From the NCBI GenBank assembly GCA_051294905.1, contig CM119371.1, positions 2,544,001 to 2,608,000 on the forward strand: a stretch of DNA of 64,000 bases, read 5' to 3'. Under the pieces are notes generated by a model that was not told the origin of the DNA, made no database searches, and saw nothing but the letters and a program-made list of their open reading frames with translations. Shown one piece after another: positions 1-64,000 of this stretch; position 1 is the first letter of the stretch, and each line of letters opens with the position of its first letter. The translations under genes were made by a program, and so were the position numbers. This DNA comes from Botryllus schlosseri (lineage: Eukaryota).

Positions 1-533
1 GAGCCAAAATGCGCAATGAATCAAGATGACTTGTGACTCGAAGGTAGTGACTTGATCCAAACACTGCTGGCTGAAGAGAGAGACATGGGCTATTTTGCAT
101 CATTTACCCATATCTCAGCAGGTACATGATACTACAATAAAGTTGTGCTACACACAGATGGATAGCTTCGCGCAGCATAGAGGCAACTAGCATGGAACAC
201 GGCGGTATTTAAAAATAATTTATTTACAGCTCCATTATGGTAGTTTTCTGAAAAAAATGGCTACAACCAAACTTTTTTCCACAATTTTATGTTTGTGCAA
301 AGCGCAGCGACAATTGAAAACAATCATTTTGCAATATTTTTGTACCACAACATTTCTCAATAACCGTTAACCATTTTCCCCTATCGAAAAACAAAATGAT
401 TTTGCACAAAAATGCTGGTTTTATTTTCGTTTTAATTGGGGTCACCCCTTATAAAGTTGCCGACCGGTGGTCCAGAGTAGGCCAGCCCCACAATACTGAC
501 AAATGTTTTGGCTGAATATTTGACCGCCCATAC

Positions 534-678
534 CTGGTCGTACAAGTCCGTCCCTGCCGAGATACAAATTCCTTTTGCCATCCTTCTCCGCCTTTTGCTT
601 CTTCTGTTCATTTATCATCCTTTCACGTCTGTTCACAGCTTGATCAACTCGAATCTCATTCCCGTCCAGGTTGTTGCC
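534..678 (-). CDS. RBM28: RBM28/Nop4-like exon A (end of RRM3 plus NLYL..GL.R.G motif); open frame, possibly the least decayed copy
   Basis: GNNLDGNEIRVDQAV...KRNLYLGRDGLVRPG resembles RBM28 LDGRQLKVDLAV...RNLYLAREGLIRAG; tgcag acceptor and gtatg donor; 145 nt. Confidence 0.7.
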
Positions 679-1942
679 CTGCAATGGTAGTCAGATAGTC
701 GCAAATATGTTTACAGAGAGAATTGTACAATAGGGGTACTTTTTTTCAAATTTCATCGGCGTTATTGTCAAATCGTCAGGTTACATTAAAAACCTTGCAC
801 AACAAATTTAACTCCATTCCAACCAGTAGATGCCGTGGTCAGTCAAATTGGTCATTTTTAATAATAGTATTTACGGTGACCAATTTCGTCATAACGACAT
901 GACCCAAAATCATATTCCATGTATTCCTGAAGAGGCAGGAATGTCTTTTCCACTTGTTTTGATCTTGACAAGGGCCTGTGGCGGAGTTTGGATGAAGACA
1001 TCGCCAGTAAACGAAAAAAGATATGACATGGATTAGCTGAAATTAGTTCACGTCACTGAAATAGACACCGTAAAAATCAATTCACGGTCGAGTCACTCAG
1101 GTAGTTGATTTTGACAACCCTACTCATGAGTAGTAAAAGGAGATTGTCAGTGGTCATTAACTCTGACAAAACATTATTCAATAATGAGTGGCAGCATCTC
1201 TAAATCTATTCGGGTGGCCAACAAGTTACAAACCCCTTAGGAGTGTATATTTTCACATAATTTGTCAGGTGCCGCCGAGTATAATATTACTTACTGGTAT
1301 GCAGACTTGTGTAAGCTACCAATCTGGATAGTTTAAGGTCAATTAAAAACTGTTTTTTTTATTAGTTCAAGTTGTGGATTTTGAAAAGTGAGTAGTTTTA
1401 GTTACAGTAGCGCATTAAAAAACTAGCTGCCAATAACTGGAAAACTCACGTCATCGTTTTGCGTGAATCGTGATACCGTCTTTGTGTTGTGTGATGTTCT
1501 TGCAGCCATTTCTAGCTCTGAGTCATCACTAAAGAGACTGTCGTAGGGGTGTTAGGGGTTTAAAGCCTTCCCATTTTAACTAGAACCCATTACTTTTATA
1601 AGGGACGATTCTGTATCCAATATTTCCTATCTCGTTAGCGATTCAGTAATTTGTATTATCAGTGCTGCCAATTATCAACATTCGACAGTGCATAGCGGTA
1701 TGCGATCTAGTTAGTTAGTTGCAGAGCTTTAATGGTCGTGGTTCCAGTTACGCATCTCGAACACCCAGTAGTTTGTAGGAGTCTGTTGGTATATATTATT
1801 CTAGGAAGTGGGTAGAGTTTTATCATTGGCCGAATGATTATGATCAAGTGTTGTAAAGGAAAAATGATACCATAAAATGAAACAGAAAACGAGAAAAGGT
1901 AATGTCAAAGTCACAAAATGTCTGCTTTGCTTGCAGTTTTAC

Positions 1943-2151
1943 CTGTTTTTCAATGAAATTCAACTATGATCGGTACAAAGATGCCAGGATTGTCATCAAA
2001 ACTTTTCGAAGCTTTCAAAGCGTGCTCGTGCTCGGTGATGTTAATGAATGCGTATCAGAGCGGTCTTCCGATTCCATCTTTGTTGAAAGTCTTCTCGAGA
2101 ATCCACGTTAACTGCACCATGTCGATCTTTGAATTGGGACAGGAGAAGCTC
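1943..2151 (-). pseudogene. RBM28: RBM28-like exon C (RRM4), with stop codons
   Basis: ...GRPL*YAFINITEHEHALKA..DNPGIF..IVEFH* resembles RBM28 GYAFAEFQEHEHALKALR..NNPEIF..PIVEFS; ttttcag acceptor and gtaaa donor. Confidence 0.75.
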
Positions 2152-3720
2152 CTGAAAACATAATGGAATCACTTTATCGAAGTACTCCTCAGAGTAAACG
2201 AGTTAGTCACACAAAAGGCTACAGACAAAATATAGAACAGCGCTTCTCCACCTTATCAGCTTGTGTAACGGTAAAATTTCCAAAAATCAAGGTCAACACA
2301 GAATGTAATGACGACAACAGCAAGGCAATTTGAAACCAAGAATCTTAACATTAATCAAATGAGAAATTTGCTACTGTCCCTTTGATATCACACCTGTTAT
2401 ATCAGGTTTCATTGAAGCCTCTGAGAGACGGGATAAAACCAACCACTATTGACCATTTGGTGTATTTTGGAAGAAACGCGACCAAATGTTTGCCAGATGT
2501 ATAATACTGTCAATCATCGCTAATTTGGTATTTTAGAATGTCCTCAATTTTCGGAAAGTATTTATGACTCATGACTGGTCTTTAACGAGTTGTAGGCTAC
2601 TTTCAAACATGGTACAGCACTTGAAGCATTTTTCGTTGAAGACTTCCAGGTTAGCATAAGGTATCGCCAGGTTAGAAAAGGTTAAGTACCACTGCTCTAG
2701 TCATTTAGTATACTACCTCGATGATAGCACTTCATAGAACACACACATATTTCAGCAGAGTAGCTGTATCCAGTGATAATCAGTTTAACGATAGACTTGG
2801 GTCATAGCTATGAATGGAAATTGTTAACATGACGAATCGAATATTCTACTTATGCTACTTGTTCGAGGTTCTTATGCGAGGACAGTGGTTCTTAACCTTT
2901 ACTAACCCGGTGAACCGTTACATTAATCTGAAAGCATTTGGAGAACCCCATATTTTTAGCAAGTCACTAATAAGCTACCAGGTAACACATCTAATACACT
3001 ACCGTACTATAGAATACTAGTCCACTGAATCAACTTTGCATTACCATCACTGTTGAAGGAAAAAAACATATAACGTGATCACGCAACATATATTACAGTA
3101 AATGATTGAGACTTATGCTGTATGAGTCTGATTCAGAATGACTTGGACAACTAAATATTTCTGGTTGTTTGATTTCACTAATTATAGGAAAATGTCGGTA
3201 ATATAATTCTAACATAATTAGTGAAAATTTTCTTTGCTCTAATTCTAATTCGATTTCCTAATTCTAACGTATTTTCTGGTTCATCCAGAATTGCTACAGG
3301 AGAACTGTACCGTGCAAAACGAGTCGAGCATAGTGTGCAGACATTTGTCAGCGTCATGCTTATGAGAATAAGGTCTGATATGATATGAACTGGACTTTCT
3401 TCCATGTCAAGCTTTTGCAAATTGAGTAATTCTAATTACAATCTAATTTGGTAAAACTGTGTGACTATGTAACTCGGAGTCTGGTCTAATTTGAAAAAAA
3501 AAACGGTCCAGTTATAATTCGAGTTCTAGTCTAATTCGGAGGAGAAAAAAAAACTGTGCAGCTGTAACTCTAATTCTAATCTAATTTCAAAAACCTAAAA
3601 ATCATGTAGTTGTCCAAGTCTGGCTCATAAAACCCCTGGGGTAGTAGTATGAGCCCCGGTTAGTAGGCACCGCTCCAAGGTAAAATACAAAGCATGCTAA
3701 CAGTTGTGATTCTGACATAC

Positions 3721-3878
3721 CTTCAACTTTTTACCGTTCACACTTCTAGGAAGATTGTCAAAATAAAGTCAAGTCGCAGAGAGACATTAGGATTTTTTCT
3801 GTTTGGCCCGTTTGGCATTGTTGATCTTTTCACGTTTCTTCCATTCTATTGCGTTGAGACCTTCCGCGGCTCGCGTTC
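3721..3878 (-). pseudogene. RBM28: RBM28-like exon B (linker and RRM4 start), frameshifted
   Basis: GTRAAEGLNAIEWKKREKINNAKRAK...DNLPRSVNGKKLK resembles GTKAAEGVSAADMAKRER...HNLPKAVDDKQLR; canonical AG/GT ends. Confidence 0.75.
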
Positions 3879-4542
3879 CTACACAAAAAAAAACACAGCC
3901 GGTCAGTGTAGTCAGCGTTGCAATTTGCTGCAAGTGTTAATTTAATCGGATGTGGCTACTTTCGAAGTAGATTCTCGATTAGAGCAACATGATTCACACA
4001 ATACACAGGAAGAATCTTGGAAACCATTTTTAACTACAACAACACAGGGGACCGTAACTCAGTAAAATAAGTGTTGTAACTCATCTCAAAACTACTCTGT
4101 AGTTTTCAAAATCAAAATGCAATAGTAAGTACCGTAGTTAGGTCGTGAAGTAGAAATGGAAGTAGTCATAACATAACCAATTTAATTAGTTACCGGTATA
4201 CTAAACAAAACATGCTAAAAAGTTTTAGGAATCAAAATGGAGTCAAATGCCATCCAAGCGGAAGCAGGAATCTTCATAGCAAACAAAAACTTCATGTTGA
4301 GTGAAAATGAGCTTTCAAAGTTGGTATATAATAGTTGCAAAAATCATCTAAAATACTTCAGAATCACTGGGTGATACGAACTCAAACGGGAACTGTACCT
4401 TGTATCACTCGGATACTATGATGTTTAATTATGATAAAAATGTACGAGAATGGGTCTTTGATAAAAATGTGTTACATGATACCATGCCATAGACTGCAGG
4501 TCTGTCAGATATAATACAATTTTATACATCGATACGCTAGTG

Positions 4543-5717
4543 CAGTGCTTTTCAACCTTTTTGAACACCATCAGCACTTTTTCTGCAAGATAAATTTCAT
4601 GGCAACAAACCAACCGAAAATTGTTATACAAAACGAAAATGTGGATACTTAACAAGATTTTGTTTATATGTGTAAGAAGTAGGCGACTGGTTCAGGCTAT
4701 TAAATGTCTCATTAAAAAGACCACTCTATTCCGTAGTTTTGATTTCAACTATAGTGCATTAAACCCTTTTCGGCGAAATAAGTGTTCGGTTTTGTACAAG
4801 AACTTCTAGTGCTTGGATATCCAGGTGTTTATAAGAACCATCCCGCACTCCTATCCAGAATACAGCGTCTTTTCCTTGTGCAAAAAAAAAATGTTTCCGA
4901 CAAAGGTCCCACAACCTCCAGTTCGTCGAATGGCTGCAAAACCTGCATTTCTGCTTCAATGCTTCTGTCATCTGACTTGAAAAGCAAGCTCCAAAACTGA
5001 CAAGAAGAATAAGCACATATGAGCTGGATACCTTATGATACGCTGATAAACAGTGACCTTGGATATATAGAAACAATATGCGAAAAATTCCACATATTTT
5101 ACCTGCATATTATCAGACCACTTAGGTGGCGTGGAGAATCAAAATTATACCATTTGCAACCAATACTTTGAGGAGCCGTGACGGGGACAGAATTCGCTTT
5201 CCAGAAACTTGCAAGTGTGAGTCTGTGATGATGGTATGTATTACTATATTCGTGTCTCGTGCTAATCATACCATTTTTACGAAAATATGATGATTGTCCA
5301 GAGAAATAAAGCAGACAGTCATTTTAAGTCAATAATCCCGCGTGTCGCAACCTCAGACTCAGTTGATGTACTGTAACCTATACATGCCACTACACCCGGT
5401 TTTGAACAAGACTTTTTAGTATGTAATAAATACAGCGCACAAATAGTAATTCACTGCGGCTGGCGTGAGACAAAGTTATTGTAAAAGATACGAATAGGTC
5501 AAACACGTTTTTGCATTTACGTTTCAACGACCAAGGTTATGGAGCCACTGCACTCGAATTTCCTATCAGATTTATTCAAATTATTCCACGCCAGAACAAG
5601 TACGGTGACACTTATTCACTATTTTCATCCGCATTCATCTGCACCACGTCTCTCATCCGCACTGCACATTTTTCCATCCGCACAAATGCGTACCATCCCA
5701 CAGGTTGAAAGGCACTG
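4543..5717 (-). mobile_element. Decayed hAT Charlie/Buster-type element with a transposase C-terminal remnant (~4640-4980)
   Basis: Ends cagtgcttttcaacc / ggttgaaaggcactg; flanks cgctagtg / cactagtt (6/8, TA at positions 4-5); remnant FWIGV...Y..L...ALEVL...TY..EKG. Confidence 0.6.
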
Positions 5718-6274
5718 CACTAGTTCATTCAATGGAGAACATCAAACTTTTGAATCGATTTATAAATTCCTAATGTATTTATCTGCGTCTTGTCATGACA
5801 GAGTTCCTGCCCTACTTTGGTCTTGGCATACATCCCAATTCACAATAATGTAATTGCTGAAGCAAACTTTTTAAAAATAACCTACCTTTCAACTACTTGA
5901 AGAATATTTATATGTGATTGTGTAACCGAAGAAGACTTGTAAACCAAATTCGTTACATATTGAATCTACCTTTTGGAGAGATCTGTGAGTATAATGGAGT
6001 CTGGAGTCCAGCCCACACCTAAATTGTTGCCTTTTGAAAAGAAATCCAAGAATCTGAATCAAGTTAGTGCTTTTTAATAGAGCCACATACAACGAGTGTG
6101 ATACCAAAAAGGCACTAGCAACTGTCTAATTAAAAGGAGCCTCTGATATTTGCTTTCAATTTGTACACTTCCCTTAAATACATTTTAGGGTAATTTTGAT
6201 TTTTGATGACTGGTCTAGAGTAGGGCAGCACCACAATACTGAAAAGCTTGCGTTGGAGATTGGCCCTCATGTAC

Positions 6275-6424
6275 CAGGTCGAACGAGACATTACCTGCCG
6301 CGATACGAATTCCTCTTGTTCTAAATTTCATGATTTCGCTTCTTCTGTTGACTGCGAATCCTTTTTATGTCAGTACTGCTCACTGCTTGATACGCTTGAA
6401 TCTCTTTCACGTTCAGGATCTTGC
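6275..6424 (-). pseudogene. RBM28: RBM28-like exon A copy with stops
   Basis: GKILNVKEIQAYQAVS...KRNSYRGR*CLVRPG; paralog of 534-678; AG/GT ends. Confidence 0.65.
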
Positions 6425-6585
6425 CTGGAATGGCAGCCATAGATTTATTTACAGACAGACTTGTACAGACTACCGATCTAGTTATTTGGTGGTCAACTAA
6501 CTACCGATTATTCAGTTAGTTCTAGTTGCGGATTTTGAAAAACTTCTAGCTCATGTTGCGGATTTCATAAGGTTAGTAGTGATAG

Positions 6586-7100
6586 CAGGGTTCTAATGAC
6601 TCGACTCGAGTCACGATTTTTGGTGAACCGACTGGACTCGCGTATTTTCTACAAATGCAAAAAATGACTCAAATCGACTCGAGTTATTTTGTGCATTGAC
6701 TCAACTTGTACCTGAGTCATTATACATGACTCGAACCTAGTCATGTGACTTGAGACTAGGACGGCCAAGACAGACATTTCATGGTGACTTCAAAAAATAG
6801 TTATGTAACCATATTATTGGTATTTCGGCTATCGGTCCTGGTACTTGTACAATAGGGTCAGGAACTGTTAGAATTGAGGAAAATTACGATATTATGAACG
6901 CAGGCATTTCTATATCACTAGAGCACAGTTGAAAACATGGGTTGAATCGGATTGAGATCAAAACTTAACAGTGAACACAATGACATGGACTCGGACTTGA
7001 CTCGATGTTGTATTGAAAATGACTCGACTTGACTCGAGTTAAAACTATAAAAGTGAAATTGACTTGTGACTCGGATTCTTGTGACTTGGTCACAACCCTG
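6586..7100. mobile_element. hAT-type MITE rich in GACTC/GAGTC repeats
   Basis: Ends cagggtt / caaccctg; same family as 22115-22641; TSD degenerate. Confidence 0.6.
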
Positions 7101-7434
7101 AGTTCTAGTCGCACAATTATAAAATAAACAACTAGAAAACACGCGTTTTCCTATGAAGTAAATCATGATACCAGAGTTCTGTCGTGATAGGTTCTTGCGG
7201 TCATCACTACTGACAGGGGCATAGCCTGGGTTTGAGGGTCGAAACCAGTTCCTATTAAAATGCAGTTTCTATCTCATTTGCAATGCAAAGTTTGTATTAT
7301 AATCAGAGTTAGATGTGTTTTATTTAGATAGTATGAGATTTCCAAAGGCCGTTAGGTCTACATGTACTTGTAGTTGCGAGTTTTGCAACAGCCGCAATAG
7401 CGAATTAAAACTAAACACGGACACATCTACTTAC

Positions 7435-7516
7435 ATTTTCGTCTCAATTCAGCACGTCGACAGAGTTTGTCGCTTCTTCCGAGGTCTTGAATTCGACGAG
7501 AGCACATCTCTTGGTC
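7435..7516 (-). pseudogene. RBM28: RBM28-like exon Z (RRM3 RNP1), stop codon, 5' part lost
   Basis: KRCALVEFKTSEEATNSVDVLN*DEN then gtaagt; resembles SKGCAFAQF.T.EAA.KC. Confidence 0.6.
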
Positions 7517-8087
7517 ATTTTTCTCCGATTCAACTTCCGAAATAACCATCTCTTGTCGATTCGGTCCATACTTCGCAAAATTTGCGGTCTTTGGGGGTAT
7601 TTTAGACTAAAAATAAGGACAAATTGCCAAAAAATTAAGTTTTGGCGAAGGGAGAACAGTTCTTAAAAAAGGAGGACAAATCCTCCGAAATGTGGGCGCA
7701 TAGTTAGAAGTTCATGCTTTCAACTTGAGAAGCCTTACTGACTACTTTGACCACCTCTGCATACCATCCACTTTTCCACTGATTGTGACGTCAGGGTCAA
7801 AATTCGAGTGCGTCACACATATATTCCTCACCATGTTAGTTATGAAAGCAGGCAACAATCTACACCACCCAAGAAACGTGGATGGCAGATTTGTACGAAC
7901 TACCAATCTAGTTAGTTGACAGTTAACCAACTACTGGCTTTTTTGAGTAGTTCTAGTTGCAACTGCACGTTTCGAAAACTTAGCAGTTTTAGTTCTAGTT
8001 TCAAGTTTTGAAAATCCAGTGGTTCGCACATGTCTGGCGGACTACTAACTAGCAATACAATGAGACACGTAACAAAATAAGCTCTAC

Positions 8088-8223
8088 CTTGGCATAGAAA
8101 ATCCGAGGAAGCCTTGGCCAAACCGCCTTCCAAAACATTGAGACAGATTTTGACCAAATTCAGTCCGTACTTTGCGACCATCGTCAGACGTCTTGGAAGC
8201 GTGTTTCTTCTTGGACTCGACAA
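8088..8223 (-). pseudogene. RBM28: RBM28-like exon Y (RRM3 start), frameshifted
   Basis: Paralog of 11703-11848; tttcag acceptor and gtagag donor; collinear with exons Z-A-B-C downstream. Confidence 0.55.
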
Positions 8224-9555
8224 CTGAAAGCACGCAAGCACTAAAACCAAGCACACATAGCATGCGCTTGAAATTGCGTTTACTGACCTCTTATGGGTGT
8301 AACTAATTACCAATGTCGTCAACTCTACTACTTCTGTTGCAATAATGCGGGTATTATACCGACGTGAGAGACATGGCGCATATTTTCGTTTGTATATTCA
8401 TATTATGTTGAATTGCACAAAATCAGGGCAATTTCATTCTACCTGTAAGAATGGGTACAGCGATATATATAGAGAGAGCAGACAACCAGATGGGGATAGA
8501 AGCCGTCATTGATGTAAATCGAGTAAAATAATCTAACAGTTCCTGGTGGAGTCGAGACAGTTGCTGACATTGATGCTACACCAGTAGAATAATAAAATAT
8601 TTCCTGGCAGCGTCGAGATTGTTATCAAAATTTATGCTTCTAAAGTATAGTTGACGACATTGACTACATATCCACGCCCGCCTCTTAACGGGTCTCCAAA
8701 TGTACACTGTCACTTTTAAACTAGATTTTGTGGTATCGGGTACGTGGACTGTAAGACTAACACCATGATCACAAAGTACAAACAACTAGAAATAACATCA
8801 CTAAGCACCTGGAACAGAGGAAATGATATTATTAAATGATATTTTCTCGAAAGTCAGGTGTGATTTACTTGATGTGGAGTTAGATGTTGAGCGAAGCGTT
8901 TTCGTTGGGGACATCGTCGTATTGAGGTTGACATTTTCGTAGACACTCGATTCAGGAGTCGGTTGCCCGGATTTTGTCAATGTCTTTTCCTCTTTAACGC
9001 AATCTCGATTATTAACAAATACTAGAAAATTTTCAGCTTTCCCAAATTAGGTAAACTGACACCTACAGTGTTTTTCCAAATTCTATTACAACTAGAATGA
9101 CAGTACACTGGTTTTTCCGATAAGATTAAAATTAGAATTAGAATCGTTGAATTCGCAAAAACTTGTAAACTGAATTAAATTACGGATTAGAAAGAAGTAC
9201 AACAACCAAAGCAAGTTCATTTTAGAATAGCAAAGAAGAATAGCAAATGTCTGTACAGCAAGCACGGCTCGTCTCGCACTATACAGTTCTCCTATAGCAG
9301 TGGTTTTCAACCTTTTTGTTTTCTCGGACCCCTTTTGGACCGACAGGGACTCCCGCGGATCCCGTATAGTTTTCGCTCTAAATTAGTTAAGGCCTAGAAA
9401 CTGTGCTTTATCTGTATTCATGAGCATGAACATTAGTAGTGAAAAAAACGAGTATATCATGGTTGTTACTGGTAGTGACGAGAACACGCAAATATTAGGA
9501 TTTTAAAACATTGATTTGTCAAATAATGTAATTCACAATTTACTCTGAACTTTAC

Positions 9556-9717
9556 TTTGAATCGCCTCAGTATGTCTGTCGGAGATTGATGCTTGTAAGA
9601 CTCCGACTGATCGGTTGAGATTGTCATGCAAATCTTTTGCAAAAGGAATTCTGATTCACCGGAAGAGCAGCCTTTCAAATGAGATGCTATGTGTGATGAT
9701 CTTGTGATTGCAATCAA
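9556..9717 (-). pseudogene. Exon X, probably RBM28 RRM2 end (VD[W]AI) plus linker
   Basis: ttacag acceptor, GT donor; duplicated at 17168-17330; both copies lie upstream of an exon Y copy; VDWAI reading needs a 1-nt indel. Confidence 0.35.
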
Positions 9718-11702
9718 CTGTAATATAAAGAGAAGTGGTTACATCAAGTAGAGTCAGTAAACGTATACATCTATATATAGCACAGCACCCACATATATTG
9801 ATCTATTTCTTATCGTTTACAGGCAGAAATGGTCAAGATGTCCTCGGAGTTACTCAGGTAGAAGTAACGTTATACATTTCTACTCGAGTACAATCAGAAG
9901 TTGCGATTTACAAGTAAGTAAAAGGTTAAATGTTAGGCTTGCCTAGAAAACTGAAAACGGTTCAAGTATAAGTGCAAGTGGTCCAAAAGCATAACCACTC
10001 GAGTAACTAGTGCTAGTATGCAAAACCTATTTGGATTTGAGTACTATGAAAAATTAAAATAGCTTGATATATATATGTATAGGTCTAGCTCTGTCTGCGT
10101 TCAGACTTGGAGCACCATGGAAGTATCCATCAAAAAAGGGAGCTTCAAAGATTTAAGTTATAGCAATGGTTGTAGATGTCTGTACTTGAAGCGAGATGAA
10201 ATATATGATGAATATCAACTGTTACATCGGCATGATCAACGAAGGTGGGAGTCATCAGTTTGATCGGCAGATGATGAAATATCCGATGACGGTCAGGCTC
10301 TAGTTCAGTGGTTCTCAACTGAGCGTCCGCGATAGCTACTAATTTGCAGAAATGGTTCATGGCCTAATCTGTATTTTTTTAATTAGATAAATAACGCGGC
10401 AGCTTAACTTCATAACTGCTAACACTTCAGAACCGTATTATTGCCACGAATTCCATGATTGTATACTAGGAGTTAGTTTAGTTATTAGACGTGCTCAGTG
10501 ATAGAGTATTTCTACTTTTGTATTTCTACAGGGTTGTAACCAAGTCACAAGGTTCCAGGTCAATCTCACTTTTATAGTTCTGACTCGAGTCAAGTCGAGT
10601 CATTTTGAATTCACCACCGACTCAAGTCTGAGTCATGTCAGGATTGTCAGCAAGCAGAGAATCGAGTCTGAGTCTTGATATTATGACTCGAGTCCGAGTC
10701 CAATTCATTGCGTCGACTGATCAGTTTTCCGCGTAAGTATTGTTTAATTCAATTTTTATAACTGTTTGGTGATATCGAATGGTTCGCAATTATAATATAC
10801 TAATATATTTTAAACTCGTAACAGTTTCTGGTTTCATTTTCAAGTACGGCTAGCAATAGATGAAATACCAATAGTGTGGCTACTTTACTATTTTTCGAAA
10901 TTACACTGAAATGTCCGCGTTGAAAAACCGACCTACTTACTTCTCAACCATGATGATTTGTCAAGTGGAAGTAGTTTGGGGATGAGCTCGCGTGAATTTT
11001 TGAGCTACATTGGCATGACACGTGGGCGAAATATCCCTGCATCACAAACATAAAATATATTTCTGAAAATTGCACATAAGCCTAATGTCGCGTCATTTGT
11101 CATGCTACGTTACTCACGGAGATGCGCATGCAATTCCGAAAATATCAAACTTCGATTACTTGCTAAAAGCGTGTAACACGTCCAACAAATTGACTTTTTC
11201 GGACTACTTACTCGTTTACTTTTCAGACCTTTCATTTTGTGCGTACCCTGGACGTAGACATTTAAAATCTATTTGAGATCGAGTAGAAATTTAAGACTAT
11301 CTTTCACCTCCATTTGAGTTTCTTCCTCAACTACTTAGATCACCTAGTAACCTACTGTACAGTTTTCCAGTTGTATGTTCAAACCTGCGGACCCTTATTT
11401 TTCGCATCAAGTTCAAGAACTGCGTCACGCACATTGCTCACCATGTTAGTGATAAGAACAGGCATCAGTCTACACCACACAAGAACCGCGTACAATAAGA
11501 TTTGTACTGCCAATCTAGATTGTTGACGGTATACTAACTACAGGGTTTTTATAGTAGGCCTAGTTTTAGTTCTAGTTGCAGGGATTAAAAAGTGGGTAGT
11601 TCTGGTTCTAGATTTTTGATCTAAAAATCAAGTAGCTCACACAAGACTCGCGGACTGCCGACCAGTGATGCAACGAGACACAAGTTACAAAATAAGCTCT
11701 AC

Positions 11703-11848
11703 CTTGGCATCGTAAATCTGACCATGCACCGAAAAAGCCTCGGCCAAAACGTTTTCCAAAAATTGACAGATTTCGAACGAACAATCCAGCCGTCCTTTGT
11801 GAACATCATTAGACGTCTTGGGATCGCGTTTCGTCTTGGACTTAATTA
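11703..11848 (-). pseudogene. RBM28: RBM28-like exon Y copy
   Basis: SNDVHKGR..[L]FVRNLS..ENVLAEAFSVHGQIYDAK across a frameshift resembles SDVNEGKTVFIRNLSF..ELGE...FGELKY; AG/GT ends. Confidence 0.6.
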
Positions 11849-12560
11849 CTAAAAGCAAACGGGAACTAAGACCAAGCACACAAAGCATGGCTCGAAATGC
11901 CGTTTTGCTGATCTCTTAAGGGTGTAGCTATCTACCTAATGTCGCCAATTACGGTATACTGCTTGAGTAGCGATATCTCGTGAACTATACTGAAGTGAGA
12001 AAGCTGTTCAAAAGTAACTTAATCTTTCAAATTTCACTGGCTACGTGATAACATTATTATGTTGGCTAAAACAACGCGGCACACCCAATTTGTCTCAATT
12101 CCAACCAGTAGAAGCAAGATTCTTGCAGTAGAAAGTTTTGAATTTAACATATAAAAAATAAAATTTCAAATTATTTCGGCCGACCCCATAAAATTGTTAG
12201 GCTGTCAGTAAAGATGATACTCACCGAATTTGACTCAATTCCAACCAGTAAAAGCGAAGTCATTGCGGTAGAGAAATTTGGGTTTGAATAAAATAGTATT
12301 TACGGTGGCTAACTCTGGAATTATTATTTATTATAAAATCATGGAATCAGATATTTTGCTACTGCAGTAAGTTTGCTTCTAGTGGTTGGAATCGAGCCAA
12401 ATTTGGTGTGTATCATCTCTCTTGACAACCTAACAATTTATGGGGCAGACAGAAAAATTTGAAATTTATTTTTTATATGTATTCCAAATTTTCTACTGCA
12501 AGAATCTCGCTTCAACTGGTTGGAATTAAGTCAAAACTAACAAGTCTTGTAATTGCTTAA

Positions 12561-14412
12561 CCGTTTGGCGCCGGCGTGGGTATTTTTACCCATTGCCCGT
12601 ACGAGGGAAGCGTACTGTAATAGAACCACTATATATCCCGTTCTAATCGTGCTAGGTCGCTGCTGTTCATTTTTGGGGATAGATATTGTTTGTGCACGTT
12701 CATTGATACCATATTATTTGATATATATTATATCTAAGACGTCGAAATCGGATATCAAATACCGTAGATAAATATGTTGCAAAATACACTGTCTCGGCAA
12801 CGCGCGCGTCATTGACCACTATCACATAACGTACTGTATGTTTTGTTCTAGCCGTCTTGGAGCATAGTTGTTTCTTTCTGTGAAAAGCTAGTGTCCATAC
12901 AAGCTCACACATATCTTCATATCTGATATTAGTTACATATAAGGTGTTCAAAATCTATGTGATAGGCCGCGTGACAAAGATATCCGCCGACCGCATCATT
13001 TCGCGGAAACGCGCGTTCCCGATACCCATCATATACCCTGTCGTATATTTGGTTGTATTCGTCATAGTCAGTTGTTGTAGTTTGTTTCTATGAATAGCGC
13101 TTGTCAGCTTCTAATTTTCTTGCTAAAACAACTATACTAGTTATGTCTGCATCGCTCAAGGTTGCATTTGAAAATCGGGAAGAGAATTCTCGCAGCCTAC
13201 CGTAACAGCTTTCAAGCAGATGGATGAATGCTGGTCACATAACGGGATATATATCGAGTTCTAATAAGGATATACCTCCATAGATTGTGTCTGTGAAGAG
13301 TTGTTGCCTATACGATTCTAAATAATGGCTAATAGTCAAGTATAATTCGGAATAAATATAATATTACTCAGCGCACATACCTGCGCAAAAGTGTGCATCT
13401 GGATATAGAAAGAGCTGTCGTATAACGATATATATCTTACGTTGTAGTAATGAAAGGCATTTACGGATTGTCTCTTTCAATAGAACTAGCCAATCTCCAC
13501 CTTCAAGGCCAAAATAAACAACAGTAGTTATGCCTATGTCACCCCAAGGCCGCTTCTGAAAATCGTGAAGAGAATTCCTGCAGACTACCACACTAGTGTC
13601 AAACGCAGGGACGAATATCCGTAACATAATGTGTTATATACTGAATTTTATCGGTAGTTGACATTCTTAGATTGTTTCTGTGGAGAGTACATGCCCATAA
13701 GATTATATCTACATCAGACTAACAGCTAATAGTGATGTATATATGGCAACAAGACCAATTCTACAAGCTGTGTATTCCGCGCAATCGTGTGTATCATGTT
13801 TGTATGAAGTGCTACCATTAACGTCATAAACCTTACGTAGGAGTAAGATATGCGTTTGTGGTTTGTCCTTATAGTTAGGCCTTGACAATCTCCGTTTATC
13901 AATACTAAAGTGACCCATTTACGTGCTGTATAAGCTTTGTAAATGCCCTGGAAGGCTACGCTACATAATAAAGACATGCGCGTCACTCGCTCACTCGCCG
14001 ATGACTCATTCACTCTGCGGCCTGGCGCGTGTTTATTGTGCAAACCGTCAGTGCAGTATCTATTGCATAATGACGATATTAGGGCGTATTAGATCGACTG
14101 AGCCATCTCCTTGATCATGATTTCCTCGCCGATATGATTCACAAGAAGCCTATGTCACCAGATATCCATGTTAAGGTTTATAAAGAGTGCAGTAAATGTA
14201 ATACGTTTCTCATCAACGAATTCTCGGCTTGCTCTTGATATGAGCGGCCAGACACAGGGCTCAAAATGAATTGAGTGGCGCAATTGGACCCGCGTTGACG
14301 TTCTGATTCGAACGACACCTTGGCTACCGTGTTCCAATCCCATTAAGGTACAGTTTTTCGTTTTTGAAAATTGAAGCAAAATTTTTCGAAAATTGCAGCC
14401 GGTGCCAATCGG
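12561..14412. mobile_element. Non-autonomous piggyBac-type element (1.85 kb)
   Basis: TTAA at 12557-12560 and 14413-14416; TIR ccgtttggcgccggc vs reverse complement ccgattggcaccggc (13/15); no transposase ORF. Confidence 0.7.
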
Positions 14413-16529
14413 TTAAAAATGAACAGAAATACTTCTACTTCAATCGCCAGATAGTGTAAAGCTAGAGTCCAACATAAATGACTCGATTCAAGTCACTTTG
14501 TCTATTCACTCCAATCGAGTGATTGTCAAATTTTAAGATAATGAGCGTGGGTGGTCATTTAAAAAAATGCTAACGGGCCGTTTCGTGAATTTATTGAAAA
14601 GTTTGAGAACTACTTGGTTGCAAAACCATAATTGTAATGCACCTACAATGTCGCTGCCAATTCCTATTGTGTCTTGAAAAGTATGTCGTGATATTAAACT
14701 CACCTTGTACTACAATTGAAAATGTCGTTGCTTCAAAGTTGCGCAAATTGCTTGAATCTGATTGATAAAAAGACCATTGTCTGTAATGACAAGGAAAAGA
14801 TACGCCGATTCAAAATCGACTCAAATTCAAACTCAACATTTAACCAATGTGTTGAGATTTTTTTGTTACATACAGAAGTAATCATATCGGCAGTGATGTC
14901 ACAGAATGAAAAACTGTCATATCCGAGATCATTGATTTAGGGATAAAACAAAATCTGAACTTACCCATATGGTGCCTTTCAATCTAATAGACACTGATGT
15001 TCGTCAGATTACATCTGATCTGTTGAGATTGCCGTACCACTGTCTTTATGATCCAACTAATGAGCAGCGGAGGAATAGGACTTAAAATGATATGTCATAT
15101 GATGATCTTCCATGAGCAAGGTCTCTATGAGAAGAGGGAAGATATGAAAATTTGACAACGTCATTACAATTCCCATACACATGATGTAGGTTAACATGCA
15201 AAAGGTATGATATATCTGCATATTGGAGGGTGTGCGATCTGACTTCCTACTGACCTTGGTAGCGTACATTAGCACAGTGTATTCGAAGATTCAACACACC
15301 ATGAACAGCATACATACAACACACAATTTATTGACATATAGTAATTTCATACACAGAATGTTACTTAGAAGTATCCACTGAGAGAACAGACTAACGAAAT
15401 ATGTGACTTTTTCATTAAGGAAGACACTGATTCTTCATTTGTAGGACGAGCTTACACTCATTGAGAACCATGAGATGCAGTTCCACCATTTTTCAAGATT
15501 CATTCCAAGTTGAAGTTTTTCTTGACAGTTAATGAGAGACATCTGAAAATAGTAGGTGCATTAAAGATGAATAGCTCTTTGCTGCTCTTATATAAATGTG
15601 CTCCGATTAAGAGGAGAGCTGACTGCTTTCACTTAGCTATGTAATGCATTATTAATACCGATTTGAAGTGAAGACAAATGATTCACATAATTGGAATTTT
15701 TTGTCAACTTGACTTGAGTCGAGCAATTTTCTTGAAAAATGGAAAATGACTCGAGTCAGTGTGGTGTCAACTTGTAGGCCTACTACAGTAATTGCGCAAG
15801 TCTCAATGAAGTCATATGACTCAAACATTATATACAACTTGATTGAAGTCTCGTGTATCAGGATCAATACTTGACTCTGCGACTCGAGTCAAGTCATGAC
15901 TCGATTTATTACAAGCCTGAATGTAGCCACGGTATTGTCATAAAGGATATTGTTACGAAAATCTTGTCTATCCGTGTTTCTGTTGCTCATTAGCAGTTAC
16001 TCAAAAAGATGATTCTTGCCATTTTAAAAGCTAGTACTGGGAAATTATTACCAAAAGCCTGCGTCTCATTCAGACAATCTATTTGGTGAAACAACTTATA
16101 CTCAAGTACTCATCAGAACTTCTACTTTTGAATATTACTTCAAGTAGTTGTAACAAGTCTCAAATCACCCATAATTGATGAGGAATTAGGGGGTCAACTT
16201 CAGACTTCCTACCAAGTGTCGGAGATTTATCCAGGCTCCCCCTTGTCATATCATCTGAGTAAGCAGTGTCTTATAAGAGCCCAGACGCGGGCCGTGCTAC
16301 AAGTCGGCAGCTAAAGGATAGAAATGAAGAAAATTGGCCTGGTTTTAATGACCATGGTAGTCAACAAACACCATGAACACCACAAACAACAACATAATTA
16401 CTTCTACTTCAACCACAAGATAGTGCAAGGCTAGAGCTAGAGCTAGAAACTGTGTTTACCAGTAGTCATACACATGTTAGGAGTGAAAAGAATGAGTATA
16501 TCATGGTTTTTATTGGTGCTGCCAACAAC

Positions 16530-17096
16530 CAGTGTTGAGATGACTCGAGTCTCTTTTTTCGTATGACTTGACTTGACTTGGCGTGTCAGAAATGTGGTTT
16601 GACTCGTGACTCGGAGAAAAGGTTTCGAGTCAATTTCAAGTCATCAAGTAACAGTGTCGATAAAAATGGCTGATCTTGCATATATTCGAATTGTTCTCGA
16701 TACGCTGGTGTGACATGTAAGAGCGAGCAATCACTATTTTGAATGATAATTATAGATTGAGGCTATACGGTTATTTGAGTACTTTATCAGTTCTACGCAT
16801 GCGTGGGCGATACGAAGCCTTTTTTTACATGTATTTTAAACTAGGTATAGTCGTCCCACGGTTCAAAACTAATGGCAACTTCCAAACAGCTCCCGGTATC
16901 AAAATGCGATGACGCAATTATGCTTCGTACTTCAAAAAATCAACTTGAATTGAACTATGACTTGACTCGTGACTTGACTTAACTCGAATTAACTCGAGCC
17001 ACCTTTGAAAATAGGATGACTTGACTTGACTCGAGTCAAATATCAATGACTTGAAATGACTCGTGACTCGAAGGTGGTGACTTGGTTCAAACACTG
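16530..17096. mobile_element. hAT MITE (GACTCGAGTC family, CAGTGTT ends)
   Basis: cagtgtt / aacactg ends; TSD ccaacaac / ccgacaac (7/8). Confidence 0.75.
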
Positions 17097-17167
17097 CCGA
17101 CAACACGCCACTATTCGGATCTGAAATCATGGATTTGCCAAAATAATGTAATTTATAATTTACTCAC

Positions 17168-17330
17168 TTTTCACCTCCTCGTGTGTCAGTTGAACATTTA
17201 TGTTTGTCAGATTCCGACTGAACGGTTGAGATTGTCATGCAAACGTCTTTCACGAAAGAAATTTAGATGTATCGGAGGAACAGCCTCTCAAATGAGATGT
17301 TATGAACGATGATATTATGATGGCAATCCA
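17168..17330 (-). pseudogene. Second copy of exon X
   Basis: Homologous to 9556-9717; ttacag acceptor and gtgagt donor. Confidence 0.35.
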
Positions 17331-17874
17331 CTGTAATAAAATCAAGAGTTGTTGTGTAAAGTAGATTCAGTAAATGTAGCCATCTGTAGAAAGCGCAGCA
17401 CCGGGCCATATTCATCTATATTCTATAGTCACAGGCTGAAATGGTCAGGTTTTCCTCAGTGTTACTCAGGTAGAAGTAACATCATACGTTTCTACTCAAG
17501 TGCAATTTACAAGTAACTTGAAAGACAAATGCCAGTTTTGCCAGAAAAATGAAAACTGTTCAGGCAGAAGTGTAAGTAGTCCTAAATCATAACAACTCGA
17601 GTACGGTAATTAGTACTAGTATGCAAAACTTATTTGAGATTTAATTCCTTTAAAAAAAATTAAATGACTTCATTACTGACCACCACTGCTTGCAGAGGAC
17701 CTGATTTGGTTTTCTAGTTTATTTCACGTCCAAGCTTAGCAATGGATGTGTGTGCTTGAAGCGAGATAAAATATATTTTGAGCATCGGCGCCTACATCGG
17801 AATGATCAGCAAAGGTTTAGTTATCGGTTTGAAGGGTAGTTCATGAGATATCCGGTAATAGTCAGGGTCTAGTT

Positions 17875-19383
17875 CAGTGGTTCCCAACGGGGGAGGAATT
17901 CCCCCGTTGGGGGGAATTTGGCAATTTTTAGGGAGGAATTCCACTTTAGAATTGTAACGGATTTCTCAAATTGTTCATGTCTGAACTGTCATGTAGTCAA
18001 CCAGTTATATTCGAACGTATGCTCCTTATGCCTGTTTTTTGTTTGCGGAAATTATGTTCCAATGCTATTTGAAATCTCTTTTTCACATACAAATCCCCCC
18101 CTTTTGTAAACTAGTTCAGATTTTCTGCAATCTTGTAGGCCAGTGACGGCCTCTCAATCAAATGTATATTAAGCGAGCAAATGTCCTGCCGAATCTATCA
18201 CAACAAGGCCTCTAGTGAAAATATATATTTTATATTTTCAAGTCAACATTTTCAGAGAGTGACAAAATATTCCAACGTCATCGATTCAAGTCAAAGAGAT
18301 TGCTAGCCTTGCTTTATTTTTAGTGAACAGCAACCTGATCGAAAAAAAGACATGTCAAACTCGGTGCAATGTTGCCAAAACGTAGTGGATGTCCTAAATT
18401 TCAATGAGCTCCAGCAGGGAGTCTGATCACGTGTACGTTATACATCAATGCTGTAACCAAGTCACGAGGCTCCGAGTCACAAATCAATCTCACTTTCATG
18501 ATTTTGACTAGAGTCAATTCGAATCACTTTCAATTCACCATTGATCAAGTCCGAGTCCAAGTCTCCGAGCTCAGGGTAGAGTCCGAGTCATGGTATTATG
18601 ACTCGAGTCCGATTCCAAGTCACACTCAAGTCAACACTGATTGGTGATATTGAATGATTTGGATTTGTTATGTACTAATTTTCCTCACTTTGAGCAGTTT
18701 CTTGTCGCATTGTCAAGTACTAAGATCACTAGACGAAATTCCGATAGGGTGGTGACTTTACTGTTCTTCGAAATTATAATGAAATGGCGGCCTTGACCGT
18801 CTTATAGTCTCGAGTCATATGGCTTGGTTTGAGTCATGCACCATGACTCGAGTCCAAGTCGAGTCAATACCCAGATTGTCTCGAGTCGAGTCGAGTCATG
18901 TCCGCATTTTGAGAAAATGACTTGAGTCAAGTCGAGTCATCAGAAAATGGTGACCCGAGTCAGACTCGAGTTTGGTCAACCCTGCCATATGTGAAAGTAC
19001 CAATATTATTGGCCAAATGCATACGCAAGCTTGAGAAAAAAATCGCATGACCAGTAAACTTATGCATACTGATTTTTCACGGCAATTGTTTTAGCGATTG
19101 GTGCATGGTAAGCCGAAAACACAAATGGAAGTGTGGGGGTCTGTTGAGTCAAGCCTTCCACAATTTGTTTGATTGGGACCAAGACCATTGTTTTTAGAGG
19201 TCTGCAAAGTGTTATTACAGCACTGCTAGAAACAATCACTCGGTACTTATTCTCTCAGTCAACAGGTGTTTGCGCCGTAAAAACGATCATTTTTAATCAT
19301 CGGGCAGATTTATCCTAAGGGGGGAATTTTGGCTTAAATTTCGGCCAAGGGAGGCACGAGATGAAAAAGGTTGGGAACCACTG
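17875..19383. mobile_element. hAT Charlie-type non-autonomous element with a nested GACTC MITE (~18447-18984)
   Basis: TIR cagtggttcccaac / gttgggaaccactg; perfect 8-bp TSD gtctagtt. Confidence 0.9.
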
Positions 19384-20637
19384 GTCTAGTTCAACACACA
19401 TGGCAGGGGGCAGACTAGTACACCATACTCAACCAACCATTGGACCGGGAACTACTTAATTTTGAAAACAAGCAACTCTAACAACTTATTTTCAAAACTA
19501 GTAACTAGAATTACTCATTTTTCAAAATTCGCTACTAGAAATAGAAATTTAATTACTCAATTTTTAACAATTAGCAACTTGAGTTGGAACTACGCTATTT
19601 TTAAAATCCGTCACTAGAACTAGAACTACTTATTTTTCAAAACTAGCAATTAGAACTGGAACTACTTAAGTTTTCAAAACAAGTAACTAGAAATAGAAGT
19701 ATAATTACTCAATCTTTGAAAATTAGCAACTCGAGAAAACCGGACCTCCGATCTTTTCAAAATCCGTAACTAGAACTAGGACTGGCTACTAGGGTGGAGT
19801 GAAAAATGGAAAATTTTGAATTTTAAAACGGACACTTGATATGTGGTGCCAAATTAAAAAAAAATCTATAATAATTTTGGGCTCGTGCATCCTCTAGTTG
19901 TCGAAATTGACTAGACTTTACTATAGTCAATCTGTGTAATGACTCAGTTTGAACGCGAGTCATTGCGCATGACTCTGATCAAGTGATATGACTCGAGTCT
20001 GAAACGGCCAAGACCAACATACCATTGCAATTTCGGAGAATAGTGAAGCAACCACAGTGTTGGTATTTCATCAATTGCTACTGGTACTTGAAAATGCAAT
20101 CTGAAACTGTTCAAAATGCGAAAATCAGTTTAATGTTTTTAATGTTAACCATTCAATATCGCCAGATATCGTCATAAAAAAGTAGTTTTAACAAGACTAA
20201 ATCGAAACTGAGCAGTCAACGCAATGACTTCGATTCGGACTCGAGTCATAATATCATGACTTGGACTTGACCCTCTGCTCGCTGACTTGGACTCGGAATG
20301 ACTCGATGGTGAATTAAAAATGACTCGACTTGACTCGAGTTGAAACTATAAAATTAAGATTGACTTGTGACTCGGAGCCTGTGTCGTTGTCACTAAATGA
20401 TTAAGAACTTCAACGTCACAAGATTTGAAAATAATACGTTTTGTTTTGGAATGACCGCAAGATCAGACTACAGCTTCAATGACTACATCTACTTACTCAA
20501 CCTTGTAAATTGTGAATTTAACACTCACACACATACCTACACACAATCCCGAAGCCTGTACAATACATAAACAGAGCACGTCAGCACCACAATAGCGACA
20601 AGTTTGTGCTGAATATTGAATATTGGCTCTCACGTAC

Positions 20638-20751
20638 CTGGTCATAGGAGGTCGAGACCCAAATTACTCTTGTCCTCCTTTTGATTCTTTAGTTTCTTCT
20701 GTTGAAGCACACTTGATAGCTTTGAATCGCACTCCCGTTCATGATCTTGCC
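20638..20751 (-). pseudogene. RBM28: RBM28-like exon A copy with an internal deletion
   Basis: Homologous to 534-678 and 6275-6424; tttcag acceptor and gtacgt donor. Confidence 0.55.
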
Positions 20752-21344
20752 CTGAAACAATACCCAAACACACAGTTACAGCCAGATTTATACATCCTAC
20801 GAATCTAGTCAGTCGACGGTCATTCACTACTGGTTATCCCGTAGTTCTAGTTCTAGTTACAATTTTTTTAATGCGAGTAGTTCTAGTTGCATTACGGAAT
20901 AAGTTAGTTGCGAAACTATAAAACACGTGTCACCGTTCTGTGAATCGTGATATCGGTGTTCTATTGTGCGTTGTTCTTGCATTGCTAGCTAAGAGTCATC
21001 ACTACTATCAGTGGTTAAGCCCGGTGGTGGGTTTTGATTCACGGAACCCCTTTCATCGCAAGCTCGATATCCTGGCCTTTTGTAATGCCGAATCTATCTC
21101 CAATATTTTTTAGGTTGTTTGTGATTCAGTAATTCGTATTATCCATTATTAGTCAGCTCTGTTTTAATTAGTTGGTTTCAAGTTATCAAAGATAGTTAGT
21201 TCTATAAAATATAGTCTGGTTGTGGTTGCGAATTTTGGAAAATGAGTACCGTACGGATTTTGCAAATCCAATAGTTAGTAAAGGTCTTGTTGCAGCGCCG
21301 TAACAGTGGATTGAAAGTACCACTTAGCACGGACGCATATACAT

Positions 21345-21717
21345 TAGTGCGGAGCATGGACCGGAGCCGGGTTGGATATCCGGCCGGATTTTTTTAATTT
21401 TGGTTGGACCGTATCGTAGCCGGATCAGTACTTCTTTGATAAGGCCAGAATCTCTATGGATAAGCATGACGTTTGTAACTAAATAACTACCAACCAACAA
21501 CACGCAAGTAACCGCCAAGCCAGTGCGAAAAGAAACGAGCTATATTTTTAAATTCATGGAACCACCGTACTGTGTTAGGTCGGATTTCCAGCAGGACTTT
21601 TTAATTTTTGGCCGGAGCCGGATCAGTACTTTTTCCTGATACGGCCGGAGCCGGACCAGAGAATTGACAAACCGGATCGGAGCCGGACCAGAGAATTTGT
21701 CGATCCGCTCCTCACTA
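21345..21717. mobile_element. hAT MITE with CCGGA/TCCGG repeats
   Basis: TIR tagtgcggagc / gctcctcacta; perfect TSD atatacat. Confidence 0.85.
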
Positions 21718-21727
21718 ATATACATAC

Positions 21728-21833
21728 GTTTCATCGCCATTCAGCTCGCCGATACAATTTGTCGTTTCTTCCGGGGTCTTGGATTGGACGTCAGCACATC
21801 TCTTGGAGTGGCTGATGGGCTATGGCAGAATTG
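21728..21833 (-). pseudogene. RBM28: RBM28-like exon Z copy
   Basis: HSKRCADVQSKTPEETTNCIGELNGDE then gtatgt donor; resembles HSKGCAFAQF. Confidence 0.6.
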
Positions 21834-22114
21834 CTGACGAACTAAACAATATATATTGAAAATGTGACAGCGACGTATTCAAATACACAAATACATGCAG
21901 AAAAAACACGAGTTATACAGCGTATAAGGAGTCTTCATTTTTTTTTCAAATTCAACTGACTACATGATAAAGTTGTTAGTTTGGCTATAAAAACTCACTA
22001 CACCAAACTTGGTTTAATACCAATCAGTAGCCGCGTTGCTACAAGAGATGAAAGATTTGGATATAGCCTAATATATAAAAATTAAATAATTTTTTTTCGA
22101 TACTTTCTGATCAC

Positions 22115-22641
22115 CAGGGTTGTAACCAAGTCACAAGGCTCCGAGTCACAAGTCAATCTCACTTTTATAGTTTTGACTCAATTCAACACCGATTCAAGTC
22201 CGAGTCCAAGTCAGCGAGCAGAGTGCCGAGTCCGAGTCATGGAATTATGACTCGAGTCCTAGTCCAAGTCATTGTGTTGACTGCTCAGTTTCCAGTTGAA
22301 GTCTTGGTAAACCCACTTTTTATAGCTCTGTTTGGTGATATCGAATGGTTCGCATTTATAATATGCCAATTTTCGTCACTTTCAGCAGTTTATGGTCGCA
22401 TTTTCAAGTACCAGCACCAACAGAAGAAATCGCAATAGTGTGTTGGCTTCAGAATTACAATGAAATATCGGTCTTGGCCGTCTGAGTCTCGAGTCAATGA
22501 CTTGGTTCGAGATGAATGACTCGAGTCGAGTCGAGTCATTTCCGTATTTTGAATAAATGACTCGAGTCAAGTCGAGTCATCAGAAAATCGTGAGTCGAGT
22601 CGGACTCGAGTCGAGTCATGACTCGAGTCATTACAACTCTG
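22115..22641. mobile_element. hAT MITE (GACTCGAGTC family)
   Basis: TIR cagggttgtaa / ttacaactctg; perfect TSD ctgatcac. Confidence 0.9.
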
Positions 22642-22859
22642 CTGATCACCGCATGAAATTTATAGCTTTTCGACAGAAACGCTGCTAAACAAATTTGGTC
22701 AATTCCAACCAATGGAAGCTGAGTTATTGCAGTCGAAAAATTAGGATATAAAAATATTAATAACCTGCCCATCGTGAATACGACACCAATTATTCATATC
22801 CAAATTTCCGGCTGCAATAACTCCGCTTCCACTGGTTGGAATTGAGCTAAATGTAGGAT

Positions 22860-23031
22860 TGATGTTGAAACTTCTCAAAGCTTCAAAAGCGTGTTCGACT
22901 TTTCATGCTTGAAATTGATGAATGCGTATCAGAGCTATCTTCTAGCTTCTAATATTTACGCAGGGATTTATCAGATCTCGTATCACTCGAGATTCAGTGA
23001 TAACTACTTTGTATTGGAACAGGAGAAGTTG
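22860..23031 (-). pseudogene. RBM28: RBM28-like exon C copy, truncated
   Basis: Shares atgaatgcgtatcagagc and caggagaag..ctgaaa with 1943-2151. Confidence 0.55.
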
Positions 23032-23859
23032 CTGAAATAGGATGGCGTCATTTTATCAAATAACTCATAGAGTAAACATGTCAGCCGATTCCAAAGAAGA
23101 GCAACACATTCGACTCCGCTATTTTGGACAGTGTTGTTCTGCTCCCTTTTGGCCAAATTAAGTCGAGCCACTGCTTTGTTCAAGTTAACCGTTAAATTTA
23201 ATTGCTCCTTCATGGCTGTGCATTACTGTATTAGGACTGTTCAAGAATAAGCTTTTTTCTGGATTCCAGCCATTCGGTGAATAAATAGTCAGGGTACGCT
23301 AAAAAACGCTGCACACCAAATTTGGTTCAATTCTGACAAGTATGAGGGTCCGCAGATCCAATTAAAATTTTCAATTTGCTAGGGAAGATATAAAAAAAAA
23401 ACAATCAAGGATAATAATCAGAGAATTCTCAACGAAAAACTCGAATAACTCCTCTTCTACTAGTTGGAATTGACTGAAATTTGTTATGCATCGTTTTTGA
23501 AGACAGCTCAACAATATCATGGGGTTGACGGTAACAATTTGAATTTTTTTTTCAATTTGATCTAATAAATTAAATATTTGAATCTAATTTTGAAAAATTG
23601 TGTAGCTTTAACTGTGATTCTGATCTAATTTGAAGAAAACAGTCTAATTATAATTCTAAATGTAGTGCAATTTGTACAAAAAAACGGTAGCTTTTAGCTA
23701 TCATTCTAATTCCAATCCAATTTGAATTTGAAAATGATCTACCGGTAGTTGTCCCAATCTGGCTGAGAAAACCCAGTTATCGTGTGAACCCCGGTTAGAA
23801 ACCCCTGCTGCAAGTTTGCTTAATGAGAAAGTATGCTAACAGTTGTGGTTATGACATAC

Positions 23860-24004
23860 CTTCAGCTTTTGACACTTCTAGTAAGATTGTCAGCACATAA
23901 TCGAGTTGTACGTCTGCATTTTTCAGTTTGGCCCGATTTGCATTTTCAATCTTCACACGTTTCTTCCATTCTGTTGCGTTGCGACCTTCAAGGGGCTTGC
24001 GTTT
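23860..24004 (-). pseudogene. RBM28: RBM28-like exon B copy
   Basis: Homologous to 3721-3878 including intron flanks; AG/GT ends. Confidence 0.6.
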
Positions 24005-24504
24005 CTACACAGAAAAATCACATGTGGTCATGCACTCTGCATCGCACTTTTCTACAAGTGTTAATCGGAGGTGGCTACCTAGCTTCACGCTGGGTTGCTA
24101 TGACTCGATTTACCGGTGACTCAACTTGCCTCGAGCAATTTCTTCAATAGACTTGACTTTAGGATTACCATATTCTGGAATCGGGAAAGGGGGACACTTT
24201 TTCAAAATATTTAAACTTGGAGAAGTCAAAATTATGTCAAAATTGTAGCGTTAGGCCAAAAATTGTCTAAATTGTTTACAAAGTAATAACTTTTTTGCAA
24301 CCTGCGTTTCGTTCATTTTGTATATTTTGTAGTGTCTGTGAACTTGTCATTTGACATTTCACCGCTTGTAGCCTACTTTATAGGCCTGCAGTTGTAGACG
24401 GCCCATGGTCTGCTTATTGTGAATCGTAAACATTCAAATGGAACAAATAGGTCAACATGGTGCTCAACGTACCGCAATATCCCAACTGAAGCTACACTGT
24501 GTGG

Positions 24505-25440
24505 CAGTGTTGGGATGACTCGAGTCATGACTGGACTCGAGTCAGACTCGAGTCAACTTTTTCGTATGACTTGACTTGACTCGAGTCACTTTGGAAAAAT
24601 GACTTGACTTGACTTGACTCAGAGCTTCAAAAATGTGCATTGACTCGTGACTCGGAGCAAAATTTACGAGTCAATTTCAAGTCATTAAGTAAGCGGTGTC
24701 GAATAAATCACTGTATCTTGTGGATGTTCGGATTGTTCGAGATACCCTGGTGTCACTTGTGAGAACAACCAGTCATTCACTAATTGTACGTTACAAGGTT
24801 CCTCCATTGTTCGATCACAAATAAATTGACCGCAACGTAGAAAATTAATCTAAATATCAATGTGTCTCTGTTTCTTAGACGGCTCAATGCTTACGTTGCC
24901 CAGTGCTCACATTTACCAATCCTCTTGTGTGATATAAATCGAACGAATATATTGGGTGCGTTTATATTCTCATGGAAGTGTAGATAAGTAGTGTAGGCTG
25001 TTGTACCATATCAGTTTGTTTCAACTTCTCGAAGCTTCGTATTAGGTCCTATATTTTGGCTGATAAGAACTGACTGTAGTATGGAGCTGTACAGTTACTC
25101 ACGTACATTATTAGCAGTTCTACGTGTGCGTGAGCGATATACCGTCTTTTTGCATGCATATTTAACGAGATATTCGTTATTTGATTCACACAGCTAGCAA
25201 AATGTAATGACTTTGAATCATCACTCATACTTCGAAAATTCAATTTGACTTGAATTGTGACTTGACTCGTGACTTGACTTGACTTGACTCGACTTGACTC
25301 GAGTCACCTCCAAAAAACGAGTGACTTGACTTGACTCGAGTCACCTTTGAAAATCGATTGACTTGACTTGACTCGAGTCAAAATCTGCAATGACTCGAGA
25401 TGACTCGTGACTCGAAGGTAGTGACTTGATCCCAACACTG
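24505..25440. mobile_element. hAT MITE (GACTCGAGTC/GACTT family, 936 bp)
   Basis: TIR cagtgttggga / tcccaacactg; perfect TSD ctgtgtgg; the same right end is seen at window positions 1-66. Confidence 0.9.
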
Positions 25441-25842
25441 CTGTGTGGACATTGCAAGGTTCTTATATCAAGAAGTGTTGTGCTACTAAACATTTTAATT
25501 ATCTCTACCATAATCCGTGGTGTAACTTCTGCAATTCTTCATGGGGCCAGATTTTCTTAAAATAAAGTTAAAAAAATTTTCAGTTATCGATGCAAAAAAG
25601 TTTTTTTCAGGCCATACTACTTCGTAAGGAAAGACAGTTCCAACCGGAAATGAAGACAATTCTAACGTTATGTGGGAAAACACCTCATTTGTATACATTA
25701 TTTTTTTTAAATCGGTCAAAAATGTCAAAATATTGATTTTTAGGTCAAAATCGTTCATTTTTAGGTTAAAAATAAGCCTAGTCAAAACCATACACGTCAT
25801 CAAATTCTCCGTTGGGATTGCCAGCATTCTGATTGCATTTGC

Positions 25843-25943
25843 ATTTTCCTCACCATTCAGTGAGTCGATACAATTCGAAACTTTGTCGAAGGTGAGGTCT
25901 TGAATCGGACGAGAGCACATCGCTTGGACATGCCAATGGCGAT
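25843..25943 (-). pseudogene. RBM28: RBM28-like exon Z copy
   Basis: GMSKRCALVRFKT...NCIDSLNGEEN with a frameshift; ttcag acceptor. Confidence 0.6.
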
Positions 25944-26094
25944 CTGAATAGAAGATGTCATAAATGTGACAGCAACGCATTGAATTTGAAACATATGAAT
26001 ACAAGCAGGAAAATAATGTTTATGCATCTGAGATCTTATGATCATACATACAACACACTTGATATAAAAAAAAAAACATGAAGTTTCGCATTAA

Positions 26095-28210
26095 CCTTTG
26101 TCCGACTGCATATTTTTACACCGCTACCAGGCGGCATGGGTACAATTGTACCCACATACATTTTCCATTGAAATTTCCAAGTTAGTTATATTATTTGTAC
26201 GGTATGCCGTATTTATTGGTCGGAGCGTTTAAATACTGTGCTCTAGCGAAGTATAGCACGTGTTGCTGCACCAGCTCTCTCTCCACTCTTTTATTTTTAT
26301 CATCCTTTCTGCCCCTGCGATCAGCTATCGTCATGCCAGTTGTTCCACTTCGTTTTCTCTCCCTTCGTCTCTTGCCTTAGCTGTTCAAATCCATCATGAG
26401 TTCAGAAATGTGTGACATCATACTAAGAGAAACAAATCCAAAGGCTAGAAGAGTTTATGAAGCTTTCAACAACAATCTCGCAGAAAGATTTCGTAATGCT
26501 TCTGAACGGCCACCACTAAGAACATTCGAGCCCTTTACTGAAGTTGAGCTCAGTGCATTTATTGGCATCCTTATTGCTGCTGGTGTACACAGGAATAACA
26601 AAGAGAATCTGGACGATATGTGAAAAGTACATGCTTTGCCTCTTATACGTGCAGCTACGTCTCGTGACCGCTTCAAGTTGATGCTCAGAGTTATCAGATT
26701 TGACAAGGATAATACACGTGCAGAGCGTGTGCAAACAGATAAAGATGCACCAATACGAGATCTGTGGGTAATGATGAATAAAAATTTGGAGAGAGCCTAC
26801 ACGCCACATGAATGTATCACGATAGATGAACAATTGTTTCCATTTAGAGGACATACCAAATTCACACATTATATACCATCTAAACCAGCTAAATATGGTA
26901 TCAAGGTGTTCTGGGCTTGTGATGCATCAAACGCCTACCCGCTGCATGGTCAGCTTTATACTGGAGAACCAATAGATGGTCTCCGACAAACTAATGCTGG
27001 TGAGCGAACAGTTTTGGACCTGGTCTGTTTGTATAAAGGCTCTGGAAGAAATGTTACCACCGATAATTTCTTCGCAGGTATGCAGCTAGCTAAAGTATTG
27101 AACACCTGGGACATGACTTTAGTTGGAACAGTCAGAAAAAAACAAGAGGTTTTTGCCAAGCAACATGCAGCCTGGCAAAGAAATAGCACTTCACTCGACC
27201 AATTTCGCCTACCATCGAGATGCAACAGTCTGTTCATATGTGCCAAAGAATAACAGAGCAGTTGTGCTTCTATCATCCATGCATATGACCGGAGAAGTCG
27301 AAGCAACACAATCAAGCAAATCAGTGATCATCACGTACTATAATAAAACCAAAGGGGGGGGGGGCTGGACACAATGGACAAAATGCTGGGTGAATACACA
27401 ATAAAACGACGGACACTGCGTTGGCTTTTGGCGTTTTTCTATAACATGATCGACGTCACTGGCGTAGCGTCGTTTATCATCTACAGGGAACACAAGCCAG
27501 TGTTTAGGAAAAAGGACCAACGGAGAAAGTTCCTGAAAGATCTTACGAAACAGCTATGTATACCTTCAGTGGAAGCTTGCTCTACCAACCACATGATAAT
27601 GAGAAACCGCTTCCATCGAGCTGCAGTGGAAATGGTTCTAGGACGGCCCATTGCGACACCACCAGAAGGGGCAGAAGCTAAACCCAAAGAACCCCATGGA
27701 AATCGAGGAGCTATATCAATTGTTGGCAGTTGCTATGTCTGCAGAGATCAGAAACGAAAACGACATAAAACCAGGAAAGGCTGCGTGGCTTGCGTTCAGC
27801 CTGTGTGCGACGAACACTCCATAACACAAACAAAGTGTATTACTTGTGACACTGACTAAACCCATATCAACTAAGTTTTCTTTCATATTTCTGTGTCAAA
27901 TAAATCATTTCTGTACTCTTTTTCATTCAACATTCAAAAAATTGTCTTAGTGTTATGTATAGTGGCATTATTTAGATGCACAATGTGCAAGGGTACAATT
28001 GTACCCATACCGCCTGTTAACGGTGCAAAAACAACTCGACCCTAAATCTCGGTAACGTGTCAAGATTTTTTGCCGACATTTAGTCTGCATAATCTAACAC
28101 AGAAATATAGAGATGTCAGGAAGTTTTAGGTCTCTCGGGTTTCTAGAAAAAAGACTGTCGTATTTTAAAATTGGAATGGGTACAATTGTACCCATGCAGT
28201 CGGACAAAGG
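26095..28210 (+). mobile_element. piggyBac transposon, defective
   Basis: TTAA at 26091-26094 and 28211-28214; perfect 17-bp TIR cctttgtccgactgcat; subterminal inverted repeats. Confidence 0.95.
26396..27859 (+). pseudogene. piggyBac (PGBD4-like) transposase; N-terminus apparently short, stop at 26621, frameshifts near 27140 and 27360
   Basis: TIDEQLFPFRG, YIPSKPAKYGIKVFW, TTDNFF, YNKTKGG..D, C-terminal Cys-rich domain CYVC...CVAC..VCDEH. Confidence 0.9.
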
Positions 28211-28362
28211 TTAAATTCAAATTTCTGATATTTATTTATTTGATATTTTTGGTATTTGGCATCGCCATAACCCAACATATCCATCGCTGTTTCAATTCAA
28301 TAGTGAAAATCGCCTAATAGTTTTATGGTCTTGTTCTACGTTCACTTTAGTTACAGCAAGTA

Positions 28363-28640
28363 GTAGAGGTGGACCGATATCGACCTAGCCGATGATCGAG
28401 GCCAATGTTTGGAACATCGCTCCGAGTTCTCAGTCTCAGGAAATCGACGACACAAAGGGGGCTGCGTGACAGATTGCCCTTGCAGGACAAGTTGAACTGG
28501 GTGAGCAATGAGCATGCAGTGAAACTATGCTTCCTGCATCACAGCCTACCTGTACTGGACTGATCTGTGATTCTGCATCATCTATTGCTCTTTGGGATAT
28601 CCCACATTTCAATGAATGTGCACAATTAGGCAATAATTGT
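28363..28640 (-). mobile_element. Fragment of a ZBED-type hAT element
   Basis: tagaggtggaccgat end-like motif; minus-strand remnants CAHSL and CRKHSFTAC. Confidence 0.35.
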
Positions 28641-28719
28641 TTTCTAGTTTATTGATCAGCTTTCTGTGGCATGTACAAGAGACAACTACCCTAATCGAAC
28701 AGAACAGAGTAGAACAGTA

Positions 28720-29188
28720 GGGCTGTTCGAAAAAAACTTTTTTTTCTGAATCTTGTTGGCTGCATCATTAAATCATTAGTTTGGCTTAAAAAACGATGCA
28801 CACGAAATTGGAATTCATTCCATCCGGTAAGCGCGGACTTTGTACAGTTTGAAAATTGAAAATTTTGAATATACTCAAAAATGCAAAAAAAAATTCAAAT
28901 TTTTGGTCAACCCCAAGAAATTGTTGAGCTGTCTTCAAAAACGATCCAAAACAAATTTGACTCAATTCCAACCAGTAAAAGCGGGGACATTCGAGTTTTT
29001 CTTTGATAATTCTGGGATTATCCTTGATCGGTGGATAATCCAAGAATTATCAACGAAAAACTCGAATAACTCTGCTTCTACTAGTTGGAATCGAGTCAAA
29101 TTTCGTGTGCATCGATTTTTTAAGGCAACCTAATGATTTAGTCACGTAGCTAACAAGGTTCAGGAAAAAAAGTTTTTTTGAACAGCCC
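28720..29188. mobile_element. MITE with long imperfect TIRs flanked by TA; related fragments near 740-830, 12060-12540, 22660-22850 and 23235-23550
   Basis: ta|gggctgttcgaaaaaaacttttttt ... aaaaaagtttttttgaacagccc|ta; shared caattccaaccagta motif. Confidence 0.7.
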
Positions 29189-29840
29189 TACTGCACAGCC
29201 TGTCGTAGTGGTCTGGCGGAAGAGATGGACATGACCTATTTTGCACCATTCACCCATGATTCGGCAACTACATGATACTGCACTATAGTTGTTCCGGACG
29301 CAAATGAATAGCTTTGCACAGCATAGAGGCAACTAGAGTGGAACATGGCGTTACTGAAAAATCATGACTTATCATGACTTTTCAGTTCCAATACAGCAGT
29401 TTTCTGAAGAAAATAGCTACAACCAAATAAAAATTCATAATATTATCTTTAATTTGATATTACTTCATTTTTGGAGCGAAGTGACCCTTGAAAACAATAG
29501 TTTTTACATATTTTTGTACGACAACATTTTTCAACAACTGATGTTTCAGCGATACCTAAAGATGTTTTGCATATTGGAAAACAAAATGCATGTAAATGCT
29601 GGTTTTATTGTTTCAATTGGGGTCACCTCTAAAGAGGTTGCCGACCGCACACTTTGACAACTCGATAATTCGAGTTGTCTAATTCCTCTAAATTAAAGCG
29701 AAATGACAGTAATCTAAATTTAATCTAATTTGGAAAAGTCCATAATTTCCTAGTTTTCCAAGTCTGACCGACCGGCGGTCTAGAGTAGGTCAGCCCCACG
29801 ATACTGACGATGTTTTTGCTGAATAATAGACCGCACATAC

Positions 29841-29963
29841 CTGGTCATAAGAGACCGTCCCTGCCGCGGTACAAATCCCTCTTGCCATCTTTCTCATTCC
29901 TTCATTTCCTTGTCTGCTCAAAGCTTGATCAACTCAAATCTCATTCCTTTCCATGTTGTTGCC
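29841..29963 (-). pseudogene. RBM28: RBM28-like exon A copy in a block (~29220-30020) duplicated at ~75-730
   Basis: Exon and flanking intron sequence both align to the window start. Confidence 0.65.
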
Positions 29964-32900
29964 CTACAGCGGTAGTCATGAAGTCACACATATGTTGACA
30001 GACAGACTTGTACAAACTATCATCCAGTTAGTGGGTGATCAACTAACCACTGACTATTTAGTAGTTCTGGTTCTAGTTGCGGATTTCGGAAAGTGGAGAG
30101 TTTCAGTTGTGCATTTCAGAAAATAATTTGCGGTACAATGATTTGCGCAGCGTTACTCAAATCTGAATCAAGCACCGTAACTGTAATGATTCGAGTCGAT
30201 CAGTGAAAGACGATTTTTTGGACTAATGACACTTTACGCCCATTTCCATCGAAAAGTTATAATTGCATCAACTTTCTGAAACCTCGATTGGTTGTATCCC
30301 AACCTACGAAACATATTGTACAAAGCTATGCACGTTAGCGTCAATGACATTTCTGTGTAGCTGTGATCGCAAAGCCAAATAAAGTATTTTCGAAAAATAC
30401 CTAATCATCATTATGTGGTGAAGAGCTGGCCTTATGTTTGGTAGTTACATGAAAAGTAGGCTACATACTCAAGCTTTTGGGTCTCCCATATAATTATATC
30501 GTGATCATGAGTGATTATAATCACATATAGGCTATCATATGTCAAATACTCGACGTGAAGCCTAATTCAGAATAGAATCACTCATGCACTATGTATTCAC
30601 TCATGTAAGTCTAGTAATTACGAGCAAACCTTTTTCCTGCATGATTTTGCCTCCAGCATCATCGTCCATCGGTAATTCCATTTCAAGTCAACAACACAGC
30701 GACCCAATAGGTCTCAGATTTTCATGTCATTTTAGGAGTGAATCTGGTATCTAGCACTGAGGATAGAAAACAAGATTTTTTCAATATTCATATACTGAAA
30801 CCATTTTGTGCTCACTCAACGATGAAGTTTAATTACTCGTACCGTAGTTTCATATTCCCTGTTACAGTACGGTCATAAAACAGTGTGTACCGGTATTAAA
30901 GTAGTTAAGAGCGGATGATGGCTTTTAATAACAGAATACAAGAAACTCTTGATATTGAAGGGAAAATTTTCTACAAACAAATGGAGTCAGGGGTCAATAT
31001 CAGTCTTAATAGCCTACCCCTTTCAATATCCATCATGCGTGACACAAACTTGGAACATTTTAAGCGCTATTCTGTCTACATAAAAATTGGAAGCAACTTC
31101 TTATATGAAAGCTGGTTTGGGAGAGAAATGTGACTTACATGTTTTGCCTATTAATATGTAATTGGTAGGCTAATAGACCTAGTCTAAATCAACTTCATAC
31201 ATAGATACTTCCGACTCCAATTTGTAATTCAATTTCAGATCAAACAAAAATTAGATTGGGTATCAATAAAGTTTCAGATTATGCAAATATTTGGATCAAA
31301 ACATTATGAAGTATGAGTTGATATGATTGAAAAGCAATTTATTTTAACGGAATACCGGTAGGCCAACATGAGCGTTATCAGGTTATCCCATATAAAAAAA
31401 GCTTTTTCTGCTTATTTAACCTTGAAATGAAAGTTTTTCAAGCTGATTTGAAATTGTCTGTAAATGAGATACTTTGGCAATAAATAGTTGTTCTTGTTGT
31501 TATGTTACATAAGTTGATTGATTTTATCATGCAAGAGTTGAGGTAATAATTTCAGGTACACAGCCCCTAATGACTCCCTCTCATTTCTGTCTATATCGTA
31601 GGCCTACTTCAAAACTTTTGTGAAGGTTGTCACATGAATTCTGTTGCAACATGGAGCATGTACTTAAGTAATGAGTTAGATGCCAAAATTCTGTAACTAG
31701 AATATGTAGCATAATTTTCAGCTAAATCACCACATTTTTATAATCTGAAATATTCCCTGTAGTCCAAGTTCGTAAGTAAATATTACATAAAAACTCCTTT
31801 CCTAAAGATTCTATGCGGCAGGTATTATACGACACTATTTACCGAAATATTCAGGCAAACAGAAATGATAGGAAGAGTTAAGAAATATTTTTACACGCAG
31901 CGATTTCCATGGGCTTCACCTTCAGCTACGTTCTTGGCTGGGCACCAAAGATGAATATTTTCTCGCTGGCTTGCTGAATTTATCAATTTATACAACATGA
32001 CAACATTCTCAGGTATAAGTAGCTCATTTATAGAGACACAAGTTCAGATCTGCATAAAAACAGCACTTGGATTTCACGGTTAAATGAGCAGAAAGCTTGT
32101 TTTCATCGCGCGATAACTTAAAAAACTTCATTCAAAATGGATACCGGTAGCTCAGCTATAGCATTTTACAAGGTGATGACTCAAATTTCAGCAAAATCTG
32201 CAACTTGATGGAGACCGAATTTCTCTTTGGTTCATTTCACATAGAATTACCTATATACAGCAGTCACAAACAATCCAGTAAGCTGGCTTGATCATGGTTT
32301 AAGGTTCAACTTAATCAGACTTGCAGCATCATTTTACATTCAGTAATTGCATTCTCAAGTGAGGCAGGAACGAACGATCGATACTCCATGGAAACTCGCA
32401 AATCATGTTTGATAGAAGCTGTAAGCCAATATGTTATCGGTGTCTCGTACGGACTAAAACGTCTACTGAATACACACAGGTGTGAAGCAAGACGCTGAGA
32501 ACCGTCTTGGCACACCAAACATATTACTCTAAACGTATCAGGATTCCATTTTCGGGCATAAACACTTCTTCCTTGGCGAGAGCGATTTTCAGAGTCCGGG
32601 GTACCGGTATTGACTATCAAGCCATGTTACCATTTCAAAAGATTTCACATCACACTAAACCTTTCGTAACAAACATATGCAGCCAGAGGCCATCACAATT
32701 TCGAGTTGGTAACCTCTATTCCTATCGATATACCAAGACTGTACTATTGTATGTGAGCATAGTAGAAGCGTGAAACGGTATGCCAATAAAGCACTGGTCT
32801 ACAATCAATCAACGCTTTATCCAGTAATATAGGTGAATCAGCCTGTACTCTGAAACATATTAGCTATATCTCCAACGTCCGATCGAATTAAAACTGATAT

Positions 32901-33289
32901 TAGAACAATCAATCAGCTGATTTCATTCCATGTTTTGACTCAGAGCCATTCATGCACGTGAGACATTAGCTCCACCACGCGGAAGAGCGAAAGGCGTTAA
33001 ATCCATAACATTATGCAGTTCGATATTACATTTCCTTCATAGCCTATTTGGTTTTGTCATCTCTCCTAATTTTATTCTCCTGTACATGACGTTATCATCG
33101 GATAAGTCGATAAAGCGAACACTCGAATAGGGTAGTAATATAAAAATTTAAAAGAACTATACTGCTAGAAAAGTTAGGAGCCATCGATGCATGACATCCT
33201 TGGAAGCCGAGGAGACCGCTTGCCTAGTAACCACCAAGCCCCGAACTACTGCCATCTCCGGCTAAGCAAATTTGCGTTGTCACCATGTT

Positions 33290-33501
33290 ACAGTTGCATT
33301 GTGGGGGATAGGCTGGACGACTTAGTACAGGCGCTTATGGAAAAACGTCCAGTTTTAAAATATATTTGATTCGTATTGGGTTTGTAGTATTTTATACGAA
33401 TGGAGCTTTGAATGAATAATCATCGTAACATTCAGGATTTGTTTCAGCCCAATATCTCGTGTTTATATCTGTGTTATCTGTGTATTTCGACATGTCGAAG
33501 A
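33290..33501 (+). repeat. Left 212-bp inverted repeat of element 1; includes the transposase ATG
   Basis: Reverse complement of 42422-42633 with 5 mismatches counted by eye. Confidence 0.95.
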
Positions 33502-36500
33502 CATCTCGTTTTGGTGGTAGCGTTTGTTGCGCCTATGGGTGCAGTAAAAGGCAGAAAAAGATATCCACGGAGTCATATATGAGAAGTAATAGCGATGGTA
33601 GTAGCGATAAAGAGTCTTTGGTAAAGCGTCGGCATCCAAGAACATTTCACCGGTGAGTGAATGGCAGAATATGCAGGGCAGCAAGACTATCTTTGAAGAA
33701 TCAGTTTCTATTTTTAATATTTCCTGACCATCACAGTTAATCAATGTCCAGATAAGCCACAGCATTAATGAATAGGCCATGTTAAAGTGTCATTATACCA
33801 GAACATTTTGTCACAAGTATAATGATGTTGGTATGATCAGAGCAGACTATATCAGCAGTCTCAGCACCATGTCAGTTCATCAGTATACCTGTAATAGCAT
33901 GACCAGCCAGGTCACTGTTTGTATTCTGTATGGGCAGTTCAGCCAATAACTAGCTTAGTACTCAATCCTTGCTTAAAATTGTCGTGAAGGTTGGAGGTAG
34001 GACTAGAAGGAAAGGTATAATTGAGGGCCACACGGTTTTGTCCAGCATAGTTGAGTAATAACTCTATATTTCTGGTGCCAGATGCTCACACTAAAGTTCA
34101 AATTGCTAATTCCGTGGTCGAGTTCATTATAGCTTTGTGCGTGCGAGACGTTCGATTTGTCTCGTAAGATGTTTTTTTTAGGTTAACCTTTGGCTTTGGA
34201 TTTAAAAGGTTACCTAATAGTTTATCCTTCTGGGGTAGAAAGTAACAGATATATCTAAATCAAACAAGATAATTTCACATATGTTCCTGCTACTTTTATC
34301 ATCGTTCATAACAAAGAATGGTCAATTTGGTGTGCTTCGTATCATAGAATTACTTGTGAACTGATACAATGTTCTCTACAACGCAGCTTTCCTACCAATG
34401 ATTCCCTGAAAGAAAGATGGATAGAATGTATTAGAAGAAAAGACTGGGAGCCAGCAAGATCGTCGGTCATCTGTTCTGATCATTTTTCAGAAAGTGATAT
34501 TTACCGTGTTGGCGGGAGAATTCGTTTAAGGACGAATGCGGTGCCGACAAGATTTCGGAATTTTCCAAAATATATGAGGCCAAAGGTACGGTAGACACTA
34601 GACAGTGACTATATATTTATGAAGTTTGAGTTCCAATTACTTACCTTTATTTTAGCCCTAGTTAACATAAAATTCACAAATTTCAGGCTTCAAACAACCG
34701 ACGAGTGAGACCTTCTGCAGTTCCAGATAAGAAACGGCATTATGAAGCACAAACCGCTGAACCTGAAGTAGTTCTTCACGACCACAGCTACTGTGCGCAC
34801 ACGTCTCCTCGAAAAGTCGTTCAACAGCAACGCCGTAGGGTCGCAGAAATTAAAAAGAGGTTGGTTGCAGCCACAATGAGAACATACCGTCTGCAAAAAA
34901 AAGTGAAATCTCTGGATGAGGTCATTGCATCTCTTAAGAAGAACAATTTGATAAGCGATTCGTGTGTGGAGGTAATGTCACAAAAATTCAGTGGTCTACC
35001 AAGTGAGCTCTTGCAACGTATGAAGCTACAAGCTGGTGGAAGAGGAGTCAAATACTCTAAGGAACTGCAATCATTTGCAATGACGCTTCAGTATTATTCC
35101 ACTAAGGCATACAATTTTGTGCGTCAGAATTTTCAACTTGCTCTTCCCCATCCAAGTGTGATAAGACGCTGGTATGGAAAACTTCCCGCTGAGCCTGGCT
35201 TTACTAGTATTGCCTTTTCTGCCATCAGAGGAAAAGTAGAGGCATCAGCAAATCCTGTAATATGCTCCATAATGATGGATGAAATGTCGATCCGCAAACA
35301 GGTTTTTTGGGATGGAAAACGATACCGAGGATATGTAGACATGGGTACTGACTGTGAGGATGATGATTCTTTGCCTCTTGCTAAAGATGCATTAGTTTTT
35401 ATGGCTGTTTGTATCAATTCATCCTGGAAGATCCCGCTTGGATACTTTTTCATTAATGGTTTAACAGGATCGGAACGAGCAAATTTGGTCAGAATTTGCA
35501 TAAACAAGCTTAATGAAGTGGGTGCAACTGTTGCTTCATTGACATGTGACGGACCTTCATGTCACTTCGCAATGCTTTCTGCATTAGGGGCAAATATATC
35601 CTCCAGGAACATTGTGTCTAGTTTTACTAATCCGTATTTACCCGATCATCAAATCCAAGTAATTCTAGATCCTTGTCACATGCTCAAACTAATCAGAAAC
35701 TGCCTAGCAGAATGGGGTACTTTGCAAGATGGTAGTGGGCACCAAGGGCGTAGTCAGAAAAAATATTTGGGGGGGGCGAAAATTTCGATGACGTAAAAGA
35801 ACCCCCCCCCCCCCCTTGAAGATAAGGGGAAAATAGGTGAAAAAACGATGGTCTTGGGGCCTTATTGGATGATTACCACAACATCCGGGGCGATCGTTAT
35901 ACATATATTCCACTCACACAGATAAAGTGATGTTATAATAATACGATTGTGGAAAACTGTGGCGGCAACACTTTCGCGCGAAGCGCGCAGATTTTTCAAG
36001 GTTAATGAATGAAATTGGTTCATTATATTGTTACTTGCATATTGCAAATACGTTTCCATTATCAGATTTACTGGTAAGGCTGATAGAAGCGGTGTCATCA
36101 AATATTCAGGGACACTCAATTATGCAACTGGAACTGTATGTTCATGTTCATACAGAGCCGTAACAGCACTTCGTCAGCCCCCCCCCAAACGTTGGGCCCC
36201 CATATGACGATAAGCCGAACTTCTGGGGGGCTTCGCCCCCCTCAGGCTATCCGCTGTGTACCGCAACTTGTCATCTAGTTTTGGGGCCGTTCACTGAGGC
36301 AGCTTTTCTCGCCTAGTCGCGCCAAGCGCGAAAAGTTTCCATTATTCATGATTGAATCGGTCAATATGATCGGGAATTGCATATATATTGCTATCAATTT
36401 TTATCCTCTCTCTGCTCACGTAATCATACTTACAGGTAGAACAGAGTGAGGTGTCTTGGAAACTGTAGGGCCCGTTGGTATGACTCCATAACATGATGTT

Positions 36501-39472
36501 ATTTCGTGACCTCCTATCTGCTATATCAGAAAATATAGAATCGCCCAACCGTAGGCTACTAAACTAAAAGACGCGCACGATTTCAAATTGGTATTTCTTC
36601 ACCGCATATAATTTTTCCCTGCGCGATGGTATTTGTCTCGTGAGGTTCAGATTGTCAAGACAGGAACATTCGGCGCCAGTCATTTAGGCGCCTGTGGACA
36701 ATTAAACATGTATGTATTTTGTATATGTAACGACGTTTTCGGTCAGCATGAGGGCAGTACTTTTCGGCCAAGGTTTTCTCGCTGCTGATCGTTCTGGTAC
36801 ACTTCTTGGAGTCGCATGTTACATGGCCTAAAACTTTATATGTCTTGCTAAATCGTGGCGCTGTTATGGCCAACGCCGACATGCCCATTTCTATAAGTGT
36901 TGCGTATTTTTTCTTGGGGGAAGAGTACCCAAAAATCGAGATATTTGGCAAATTGAAATCGCGTAAAGCGCGAAAATTTTTGAAAAATTTGCATAAATTT
37001 TCAAAAAAATACTCTATAATTTATGTTAATTTACGAAAAAAAATTCCCCTTGGGCTCAAGCTTGCCCCCCAATTGGGGGATTTAGGGTGCGACAGTTGCG
37101 GTCCTGCACACGGAACGACCATTTATGAGTTGCTAGAGGGTATGAGCCGGGTGGGACAGTTTTCATTTATTGCTGTAGTTACTTCATGACTTGCGGAGAA
37201 AGCTGTCACAACTCAAAAGATCGCCCACACTCAAGGTCGTAGCCAGAAAAACGTTTTTTTATGGGGGAGGGGCAAATTTTCTATGAGTTTAGGGGAGCTC
37301 CCCGTGGGGACACCTCATGGGACCGTACATCTTTCCATGGACAATTTCATCACTACCCATTATACATGCGATTCTTAGACGCACACACACACCCTATGAA
37401 AGGTTCCATTTCCAAGTATAGCTTGTATTAGGAGATCGATTGACGGACGAGCCCAAATCGCTGACATTAAGTGATGGAAAATCAGTGTGAATTTCGAGCC
37501 TAGTCGCGCGGAGTGCAAAATTGTTTTGAATAAATGAATGAATTTGATCAATAATATCGGAGCATGTATATGAGCAAGTGGTGTTCATTTTGAATAATTA
37601 CTTACTTGAAGCAGGGTTATTTCGTAACCTGTGGTAAAGATTGACGCTACTTTAAAGATTGGAATCGCTGATACATATCAGACCAAATTAAAAAAATCCT
37701 TGGATCAAACTCGTGCGATTTCAAATTAGCACTTTTTAACAACGGGAGGTGGCGATATTTTTCTGTGCCAGTCGTATTTATGTCTTCGTCCGTCCCGGAA
37801 CGGAAATTGCCGGAACTAATAGTCCCCCCATACTGAACTGAAACCCCTAGACTCAATCAACCCAACGACCTCGGGCTATTCAAGTGTATCTACTGGTACT
37901 GTTGTATTCTCATAATTGAGAATGCAGCTAAACTGAATTATGATTATTTTCGGAATTTTTTTTCGGTAAACCGATAAAATCAAGACATCTATGGACTCTA
38001 AATCGCGCGAAGCGCGAAAAAAAAGTTTTAGGTTGCATTCATCTGCCCAAAAATGCTCTAATATTTGTTGATTTTACGAAAATTTTCCAAAAATTTGGGG
38101 GGGGCGATCGCCCCTTTCGCCCCTCCCTGGCTACGCCAATGGTGGGCACCAAATTTCTTGGAATTTCATCATTTTACTGCAAAAACTCCAGGCATCAGAA
38201 GGCCTGAGACTTGGCAATAAGCTGAAGAAGTGTCATGTGGAATGGCAGCAGCAAAAGATGAAAGTGAATTTGGCTGCTCAAACAATCAGCAGCAGTGTTG
38301 CTGATGCAATCGAATATTGTGATAAAAACCTCAAAATGAGATGCTTTCGGGGTAGTGCTGCTACCGTCAAGTTTTTGCGCAGTTTTGATCGCCTTTTCGA
38401 CATACTCAATTCGAGAAACCCGTTTGCAAAAGGGTATAAATCTCCTTTAAAGGAATCAAACCAGCACTTGTGGCGTCCATTCATGTATGAAATGATGGAT
38501 TATATTGCCAAATTACAGGACCCCTCGGGAAAGCCTATTGTTGAATCTCGCAGGAAAACAGGATTCCTTGGATTTCTGGCTTGCATAAAGAGCACGCTGA
38601 GCCTTTTTGATCGCCTAGTGGCTACAAAAATGGTGAGGTACTTGCTGATGTACAAGTTCAGTCAAGATCATCTTGAGCTATTTTTTTGTGCTGTCCGTAA
38701 AGCAGGAGGCTTCAACAATAATCCTACTTGTCTGCAATTTACTGCTGCGTATAAAAGGTTATTGATGAAGTTGGGAATCCGTGCATCATCAGGAAATTGC
38801 GAAGAAAGAGACGCAACCGCCATGTTGGACCTCTTGGATGATTTCAGGATTCAAGAAAGTGGACTCTCTCTTTCTTCTGCGACCTTGATCAGAAAATACG
38901 ACTTGGAAGCGAAACGACCTATGCAAGATGAGCATGACTACTCCGATGTTCCTAAAATAACAACTTTGTCTGAGTACAAAAGTCAAGCCATATCATATAT
39001 TGCTGGCTATGTTGCCAAGTCAGTGACTGAGCGATGTCTTTGCCCAACGTGTAAAGGGTCGCTCATGGTGGCTTCGGCAACCAGTGGCAGTTTCCTGCAA
39101 TTCAAGAACAGGGGTGGCCTAACTAAACCATCTACTGGTGTTATTGCAATATGTGAGGAGGCTGAAAAATGCTTCCAGCGAATGATTCATGTTACTTCTG
39201 GAAAGTTACCTCATTGCAAGGGCTTGATCAACGCCTTTGCCACTGCTATTCTGTCGAACATGTCTGGTAAATCACCAGCTTTCCCAGAACTTGAAGACCA
39301 TATTTATGACACCTCAGTTGGTGACGATCATATAATCACTCTGACAAAAGACATCGCCAAGACCTATTGCAAGATTAAATTCAAACATCTAGGAGTAGAA
39401 TACAATCAAAGGACATCAGACAAGAACGTCCGCAGAGTGTTAACAAAGCTGATTCTCTTCAAAAATCAGTAA
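33492..39472 (+). pseudogene. THAP-domain P-element transposase, ~912 aa reconstructed: exons 33492-33652, 34387-34585, 34687-35742 plus 38150-39472; interrupted by a hAT insertion
   Basis: THAP CCAYGC..FHRFP..W..W..ICSDHF..AVPT across GT-AG introns; MDEMSIRK, TCDG, DPCHMLKLIRN, KMKVNLAAQ, FDILNS, SQDHLELFF, YIAGYV; frame continuous once the insertion and one TSD copy are removed. Confidence 0.92.
35743..38141. mobile_element. Non-autonomous hAT-type element (2.4 kb) inserted in the P transposase
   Basis: Perfect 8-bp TSD gtgggcac at 35735-35742 and 38142-38149; TIR caagggcgtagtcag vs reverse complement cattggcgtagccag. Confidence 0.92.
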
Positions 39473-39699
39473 CTGCCACAGTTGGTCAGTCAACTTTCAG
39501 GTTGCTTGTTTACAATTTGCTGATGATCTTCGCCAGCTCGAGGGCAACGACACGGTCAAAGTTCCCGCTTCATTAAAGATTCAGGAAATGTGTCGTTGTT
39601 TACCCAGACTGGCACCCCCGTGAAAGGGGGGGTCACATTGTCAGTGAACCGCTGTGCTAGAGGATCTTCTGAACCTGACGCTATGATATTCAAACCAGA

Positions 39700-40200
39700 G
39701 TCAACGGTCCAGTGGGATCGAATGACGTTCCCGGATATGAAAAGGTTTCAGCGTTGGCCGACTGCCTGCTAACTCACAGAGATTGTACTTACTGTTTGAG
39801 TGAAGCGGTGGCAGCTCATATCATAACATTATGGAACGACTTTCTCCCATACGACAAGCAATTGAGCAATCACATTCAGGACCGATCTATAGGAAAGGAA
39901 ATCCAGGCGGCCGATTCAAATCGGCCAAGTCGCCTGGCGTGGTTGCTACACAGTAGTGCATCGACACTTAGGGAGTAAGGACATGGCGCACACGCGAAGA
40001 AAAAGGAACGATCCTTTCATCCGCATACGGCTTTGTAAGTTATTGTGGTTCAGTAACCCTCAGCGGTTTTATTTGATATTTTTGTAATTAAAAGAGTCGC
40101 AATTTGGACATGCTACACAATCAATGGTCGGATCGACGTACCGCAACTTGGATGTGAGGATTCCTGAAGCCGGTGAGTTCGCTCCATGGCCATCGTATTT
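39700..40200 (+). pseudogene. Decayed cargo gene fragment inside element 1
   Basis: VPGYEKVSALADCLL...IITLWNDFLPYDK and, after a frameshift, GRFKSAKSPGVVAT; recalled similarity to the C-terminus of TE-associated DUF6729-containing proteins, unverified. Confidence 0.45.
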
Positions 40201-42421
40201 ATTGATTCTACTCAAGCAGAGGTAGTTTAAAAACTTGAAGAAGTATCGCAAGTGAGCAAAACCACTTTAAGTAGAAGTACTTCTTAACTGACCACCTCTG
40301 GTCATTGCTAGGGCTTATAGTTGTGTTTCCAGAGTCGTAATGTCATGATAATATAAATTATGTGGATAGCTCAAATCTTTATGTTTAAAAAAAATCCAAG
40401 AGTTGCTTCTATCTATAGAACATATTTAGGTGTTTTTTCGATCATGCGTATTTTATAGGCTTCCATTGAAATATATTCTCTACTAGCACAGATTGGGCAT
40501 TAATGTTATTTCATTAAGCTGGTTCTGTTACGGCGATTGACACCTTTGCGCCATATGTTCAATAATGAGGCTCAAGGTGATTCAATTGTTGAATTACCTT
40601 CACCCTTCCGTTGAAAAAGAAAATGACAATTCGTTACCGCTTTCCGATGTTGTCGTTAAGAAGGTGGATAACAATTTTGTTACATCTGTCATCCTTTTAT
40701 CATTAGGCTGCATTCAGTGTCCAATACCTTTAGCGGTTAACTGTCAATATATAATTTATATGATATGTGCTCTGGTACACAGATGTAACTATCGCTTTAT
40801 TCCATACTTGCTCGTGGCTGTTTTCTTTTCCATTCAAAGGTTCTGGAATCGACCATCGTTAAGCTGTAAAGCCAACCCTGCGTCGCCAGAGAGAATATTT
40901 ACATACCCAACTCTTACTTCAAACCCACGGAAGACACCGGCTAACCCACTGAATGAGGTGAGGCCACTTTCTTCGTATGCCGTAGAATTTTCATTATTGT
41001 AATTCTGTACTCACAGTTTTTGGTATCTTTACAGATAATAAGAAAACAAAGAAGGGAGCAAGTCTAGCCAACACATACTTCAAACCCGTAAAAGACACCG
41101 GCTAACACACTTTCTTTACTATTTTATACGCATTTTGGTATAAAAACGTTGTCGTGACATCAAGGTATGTCGATCAATGTGTCTTCAAGTGAACAATTTC
41201 TCATATGTTAGTTCATTTATCTTGAACAGTGCCCCAAAACGACGTCGTCGTCGTAGGACCCGTAGTGGGGTGGCCTTCAATGTGACTGTGCCTGTGCCGC
41301 GTAAGAAGAGAAGAATTCCATTAAATTGGAACTAAGATCAGAATCGGTACGTTTATTATACCTCGTTCGCAGATATTAAGCCCTAACTTATCCCACATTT
41401 GACTTTCAGATCACCGTTAATTACGCCGAAGGCGACGTAAAGTCGATAACAATTAATTTATTTCTGTTTTTATTTTTTATGTTGTTATTTTAATAGAAAA
41501 ATTCGTTTCTCATAACCGAAGCTGGTGTTTCTGAAAACGAGAGTTCAGCATTTTGGTACGAGACAGTACAGCGCGGTATTTCGTGTGACGAGGCAGTACA
41601 GTTCACATCTCCAGTTAGTTTTGAATCCAAACTAATTTCTGGTTTCATGAAAGTGCAAAACGAGCCAAGCTTCATGTACACACGTATATGGGTAGCTATA
41701 GGTGTAATTATGATAAAATACATGTACGCCGTTTAGATTGTATCTTGTGCCGATTTGATTCGATAAAATTAATATTTATTATGAACTCCCAAAGTGCACA
41801 GATTGCTGTTACAACCAACATAGCCCCAATTTCACTGTGAATTGGGCAATTCTAGCTACATCTGAATAAGGACCCATGCATTTCTTGTTTCTCTCATTCA
41901 ATGAACTCATTCAGTCACTTCTACAGAAATCACTACCCCATCGCCACACATAGCAGACATATCTTTACTTTCTCTTTTTTGGATTTATTTAAATACGCTG
42001 AACCAATAAATACGTAGAATAACCACAATGGCATTCAGTTGATTTCAGCAGTGCCTTTTGATATGTCCCATGATGCTGAATTTTCTCCATCAGCAATATT
42101 CACAGCTGGCAGTTATAGCATTCACATCAGCTCCATTGAAGTATGAAGATTTTGAATCCAGGATAGGTAATTCCGAGGCACGCTCCGATAATAACTTCAA
42201 GCTGACAATCGTAGATGCTTTTACTTCCTATAGATACATATATCTGAAAGATAACTGAACTGGCATTAAACATCTTTTGGCAGCTTGGTTATTTCTGTAC
42301 ACGTAAAATATGCTGGATACAACGAGTAAAGCAATCTACATCAGGAATATAACCACAAAAAAATACATACGATGACACATAGACAACCTTATTTTACCAC
42401 GAACAGTCGAAACCACTTATA

Positions 42422-42633
42422 TCTTCGACATGTCGAAATACACCGATAACACAGATATAAACACGAGATATTGGGCTGAAACAAATCCTGAATGTTACGA
42501 TGATTATTCATTCAAAGCTCCATTCGTATAAAATACTACAAACCCAATACGAATCAAATATATTTTAGAACTGGACGTTTTTCCATAAGCTCCTGCACTA
42601 AATCGTCCAGCCTATCCCCCACAATGCAACTGT
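42422..42633 (-). repeat. Right 212-bp inverted repeat of element 1
   Basis: Reverse complement of 33290-33501. Confidence 0.95.
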
Positions 42634-43067
42634 TTCTAGTGACAACGTAAATATCGCGAGTAGCGCACTCCAGTGTTTATATAGCTCAGTGGTAACCACT
42701 GTATATATCGTTTTGCCATGGAAAACTGAATGCGATAGAGAGAGAGAGAGAGAATTTTATTCGGTCCATGAACATTGATGATACAAAGATAGATAAATAC
42801 AAAGCAAAGTATATATAATTCAGAACCAGGCTGTAGCGAAGGGATCGGGAGATCATCAAGTCAGCTACAGCCTGAAAGGATGGTTGTAATATGAAACTTA
42901 TCACAGAATATAACACATTTGCTAGCAAAAAATATAACATATTCGCAATGTATCAAAAACAGATGAAAAAGTAAGTGGGATAACAGTAGGTAACCTAGAT
43001 AGACGAGATAACACAATGGCACTGGCTATAGGAACACAAACTAGGCAAAAATATGCTTATTGACAAT

Positions 43068-46000
43068 TTATAAAGAATGTTCATAATTTCCTACAAGATA
43101 TTCGTGCAACATTTTTTTAAAGATATGGAGCGGTTTATCTTTAATATGGGGCGGAATGGAGTTCCATATACGAGGACCTTGGAAACTGATAGTCTTCGGA
43201 TGTTCTCGGGGTAAGAATAGATTCATAGAAGAGCCTCGGGTATTGTGTGAATGGTGACTGGTGAGATGAGTGAAATAGTCTCGGAAGATTTCTGGTAGGC
43301 TCTCATTGTAGTAGCCATGCATGAGCTTAGCTATTTCATATAAGTGGATATCTACAACTTTTAAGATGTTCAAGCGACTATATAAAGGATTTACACTATC
43401 TCTGCGATGGGCGAGACAAGTCAATTTAATTGCTTTATTCTGCAGGCTTTTAATCCGATTCAAGTATTTGGCTTTAGCTGAACCCCATAATACGACCCCA
43501 TAAGTCAAGTGCGAGTGGAAGAGTGTGTGATATATTGTTAGTCGTGTGGAAAGTGGTAATAGGAAACGGACTTTTCTTAGGACTCCTATGGCTTTCGATA
43601 GTTTATTGCAAATTGAATTAATGTGATCACCCCAGGATAGCTTATTATCTATAATTATGCCAAGATAGGATAGATGCGTCTGGAAAGTAAGTCTTTCATT
43701 ATTGAGCTTTAGTACTATGTCTTTTGGAGTACCTTTACCAAAGAACATACAGTGCGTTTTTGAAGTATTTATTGTTAGTCTATTACTACACATCCAGTCA
43801 TATATTTTATTAGATTTGAATTACATTAATACTCAAGGTCGGCTGTATTACAAGATGAGAGCATGAGAGATGTATCATCTGCAAACAGTTGAATTGTGAA
43901 GTCCGATACATTGTCTATATCATTAATATATATTAAAAATAGGAAAGGACCCAGAACTGATCCTTGAGGTACACCCATTTCAATTCCGAGCTTATCCGTT
44001 AAGACTTCACCATTTTTAACAAATTGCCGTCTATTACGTAAATAAGACTGTAGTAGCTTATACATGTTACCCCTAACTCCGTAGTGAGATAATTTCTCCA
44101 AGAGTATTGATCTATCCACTGTATCAAATGCCTTTTTAAGATCTAGAAAGATGCAGATGGTGGATAGATTGCTGAGAAGGTTTTTAGAGATGTTATTTAT
44201 GCTATAACTGCATGCTGGGTTGAGTGACGCTCTCTGAAACCAAATTGTTTTCTGGATATTATGCTAAATTTCTCAACAAAGCCAGTTAGCCTTTTAAGTA
44301 TTAATTTTTGTATGATTTTAGAAAAAATAGGCAAAATAGAGATTGTCTATAATTGGTTAGATCTTTAGGATTGCCCTTCTTCAGAACAGGCGTGACTCTG
44401 GCTACTTTCAAAATATCTGGGAAGATCCCAAGCTCGAAGCATTTATTGATCAGTTTAGTGAGTATAGGTAATATTGTATATATGATCTCTTTCAGAATAA
44501 AGACTGGAATACCATCTGGGCCTGTGGCTGTATCATTCTTAAATGAGTGAACTATCGCGATGACTTCATTCTCAACGACTGGCTGGACAAAGACAGAGTT
44601 CTGTTGTGGTTTATCGAGATATTTCTTGTAGTTATTGGTAGGCACATGTTTGTCAGCAAGGTTTCTGCCAATATTTGCAAAGTATTGGTTAAAGGCCTTG
44701 CATATGTCAAGTTCAGACGTTACGGTTCTATTGTCTATGCTGATTTTAGTTGGGAATTTTTTTTTGTTCAGTTGATTTAAAAAGTTTATTGAAGAGCCCC
44801 CATGTTTTTGTTTAATCACCTTGGTTCTTATAAAATTGATCCTTGTAATAGTTGCTCTTCGACTTTTTCTTCAATTTGGTTAATATATTTGTGTATTTTT
44901 TATACAATTCCACTTTGCTGTCCACACCGGAAAGAAAATGACTCTTGTAGAGTTTGCGTCGAGTCGCTATTGAGATTCGGATTGCAGAGGTCAGCCATGG
45001 TTTATTTGCGTATCTCATCTCCCTGCGAGTTTTTTTGCGGAGAGGTGCATGTTTTTCCATTAGGGAGTTGATGGTACTAATTAGAGATGAAAAGTTGTTG
45101 TTTATATCATCATTTTGAGTTCTACTTTCGACTTCAAGGTCATTTATTGCATCAAAAAGTTCATTCGAGAAGTTGTCCTCCGAGAGATTTCTATAGTTAC
45201 GAGTGTAGGCTATTTTGTGTTTCACTCCTACTGAAGCATTCATGATTTTGCAGAAAGTTGGTAAGTGATCAGATATATCGCTTAATAATATTCCGGATTG
45301 GTGCTCGACCTGGTTGTTGGTGAGTATGAGGTCAATTAGTGTCTGTGAGTTGTGAGTTATTCTAGTTGGATCTTTAATTAATGAAAGACACGAGAAACAT
45401 GATATTAGGTTGGTCAGATCCACAGAATATTTGTTATCTGATTTAAAGAGGTCTATGTTGAAGTCTCCCAACAGGTAAAAAGTTTTTTTTTGTAGGGTCA
45501 ACTTCTCGAAGCAATTTTCCATTGCATCTATGAATTGAGCCATTGATTGGTGAGGGTGTCTGTAAATTGCACCTATTATGATGTTTTCTCTCTTTTTGTT
45601 TTTCACCAAAGTTAATTCAATCCACAGGTCTTCACAGCCTTGAAGATTCAGGCCAAACTCTGAAGTGATATGGAATTGGACATTGTTCCTGATATAGAAC
45701 CCCACTCCACGCACTATTGTGGGAGAATTTGCATTGATAAATGTATATCCATCAATATGGACGTCAAAAGGAAGGACAGTAGATAATCTCGTTTCACTTA
45801 TGACGATTATGTCAGGATGTCTAGAGAACTCAGAAATTAACGAAGTGACTAAGCCACTATTTTTAGGAAGTGATCTTACATTAGCATGTAGCATTGTAAT
45901 ATAAGGGCTATCATCAGTAGGAGCATTAAATTCTTCTATACTATAATAATTAGAAAATCCCTTAGGTAGGTCAGAGCTAGATAACTTTTTGACAGAAGAT

Positions 46001-46227
46001 AATTCCCTTGTTAGTTGCATATTGTCAAGTGATGAAAATGGTAATTCCGAGTTTAGGCATTGGCAGCAATAATAATACTCATCAGTAGTTCCGATATGAT
46101 TGAATTGCGGTGTTGTCAGTTTGGTGCACTTCAAATGAGTCCAGTAGTCACAGATATCACAGCAAATGCAAGGCTGATTTGACTTGCATGGTTTGTGGCA
46201 AGAGCCACATGGAAATAAGACGGGCAT
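43068..46227 (-). pseudogene. LINE ORF2: PHD finger, APE endonuclease, reverse transcriptase; several frameshifts
   Basis: CGSC..CDICDYWTHLKC..CCQC; HANVRSL, SETRL, IYRHP, GDFNID, SDHLP; GPDGIP, GVPQGSVLGP, LFADD, YLGIIID; split over four ORFs. Confidence 0.92.
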
Positions 46228-46266
46228 TTTCTATCTATTGATCAAGGCTGAATTAGTGGTTACAGT

Positions 46267-47037
46267 TCAGTCTAGGGGTATGCCGTACCTTGTCAGATCA
46301 TCATCACTTCTGATTGTCCAAATTTGGCTTTCGTCATCCTTTCTCAAGTAGGATACTCCTTGCCTTGTCCATACGTATTTGAACTTGTTGGCTCTTTTGA
46401 ATTTTAGGCATGCATTGAATTTTTTTCGGTTAGTCTTCGTAAGGCTGTCATTGATGTATAGGCCTATTTTTTCTTTGGTTTTGTGTAATATTGATCTGCT
46501 GTTGTAGATCATGTCACGAACTCTTCTCGAGCAAAATTTGACTATCAAGATAGGATCAGGGTAGTCTTCAGTTGGTTGACCTAGTCTATGACAAACACTT
46601 ATATCATGCTTTGTGACGGTCACATCCACTTTCTTGGCAACTGATATCACAAGATCTTCAGTACACTCCTTCTCGTTGTAGGGTATTCCTTGCAATTCAA
46701 TACATTCTCTTCTTCCATATTGCTCCAGATCGTTTATTGCTCGATTGGTCTCTCTGTTGGATGTTTGGAGGTCGTGTACAATTTTTTTCAGGTAGTTATT
46801 TTCTGATTCCACTTTCGATAGTTGCTTGCTCGTAGTATCAAGTTTATCTTTTATCTCCTCATATTTTTCGTTAAGGAATTCGGCACTATTTTTAAGTTCT
46901 ATGATTTCCTTCATGAGTTCCGAGAACTTCTGGCCATTTTGTAGTTTTTGATCATCCATTTTGTCTGAAAGTGCATCCAGCTTCGATAGAATAGTTTCGT
47001 AATCCACATTCTTTTTGGACGATGATCTTTGAGACAT
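46267..47037 (-). CDS. LINE ORF1 (coiled coil, RRM-like region, FP-protein-like C-terminus), 256 aa
   Basis: LEQYGRRECIELQGIP, HRLG, ILIVKF, YINDSLT, KYVWTRQG. Confidence 0.88.
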   Translation of the reverse strand: MSQRSSSKKNVDYETILSKLDALSDKMDDQKLQNGQKFSELMKEIIELKNSAEFLNEKYEEIKDKLDTTSKQLSKVESENNYLKKIVHDLQTSNRETNRAINDLEQYGRRECIELQGIPYNEKECTEDLVISVAKKVDVTVTKHDISVCHRLGQPTEDYPDPILIVKFCSRRVRDMIYNSRSILHKTKEKIGLYINDSLTKTNRKKFNACLKFKRANKFKYVWTRQGVSYLRKDDESQIWTIRSDDDLTRYGIPLD

Positions 47038-47854
47038 TTTCTAGCATCACAGTGCAGTAGTGCATATAATGATATAAGTTATCAATACGTCTTAATCAGT
47101 GTCTAAAAGTCCTGAAACTAGCTTAACACAACCAAGATTACCAAGAACGGTAACTGCGTGGCCTGTCAATCATTTACGGTCGGATGATAGTGACCATGAA
47201 GCAAAGTCGCGCTAGTCTCACAAAACGTTGGCAAAGTTGGAATTGAGAGATTTCTGCTGGGTGTTGCCGATCGGGTGTAGCATTTGACCTTATATCTTTA
47301 TATGTTTTGCAGATATGTATTATTGCTCATTTACAGCTATCGAATATTGGAAATGCCTGTATTGGTGCAGTCCCTGGTTGTAATACTAGTCGCTAGTGAG
47401 CAAAATACTAATTCAGCCAGTGCCGGTGCCGGTGATATCAAAGCTAGATAGTCATATTATTTGATGCAATCATGTGACTGATACTTTGTTACTGGCATCA
47501 GGCTATGTTTATTTTATGGATCATTCATTGCAGTGACGTGCGGTGAGGTTCGTGGTTGGGGAGGCACGGACCCCCCCCCACACACACACACACACACAAA
47601 CACGCACGCGATATATTCTGTTTTAATCGATTTATTACAGATTACTCAACGAAAAGTATGAAAAGAAACACAAGAAATATTATTCAAGAACTTAAAGGGG
47701 CACTGCGCTCTAAAAATGATGTGGTCTCAAATTGAAGGTAAAAACGAACAAAAATTTTTGGCCGCGGCGATTTCCTTCAGAAAGCCACCGTAATGGAGCT
47801 GCAATTTATTGAAATTTCTACAAGACCAGCTGCCGCGGCTGCTTAACCCGTTAC

Positions 47855-50800
47855 ATGGCACGATATCTTCACCGTCGCACTTGCTCGACGCGAATAGGCA
47901 CTCACGCAGAGGCTTTAGAGCACAAATACTTGAAACCGAAAAGTTCAAGCAAATCAAGTTCAAGTCATCGGTCATCAACAGGTACCGGTACTTTTACATC
48001 AAATCATTCAACTAAATCTCGCTATAGTGGAATGAACGTCGAAAATGTCGTAAATTATCATCAAAAACTGCAAGAAATATGCTCTGCACGAGCAAAACAG
48101 GATATTGAAGATATTCAGGCTTCATTGAACACTGAAATACAATCAATTAAAAATCAAACTGCGTTGGCCCGAGCCAATCTACAAGAACAAAAAAAGAAGT
48201 TAGCAGAAGATCTACGAAAGAAACTAGACGAAGAAAAGAGGAAGTTGGAGAAAGAAGAACAAGAACTACAAAGACGGCAAAATCAACAATGTGAAATGAT
48301 TAAACAAAGGATGCAGCAAAATGCTGACGAAACAGCTCGCCGTGTAAAACGAGAACATTTGCAAAATACTTGTGAACTAGAACTATAACTCACTAGACGA
48401 GGTGTATCAACGCAAAGTTCACCTCTACTGACAGCGGCAGAACTGCAGCCATCTGAGAACAGGAGCCTGGCTCCTCAAACAAGCATTGTTCCAGAACAAC
48501 TACAGCAAGCAAGTGCAACTATTCAACCTACGAACAATGTAATAACTTCAATTGCTGAAGCGTCTACAAGTGTTGCTCCAAATGTAACTCCACCGATATC
48601 TTCGAATACTTCATACGCAGGTGTGGCTATTCCTTTTAATATCATGTCTCACAGTTCTTGCCAAATGTCTAATGCTATGAATGAGAATGTTTGTGTGCGT
48701 GAAAGATCTAACAGTAACTGTGTGACTGCTCGTTTGAACGCATGCATTGCGCCCAAAAATCAATCGCATGTAATTGATGCCGAAAATAGTCGCCTTGTTG
48801 TAGCACCTCCCATGATTGATACACAAATAACTCCTAATTTGCCTAGTTCCTTGGCATCTGATATCGTACAACCCTTTGTGCCAGCTTATTCAAATCAAGC
48901 AGCTACAGCAAGCTGCACAGTTCAAAATACTGCAAACTCTGATCTCGATGTAAAGCCTAACCAACCGCCTAATTTGATTCATTGTGAGAATCCGTATGTC
49001 ATTCACCAGGTTAAACCCAGTGATCAAATTGTTCCATTAAAGTTGGAACCAAAATGTTTTAGTGGTGACCCAATTGAATTTGATACATTCAAGGAAATGA
49101 TAAATGCTACTTTGAATCGTCAACCATGGACGCAAAAGCAGAAGTTGATGCATCTTTTGCAATACACCCGAGGTATTGCCAATACTTTTGTTAAAGCTTG
49201 TGAAGATATGGAAAACTGCTTTGATGAAGCTCTTGCGGTTTTGAGAGACAATTTTGGTCAACCGTTCCAAATAAGTGACCGCTACATAAACACTGTTATA
49301 AATGGCTCGAAATTCGTAGAAGGTGACAACGATTCTCTCCTCTTATTTCATGCATCGTTAACCGCTTGCACCAATAAGTTAACCAAATTTGGAAGAATTC
49401 GTGATGTTTCACGCTCTATGGTTGAACAAATTGCCGAGAGACTTCCCCCTTCCTGGCAGCCTGGTTGGAGAACCTTGGTGGCGGAGGTCACTTTTGACCT
49501 GAAAACCGAACTGACTGTTGAACATGTAAATGACTATGTTCGCCAGAAAATTAGAGAAATCACTAGTAAATATAACAACCCTAATCATGAAATATCCAAG
49601 AAGCAAGTGACGGGTGTATTCAAAGCTGGCAAGCCCAAGGCATCATTCAGCACACAAGTTGTGACTCCAACATTGGAACTTTGTTTCATGTGCAACGAAA
49701 AGCATTTCTTGAATCAATGTGTCCAGTTCCGCAAAATGCAGTATCCTGATCGCGTTGAATTCGTCAAAACCAAAGGGCTCTGCTTCAAGTGTCTAAAGTC
49801 GGGACACTTCGGAAAAGCATGCAAACGCATTCAAGCTTGTATAAGGCCTGGTTGCAAAGGCAATCATACAACACTTCTTCAACCTCCTGAAGAAAAGATA
49901 AAAGAGGTTGCTAACAAAACCTTGGATTCAGCCAATGAACAAATTGAAGGCCAAGGCAAAATTTCTGATTCAAAAGAAGCTACCTCTTTCTTCAGTGCTT
50001 CCTGCGATGACAATGAATATGATGATGATGAATGTGTAACTTTGAATGTAGTTTTGGCAAGACTACGGATTGTTGGCACTGACGACTACATCGTCACTTT
50101 GGCATTAATTGATAATGCGAGCAATTGTTCATTCATATCTGAAGAACTCGTGAGACTACTCGGTCTTGCTGGGCCCGAGCGAAACGTAACTTTCCAAACA
50201 ATCGAACCATCTAAAAATACCAAGAAGTCAACCATTGTTCGTGGTTTAGAGATTTCTGATTACGAGGGATCAGAATACGTACCTCTGAAGTCACTGATAT
50301 CTACAAAGAAAATCGCTCTGGACAACGACCTGCGGCCAACACAAAGTGATGTACATCAATTTCGACAATTTGAAGACATTCCAATCCCAGATCTTTCTGG
50401 AGACATCGGTCTGCTGATTGGTAAAAACAACCCCAAAATTCATAAGCCTCTGGAAACTATATACGGACCTGAGGATTACTTCGCAGTGAAAAGTGCCATC
50501 GGATGGATGTTCACATGCCCAAAACAATCCGAACTTTTCAAACCTCACTCCTATTTCATTCAAACCAATCCAAACCCTTTGTGCAGGATGTGTCACGATG
50601 ATGTCAATTCCATAGCAAATGACAAAACTGAACTCTCTGCAAATGATAAACTTTTTATGGAAAAGGTGTCATCGACAATCCTACTTGACTCGAACGGGCA
50701 CTACCAAATGGAATTACCATTGAAACATCCGGATTTAACACTGCCCGACAACAAACATCAAGCAAAACAAAGAATCAATTATCTGCAGAAAAGATTCCAA

Positions 50801-53800
50801 AAGGATCCAAAGTTCTTCGATGAATACAAAGTTTTCATGTCTGACATGATCACAAATGGATATGCCGAGAAGGTTCACAATGATGGGCCAGTTGGTAAAA
50901 CCTGGTACCTGAGCCATCACGGTGTGTATCACCCTGAAAAGAAGACTATCCGCGTTGTTTTCGATGCATCTGCAAAATTCAATAACCTGGCGTTAAACGA
51001 CCTTCTGTTGCAAGGGCCAGACCTAACAAACAACCTTGTTGGTGTTTTATCGCGCTTTCGCAGAAATGAAGTTGCGATCCAAGGTGACATTCGATCAATG
51101 TTCCACCAGGTTAAGGTTGATGAATCTGATAGAGACCTGTTACGCTTCCTGTGGTGGAAGGATAATGATCCAAACCAACAACTCGAAACGTACCGAATGA
51201 CTGTATTTTTATTTGGGACTGTGAGCAGCCCTAGCTGTGCCAACTTTGCTCTACGAACTGTCGCTGAAGACAACAAAAATGCCTATGACATTGATGTCAT
51301 AAATGCAGTTCAAAGGAACTTCTATGTTGATGATTTTCTTGATTCCTGTGAGGATACTCCTGCTGCAATTCGTCGTGTGGAAGATGTCAGTTCTCTGCTA
51401 AGCAAAGGTGGGTTTGAACTGACAAAATGGGCAAGCAATTGCAGAGAAGTACTGGCAGCAATACCAGAATCAAACAGAGCCAAAAACCTGAAAAATATTG
51501 ACTTGTTGACTGATGAGCTACCGATGGAGAAGACATTGGGGCTTGCCTGGAATATAGAAGATGATTCGTGGTGCTTCCGCGTCAAAGAAAAACACAAACC
51601 TTGTACCAGAAGAGGAATTCTGAGTATCGTGAACTCAATTTTTGATCCGCTGGGAATGGCTCAAACTATAGTGCAACCAATGAAGGTATTGATGCAGCAC
51701 TTATGCAAAAATAACTACAATTGGGATGACCCGTTACCTGAAGAAGCCAGAAAGATTTGGTGCGACTGGTTATCTCAACTACCGATGCTTGAAAACTTTA
51801 CGATTCCAAGATGTTTCAAACCGTCAAAGTTTGGACAGGTGACAAGAATCGAACTTCACCACTTCTCAGATGCCTCTGAGTTGTGCTATGGTGCGGTATC
51901 TTATCTGAGATATGTGAATGATGCAGGTGATATTCACTGTTCTTTTGTTTGTGGGAAAACAAGACTCGCCCCCATTAAAGGTTCTACCATTCCGAGAATG
52001 GAGTTGTCCGCTGCAACAATATCTGCCAGTAATAACAAATTTCTGCTAAAAGAGCTGGACCTTCCTATTGACGATTCATACTTCTGGACTGACAGCACAA
52101 CTGTTTTGCGATATCTCACAAACAAAGACAAAGCTTTCAAAACCTTTGTTGCGAACAGAATCAATATGATAAAAGAGTCTTCAGAATTATCGGACTGGAG
52201 GTATGTACCTTCAAAACAAAACCCTGCTGATATTGCTTCTCGGGGCCAGACTGTTTCTGAATTCTTGACTTGCGACATGTGGAAATTTGGTCCAGAATTC
52301 TTGTGGAAAGATTCTTCGGAGTGGCCTCAACAACCAACATTTCTAGAGGAGTTGTCTTGTGATGACCCTGAAATCAAAAATCCAAACAAATTGTGTTTTC
52401 TTACAATTACCACTCCAAATTCTGTTCTTGATGAACTCATCTCCAAGATCTCAAGCTGGACTCGACTGAAAAGGGTGCTGGCATGGGTCTTGCGCTTCAA
52501 AAATAATTTTCTTGCCAAAGCGAGAAACAAACAACCAAATGCAAAGCTGACAAAAAAGGCATTGACTTTAACCGAAGTTAAAACTGCTGAAGAAATGCTT
52601 GTACGTCATGAGCAAACAAAGCACTTCTCTGAAGAAATAGAAAGACTGAAGACTGATGAACAAATCAAAAGATCTAGCCCGATCTACAAATTGCTACCAT
52701 TTCTGGATAATGGGACCCTCCGGGTTGGAGGCAGAAATCAAAATGCTCCCATTGGTTACGACTCAAAACATCCGATAATCATCCCTAAAAAGAGTCCGAT
52801 TGCAGAATTGGTCATTCGAGATGCTCATGTTTCATGTGGCCACAGTGGCCGGGAATATGTTATCGCACAAGTCAGAGAAAGATTTTGGTTTGTCACAATC
52901 AATTCCAAAGTACGATCCATTCTGAAAAATTGTGTCTCATGTAGGAAACGTCAACGGAAACCAGAATCTCAACAAATGTCTGATCTACCATCTGATAGAT
53001 TAACTCCGAATGATCCGCCGTTCCACGCAGTTGCGGTTGACTGTTTTGGTCCGTTTTTGGTAAAGCGTGGTAGATCTGAGTTAAAACGATATGGTGTTTT
53101 GTTCACTTGCCTAACCACTCGCGCTGTCCATATTGAAATTGCGAATAGTTTGGACACTGATTCTTTCATTATGGCACTGCGTCGCTGCATTGCACGCCGT
53201 GGACAAATCAGTTTGATACGGTCAGATAATGGCAGCAACTTCACATCTGGTGAGAAGGAGTTGAGACAAAACATTTTAACTTGGAATCAAACAAAAATAC
53301 AAGATTTTTTGGTGCAAAAACAAATAACTTGGTTGTTTCAGACCCCTTGTGCATCTAATCATGGTGGTGTATTTGAAAGACAAATTCGCACAGTGCGAAA
53401 GATTTTGGGTGCTCTGTGTGATGAACAAATGTTGTCTGATGAATCTCTATTAACATTGATGTGCGAATGTGAATCAATTATGAATAATCGCCCTATTTCA
53501 ACTGTGTCTAGTGATCCACATGATTTGACCCCAATAACCCCTAACAGTCTGTTGTTGTTGAAAGATAAACCCATGCTACCACCTGGTGTGTTCAATGTCA
53601 AAGATGTTTACTCTCGAAAAAGATGGAGACAAGTCCAGTACTTGGCTGATCTTTTTTGGACAAGGTGGAAGAAACAATACCTTCCACTACTTCAGATTCG
53701 CCAAAAATGGAATGAAAAGAAAAGAAATATCACTGTAGGTGATGTTGTGCTTGTGTTGGATCAAAACCTACCGCGTAACATGTGGTTGCTAGGTCGTGTG

Positions 53801-53920
53801 ATTGAAACCCTACCTGACAAGTCTGGGTTGGTGAGAAGCGTGAGGGTCTTTACCAAAACGAATATTTTGAAACGACCCATAAACAAATTGGTGCTTCTCT
53901 GTGAAGCTCGTGACTGTTGA
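47855..53920 (+). CDS. BEL/Pao gag-pol polyprotein, single frame of 2022 codons with one in-frame TAA at 48386
   Basis: Gag FSGDPIEF, Zn knuckles CFMC..H..C and CFKC..GH..C, protease ALIDNAS, RT YVDD, RNase H HHFSDASE, integrase H..GH..CVSC, AVDCFG, SDNG, FERQI; order PR-RT-RH-IN. Confidence 0.93.
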
Positions 53921-54052
53921 GAGCTGAAATTTGTTACAGTTTTTTGAGTATTGTAACCTTTCGTTTCTTTGTGTTCTCATTGTGAATTTGCAGTTGTGTA
54001 AAAATTGCCAAACTTGCATAAATTCAAATTTTCAATTTTTAAAGGGCCAGGA

Positions 54053-54510
54053 TGAAGTCGCGATTTCGGACTTCAAGAGCCATAAACATCACGGTTCAAT
54101 AAACCTTGTATGACCTTTGTGACGTAACTGTTATAGAGTTGATTGCCGTTCAGTTTCGCCCTCGTTGCCTGCTTTGTATCAGTTGCTAATATTTTGAGCT
54201 ATCAATCTTATTCAATCGTATTTACATCGCAATTTTTATAGATCCTAAATTAATTATTATGAATATTACGATTCGAAATTTGTAACTGTCCTCAAGGAAA
54301 CACCGTCAAGTAAGTATATATTGATTTATCCGGTACTAAACAATTAGTGTTCATTCTCTGTGTATTAATGCTTTCAGAAAACCGTTTTTCGTCTGTGTAA
54401 AAGAAAATCCAACGAAGCAGGCAGAAACGCGTCATCTTGGGGTGTTGGATAGGACAGTTATATATCCATTGTGTATACGTGGAAGATTCCACCCCTCTTT
54501 CGCGGTTACA
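54053..54510 (+). repeat. Putative 3' LTR (458 bp), with no second copy in the window
   Basis: Starts TG right after the purine tract and ends CA; imperfect terminal inverted repeat tgaagtcgcg / cgcggttaca; internal gtaagt...tttcag intron-like segment. Confidence 0.65.
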
Positions 54511-54552
54511 TTACATTGTCTCAAAGATTGGAACGGACGCTGTTTGTGGACA

Positions 54553-56691
54553 TTATTTGTAAATAAAGTCCATGCGCCTATCCTTTGCCACAAAAATTTT
54601 CGTGACTTCGTTGTAAAAGTCCTCCTTGTTCTCCTTCAGTTTCAAAAGTCTCTTCGCCTCAATTGAGATGAGGGCCAAAGAGGAAAGTCGCCCTGAATCG
54701 GTCCTATTTCGACTGTATGTCTTGAGTCTTTTTAACGCAGAGAACGACCTTTCCACTGACGCTGTAGTAGCTGGCACAGTTAGCACCAGTTGGAGCAACT
54801 TTGTGGCCTCTGGAACCGTCTGAAGCAGATCTTTCTGGGTTAAAAATCTCAGAAGCTCTCCTGGAGATTTGCACTCATTCCTCACTGTTTGCGAGCTGTA
54901 CAGTCCGATGAGGTCAGTCTTTAGTCTAACAAAGTCAAAAAACTTTGCATATTTTGACAGGCTCTGTAGTTTGGTGTCATCAAAATGTCGTGACATCTCA
55001 TTGAATTTTGTACAGTCGACCAAACCGAGGAAAGCTAGCTCCCCAAAATGATCGAACCTAGCTTTCATTTGAACAAGGATGTTATCCAGAATGCTGCAGA
55101 ACATTCGTTTTCTCTCATCTCTGACCGACTGATTTCTTCCGCTTTCGGTTAGTTCAAGTCTACTGCATTTCTGTTCAAATCGCTGGTACTTCATGTTAAA
55201 CTCTCTTCTCATGCGTTCAACAGCTTCGATGGTGTCCTGGATTCGCGCACAACAATAGCCAATGTCCATGACCTTGTTTTGCAACACTCTAAAAAGCGCA
55301 TCGGTTTCACAAAATACGTCTTCATATGCCATAATTAAAAAGCATGTTGATGCTTTTGTCAGCCAACGATAATATCCAGCGGCCATCATTTGAGTTTCAT
55401 TATCCCAATTGTCAGGATTTTCAATAATGATGCGAAATACGGCACGCAGATCAGATTGGTACATGCTTGTTGTCTGTAGCAGGCGGGAATTTGAACTCCA
55501 TCTTGTGGACGCTGCTCTTGGTAAGCGCCGTTTCACAACATCATCCAATAAACGGGTACGCTTCGAGGATTTGCTAAAAAATGACCCTAGTCCCTCAAGT
55601 GTTTTAAAAAACGCTCTGCTCTCAGGCATACATTTTGCTGAATGCTGGAGCACAAGGTTAAGCTTGTGTGCATAGCAGTGTGTGAACATGGCCTCTGGTA
55701 CTTTTTCTTTAATTTTAGCTTGCACTCCATTAAGCTCTGATGCCATCACAGCAGCCCCGTCATATGTCTGAGCTACTAGCTTTTCGACACAGTTGTATTT
55801 TTCCAATGCACCCAAGACATACGAAGCTACCGCAGAGGCTCGTCTGTCCTCACTTACGTCATCAAATCCCAAAAAGGCCTCCTTGACTTCACAGTCTAAT
55901 CCCATTTTTTCTACATAGCGGAAAATAACAGAGATCTGTGCTTTATTTGTGACATCGGTTGTCTCGTCTACCTCTACAGCGACAAATTTGGCAGCATTAA
56001 TCTCACTTTTTATATCATTACGAATTACATCACCGACTGCCTCAATTAAATCGTTCTGCGTTCGATTTGACAAGCCAGAAAACACACTGGATGTCTCCAA
56101 ATGTCTTGCCAACCTTTCATCTTTCTCGGCAAAAGCATGTAACAGCTCTACATAATTGCCGCGATTAGTCGAGCTTGCCTTCTCATTGTTGCCTCGAAAT
56201 GCTAGCTCCTGTTTACCTAAGAAGCAGGTTGCATTAATCAGGTCTTTTAAAATATCTCGGTTTTCCTTTACTTTTGCATTGTGGATGCTAATATCGAGTG
56301 TCCGCTGTTCGTTCAAAGCCGTATCGATCCTGGAATTTCCGAAATATTTTGCAGAAATCGTGCTTTGAATATGGGTTGTCGATCTCTCATGTCTGCTGAG
56401 GCTTCGTGGCAAATTTTTCAAGTCACAATATCCCGTGGTAGTCCAGACATTGTTAGAAGTTGAAAACAAAAGGCAGGGAAAGCAGTAAAGACGATTTTTT
56501 AAAGCGCAGCCACACAGCCATTCTTTTCGGGTATACCAGTCCTGTTGAAAAGTGCGCATTTTCTTGTTTCCAATATTTTGAAGCAAACCTTTTAGTTGCG
56601 GCGTTGGTCTTCCGTTGCTGATCACTTCTATTTTTGCGCGAAACTTCAGTTTTGAGAAATCCCGAAGCTTGGATATATAATCCTCTTCCAT
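54553..56691 (-). CDS. hAT transposase (ZMYM1/ZNF862-like: TTF-type Zn finger, DUF4371-like region, hATC dimerisation domain), 712 aa, uninterrupted
   Basis: YCFPC..HERSTTH, LAFRG, VDETTD, YDGAAVM, HCYAHKLNL, TRW, PATTASVERSFSALKRLKT. Confidence 0.95.
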   Translation of the reverse strand: MEEDYISKLRDFSKLKFRAKIEVISNGRPTPQLKGLLQNIGNKKMRTFQQDWYTRKEWLCGCALKNRLYCFPCLLFSTSNNVWTTTGYCDLKNLPRSLSRHERSTTHIQSTISAKYFGNSRIDTALNEQRTLDISIHNAKVKENRDILKDLINATCFLGKQELAFRGNNEKASSTNRGNYVELLHAFAEKDERLARHLETSSVFSGLSNRTQNDLIEAVGDVIRNDIKSEINAAKFVAVEVDETTDVTNKAQISVIFRYVEKMGLDCEVKEAFLGFDDVSEDRRASAVASYVLGALEKYNCVEKLVAQTYDGAAVMASELNGVQAKIKEKVPEAMFTHCYAHKLNLVLQHSAKCMPESRAFFKTLEGLGSFFSKSSKRTRLLDDVVKRRLPRAASTRWSSNSRLLQTTSMYQSDLRAVFRIIIENPDNWDNETQMMAAGYYRWLTKASTCFLIMAYEDVFCETDALFRVLQNKVMDIGYCCARIQDTIEAVERMRREFNMKYQRFEQKCSRLELTESGRNQSVRDERKRMFCSILDNILVQMKARFDHFGELAFLGLVDCTKFNEMSRHFDDTKLQSLSKYAKFFDFVRLKTDLIGLYSSQTVRNECKSPGELLRFLTQKDLLQTVPEATKLLQLVLTVPATTASVERSFSALKRLKTYSRNRTDSGRLSSLALISIEAKRLLKLKENKEDFYNEVTKIFVAKDRRMDFIYK

Positions 56692-58718
56692 TTTGGGAGC
56701 CCCAAGCGCGCTGTTTAATCACTGCGGTTCTGTATTTGATCAGCAAAACTAAATATGTCACTCACTATTATCACACCTTTAGAAATGATTAGACATCAGC
56801 CAGCCTGTGACAAATCAGGGTGATATTCATGATTGGGGATAGAGATGTCATTAGAATCGACCTGGTGTAAATAACTATTGCAGTCGAAAACACTATAAAC
56901 GACCACAAACAACGACAACGCAGGCTATGTAAGTACATGAATCACATATCACAATTTAAGGTTATACAGCTATTGAATTTGAACACAGCATAAAGGCCAC
57001 AAAACACGACAATAGGCTATGCTAGTAGCTATCACATACCACAACGTATCTATGGATGGAAAATAGGCCTACATAAACCTAACATATATATTTGTCGTCG
57101 CTACTACCGGTATGCAATTCCTACAAGACTGTTGGATTGGATTCCGAAATCGATAGAACGTTTCACTTTGCTGCAAGTGTCCGATAGTTAGCGAATAGTG
57201 CATGAGCTAGATTCGTTTGTGCCTCCTCTGGCCATTGTTTTTCTGCGTTGGCATCGTCTGTAATAAAGCCGACTGTCACCTTCTTTGACGATTTTTGGGG
57301 GGTTCTGGTGCTCTGACACTGCTAATATTTGGATTTTCGGAATCAGTGCGACGATAGCATTTGATTGATACCAATTATTATGAATTCCGAGCTATTTATG
57401 ATGAATTGCATTGTTCCAAGTAAGGCACGACCCGCCCGTGCCTCACCCGTGCCTCACCTCTCCTTTCGCGCTGTATTTTTGAATAATAATGAGGCAAATT
57501 GATGATGTTGGGTGAAAAAATGTTCAGATTTAGTTATTTATGAACATCGACGGAAAATATCAATAATCATCGAGGGTTTTCATAATTTCACTCACTCACT
57601 CTAACGACAGGTGAGGCACTGCCTCCCCTGCCTCATTGGACCGCACGTCACTGATTCATTGTGTTTTCAAGAGCCGAAATATGTTATCGATATTTCCGGC
57701 CAGAAGATATTATATAGCGGCAGTTGATTTTCTGGGAAACGTCGGCTGAAGTTGGGACCGATACCTTGCCCCAGTTTGCGTCAAAAGTCAACATCATTTT
57801 CTTCCCCACCAATGAAAGAGCAAGCGTCCAGAAACGCATGCGATAAAAAAATCTTTTTATGTTGACCGATTAAAAAGGGACCTATCTCATGCTCAAGGTA
57901 GGTCAAATTTATAATCAAGTTGAAGACGGATTTGTGGTTCAATCACTGTTTAATAGGTGGCTGGGTAGCCTGTAATATGAGAAGAAAGGAAAGCTTTATA
58001 TCTTGATTTGGAGGAAGCTGGTCAGTGGTCGTATTAAACCAAAAATTGGGTCAGTTTTATATTTACTATTTTAAGGCCAGCAGGCATCTACAAATAAATA
58101 AACTACAAAAAATTTAAGCTACTGTCAAATGCAAGTTTATAAATTACAAACAGCTCCCACGCTTTTTGTAATGCTGTAGGCTACATGGTTGAAGCGTATT
58201 ATAGATTCTATGCCGATTTATGAAGGCCTATATATTTATCAAAAATGTGACAAGTTTATGCCAACTCTGATCACTTTTGTCCTATCATTACAGGATGGGG
58301 TTTGCCGTAGAAAATTGAAGGGTCAAATGCCGGTTCCGCCTCCACGCCTCCACCGCCCCGCCTCCACTAAGAATGTCCGGTTTTGACTATATCTATGAAG
58401 GACCCATTGTCAAGAAGAAGAAAGTGTTGTAATTCATAGTCATTTCACCACAAAGTGAGGTAGTTAAGAATTCTTCCATTTAAAATTGTGATAGGCATTT
58501 CTATTTTCTCGCATACCACTGCATAACTGTACTGGTATTCAGACCAAGGATTACAGCAATGACCACAATTGATGATCGTCATGGATGCTGGCCATTCAAT
58601 TTGATATTATTTTTCCCCCTTTACCCCATATTGATATAGCTGTAATCGCCGCAGTCTAACTCTTAATGTATATCTTGGTCAGTCTGTCAATTTCCTACGA
58701 GGTTTCTTGACATGTAGG

Positions 58719-59129
58719 TAGGGTTACATTACCATACGTCCTCCATTTTCGGGTTTTTGAAAATGTCCCAGAGGATGCCTAAATATCCTCTTTTTTTGGC
58801 AATTTATCCTCCTTTACAGCTTTTGAAGCTAAGATAAATGACAGTGTCTGAGGTAAAATGGGCATTAATGACGCTAAGAAAGAGCTAATACGGAGTCTCG
58901 AGCGGAAGTGACGACCTTTTTTAGTCAACACCAGTAATTTTAAGTAAAAAGTGCGTAAATCGGTAGTCAAACGAAAGTGATGACCATTTTTTAACCATTT
59001 TTTAAATAAAAATCGCCAAATTTTACAGCAAAAAATTGCAAAATCAGCTGTTTTCAGTATTGATCAACTAACTGTACATATTTGGTCAAAGTGTCATCCT
59101 TCCCGATTTCAAAATATATGGTAACCATA
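58719..59129. mobile_element. hAT Blackjack-type MITE
   Basis: Ends tagggttac / gtaaccata; perfect TSD catgtagg. Confidence 0.85.
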
Positions 59130-59229
59130 CATGTAGGAATATCTGTGCTGTACTGTTACTAGTAGCAATCAAGGTACAGCTAGAGACAAACAATTTCACT
59201 CAGGTCAAGATTATTGCATCACAGATGAT

Positions 59230-60519
59230 TACTGCCTGTGCCCAGCCACACAACGCCACGGACCGTGTAAGCAGATCGCAAAATCCAATGATGAAGAACC
59301 TCCAAGACTGTCACCTAACCCATTTGCTGGATATGAAAGGGTCATGGCGACGAGGAGATCTTTCATTCTAACTGGATTCTTACTTTGATCTCCCTGATGT
59401 TTCATGCACTTCCAGTTGTGCCAGGGTAGCTCTGCATAACTGAATACCATCTAGCAAATGGCTGATAAATATATACAATACCACACATGACTGTTTGGAG
59501 TTTATAATTTATTCAACAGATGAGACATTGAAGGATTGCATGCCTAAACATAAGTAGCAGTCAACAATGCCGCAAGACTGGTGGTGATATAGGCTACTGT
59601 TGTATACCTCAACTGTGGGAGGCATGGCCATCAAACTGTCCTTCTTGTAATAACATTTCTTGACGACACTGCATATTTGCAATGTGATGTCAATCTTTAG
59701 CATCGCAGAGAGACAGTAAGCAGTGTGGATAGGGCATGTTAGTCGAATCTGAAAATATACCAGATTATAAACTATTTAAAGACACTGGCGCTGAATTACA
59801 ATTTGGCTATTGTAAGGCTAGTGTTTGTCCAGATTCACTAAAACTACATTGTATGCTTCATGCCACCAATTTTAAAGTTGCAAACATTGTGAAACCATAG
59901 CAATTTACAACGTAGCTACGTTGTAAATTGCTATGGTGAAACACTGCGGTATCATTTATGATCAAGGGTTTCCATTCAAATCACCACATATACCCTGGCT
60001 TCCGTTGTTTGATTCCCTTCATTTCTGAAATTTACTAACTAGCTTCTTCGAGAACAAGTTTCTTGAGACTCTCGCGGGCCGCACAAAACGGCGTTGCGGG
60101 CCGCAACCGTAGTTTGCCCACCCCTGGTCTAACTACATGGTCATTGAATTTTCGAATTGCCTTTCTCAAAAGCAAAATCAGCCATATATTCTCAAATATC
60201 ACTCTCCCTTTCAGAAATAATGGCAGACACTAATGACTCAGGCTGGGGCGGCTTTATTCCAGTAGGCTCTATATATATCCTTTCCACGAGCTCAAGTAAA
60301 AATTTGGCAGAGAGAAGCCTGTCGTTTGATTTTGTGAATAATATCGTATCATTTGCCACTAACGTGCGAGGCCATAATTTCAATAGACATGATCTCACTG
60401 TATAAATGAGTAAGCCGTGTACCTGATGAAATCGAAATAATAATGATGAAAACACGGATCCCAATTACTATTTTCCCAACAGTATTATAACCAGGGACGG
60501 CACAACTGTTTGCAGGCAT
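59230..60519 (-). pseudogene. Decayed THAP-led gene of the right arm of element 2, possibly THAP-SWIM-YqaJ type
   Basis: MPANSCAVPGYNT at the TIR end; FSLP..W and VCHYF remnants; downstream CGIVDCYLCLG, GDQSKNP..MTLS and LGDSLGG..CLHG. Confidence 0.4.
59896..59935. mobile_element. 40-bp perfect palindrome with a 7-bp TSD; probable P/Galileo-type excision footprint
   Basis: gtgaaac|catagcaatttacaacgtag ctacgttgtaaattgctatg|gtgaaac. Confidence 0.8.
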
Positions 60520-62800
60520 CTCCAATATTCGATAGCTGTAAATAAGCACCAATACCGATCTCCAAAACATATAGATATAAAGTCAAATGCTACAACCGAT
60601 CGGCAAACACAACAGAAACTTTCTCAATGCTGACTTTGCCAAGGTTTTGTAACTAGCGCGACCTTGCACCATGCTCACTATCATCCGACCGTAAATGATT
60701 GACAGGCCATGCACTTACCGTTCTATCCCATTCAGTTTTCCATGGTTTTGCACTTGCCCTATGCCAGGGGCGGGCAACTTGTCCGGTCAGTGAGCCGCAG
60801 ATGGGAAAATTAGGCACTTGGCGGGCCAGATTTCAGAATATATACAATTATATATTATACCTTAATCGCGTATTTATCCACCGCTACAAGGAATCAATTT
60901 AGTTTATTACCAGCTATCCGACAGTCGTCGAGCATGTCCGCATTCAAATCGAAATACAAGCAATTTCTCCTAAATCAATACTAGCCAGTCTTCGGGATTA
61001 CCGGACCACGACCTAACATCGACCTCGCCCTTCGCCACTTGCCACCTCATTTTGTCGCTTGCGTCTTATATTCTCTGCATTACTTTTCAGTCAGTGTCCA
61101 TGCCCCTTATTTACTTCGCCTAGGCTAAGGTTGGTGTCTGATCTTAATGGCTGCTTCAAGTTATTTCGACACCTTCCTATCTTCGCATTGTATCGCGGTC
61201 TTGTGATGTTTTAAAACGATGAAAATATTAATAAACCTGATTGATTGATGTAAACTTCAAGTTTAAAGCATAGAGATCAAAAAGAGTATTTCATAAATTT
61301 ATTTACAACAGCTATTGAAGTCAATTAGACATCTATGGTCATTCAATACTAGTTTTTTGAACTCTGATTGCATGTCATAAGCAAAAACCCTTAGTGAAGA
61401 CTGCTAATGTTTGTGGCAGTGTTGAGAATAAGTCACTGCCTTCGAATCACAAATCATCTCGAATCATTGTACATTTTGACTCGAGTTAAGTCAATTCACT
61501 GGATTTTCATAGGTGACAAGGGTCAAGTCAAGTCACTCGATTTTTGGAGGAGACCCGAGTCAAGTCAAGTCAAGTCACGAGTCAAGTAACTAGTCAAGTA
61601 AAGTTGAAATTTCTAAGTAGGCCTACTAGACATGATTCAAATTCATTACTATGGGGCGATTTTTTTTCAAAATTTTTTCAAAATTTTGTTTTACACCATG
61701 AGTTTGATTTATTTTGCTGTTCTTGTGTAAATCACACTAACATGTAACTTAGTTACTCCCGCCATTCACCGGCATCAAAAATCCAGTGTTTTTCGGCTGT
61801 ATCTCGTTTTATGTTCACTACAGGGAAACCTTTCTTCTTAAGAATGATAGAAACATGTTTTGACAGCTTTCATGACCCTACGACTAGTGGTTGTTGAGAT
61901 GGCAATTTCACCACCTCTCACGCAGACATTGGGGGGATGCCGGCTGGAAAATGGAGGCAATCACTTAAAACCAATTTTGATTGAAGTTTCATGTCATTTT
62001 TCCGGACTTGAAAACCCCCCTTTTTCGATTTGAAAAAAAAAGTCATTTTCACTCCACCCTAGAACGCATGCCTATTGACATTCCAACATTTAACGACAAA
62101 TGACGATACATATCCCCACATCTTCACCAAGTCTACCTACCTCTCATTCGAATTAAGTTCTGACACATGAAAAAATGGTCTGGAATTTATCCTGATACAA
62201 CCTTTTGTCAACTTGTACGCATTAGCGTAAAATACATGGTCTCTCCATTTCCCGATAACCCAAATGAAATGCAAGGCTCAAATAACGAATTAATATTTAT
62301 TTCAAATCAATTCTATACATTTCATAACATGAAAACGCAGCCCAATACAACATAAAATCATTGAAATTTCAGCCACTACTCGCAAAGTCTAAGATGCAGA
62401 TACTCATTAGGAGTCATTAACAATACTCTATATGAGTTGTGGATAATGTCAGTATAATTGCAAATTATTGACAATGGACAGTGAGAGTAATTTACAGAAT
62501 GTCAAGCAGCAAATCATACCATCTCAGCAAAAAGGGCATATTGAATCACATCCATAAGATTATCTGAAATTTCGATTGTTATGGATTAACAATTTGCCTC
62601 TTTTTCTGTTAACTATGATGTATAAAGTCATTTAGAATAAATTGATCACATATCAATAATAAACGAGGTCATCAAGAGAAATGATCCCATTATATTATGC
62701 TCGAAGCATCTAGAAACAACAAGGTAGCAGAAAAATTGGTCATTGGTCATAGAAGCAAGAAAAATTGTTGACTCGAAGTACAGCGACCGTCATTCTACAG

Positions 62801-63124
62801 CAGTGGATCTCAACCTTTTTTAGACACGCCCCCTTTTTGATAATGTAAAATGTCGCGCCCCACTCATCGTCATATCACAAAAGACAACTGGGATGCTAGC
62901 AACCCCAACAGATTATTTAGTGGTATGGTCGGTTATGAATGTTGATGGGAGAATAAAAAAAAATATTTAATTGTTGGATATATATAGAGAGAAACACACG
63001 TGTATTGGAGGTAAATAGCGCCGAGCGCGAAATTTTTTTTCAGGTTACTGCTTCTTCGCGCCCCCTTTCAAATGTTTCACGCCCCCCCTCAAAGGGGGCG
63101 CGCCCCCCAGGTTGAGAACCCCTG
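62801..63124. mobile_element. hAT Charlie-type MITE
   Basis: cagtggatctcaacc / ggttgagaacccctg; TSD ttctacag / ttctatag. Confidence 0.8.
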
Positions 63125-64000
63125 TTCTATAGAATAATATCAAGGTCATGAAATATCTTCGTCATGAAAGCTTTAACCTCGGTAAGTTTACCTTTCAACA
63201 CTCTTCTGAAGTCAACTGTACTAAAGATATAGAGAAAGATCACTAGATCATAATGGAGCATGGAGAATCATACATAACTGACATTACAATGGATTTCATA
63301 TACTATACATTCATTTTCAACAAAACTTTTAATTTTATATTTTTTGGGTTTTTTTTTTTTGAAGAATTTTATTTCTATCATAATTCATCACACAAAACGT
63401 AAAGACAGTACACAGTACACAATGCACATCTAAGAATATAACACTTTTTTCATTTTTTTATATTTATGATTTTTATATAATTTTTATTATAATCAATTAT
63501 TTTATAGGTGTAGGACGATGGTATATATCCATTTTATCCCGCGAGTTGATCACAACTTGCGAGTAAATAGTTATAATAGCAAACAATTCAACAGGAAGAC
63601 TGCTTGAACTCTACTGTAGTCAAACAACCATGGCATTCAAATCCATTCAACCAGTATTTTGTGCCGTAAAACATTCGTCTTTGGAGATATGTAGGTTTGA
63701 CGTGACGTTTACGGCATCCATTGTTTTCGTCGATTTGTGAAGCTTTATGCAACTGTTTCGGTTACTTAATTGTAAAATGCATATTAGAAATAGTTTCGTG
63801 AAATTTCAGCGATTGAACATGAAATAGTCCCTTTGAATTCTGAAACCAATAGCAGTAATTCTGCTCTGCACGTCTCAATTTTTTTTGATGACGATTGGCT
63901 CTTGTACACGAGTAACAATGTTGCATCTACAAGTACAGCCTTTTCAAATACTACCTGAAAAACAATTACCGCTGAATAAATCACTGTCCCAGTTAATCAA

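Follow-up and report, generated by a model that had tools for sequence, protein, structure and literature searches.

The described transposons that come closest to the element analysed here are the Drosophila melanogaster P element and zebrafish Pdre2 (THAP9), which share with it the THAP, HTH, split RNase H, GTP-binding and C-terminal domains of the transposase, the conserved GTP and catalytic residues, target-site duplications (TSDs) of 8 bp, CA...TG ends, subterminal inverted repeats and the occurrence of internally deleted copies (PMC7776569, PMC10983969). Both have perfect terminal inverted repeats (TIRs) of their own (31 and 13 bp, respectively) and subterminal repeats of 11–12 bp, whereas the present element has no alignable TIR and a subterminal repeat of 235 bp. 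Fold-back pairing is needed for transposition (PMC7776569, section 8), and the zebrafish and fly transposases excise each other's elements although the termini differ (PMC10983969).

Looser end pairs have been described in Anopheles gambiae. The TIRs of AgaP3 and AgaP4 are imperfect, with 8 and 6 mismatches over 31 bp, beside perfect 8-bp TSDs, and AgaP2-P12MITE carries ends from two P subfamilies and has spread (132 copies, 58 of them complete) (PMC1562414). These Anopheles ends are nevertheless still called TIRs, and the hybrid is a MITE of 326 bp without coding sequence, whereas the element reported here is a 9.5-kb coding element whose ends have no detectable likeness. Galileo of D. mojavensis and D. 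willistoni, also of the P superfamily, resembles our element in that its inverted repeats grow longer when what lies behind one end, coding sequence included, is copied to the other; its long repeats, however, extend as far as the tips, where conservation is highest, and its TSD is mostly 7 bp (PMC3573991, PMC4168063). Galileo chimeras with the TIRs of two subfamilies have non-matching flanks, whereas our element has a perfect TSD (PMC3573991, PMC4168063).

The window is a stretch of 64,000 nucleotides from Botryllus schlosseri (contig CM119371.1). The segment 33235–42691, which reads CA...TG and carries a THAP plus P/THAP9-type transposase, is confirmed as a true transposon of the P-element kind, recently active, whose two tips are unalike. 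Its features are as follows.

33227–33234, no strand: left TSD copy GTAACCAC (sequence repeat and fit to the target motif)
33235–33269, plus strand: left tip of 35 nt, starting with CA and atypical against the clade motif (sequence comparison)
33270–33504, plus strand: left subterminal arm with promoter region, 5' leader and first transposase codons (inverted repeat, ATG at 33492, RNA)
33492–33652, plus strand: exon 1, encoding the first (N-terminal) half of THAP, which has an acidic insert; its GT donor is in phase 2 (ATG at 33492, relatives, RNA)
34387–34585, plus strand: exon 2, C-terminal half of the THAP domain (PF05485, E 7.9e-12; donor phases), its borders inferred from splice signals and phase
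34687–35742, plus strand: exon 3, first part, with HTH, RNase H N-terminal half, DEM and CDG acidic motifs and no stop (PF12017, PF21787)
35743–38141, no strand: non-autonomous nested insert that has short TIRs of its own and contains very high-copy repeats (own TSD, read joints)
38150–39472, plus strand: exon 3, second part in the same frame, with GTP-binding domain, RNase H C-terminal half and THAP9 C-terminal domain (PF21788, PF21789, PF22824)
41004–41695, plus strand: abundant sense RNA in the 3' part of the element (depth 102 and 48)
42419–42652, minus strand: right arm, the left subterminal region inverted, ATG included (inverted repeat, antisense RNA)
42653–42691, minus strand: right tip of 39 nt, with CACTGA, an AT-rich spacer and ACTGGA from position 18, the clade-standard end (motif match)
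42692–42699, no strand: right TSD copy GTAACCAC (sequence repeat)

When the left end is compared with the reverse complement of the right end, the outer 35/39 nt agree in 16 of 39 columns, which is the level of shuffled sequence (p 0.77), and the terminal CA is the only match that could count as a TIR. Likeness begins in a middle zone (15/20 alike) and becomes nearly perfect in the inner arm (33290–33504 against 42419–42633, 209/215 identical); the whole arm, 33270–33504 against 42419–42652, is 95% identical over 235 nt. The initial annotation had described exactly this pattern, CA...TG ends that do not match and inverted homology starting about 36–39 nt inside and near perfect from about 55 nt, and the comparison bears it out. 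The arms constitute subterminal inverted repeats and may hold candidate transposase sites. They stop 35 and 39 nt short of the tips and the TSD is 8 bp, in contrast to the long TIRs running to the tips and the 7-bp TSD of Galileo.

The boundaries deserve separate attention, because a mismatch of the tips could also arise if the TSD were coincidental and the real ends lay elsewhere, for example at the arm edges as long Galileo-like TIRs. Beyond the tip mismatch nothing speaks for this reading, and we regard it as extremely improbable. The right end is placed independently by its match to the clade end motif and, with that end given, the chance expectation for a TSD plus CA in the 100 nt beyond the left arm is 8e-5, so the TSD is not due to chance; it lies 35 nt out, compared with 39 nt on the right side. 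GTAACCAC occurs on the plus strand of the window at 33227–33234 and 42692–42699 only, the two end regions share no other repeat of at least 7 nt, and no standard left end exists within 5 kb upstream. The length of 8 bp and the palindromic bias agree with the 7–8-bp duplications of the P superfamily: the joined target site, CTA-GTAACCAC-TGT, fits 7 of the 8 fixed places of ANAGT...ACTNT, the target motif given for P and 1360 (PMC4168063), including 3 of the 4 outside the TSD. The earlier claims of a perfect 8-bp duplication and of its fit to the P target pattern thus stand.

The transposase places the element in the P clade. The THAP domain is identified by PF05485 on exon 2 and by exon 1, which matches the THAP starts of relatives (49–65% identical to exon 1 of L004, L007, L035 and L040, with the intron at the same position); PF12017, PF21787, PF21788, PF21789 and PF22824 account for the HTH, the split RNase H with its GTP-binding insertion and the C-terminal domain. 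The second part of exon 3 matches PDB 6p5a (E 1.9e-5), and E531 and eight GTP residues (K385, K400, V401, S409, F443, D444, N447 and D528) align to identical residues. The N-terminal half has no PDB match, and the assignment of D230 and D303 relies on the DEM and CDG motifs within PF21787; the predicted protein would thereby have the catalytic triad D230/D303/E531 together with the GTP-binding residues. These domains and the true TSD support the proposal of a P-type cut-and-paste element. We have not filed it as a canonical TIR-bounded P element, because its tips have no TIR, though the transposase is of the P clade and the working P-like.

The initial annotation passed over the nested insert of 2.4 kb that interrupts the transposase gene and has its own 8-bp TSD, GTGGGCAC, at 35735–35742 and 38142–38149. 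The transposase frame is open on both sides of it, and the joint 35734>38142, found in runs X13, X5 and X1, indicates that the insert is absent from other copies or alleles. The window copy is now disabled by this insert, while other copies or alleles exist without it.

Related THAP9-like P elements from metagenome contigs (L005/L007/L035, L019, L027 and others) have transposase segments 39–57% identical to ours, two of them (L007 and L035) having the same THAP exon 1, and they share the end motif of our right tip and a GT/GG...AC/CC target bias. This clade end motif is CAY[T/G]GA, an AT-rich spacer and ACTGGA at position 17–20; in the flanks of 81 relative loci it occurs 13 times facing inward against 2 times facing outward, with 1.4 expected by chance. 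Unlike our element, the relatives carry the standard motif at both ends, as TIRs of 26–36 bp, with short or no subterminal repeats and without long arms. Symmetry holds for all three relatives in which both ends are known, among them the closest relative with ends (L005/L007/L035), and a quick-search tree nests the window element among elements that have the standard end on the left too. Since the right tip is this clade-standard end, found at both ends of relatives, the left tip is probably the derived one. Symmetric CACTGA-type ends had been named beforehand as the pattern that would speak against the asymmetric pairing; they are indeed present in the three two-ended relatives, but these are families of other hosts and not copies of the window element.

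A donor of the left tip was not found in the window, the 81 loci or the viral contigs. The tip has no second occurrence in the window at up to 3 mismatches, the 81 loci gave only loose fuzzy matches to it and contained neither a left-type tip nor the long-arm layout, and the viral contigs contained neither the tip nor the arm pattern, nor any transposase relative among 179 candidates. Upstream of 16 THAP start codons in the relatives, no atypical left end was convincing. A search of the loci for a TSD with CA/TG but without a TIR gave many chance pairs, L027 being the only credible element, and the points where near-identical contigs part yielded an end for L007/L035 alone. An apparent hairpin of the left tip with the left flank was discarded (p 0.26). 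The tip does have an imperfect internal direct repeat, positions 3–14 against 20–30.

One explanation of the odd tip is damage in place, in which a symmetric insertion later had its left bases 3–35 replaced locally, through filler repair after abortive cleavage, or through a mistake in the assembly, with CA and the TSD left intact. The standard right tip, which makes a standard left tip ancestral, and the single occurrence of the left tip in the window agree with such damage. On the other hand, no nearby template is found, the likeness of the tip to the flanks or the right end being at chance (p 0.26–0.97); post-cleavage P repair should retain the outermost bases, as would be expected from the 17-nt overhang; and the same ~20 letters adjoin the arm in two other samples. 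We judge damage in place quite improbable. The X13 and X5 pieces show about 99% identity and the transposase frame is open on both sides of the insert; the element is young, and 33 bases could not have lost all likeness by drift alone.

The two samples just mentioned are X13 and X5, which come from different studies. Among the joints listed for four runs, the joint 33255>33355 (side 20) appears in these two, with depths of 255 in X13 and 17 (16.8) in X5; it consists of one contig per run, with a side under 30, letters that are not shown and a start one base inside the proposed tip. It links the first ~20 nt of the left tip to the arm, and its depth matches that of ~89%-identical contigs (207–287 in X13, 13 in X5), which suggests a diverged copy that has retained the left tip but lost alignable sequence over the 99 nt that follow; this apparent copy has a longer arm, judging from the joint 33552>42412, which connects opposite strands. 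The runs contain internally deleted and diverged copies, among which one joint holds the left tip. Counting left-tip copies by depth arithmetic was unusable, the three runs giving 3973, 483 and a number below zero. The initial annotation had suggested that other copies would show the same left/right pairing with different TSDs, or that an empty allele would be found. The joint may reflect such a copy on its left side; neither an empty site nor a second insertion with its own TSD was seen among the read-derived joints listed, in tables that are dominated by nested repeats and outside whose listing fall 466 joints and 3461 loose ends. That the unlike pairing is a property of the family, not of this copy alone, is thinly supported, by this joint in two independent runs.

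If only the window copy is odd, the family would be symmetric and this insertion alone would have moved with a foreign or cryptic left end, taken from a neighbouring P family or from host DNA beside a tipless copy. The symmetry of the clade relatives, the position in the tree among elements with a standard left end, and the composite AgaP2-P12MITE as a precedent (PMC1562414) all favour such a hybrid. Against the hybrid is the left tip joined to the arm in two other samples, at a contig depth fitting a diverged copy; in X5, moreover, the contig with the joint does not reach the 33138–33145 flank (depths there 10.7 and 8.7, against 16.8 at the joint). A one-off hybrid is unlikely; it would be a modest example of transposition with hybrid ends, for which a precedent has been published.

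The explanation we favour, by somewhat more than an even chance, is a young THAP9-like cut-and-paste family whose unlike tips travel together, each tip matched to itself; transposition with two unlike ends, as proposed earlier, is supported as most likely. P transposase would cut with a 17-nt stagger, and the 3' overhang would fold back onto its own end, pairing there with the inner strand. Because the overhang pairs with its own inner strand, each tip would need to match itself and not its partner: an end should begin with CA and repeat its outer bases about 16–18 nt inward. The clade end motif may be such a built-in repeat, with ACTGA outside and ACTGGA at 17–20 inside, and in L027 the outer and inner copies have changed together (ATGGA/ATGGA). 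The left tip would then be a derived end, acquired from a cryptic site or from a different P family, and would obey the rule with other letters. Repair would later have copied the left subterminal region (promoter, leader and ATG) rightward, as in Galileo, halting short of the tips; both ends would thereby share their internal binding sites, and the element would gain a further promoter, running antisense.

Both tips weakly show a self-pairing register that the cross-pairings do not. Of eight ends found without a motif search, six score in the top 5% of CA sites for self-register; the left tip, one of the six, stands at 4%, on a second scoring scheme devised for this analysis and with a register beginning at position 3 instead of 2, and the right tip and the right end of L019 stand at 15% and 23% of CA sites. 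When the halves of the window's two tips are swapped, self-register falls to 2.5 and 3.5, against 7.0 and 5.5 unswapped. The energy of the fold-back duplex is unremarkable for both tips, being as low in 13% and 18% of CA sites (shuffle p 0.30 and 0.20). A stronger version, an autonomous multi-copy P-type family without any TIR in which selection keeps two unrelated tips as self-contained signals of CA plus an internal fold-back repeat, is possible but on balance doubtful.

The initial annotation had ascribed transposition to reliance on the subterminal repeats. In that mechanism the tips would be indifferent beyond CA and the arm sites would set the cut at a roughly fixed distance (35 against 39 nt), which is compatible with arms 97% identical beside unlike tips, with the binding of internal sites by THAP domains (PMC7776569) and with the insignificant fold-back energies; it and a family-wide asymmetry are not mutually exclusive. 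However, the right tip retains the full clade motif across large protein distances, the left tip seems better preserved than the 99 nt that follow it, and the relatives lack long arms. The right arm carries a misplaced ATG, the mark of a copied promoter, whose reading frame stops after four codons. Since the arms resemble a Galileo-type duplication, with promoter, 5' leader and start codon of the left side copied in mirror orientation, reliance on them is unproven, and we consider positioning by the arms unlikely.

The unlike tips suggest that the transposase reads each tip separately and needs no mirror-image pair. Under the stronger, doubtful version of a family without any TIR, the window element would be a natural experiment separating self-pairing from end symmetry, and the clade-wide ACTGA/ACTGGA repeat would make an unusual DNA structure, so far seen in the fly transpososome only, general to THAP9-like elements. 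A family-wide pairing would mean that P transposase does not depend on symmetric ends, and would make it testable whether the fold-back duplex of the fly structure is the general end code of THAP9-like transposases, with the aligned clade ends as a ready set of natural variants; a review from the Rio laboratory calls the origin of the duplex unclear. Because TIRs define and locate P elements, a family without them would escape TIR-based annotation or be mis-bounded by it.

RNA from a run picked by species label agrees with the gene model: sense depth climbs from about 33291 and drops to 0.1 in the intron bin after exon 1. Opposite-strand RNA runs inward from the right arm, with depths of 41 and 22 at 42042–42733. 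PF22824 lies in the transposase frame, which rules out a two-gene split P layout with a separate convergent C-terminal gene; no second, convergent gene or conserved frame was found in 39473–42691, no conserved protein in the transcript region 41004–41695, and no Rfam match at the gathering score. This abundant 3' transcript is spliced: 61 reads with a loose end at 41346 continue as 41410 onward, defining a GT-AG intron at 41347–41409.

The P/THAP9-type element at 33235-42691 is flanked on either side by GTAACCAC, an 8-bp target-site duplication (TSD) that is the sole direct repeat of at least 7 nt common to the left and right end regions, and its termini read CA...TG. Comparison of the left end with the reverse-complemented right end gave three zones of differing likeness: an outer zone of 35/39 nt, in which 16 of 39 columns are alike, no better than shuffled sequence (shuffle p 0.77); a middle zone of 20 nt with 15 alike; and an inner arm with 209 of 215 alike. 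The initial annotation had described an 8-bp TSD, CA...TG termini, unlike outer ends and inner inverted homology, and this account proved accurate when the ends were re-measured. Because the element does not show the terminal inverted repeat (TIR) that serves as a criterion of the P superfamily, we do not count it among the canonical P elements, despite its P-like working and P/THAP9-clade transposase.

The two tips were compared with the flanks of 81 loci carrying related transposases (handles such as L007), which were the best 80 of 362 metagenome matches and one locus from prokaryote assemblies; none was found in viral contigs. An end motif, CAY[T/G/C]GA, 10-14 nt, AY[T/G]GGA, derived from the right tip in the window and two relatives, had 13 inward-facing matches in these flanks (5 left, 8 right) and two outward-facing ones, with 1.4 expected by chance. 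Some of the counted ends had served to tune the motif, and L005/L007/L035 are one family, so the counts represent about 10 families, of which one is circular evidence. In L007 and L035, two contigs of the L005/L007/L035 family with differing flanks, agreement begins one base ahead of the motif, and in L027 the motif lies within a 30-bp TIR with the TSD GTTGCCCC. On the basis of the inward excess, this boundary and the L027 ends, position 42691 is the standard end of the clade. The TSD of the element is real, because 42691 is such a standard end, because, with the right end given, chance would place a TSD plus CA no further than 100 nt from the left arm only 8e-5 times, and because the rejoined target, CTA-GTAACCAC-TGT, matches 7 of 8 places of ANAGT...ACTNT, quoted as the motif of P targets (PMC4168063).

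The odd tip is the left one, because the standard motif is found also at left ends of relatives (L007, L035, L019, L027, L057 and L061) and symmetry holds for all three relatives in which both ends are known: L005/L007/L035, whose ends were assembled from three 99%-identical contigs; L019, with a 26-bp TIR and no TSD in its flanks; and L027. The L005/L007/L035 family has the unusual THAP exon 1 of the window and was placed in the sister clade. Neither a left-type tip nor long arms with unlike tips were found at any of the 81 loci, most of whose contigs are too short to span an element from one end to the other. The left tip occurs once in the window, and comparison with nearby sequence excluded its being a copy of nearby DNA.

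Two side observations concern these loci. A GCCATNTT-like subterminal motif, which may be YY1-like or a THAP site, recurs about 60-90 nt inside the ends in L007 (183-192), L019, L057, L061 and L078; in the window, positions 48-55 of the left end read ACCATGTT, and the left tip contains GCCATCT. At L081:1121-3791, a bacterial MAG contig (Cocleimonas) holds a THAP9-like transposon that has part of the clade end; in the tree its protein clusters with those of fish, so it is probably eukaryotic DNA in a bacterial bin.

Evidence on other copies came from contigs of 4 of the 24 listed sequencing runs placed on the window, in which nested repeats dominate. Among the joints and loose ends listed there is neither an empty site nor a clipped tip, an absence that carries no weight. 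The contigs comprise pieces with about 99% identity to the window and a set with about 89%, and show internal deletions (joints 35716>41321 and 35477>41408, each fusing two window positions); this is a young, multi-copy family. The diverged set appears, from a joint 33552>42412 on opposite strands, to have a longer arm. Joint 33255>33355 (side 20) has depth 255 in run X13 and 17 in run X5, from separate samples and studies, in agreement with the diverged set (207-287 and about 13); it is carried by one contig per run with a short side below 30, which could be the right one, and the X5 contig gives no cover of flank 33138-33145. Read plainly, this joint represents a diverged copy in which some 20 letters of the left tip are preserved, reaching to one base from the proposed end, and the following 99 nt are unalignable. 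We consider it rather probable that the odd left tip, and with it the asymmetry of ends, is family-wide.

P ends are cleaved with a 17-nt stagger, the transferred strand doubles back and pairs with the 5' part of the non-transferred strand, as is required for transposition, and GTP touches the terminal base (PMC7776569). The fold-back pairing would fall within one end and imply an internal direct repeat. The clade motif has the form of such a repeat, with outer ACTGA and inner ACTGGA from position 17-20 in 14 of the 15 relatives' ends listed; the L027 end has ATGGA at both places. When self-pairing was scored by identity, G-T wobble and one bulge and ranked against CA sites, six of eight ends found independently of the motif search fell within the top 5%; the scores were 7.0 (4%) for the left tip and 5.5 (15%) for the right, and exchanging halves between the tips gave 2.5 and 3.5. 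Self-pairing of the left tip is suggestive only, because fold-back free energy was unremarkable for either tip. In this most likely mechanism, the enzyme would require CA, internal sites and a tip that matches itself, and a mirror pair would be dispensable; the model agrees with cross-excision between fly and zebrafish elements, whose termini differ (PMC10983969).

As for precedents, AgaP3 and AgaP4 have 8 and 6 TIR mismatches, the composite AgaP2-P12MITE (132 copies) has ends from two subfamilies (PMC1562414), and Galileo chimeras are without matching TSDs (PMC3573991). Our search of the open literature, with Repbase and subscription papers outside it, turned up no account of coding P elements whose tips cannot be aligned, nor of the end repeat of this clade. 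The unlike-ended P-type element is a real feature.

Its transposase gene has the following parts, whose borders were inferred from splice signals, phase, relatives and an RNA gap over intron 1.

Parts of the transposase gene in the window
33492-33652, THAP domain, exon 1
34387-34585, THAP domain, exon 2
34687-35742, P-type transposase, first part
38150-39472, P-type transposase, second part

The Pfam domains are HTH, RNase H, GTP-binding and THAP9 C-terminal; the fly transposase (PDB 6p5a) is matched by the C-terminal part, E531 and all eight GTP-binding residues listed in section 8 of PMC7776569 are identical, and the top homologue is 62% identical (n=934). A nested insert of 2,399 bp, bounded by an 8-bp TSD of its own, interrupts the gene, and the two gene parts flanking the insert have no stops and share one frame. 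Insert-free contigs were found in runs X13, X5 and X1 (joint 35734>38142; depths 1357, 61 and 4). The insert (35743-38141) is polymorphic and has short TIRs, presumably hAT-like ends, and a TSD, GTGGGCAC, that is also of the GT....AC form. Within it, 36160-37197 has a DNA-run depth tens to hundreds of times that of the transposase and is a very high-copy repeat.

The right arm carries a mirrored ATG with a stop after four codons, and from this sequence feature the arm would have been copied from left to right, resembling Galileo, in which sequence behind one TIR was recruited to the other end (PMC3573991, PMC4168063). The arms may supply equal THAP sites at both ends; the reliance on subterminal repeats claimed in the initial annotation was not borne out, as relatives manage without long arms. 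In an RNA run, whose reads are not assignable to the window copy, sense reads begin near 33291 with intron 1 skipped, and reads of the opposite strand extend from the right arm towards the interior, past the arm itself (depth 41 at 42042-42387). The right arm, from which this antisense RNA (42042-42733) runs, is a copy of the transposase promoter, and self-silencing is possible. The strongest sense RNA of the element (41004-41695) comes from the non-coding 3' part, where 41347-41409 is spliced out. A candidate acceptor at 41230 leads to a basic frame of 34 codons (PKRRRRRR...PRKKRR) that continues the phase of exon 1, an extra A follows 41313 in 216 of 261 reads, and the RNA may represent a short repressor form with THAP and NLS made by deleted copies. 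Another high-copy repeat, 39966-40311, with 30-80 times the depth of adjacent bins, is inserted in the 3' part.

Elsewhere in the window, a 10.1-kb stretch (47531-57653) has 14-bp matching ends (CAGTGACGTGCGGT) and the 8-bp TSD ATTCATTG. CA-ended elements with 8-bp duplications lie at 17875-19383, 24505-25440, 10591-20332 and 22568-25296; the last two share the ends CAAGTCGAGTCA and the identical flank ACTCGAGT, which may be part of a repeat unit. Adjoining the element on its right, open reading frames of LINE type, which carry an APE endonuclease domain and are split across several frames, occupy 43068-46230 on the minus strand.

Follow-up and report, generated by a model that had tools for sequence, protein, structure and literature searches.

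A canonical one-gene P element beside the remnant of a probable two-gene P clade in Botryllus schlosseri

The window, by which we mean the whole stretch of 64,000 nucleotides of Botryllus schlosseri DNA analysed here (assembly GCA_051294905.1, contig CM119371.1, positions 2,544,001 to 2,608,000), contains two adjoining P-superfamily transposons, element 1 and element 2, with 25 bp of intervening DNA (42692-42716). Their ends are unrelated and their target site duplications (TSDs) differ, 8 bp versus 7 bp; in both, the first codons of a THAP transposase fall within a long inverted repeat. The original prediction had named this spacing, the unrelated ends and the two TSD lengths, all of which are borne out by the limits of homology among family copies and by both TSDs. 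Its assignment of both to the P superfamily also holds, for element 1 by Pfam domains and for the lineage of element 2 by a core of THAP, helix-turn-helix (HTH), RNase H and GTP-binding (GBD) domains. In our judgement the locus likely records two independent insertions, by which two unrelated P-superfamily DNA transposons would have come to lie 25 bp apart: a canonical one-gene P element, and a dead element from a two-gene clade with a split transposase. The features of element 1 are listed below in window coordinates, with the strand where one applies.

33227-33234: left 8-bp TSD of element 1, GTAACCAC, from left/right pairs
33235-42691, plus strand: element 1, P-superfamily transposon of 9457 bp, a 7.05-kb canonical element with a 2.4-kb nested insert
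33270-33504, plus strand: left subterminal inverted repeat, spanning the 5' UTR or promoter region as well as the initial 13 nt of the coding sequence
33492-33653, plus strand: transposase exon 1 region; the ATG at 33492 reads MSKTSRFGGSVCCAYGCSKRQKK, with the first Cys pair of THAP
34259-34591, plus strand: THAP domain exon (PF05485, E 7.9e-12)
34666-35745, plus strand: main exon, first part, with the P-type HTH, the N-terminal part of RNase H and the start of the GTP-binding domain
35746-38141: nested insertion of 2396 bp splitting the transposase exon, missing from the intact copies L054 and L055
38142-39469, plus strand: main exon, second part, with the rest of the GTP-binding domain, the C-terminal part of RNase H and a fused C-terminal domain (THAP9_C / Tnp_P_element_C)
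39470-42418: 3-kb 3' region of element 1, no recognisable gene
42419-42652, minus strand: right subterminal inverted repeat, in which the ATG copy at 42431-42429 reads MSKI and then TAA
42692-42699: right 8-bp TSD of element 1, GTAACCAC, from left/right pairs

The limits of element 1 (start 33235, end 42691) were set by homology among its genomic copies, at least 40 of which are 98-100% identical, and the 8-bp TSD was perfect in all six left/right pairs of copies examined. The ATG at 33492 is in frame with the ORF 33429-33653, and the Pfam domains follow in P order, all on one strand. The main exon matches PF12017 (E 4.2e-25), PF21787 (2.2e-48), PF21788 (1.8e-37) and PF21789 (5.5e-22), and the C-terminal domain (CTD) is fused to this core in the same exon (PF22824, E 1.2e-8). 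Intact copies have it as a single 799-aa exon; the copy in the window is inactivated by the 2.4-kb nested insertion. A Pfam scan and the gene A profile described below revealed no CTD-like or other gene on either strand of the 3' 3 kb.

The core of the inverted repeat measures 215 nt at 97% identity (33290-33504 / 42419-42633) and is widened by BLAST to 33270-33504 / 42419-42652; the outer 35-39 bp of the tips do not align with each other, that is, the repeat is subterminal. As predicted, it ends just past the transposase ATG, which at 33492 stands 13 nt before the inner edge at 33504. Because the ATG in the right repeat reads MSKI-stop, the second ATG is a passive by-product: the repeat would be a 5' UTR or promoter region with its ATG, copied to the 3' end and driving no gene there. 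Judged by its sequence, element 1 belongs to a young P family of the canonical one-gene type, which is probably still active. It shares with Drosophila P the THAP, the HTH, the RNase H split by a GTP-binding domain and the CTD, as well as the 8-bp TSD, a palindromic target bias (GTnnnnAC in element 1) and many internally deleted copies. Drosophila P has a 31-bp TIR (terminal inverted repeat), whereas element 1 has unrelated tips and a 215-235-bp subterminal repeat with 5' UTR and ATG; its length of 7 kb also includes 3 kb of 3' sequence that is unexplained. The features of element 2 are the following.

42710-42716: left 7-bp TSD of element 2, GTTTTGC, from flank comparison
42717-60744: element 2, decayed non-autonomous element, probable member of a two-gene P-like clade; some 3.5 kb belongs to the element proper, the remainder to nested insertions
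42717-42739, plus strand: outermost 23 bp of the left TIR; 22 of these 23 positions match the right end
42740-47145, minus strand: LINE within the left TIR, with frameshifted APE endonuclease and RT ORFs; limits approximate
47146-47530, plus strand: remaining left (gene B) end, with TIR to about 47387, a degenerate THAP start, then element sequence
47531-57653: nested insert or inserts of 10.1 kb, with a BEL/Pao gag-pol ORF (48389-53917, plus strand) and a hAT-like ORF (54556-56718, minus strand)
57655-57911, plus strand: remnant of gene B THAP exon 2 (tblastn E 2e-17), with one frameshift and one stop
60195-60464, minus strand: remnant of gene A, a CTD-like gene, about residues 92-161 of 309 (profile E 1.2e-7)
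60481-60744, minus strand: right (gene A end) TIR, with a copy of the THAP start at ATG 60519, MPANSCAVPGYNT
60745-60751: right 7-bp TSD of element 2, GTTTTGC, from flank comparison

Element 2 has the termini CATGGAAAAC... at 42717 and 60744; its left TIR, interrupted by the LINE, continues at about 47144, and the TIR pieces are 78-89% complementary. The THAP start noted inside the TIR is present at both ends in degenerate form, at ATG 47353 on the left with a 4-nt deletion and at ATG 60519 on the right, reading MPANSCAVPGYNT. Of the THAP remnants noted on both strands, the one on the plus strand (57655-57911) stands, whereas the minus-strand remnant is THAP only at 60472-60528 and is for the most part (60195-60464) a different gene, the CTD-like gene A. 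Both gene A and gene B are dead in this copy, and element 2 would be a dead, internally deleted representative of its clade. No LTRs were found for the BEL/Pao ORF. The hAT-like ORFs were considered as passenger genes and rejected: those of element 2 in the window and of L035 share no DNA homology and are therefore independent nested insertions. A 526-aa ORF in the 10-kb copy E2a has, by eye, retroelement gag/protease-like motifs.

The clade would be marked by CATG-type tips, 7-bp TSDs and TIRs of 260-520 bp, and its transposase would be split at the linker before the CTD. Gene B, reading inward from one TIR, would encode the THAP, the HTH and the RNase H/GTP-binding core; gene A, reading inward from the other, would encode the CTD preceded by about 130 aa of helical N-terminal sequence. 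The TIRs found measure about 264, 257, 424 and 519 bp. In the family of element 2 the 7-bp TSD is perfect in 9 of 13 cases and has one or two mismatches in three, the remaining case having 8 bp; the copy c10, of a young family and situated at C10:1923446-1930198, has the 7-bp TSD ACTAAAC. THAP, HTH, RNase H-N, GBD and RNase H-C are ordered on one strand in L053, c17 and c10, with a CTD-like ORF opposite. The exons of c17 match Pfam at E 7.8e-4 (THAP), 4.8e-5 (HTH), 7.1e-11 (RNase H-N), 1.7e-4 (GBD) and 0.036 (RNase H-C), and those of L053 similarly; these scores are low because exons were scanned one at a time. A relaxed tblastn search with the element 1 exon placed aa 244-590 on the minus strand of c17 and aa 631-784 on the plus strand. 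At E 0.01, tblastn of the element 1 protein on copies of element 2 yielded almost nothing, because the two proteins are too divergent.

Gene A and gene B are both enclosed by the TIRs, which are flanked by 7-bp TSDs. Across the genome, 23 of 24 pairs of gene A and RNase H-N no more than 20 kb apart are convergent, a count that includes same-family copies rather than independent events, the lineages dissected being three. In c10, c17 and E2c the gene A profile matches only gene A, leaving gene B without a CTD; a single transposase polypeptide that includes the CTD is not found in the clade, where the CTD occurs only on the opposite strand. Gene B is known as separate exons, none of its copies having been assembled as a complete intact gene, and the spliced c10 copy has frame breaks and a 312-bp insert. 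The 526-aa ORF of E2a was tried as the missing part of gene B and rejected, as the nested insertion that carries it is missing from E2c.

On the strand of gene B, contigs of two runs show eight GT-AG introns of 57-73 nt, of which three also occur in raw RNA reads. Over gene A the RNA is unspliced, without joints, and begins at about L056:2308-2372, the inner edge of the TIR at 1946-2369. The convergent transcripts of gene A and gene B end with a gap between them, and no RNA contig joins both genes, in data that comprise four runs, with an unstranded raw-read library at a depth of 1-4 and a covered stretch that excludes the B-end TIR.

Comparisons of sequence profiles lead us to conclude that gene A is the transposase CTD, encoded separately. 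A profile of 73 gene A sequences matches the fused CTD of element 1 (E 3e-10), hhalign aligns gene A with residues 628-753 of the 799-aa exon (E 0.0016), and 18 of the 73 family members match Tnp_P_element_C (best E 1e-5); single gene A sequences match this Pfam entry at E 0.008-0.04, below Pfam's cut-off. Gene A identity among the three lineages is 26-32%, with a conserved Met-Ala start and EEW motif, open frames are about 300 aa long across lineages, and most distant matches (25/30) have no stop. An exhaustive HMMER search of public gene predictions retrieved 161 stand-alone homologues of 83-442 aa; a word-indexed search with a 3-sequence alignment found nothing. Pfam scans, including the 73-member family, detected no THAP domain in gene A; C2H2 zinc fingers are present in 16 of the 73 distant members. 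Structure prediction from three sequences was too poor (pLDDT 57.6) and was repeated with 73. In the predicted structure gene A retains the CTD fold and a basic tail, and its N-terminal 130 aa or so form an extra, well-folded region for which no counterpart was found. Foldseek matched 6P5A with an E of only 0.47 (probability 0.80), a PDB sequence search with the gene A profile gave 0 matches, and a search of the ESM Atlas gave no usable match.

The convergent two-gene design put forward in the original prediction is thus seen in the lineage of element 2, as gene B versus gene A, and not in element 1, which has a single gene; nor is the second gene a THAP accessory gene, gene A being by these comparisons a separately encoded CTD with no THAP. 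The outcome set against that design, namely intact relatives with one gene and a passive second ATG, is what we find in element 1, but not in the clade of element 2. In neither c10 nor c17 do the TIRs reach the start codons, both of which lie 60-150 bp further in, and the gene A end has no THAP start. In E2c, the 519-bp TIR takes in the first codons of gene A, and a 135-bp duplicate immediately inward of this TIR holds the true THAP start. Element 2 owes the THAP start at its gene A end to a Galileo-style TIR extension that recruits internal sequence, and the first 54 gene A codons found at the gene B end in one subfamily have the same origin. Because the TIRs of c10 and c17 stop before the ATGs, the duplicated THAP start of element 2 is a by-product and not the defining design; the idea that a duplicated start codon serves to express a second gene is most improbable here, and in element 1 it is contradicted by the MSKI-stop. 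Genes A and B start at or just inside the long TIRs, and so the repeat most plausibly supplies a putative promoter to each. Identical TIRs would give both genes the same promoter, and the two products would assemble into an active transposase; if both are needed, the product of gene B would on its own be comparable to the inactive 66-kDa form of Drosophila.

Gene A might instead be a regulator (a repressor, chaperone or targeting factor) and not an obligatory subunit, with gene B or a transposase acting in trans doing the chemistry. The extra N-terminal region of the predicted structure, which has no counterpart found, and the zinc fingers in 16 of 73 distant members would suit such a role, as would the repression by truncated Drosophila P proteins described in PMC7776569. 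However, the same account has the Drosophila protein inactive without its C-terminal third and the CTD in contact with transposon and target DNA, gene B is without any CTD, and gene A keeps the predicted CTD fold and basic tail; we regard this role as unlikely. We find it quite improbable that gene A is functionless debris, the inverted or duplicated 3' part of a P transposase gene in one defective lineage with passive TIRs. Both genes are indeed broken in the window and its 3.5-kb subfamily, and the P-type TIRs of Galileo passively recruit coding pieces; but the same layout recurs at 26-32% gene A identity with a conserved start and frames that stay open for about 300 aa, all but one of 24 pairs are convergent, RNA lies over gene A, its 161 homologues stand alone in public gene predictions, and gene B itself lacks a CTD. 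Scarcely tenable is the proposal that in both elements the repeat duplicates promoter and start codon so that a THAP accessory gene, second and convergent, is expressed: it accords with the presence of THAP start codons at each end of element 2, and with an 80% subfamily in which the 15-codon THAP start at the gene A end is followed by a GT donor, and splicing to an AG acceptor some 95 nt further along would join it in frame to gene A, but gene A has no THAP domain, the unspliced A-end start is a 15-codon ORF ending in TAA, c10 and c17 lack an A-end THAP start, and in element 1 the second ATG reads MSKI-stop and intact copies have one gene.

A bolder reading, which we hold at a confidence slightly short of even, is a P clade with a two-subunit transposase, in which convergent core and CTD genes would be driven by twin TIR promoters and the supply of the CTD would act as an on/off switch. 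No published description of a split P transposase was found, Repbase and Dfam lying outside the comparison, and the split architecture may already be recorded there. Galileo also has a 7-bp TSD, and by its features (long TIRs, this TSD length and TIR growth from internal sequence) it is like the element 2 clade; its single transposase, of about 905 aa, includes a C-terminal part, whereas in the clade the transposase would be split into two convergent genes. As reported in PMC4168063, Galileo TIRs grow by recruiting internal, even coding, sequence (69 bp to >500 bp of ORF), and PMC3688188 describes multiple THAP-binding sites in the long ones; the recruited ORF piece is a 3' end in Galileo, whereas in the element 2 clade it is the 5' ends of both genes. 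By analogy, the closest functional counterpart of the two-gene clade is maize MuDR, in which, according to PMC3440606, the mudrA transposase gene and mudrB are convergent, with promoters and transcription starts inside near-identical TIRs of about 215 bp. MuDR belongs to the unrelated Mutator superfamily, with an unrelated transposase, and mudrB is not a transposase piece, whereas gene A would be the CTD. PIF/Harbinger elements are described as cut-and-paste transposons that need a transposase and a second element-encoded protein. In Harbinger this second protein binds DNA and is Myb/SANT-like rather than a domain detached from the transposase, and the TSD and catalytic family also differ from those of the two-gene clade. 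In Drosophila, as set out in PMC7776569, the 66-kDa P protein, which ends before the C-terminal third, is inactive and repressive, and C-terminal supply decides activity; gene B ends at roughly the same point. The Drosophila switch is alternative splicing of one gene (IVS3 retention), whereas here, if real, it would be a separate gene by the other TIR.

If the two-subunit reading is true, CTD supply would do by a separate gene what the IVS3 switch does by splicing in Drosophila P, the layout would be a convergent re-invention of that of MuDR, and element 1, with a promoter-bearing 3' repeat and no gene behind it, would represent the pre-adapted state. Few eukaryotic transposons have been studied as closely as P elements, whose transposase has so far been treated as a single polypeptide. 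A lineage with a detached CTD would provide a natural test of the role of this domain and of its action in trans, and would show how long, promoter-carrying TIRs can make a one-gene element into a two-gene one. The detached CTD would also account for an orphan family of proteins of about 300 aa in public gene predictions, and annotation pipelines that expect one ORF per P element would label gene B as a transposase cut short and list gene A as unknown.

The region, within a 495-Mb genome, is a nest of transposable elements, and the mobile unit of its first P-superfamily transposon (element 1, 33235-42691) exceeds its inverted repeat. The arms measure 215 nt at 97% identity in an inverted-repeat scan (33290-33504 / 42419-42633) and are longer by BLAST (33270-33504 / 42419-42652). 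On the left, 40 scored matches (of 304 candidates) begin at query base 1, that is 33235, and homology begins at 33224-33235 in the 12 copies examined with flanks; on the right, homology stops at 42691, give or take a few bases (40 scored copies of 381 candidates). A perfect 8-bp TSD was found in six of six left/right pairs (GTTGCGAG, GTCGGCAC, GTACTAAA, GTCTGAAC, GTAATAAG and GTAACCAC, the last belonging to the window copy), and the flanks suggest a target preference of GTnnnnAC. The repeat is subterminal, since the outermost 35-39 bp at either end (33235-33269 and 42653-42691) do not align to each other. With tips that are not mutual inverted repeats despite perfect TSDs, element 1 is a P element with asymmetric ends.

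As originally predicted, the repeat of element 1 ends just past the transposase start codon, the ATG at 33492 (MSKTSRFGGSVCCAYGCSKRQKK) lying within the left repeat, 13 nt short of its inner edge. Its Pfam domains are as follows:

34259-34591, same strand as the other element 1 domains: THAP
34666-35793, same strand: P-type HTH, RNase H-N and the first 22 positions of the GTP-binding domain
38072-39469, same strand: remaining GTP-binding domain, RNase H-C and THAP9_C

Against intact copies (L054 and L055; 7.05-7.2 kb, 98-99.6% identical), 35746-38141 stands out as a nested insertion of 2396 bp. This insert in the transposase exon is bordered by a repeat of ~9-11 bp (GTGGGCACC...), has G-runs near both ends and gave no Pfam match. 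Four genomic copies keep an unbroken 799-aa transposase exon, and many further copies are deletion derivatives of ~3.5 kb. The second gene once proposed for element 1 is not supported: the right-repeat copy of the ATG reads ATG TCG AAG ATA TAA, a stop after four codons, and the 3 kb from the transposase stop to the right repeat has no Pfam match on either strand and no match to the profile of gene A (the CTD-like gene of the element 2 clade). Element 1 is therefore an ordinary P element with one gene, the second ATG being a passive copy.

Element 2 is a decayed P-like transposon (42717-60744). Its right end, read inward from 60744, is CATGGAAAACTGAATGGGATAGAACGGTAAG..., and the same 23 nt recur at 42717-42739 (22/23 identical); the left repeat then continues at ~47144, beyond a LINE on the minus strand that has APE endonuclease and RT domains. 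This LINE (42740-47145), which also has an ORF1 with a baculovirus-FP-like domain and a (GA)n run at its 3' junction, sits exactly within the left TIR. GTTTTGC borders element 2 at both ends (42710-42716, 60745-60751), and with the terminus at 42717 this bears out the predicted spacing of 25 bp between the two elements. The TSDs do differ: 13 two-ended copies of the element 2 family gave 7 bp (perfect in nine, with 1-2 mismatches in three) or 8 bp (one), against 8 bp in element 1. The alignment of L028, a complete relative of 3.47 kb, covers 60745-57654 and continues with 47530-47144, so that 47531-57653 is nested foreign DNA, which contains two ORFs:

48389-53917, plus strand: uninterrupted BEL/Pao-type gag-pol ORF of 1843 aa (Peptidase_A17, RVT_1, rve, DUF1759, DUF5641)
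54556-56718, minus strand: intact hAT-like ORF of 721 aa (DUF4371 and hAT dimerisation domain)

No LTR pair for the BEL/Pao ORF was found within 47300-57800. Another element 2 family copy carries a different hAT-like ORF of 695 aa (L035:4362-6446, minus strand) that lacks DNA homology to the one in the window; apparently hAT elements inserted into these P-like elements independently.

What remains of element 2 itself includes a THAP start in each TIR, the right one being MPANSCAVPGYNT (ATG 60519) and the left one (ATG 47353) having a 4-nt deletion. The plus-strand THAP remnant is real: 57655-57911 is the second THAP exon (tblastn E 2e-17), broken by a frameshift and a stop codon. The minus-strand remnants assigned to THAP were so only at the ATG 60519; 60195-60464 is a remnant of gene A (profile E 1.2e-7; search match 69% identity).

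The layout is clearer in a sister subfamily (L031-L036, L053 and composites E2a and E2b), with ends ~80% identical to the right end of the window copy, where ORFs head inward from both TIRs. On one side, THAP, HTH, RNase H-N and GBD pieces follow in order on one strand (gene B); on the other is a 309-aa ORF (gene A) starting MASKVSD, in which Pfam gave weak Tnp_P_element_C matches (E 0.008-0.03) and no THAP domain. Genome searches with gene A and with the RNase H-N exon each gave many distant homologues. The pairing count used 30 for gene A (26-33% identity; matched stretch stop-free in 25) and 52 for RNase H-N (<=51%), with the element 2 family's own matches excluded. An RNase H-N partner lies within 20 kb of 24 of the 30, with none for the other six, and 23 of the 24 pairs are convergent and one on the same strand, a count that includes copies of the same families and is thus not of independent events. 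Two related lineages, c10 (L056+L059; TIRs 424 bp, 94% identity; TSD ACTAAAC; tips CATAGTG) and c17 (L057+L058; TIRs 257 bp, 96% identity), have gene A starting 60-130 bp inside one TIR (MANIPEYSVEW... and MANATEEWY...) and the THAP gene 110-150 bp inside the other (MSGSNCCVPGCH... and MPSTHCTVPHCN...). Across the three lineages, gene A proteins share 26-32% identity and conserve a Met-Ala start as well as an EEW motif.

Four RNA runs were placed on the c10 copy (L056:1900-8001), the run type of X1-X3 being a guess backed by their spliced contigs. Gene B has eight joints of 57-73 nt with CT..AC ends on the plus strand (contigs of X2 and X3), which correspond to GT..AG introns in a gene on the minus strand; three also occur in 1-2 raw reads of X23. 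Gene A is covered joint-free by X23 reads (depth ~1-4, from the 2308-2511 bin to 3327) and by X1 contigs (2372-2816 and 2818-3499), and a coverage gap at 3532-3735 separates the ends of the two transcripts. The RNA thus shows two separate, convergent transcription units, X23 being an unstranded library. The TIR bin 2104-2307 is near-empty in X23, and a gene A transcription start at the inner TIR edge is suggested. A 312-nt joint in gene B was rejected as an intron, being an abundant repeat inserted there (L056:5010-5321); with very high RNA-derived contig depth (~3700 at most, X1) and 9 nt common to both junctions, this insert probably belongs to an abundant MITE-like repeat that is transcribed.

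Judging from sequence similarity, gene A is the C-terminal domain (CTD) of the transposase. By tblastn against c17, the minus strand is matched by aa 244-342, 506-541 and 512-590 of the 799-aa exon of element 1, and the plus strand, within gene A, by its aa 631-784. Residues 131-251 of gene A align with 628-753 of that exon (hhalign, E 0.0016 with a 3-sequence profile), and a 73-sequence profile matches the fused CTD of element 1 at E 3e-10. Tnp_P_element_C is matched by 18 of the 73 aligned members (best E 1e-5), and 16 have C2H2 fingers. At E <=1e-3, exhaustive searching with HMMER picked up 161 public proteins; the 150 listed are 83-442 aa long, many of ~290-330 aa spanning the full profile. 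Gene A is the sole match to the profile in c10, c17 and composite E2c, so gene B lacks its own CTD. The P element CTD is described as all-helical, connected to RNase H through a flexible, disordered linker, touching transposon and target DNA and having basic residues at its end (PMC7776569); the split of the element 2 clade transposase falls at this linker.

The TIRs of c10 and c17 end before both ATGs, those of the window's subfamily (~264-285 bp) end just beyond the THAP start, and those of the ~80% subfamily (519 bp) take in, at both ends, the first 54 gene A codons. In the latter the true THAP start (MPTNRCAVPGCNTSRKNSN...) is in a 135-bp duplicate just inside the TIR, and its copy at the gene A end is a 15-codon ORF closed by TAA, which a putative GT donor and AG acceptor would join in frame to gene A. 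Given c10 and c17, and since recruitment of internal and coding sequence is documented for Galileo TIRs (PMC4168063), the start codon in the element 2 repeat is best read as a by-product on top of a real two-gene design. The observation behind the original prediction is confirmed and its interpretation partly supported: the convergent design stands, and the THAP accessory gene served by a repeat start codon gives way to a gene A devoid of THAP.

Another element 1 copy neighbours an element 2 family copy at L025 (C8:26415000-26424999; 959-4913 and 6431-9822). They are 1.5 kb apart with different TSDs, and are therefore independent insertions. To find two neighbourhoods of this kind among ~40 scored copies of element 1 is far above chance in 495 Mb, which hints at shared target regions or transposable element nests. 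Genome-wide, the P-type RNase H-N domain gave at least 150 matches, among them many distinct lineages and several frames of 700-850 aa that are open; the genome has an unusually rich diversity of the P superfamily.

A full-text literature search found no description of a second ORF or split transposase in P-like elements, though Repbase or Dfam may already hold one. In maize MuDR, TIRs of ~215 bp contain the promoters and transcription starts of two convergently transcribed genes (PMC3440606), and the element 2 clade layout would work in this way. The clade itself is of the P family, with a detached transposase domain as its second gene. Element 2 points to what seems to be an undescribed two-gene form of the P superfamily.
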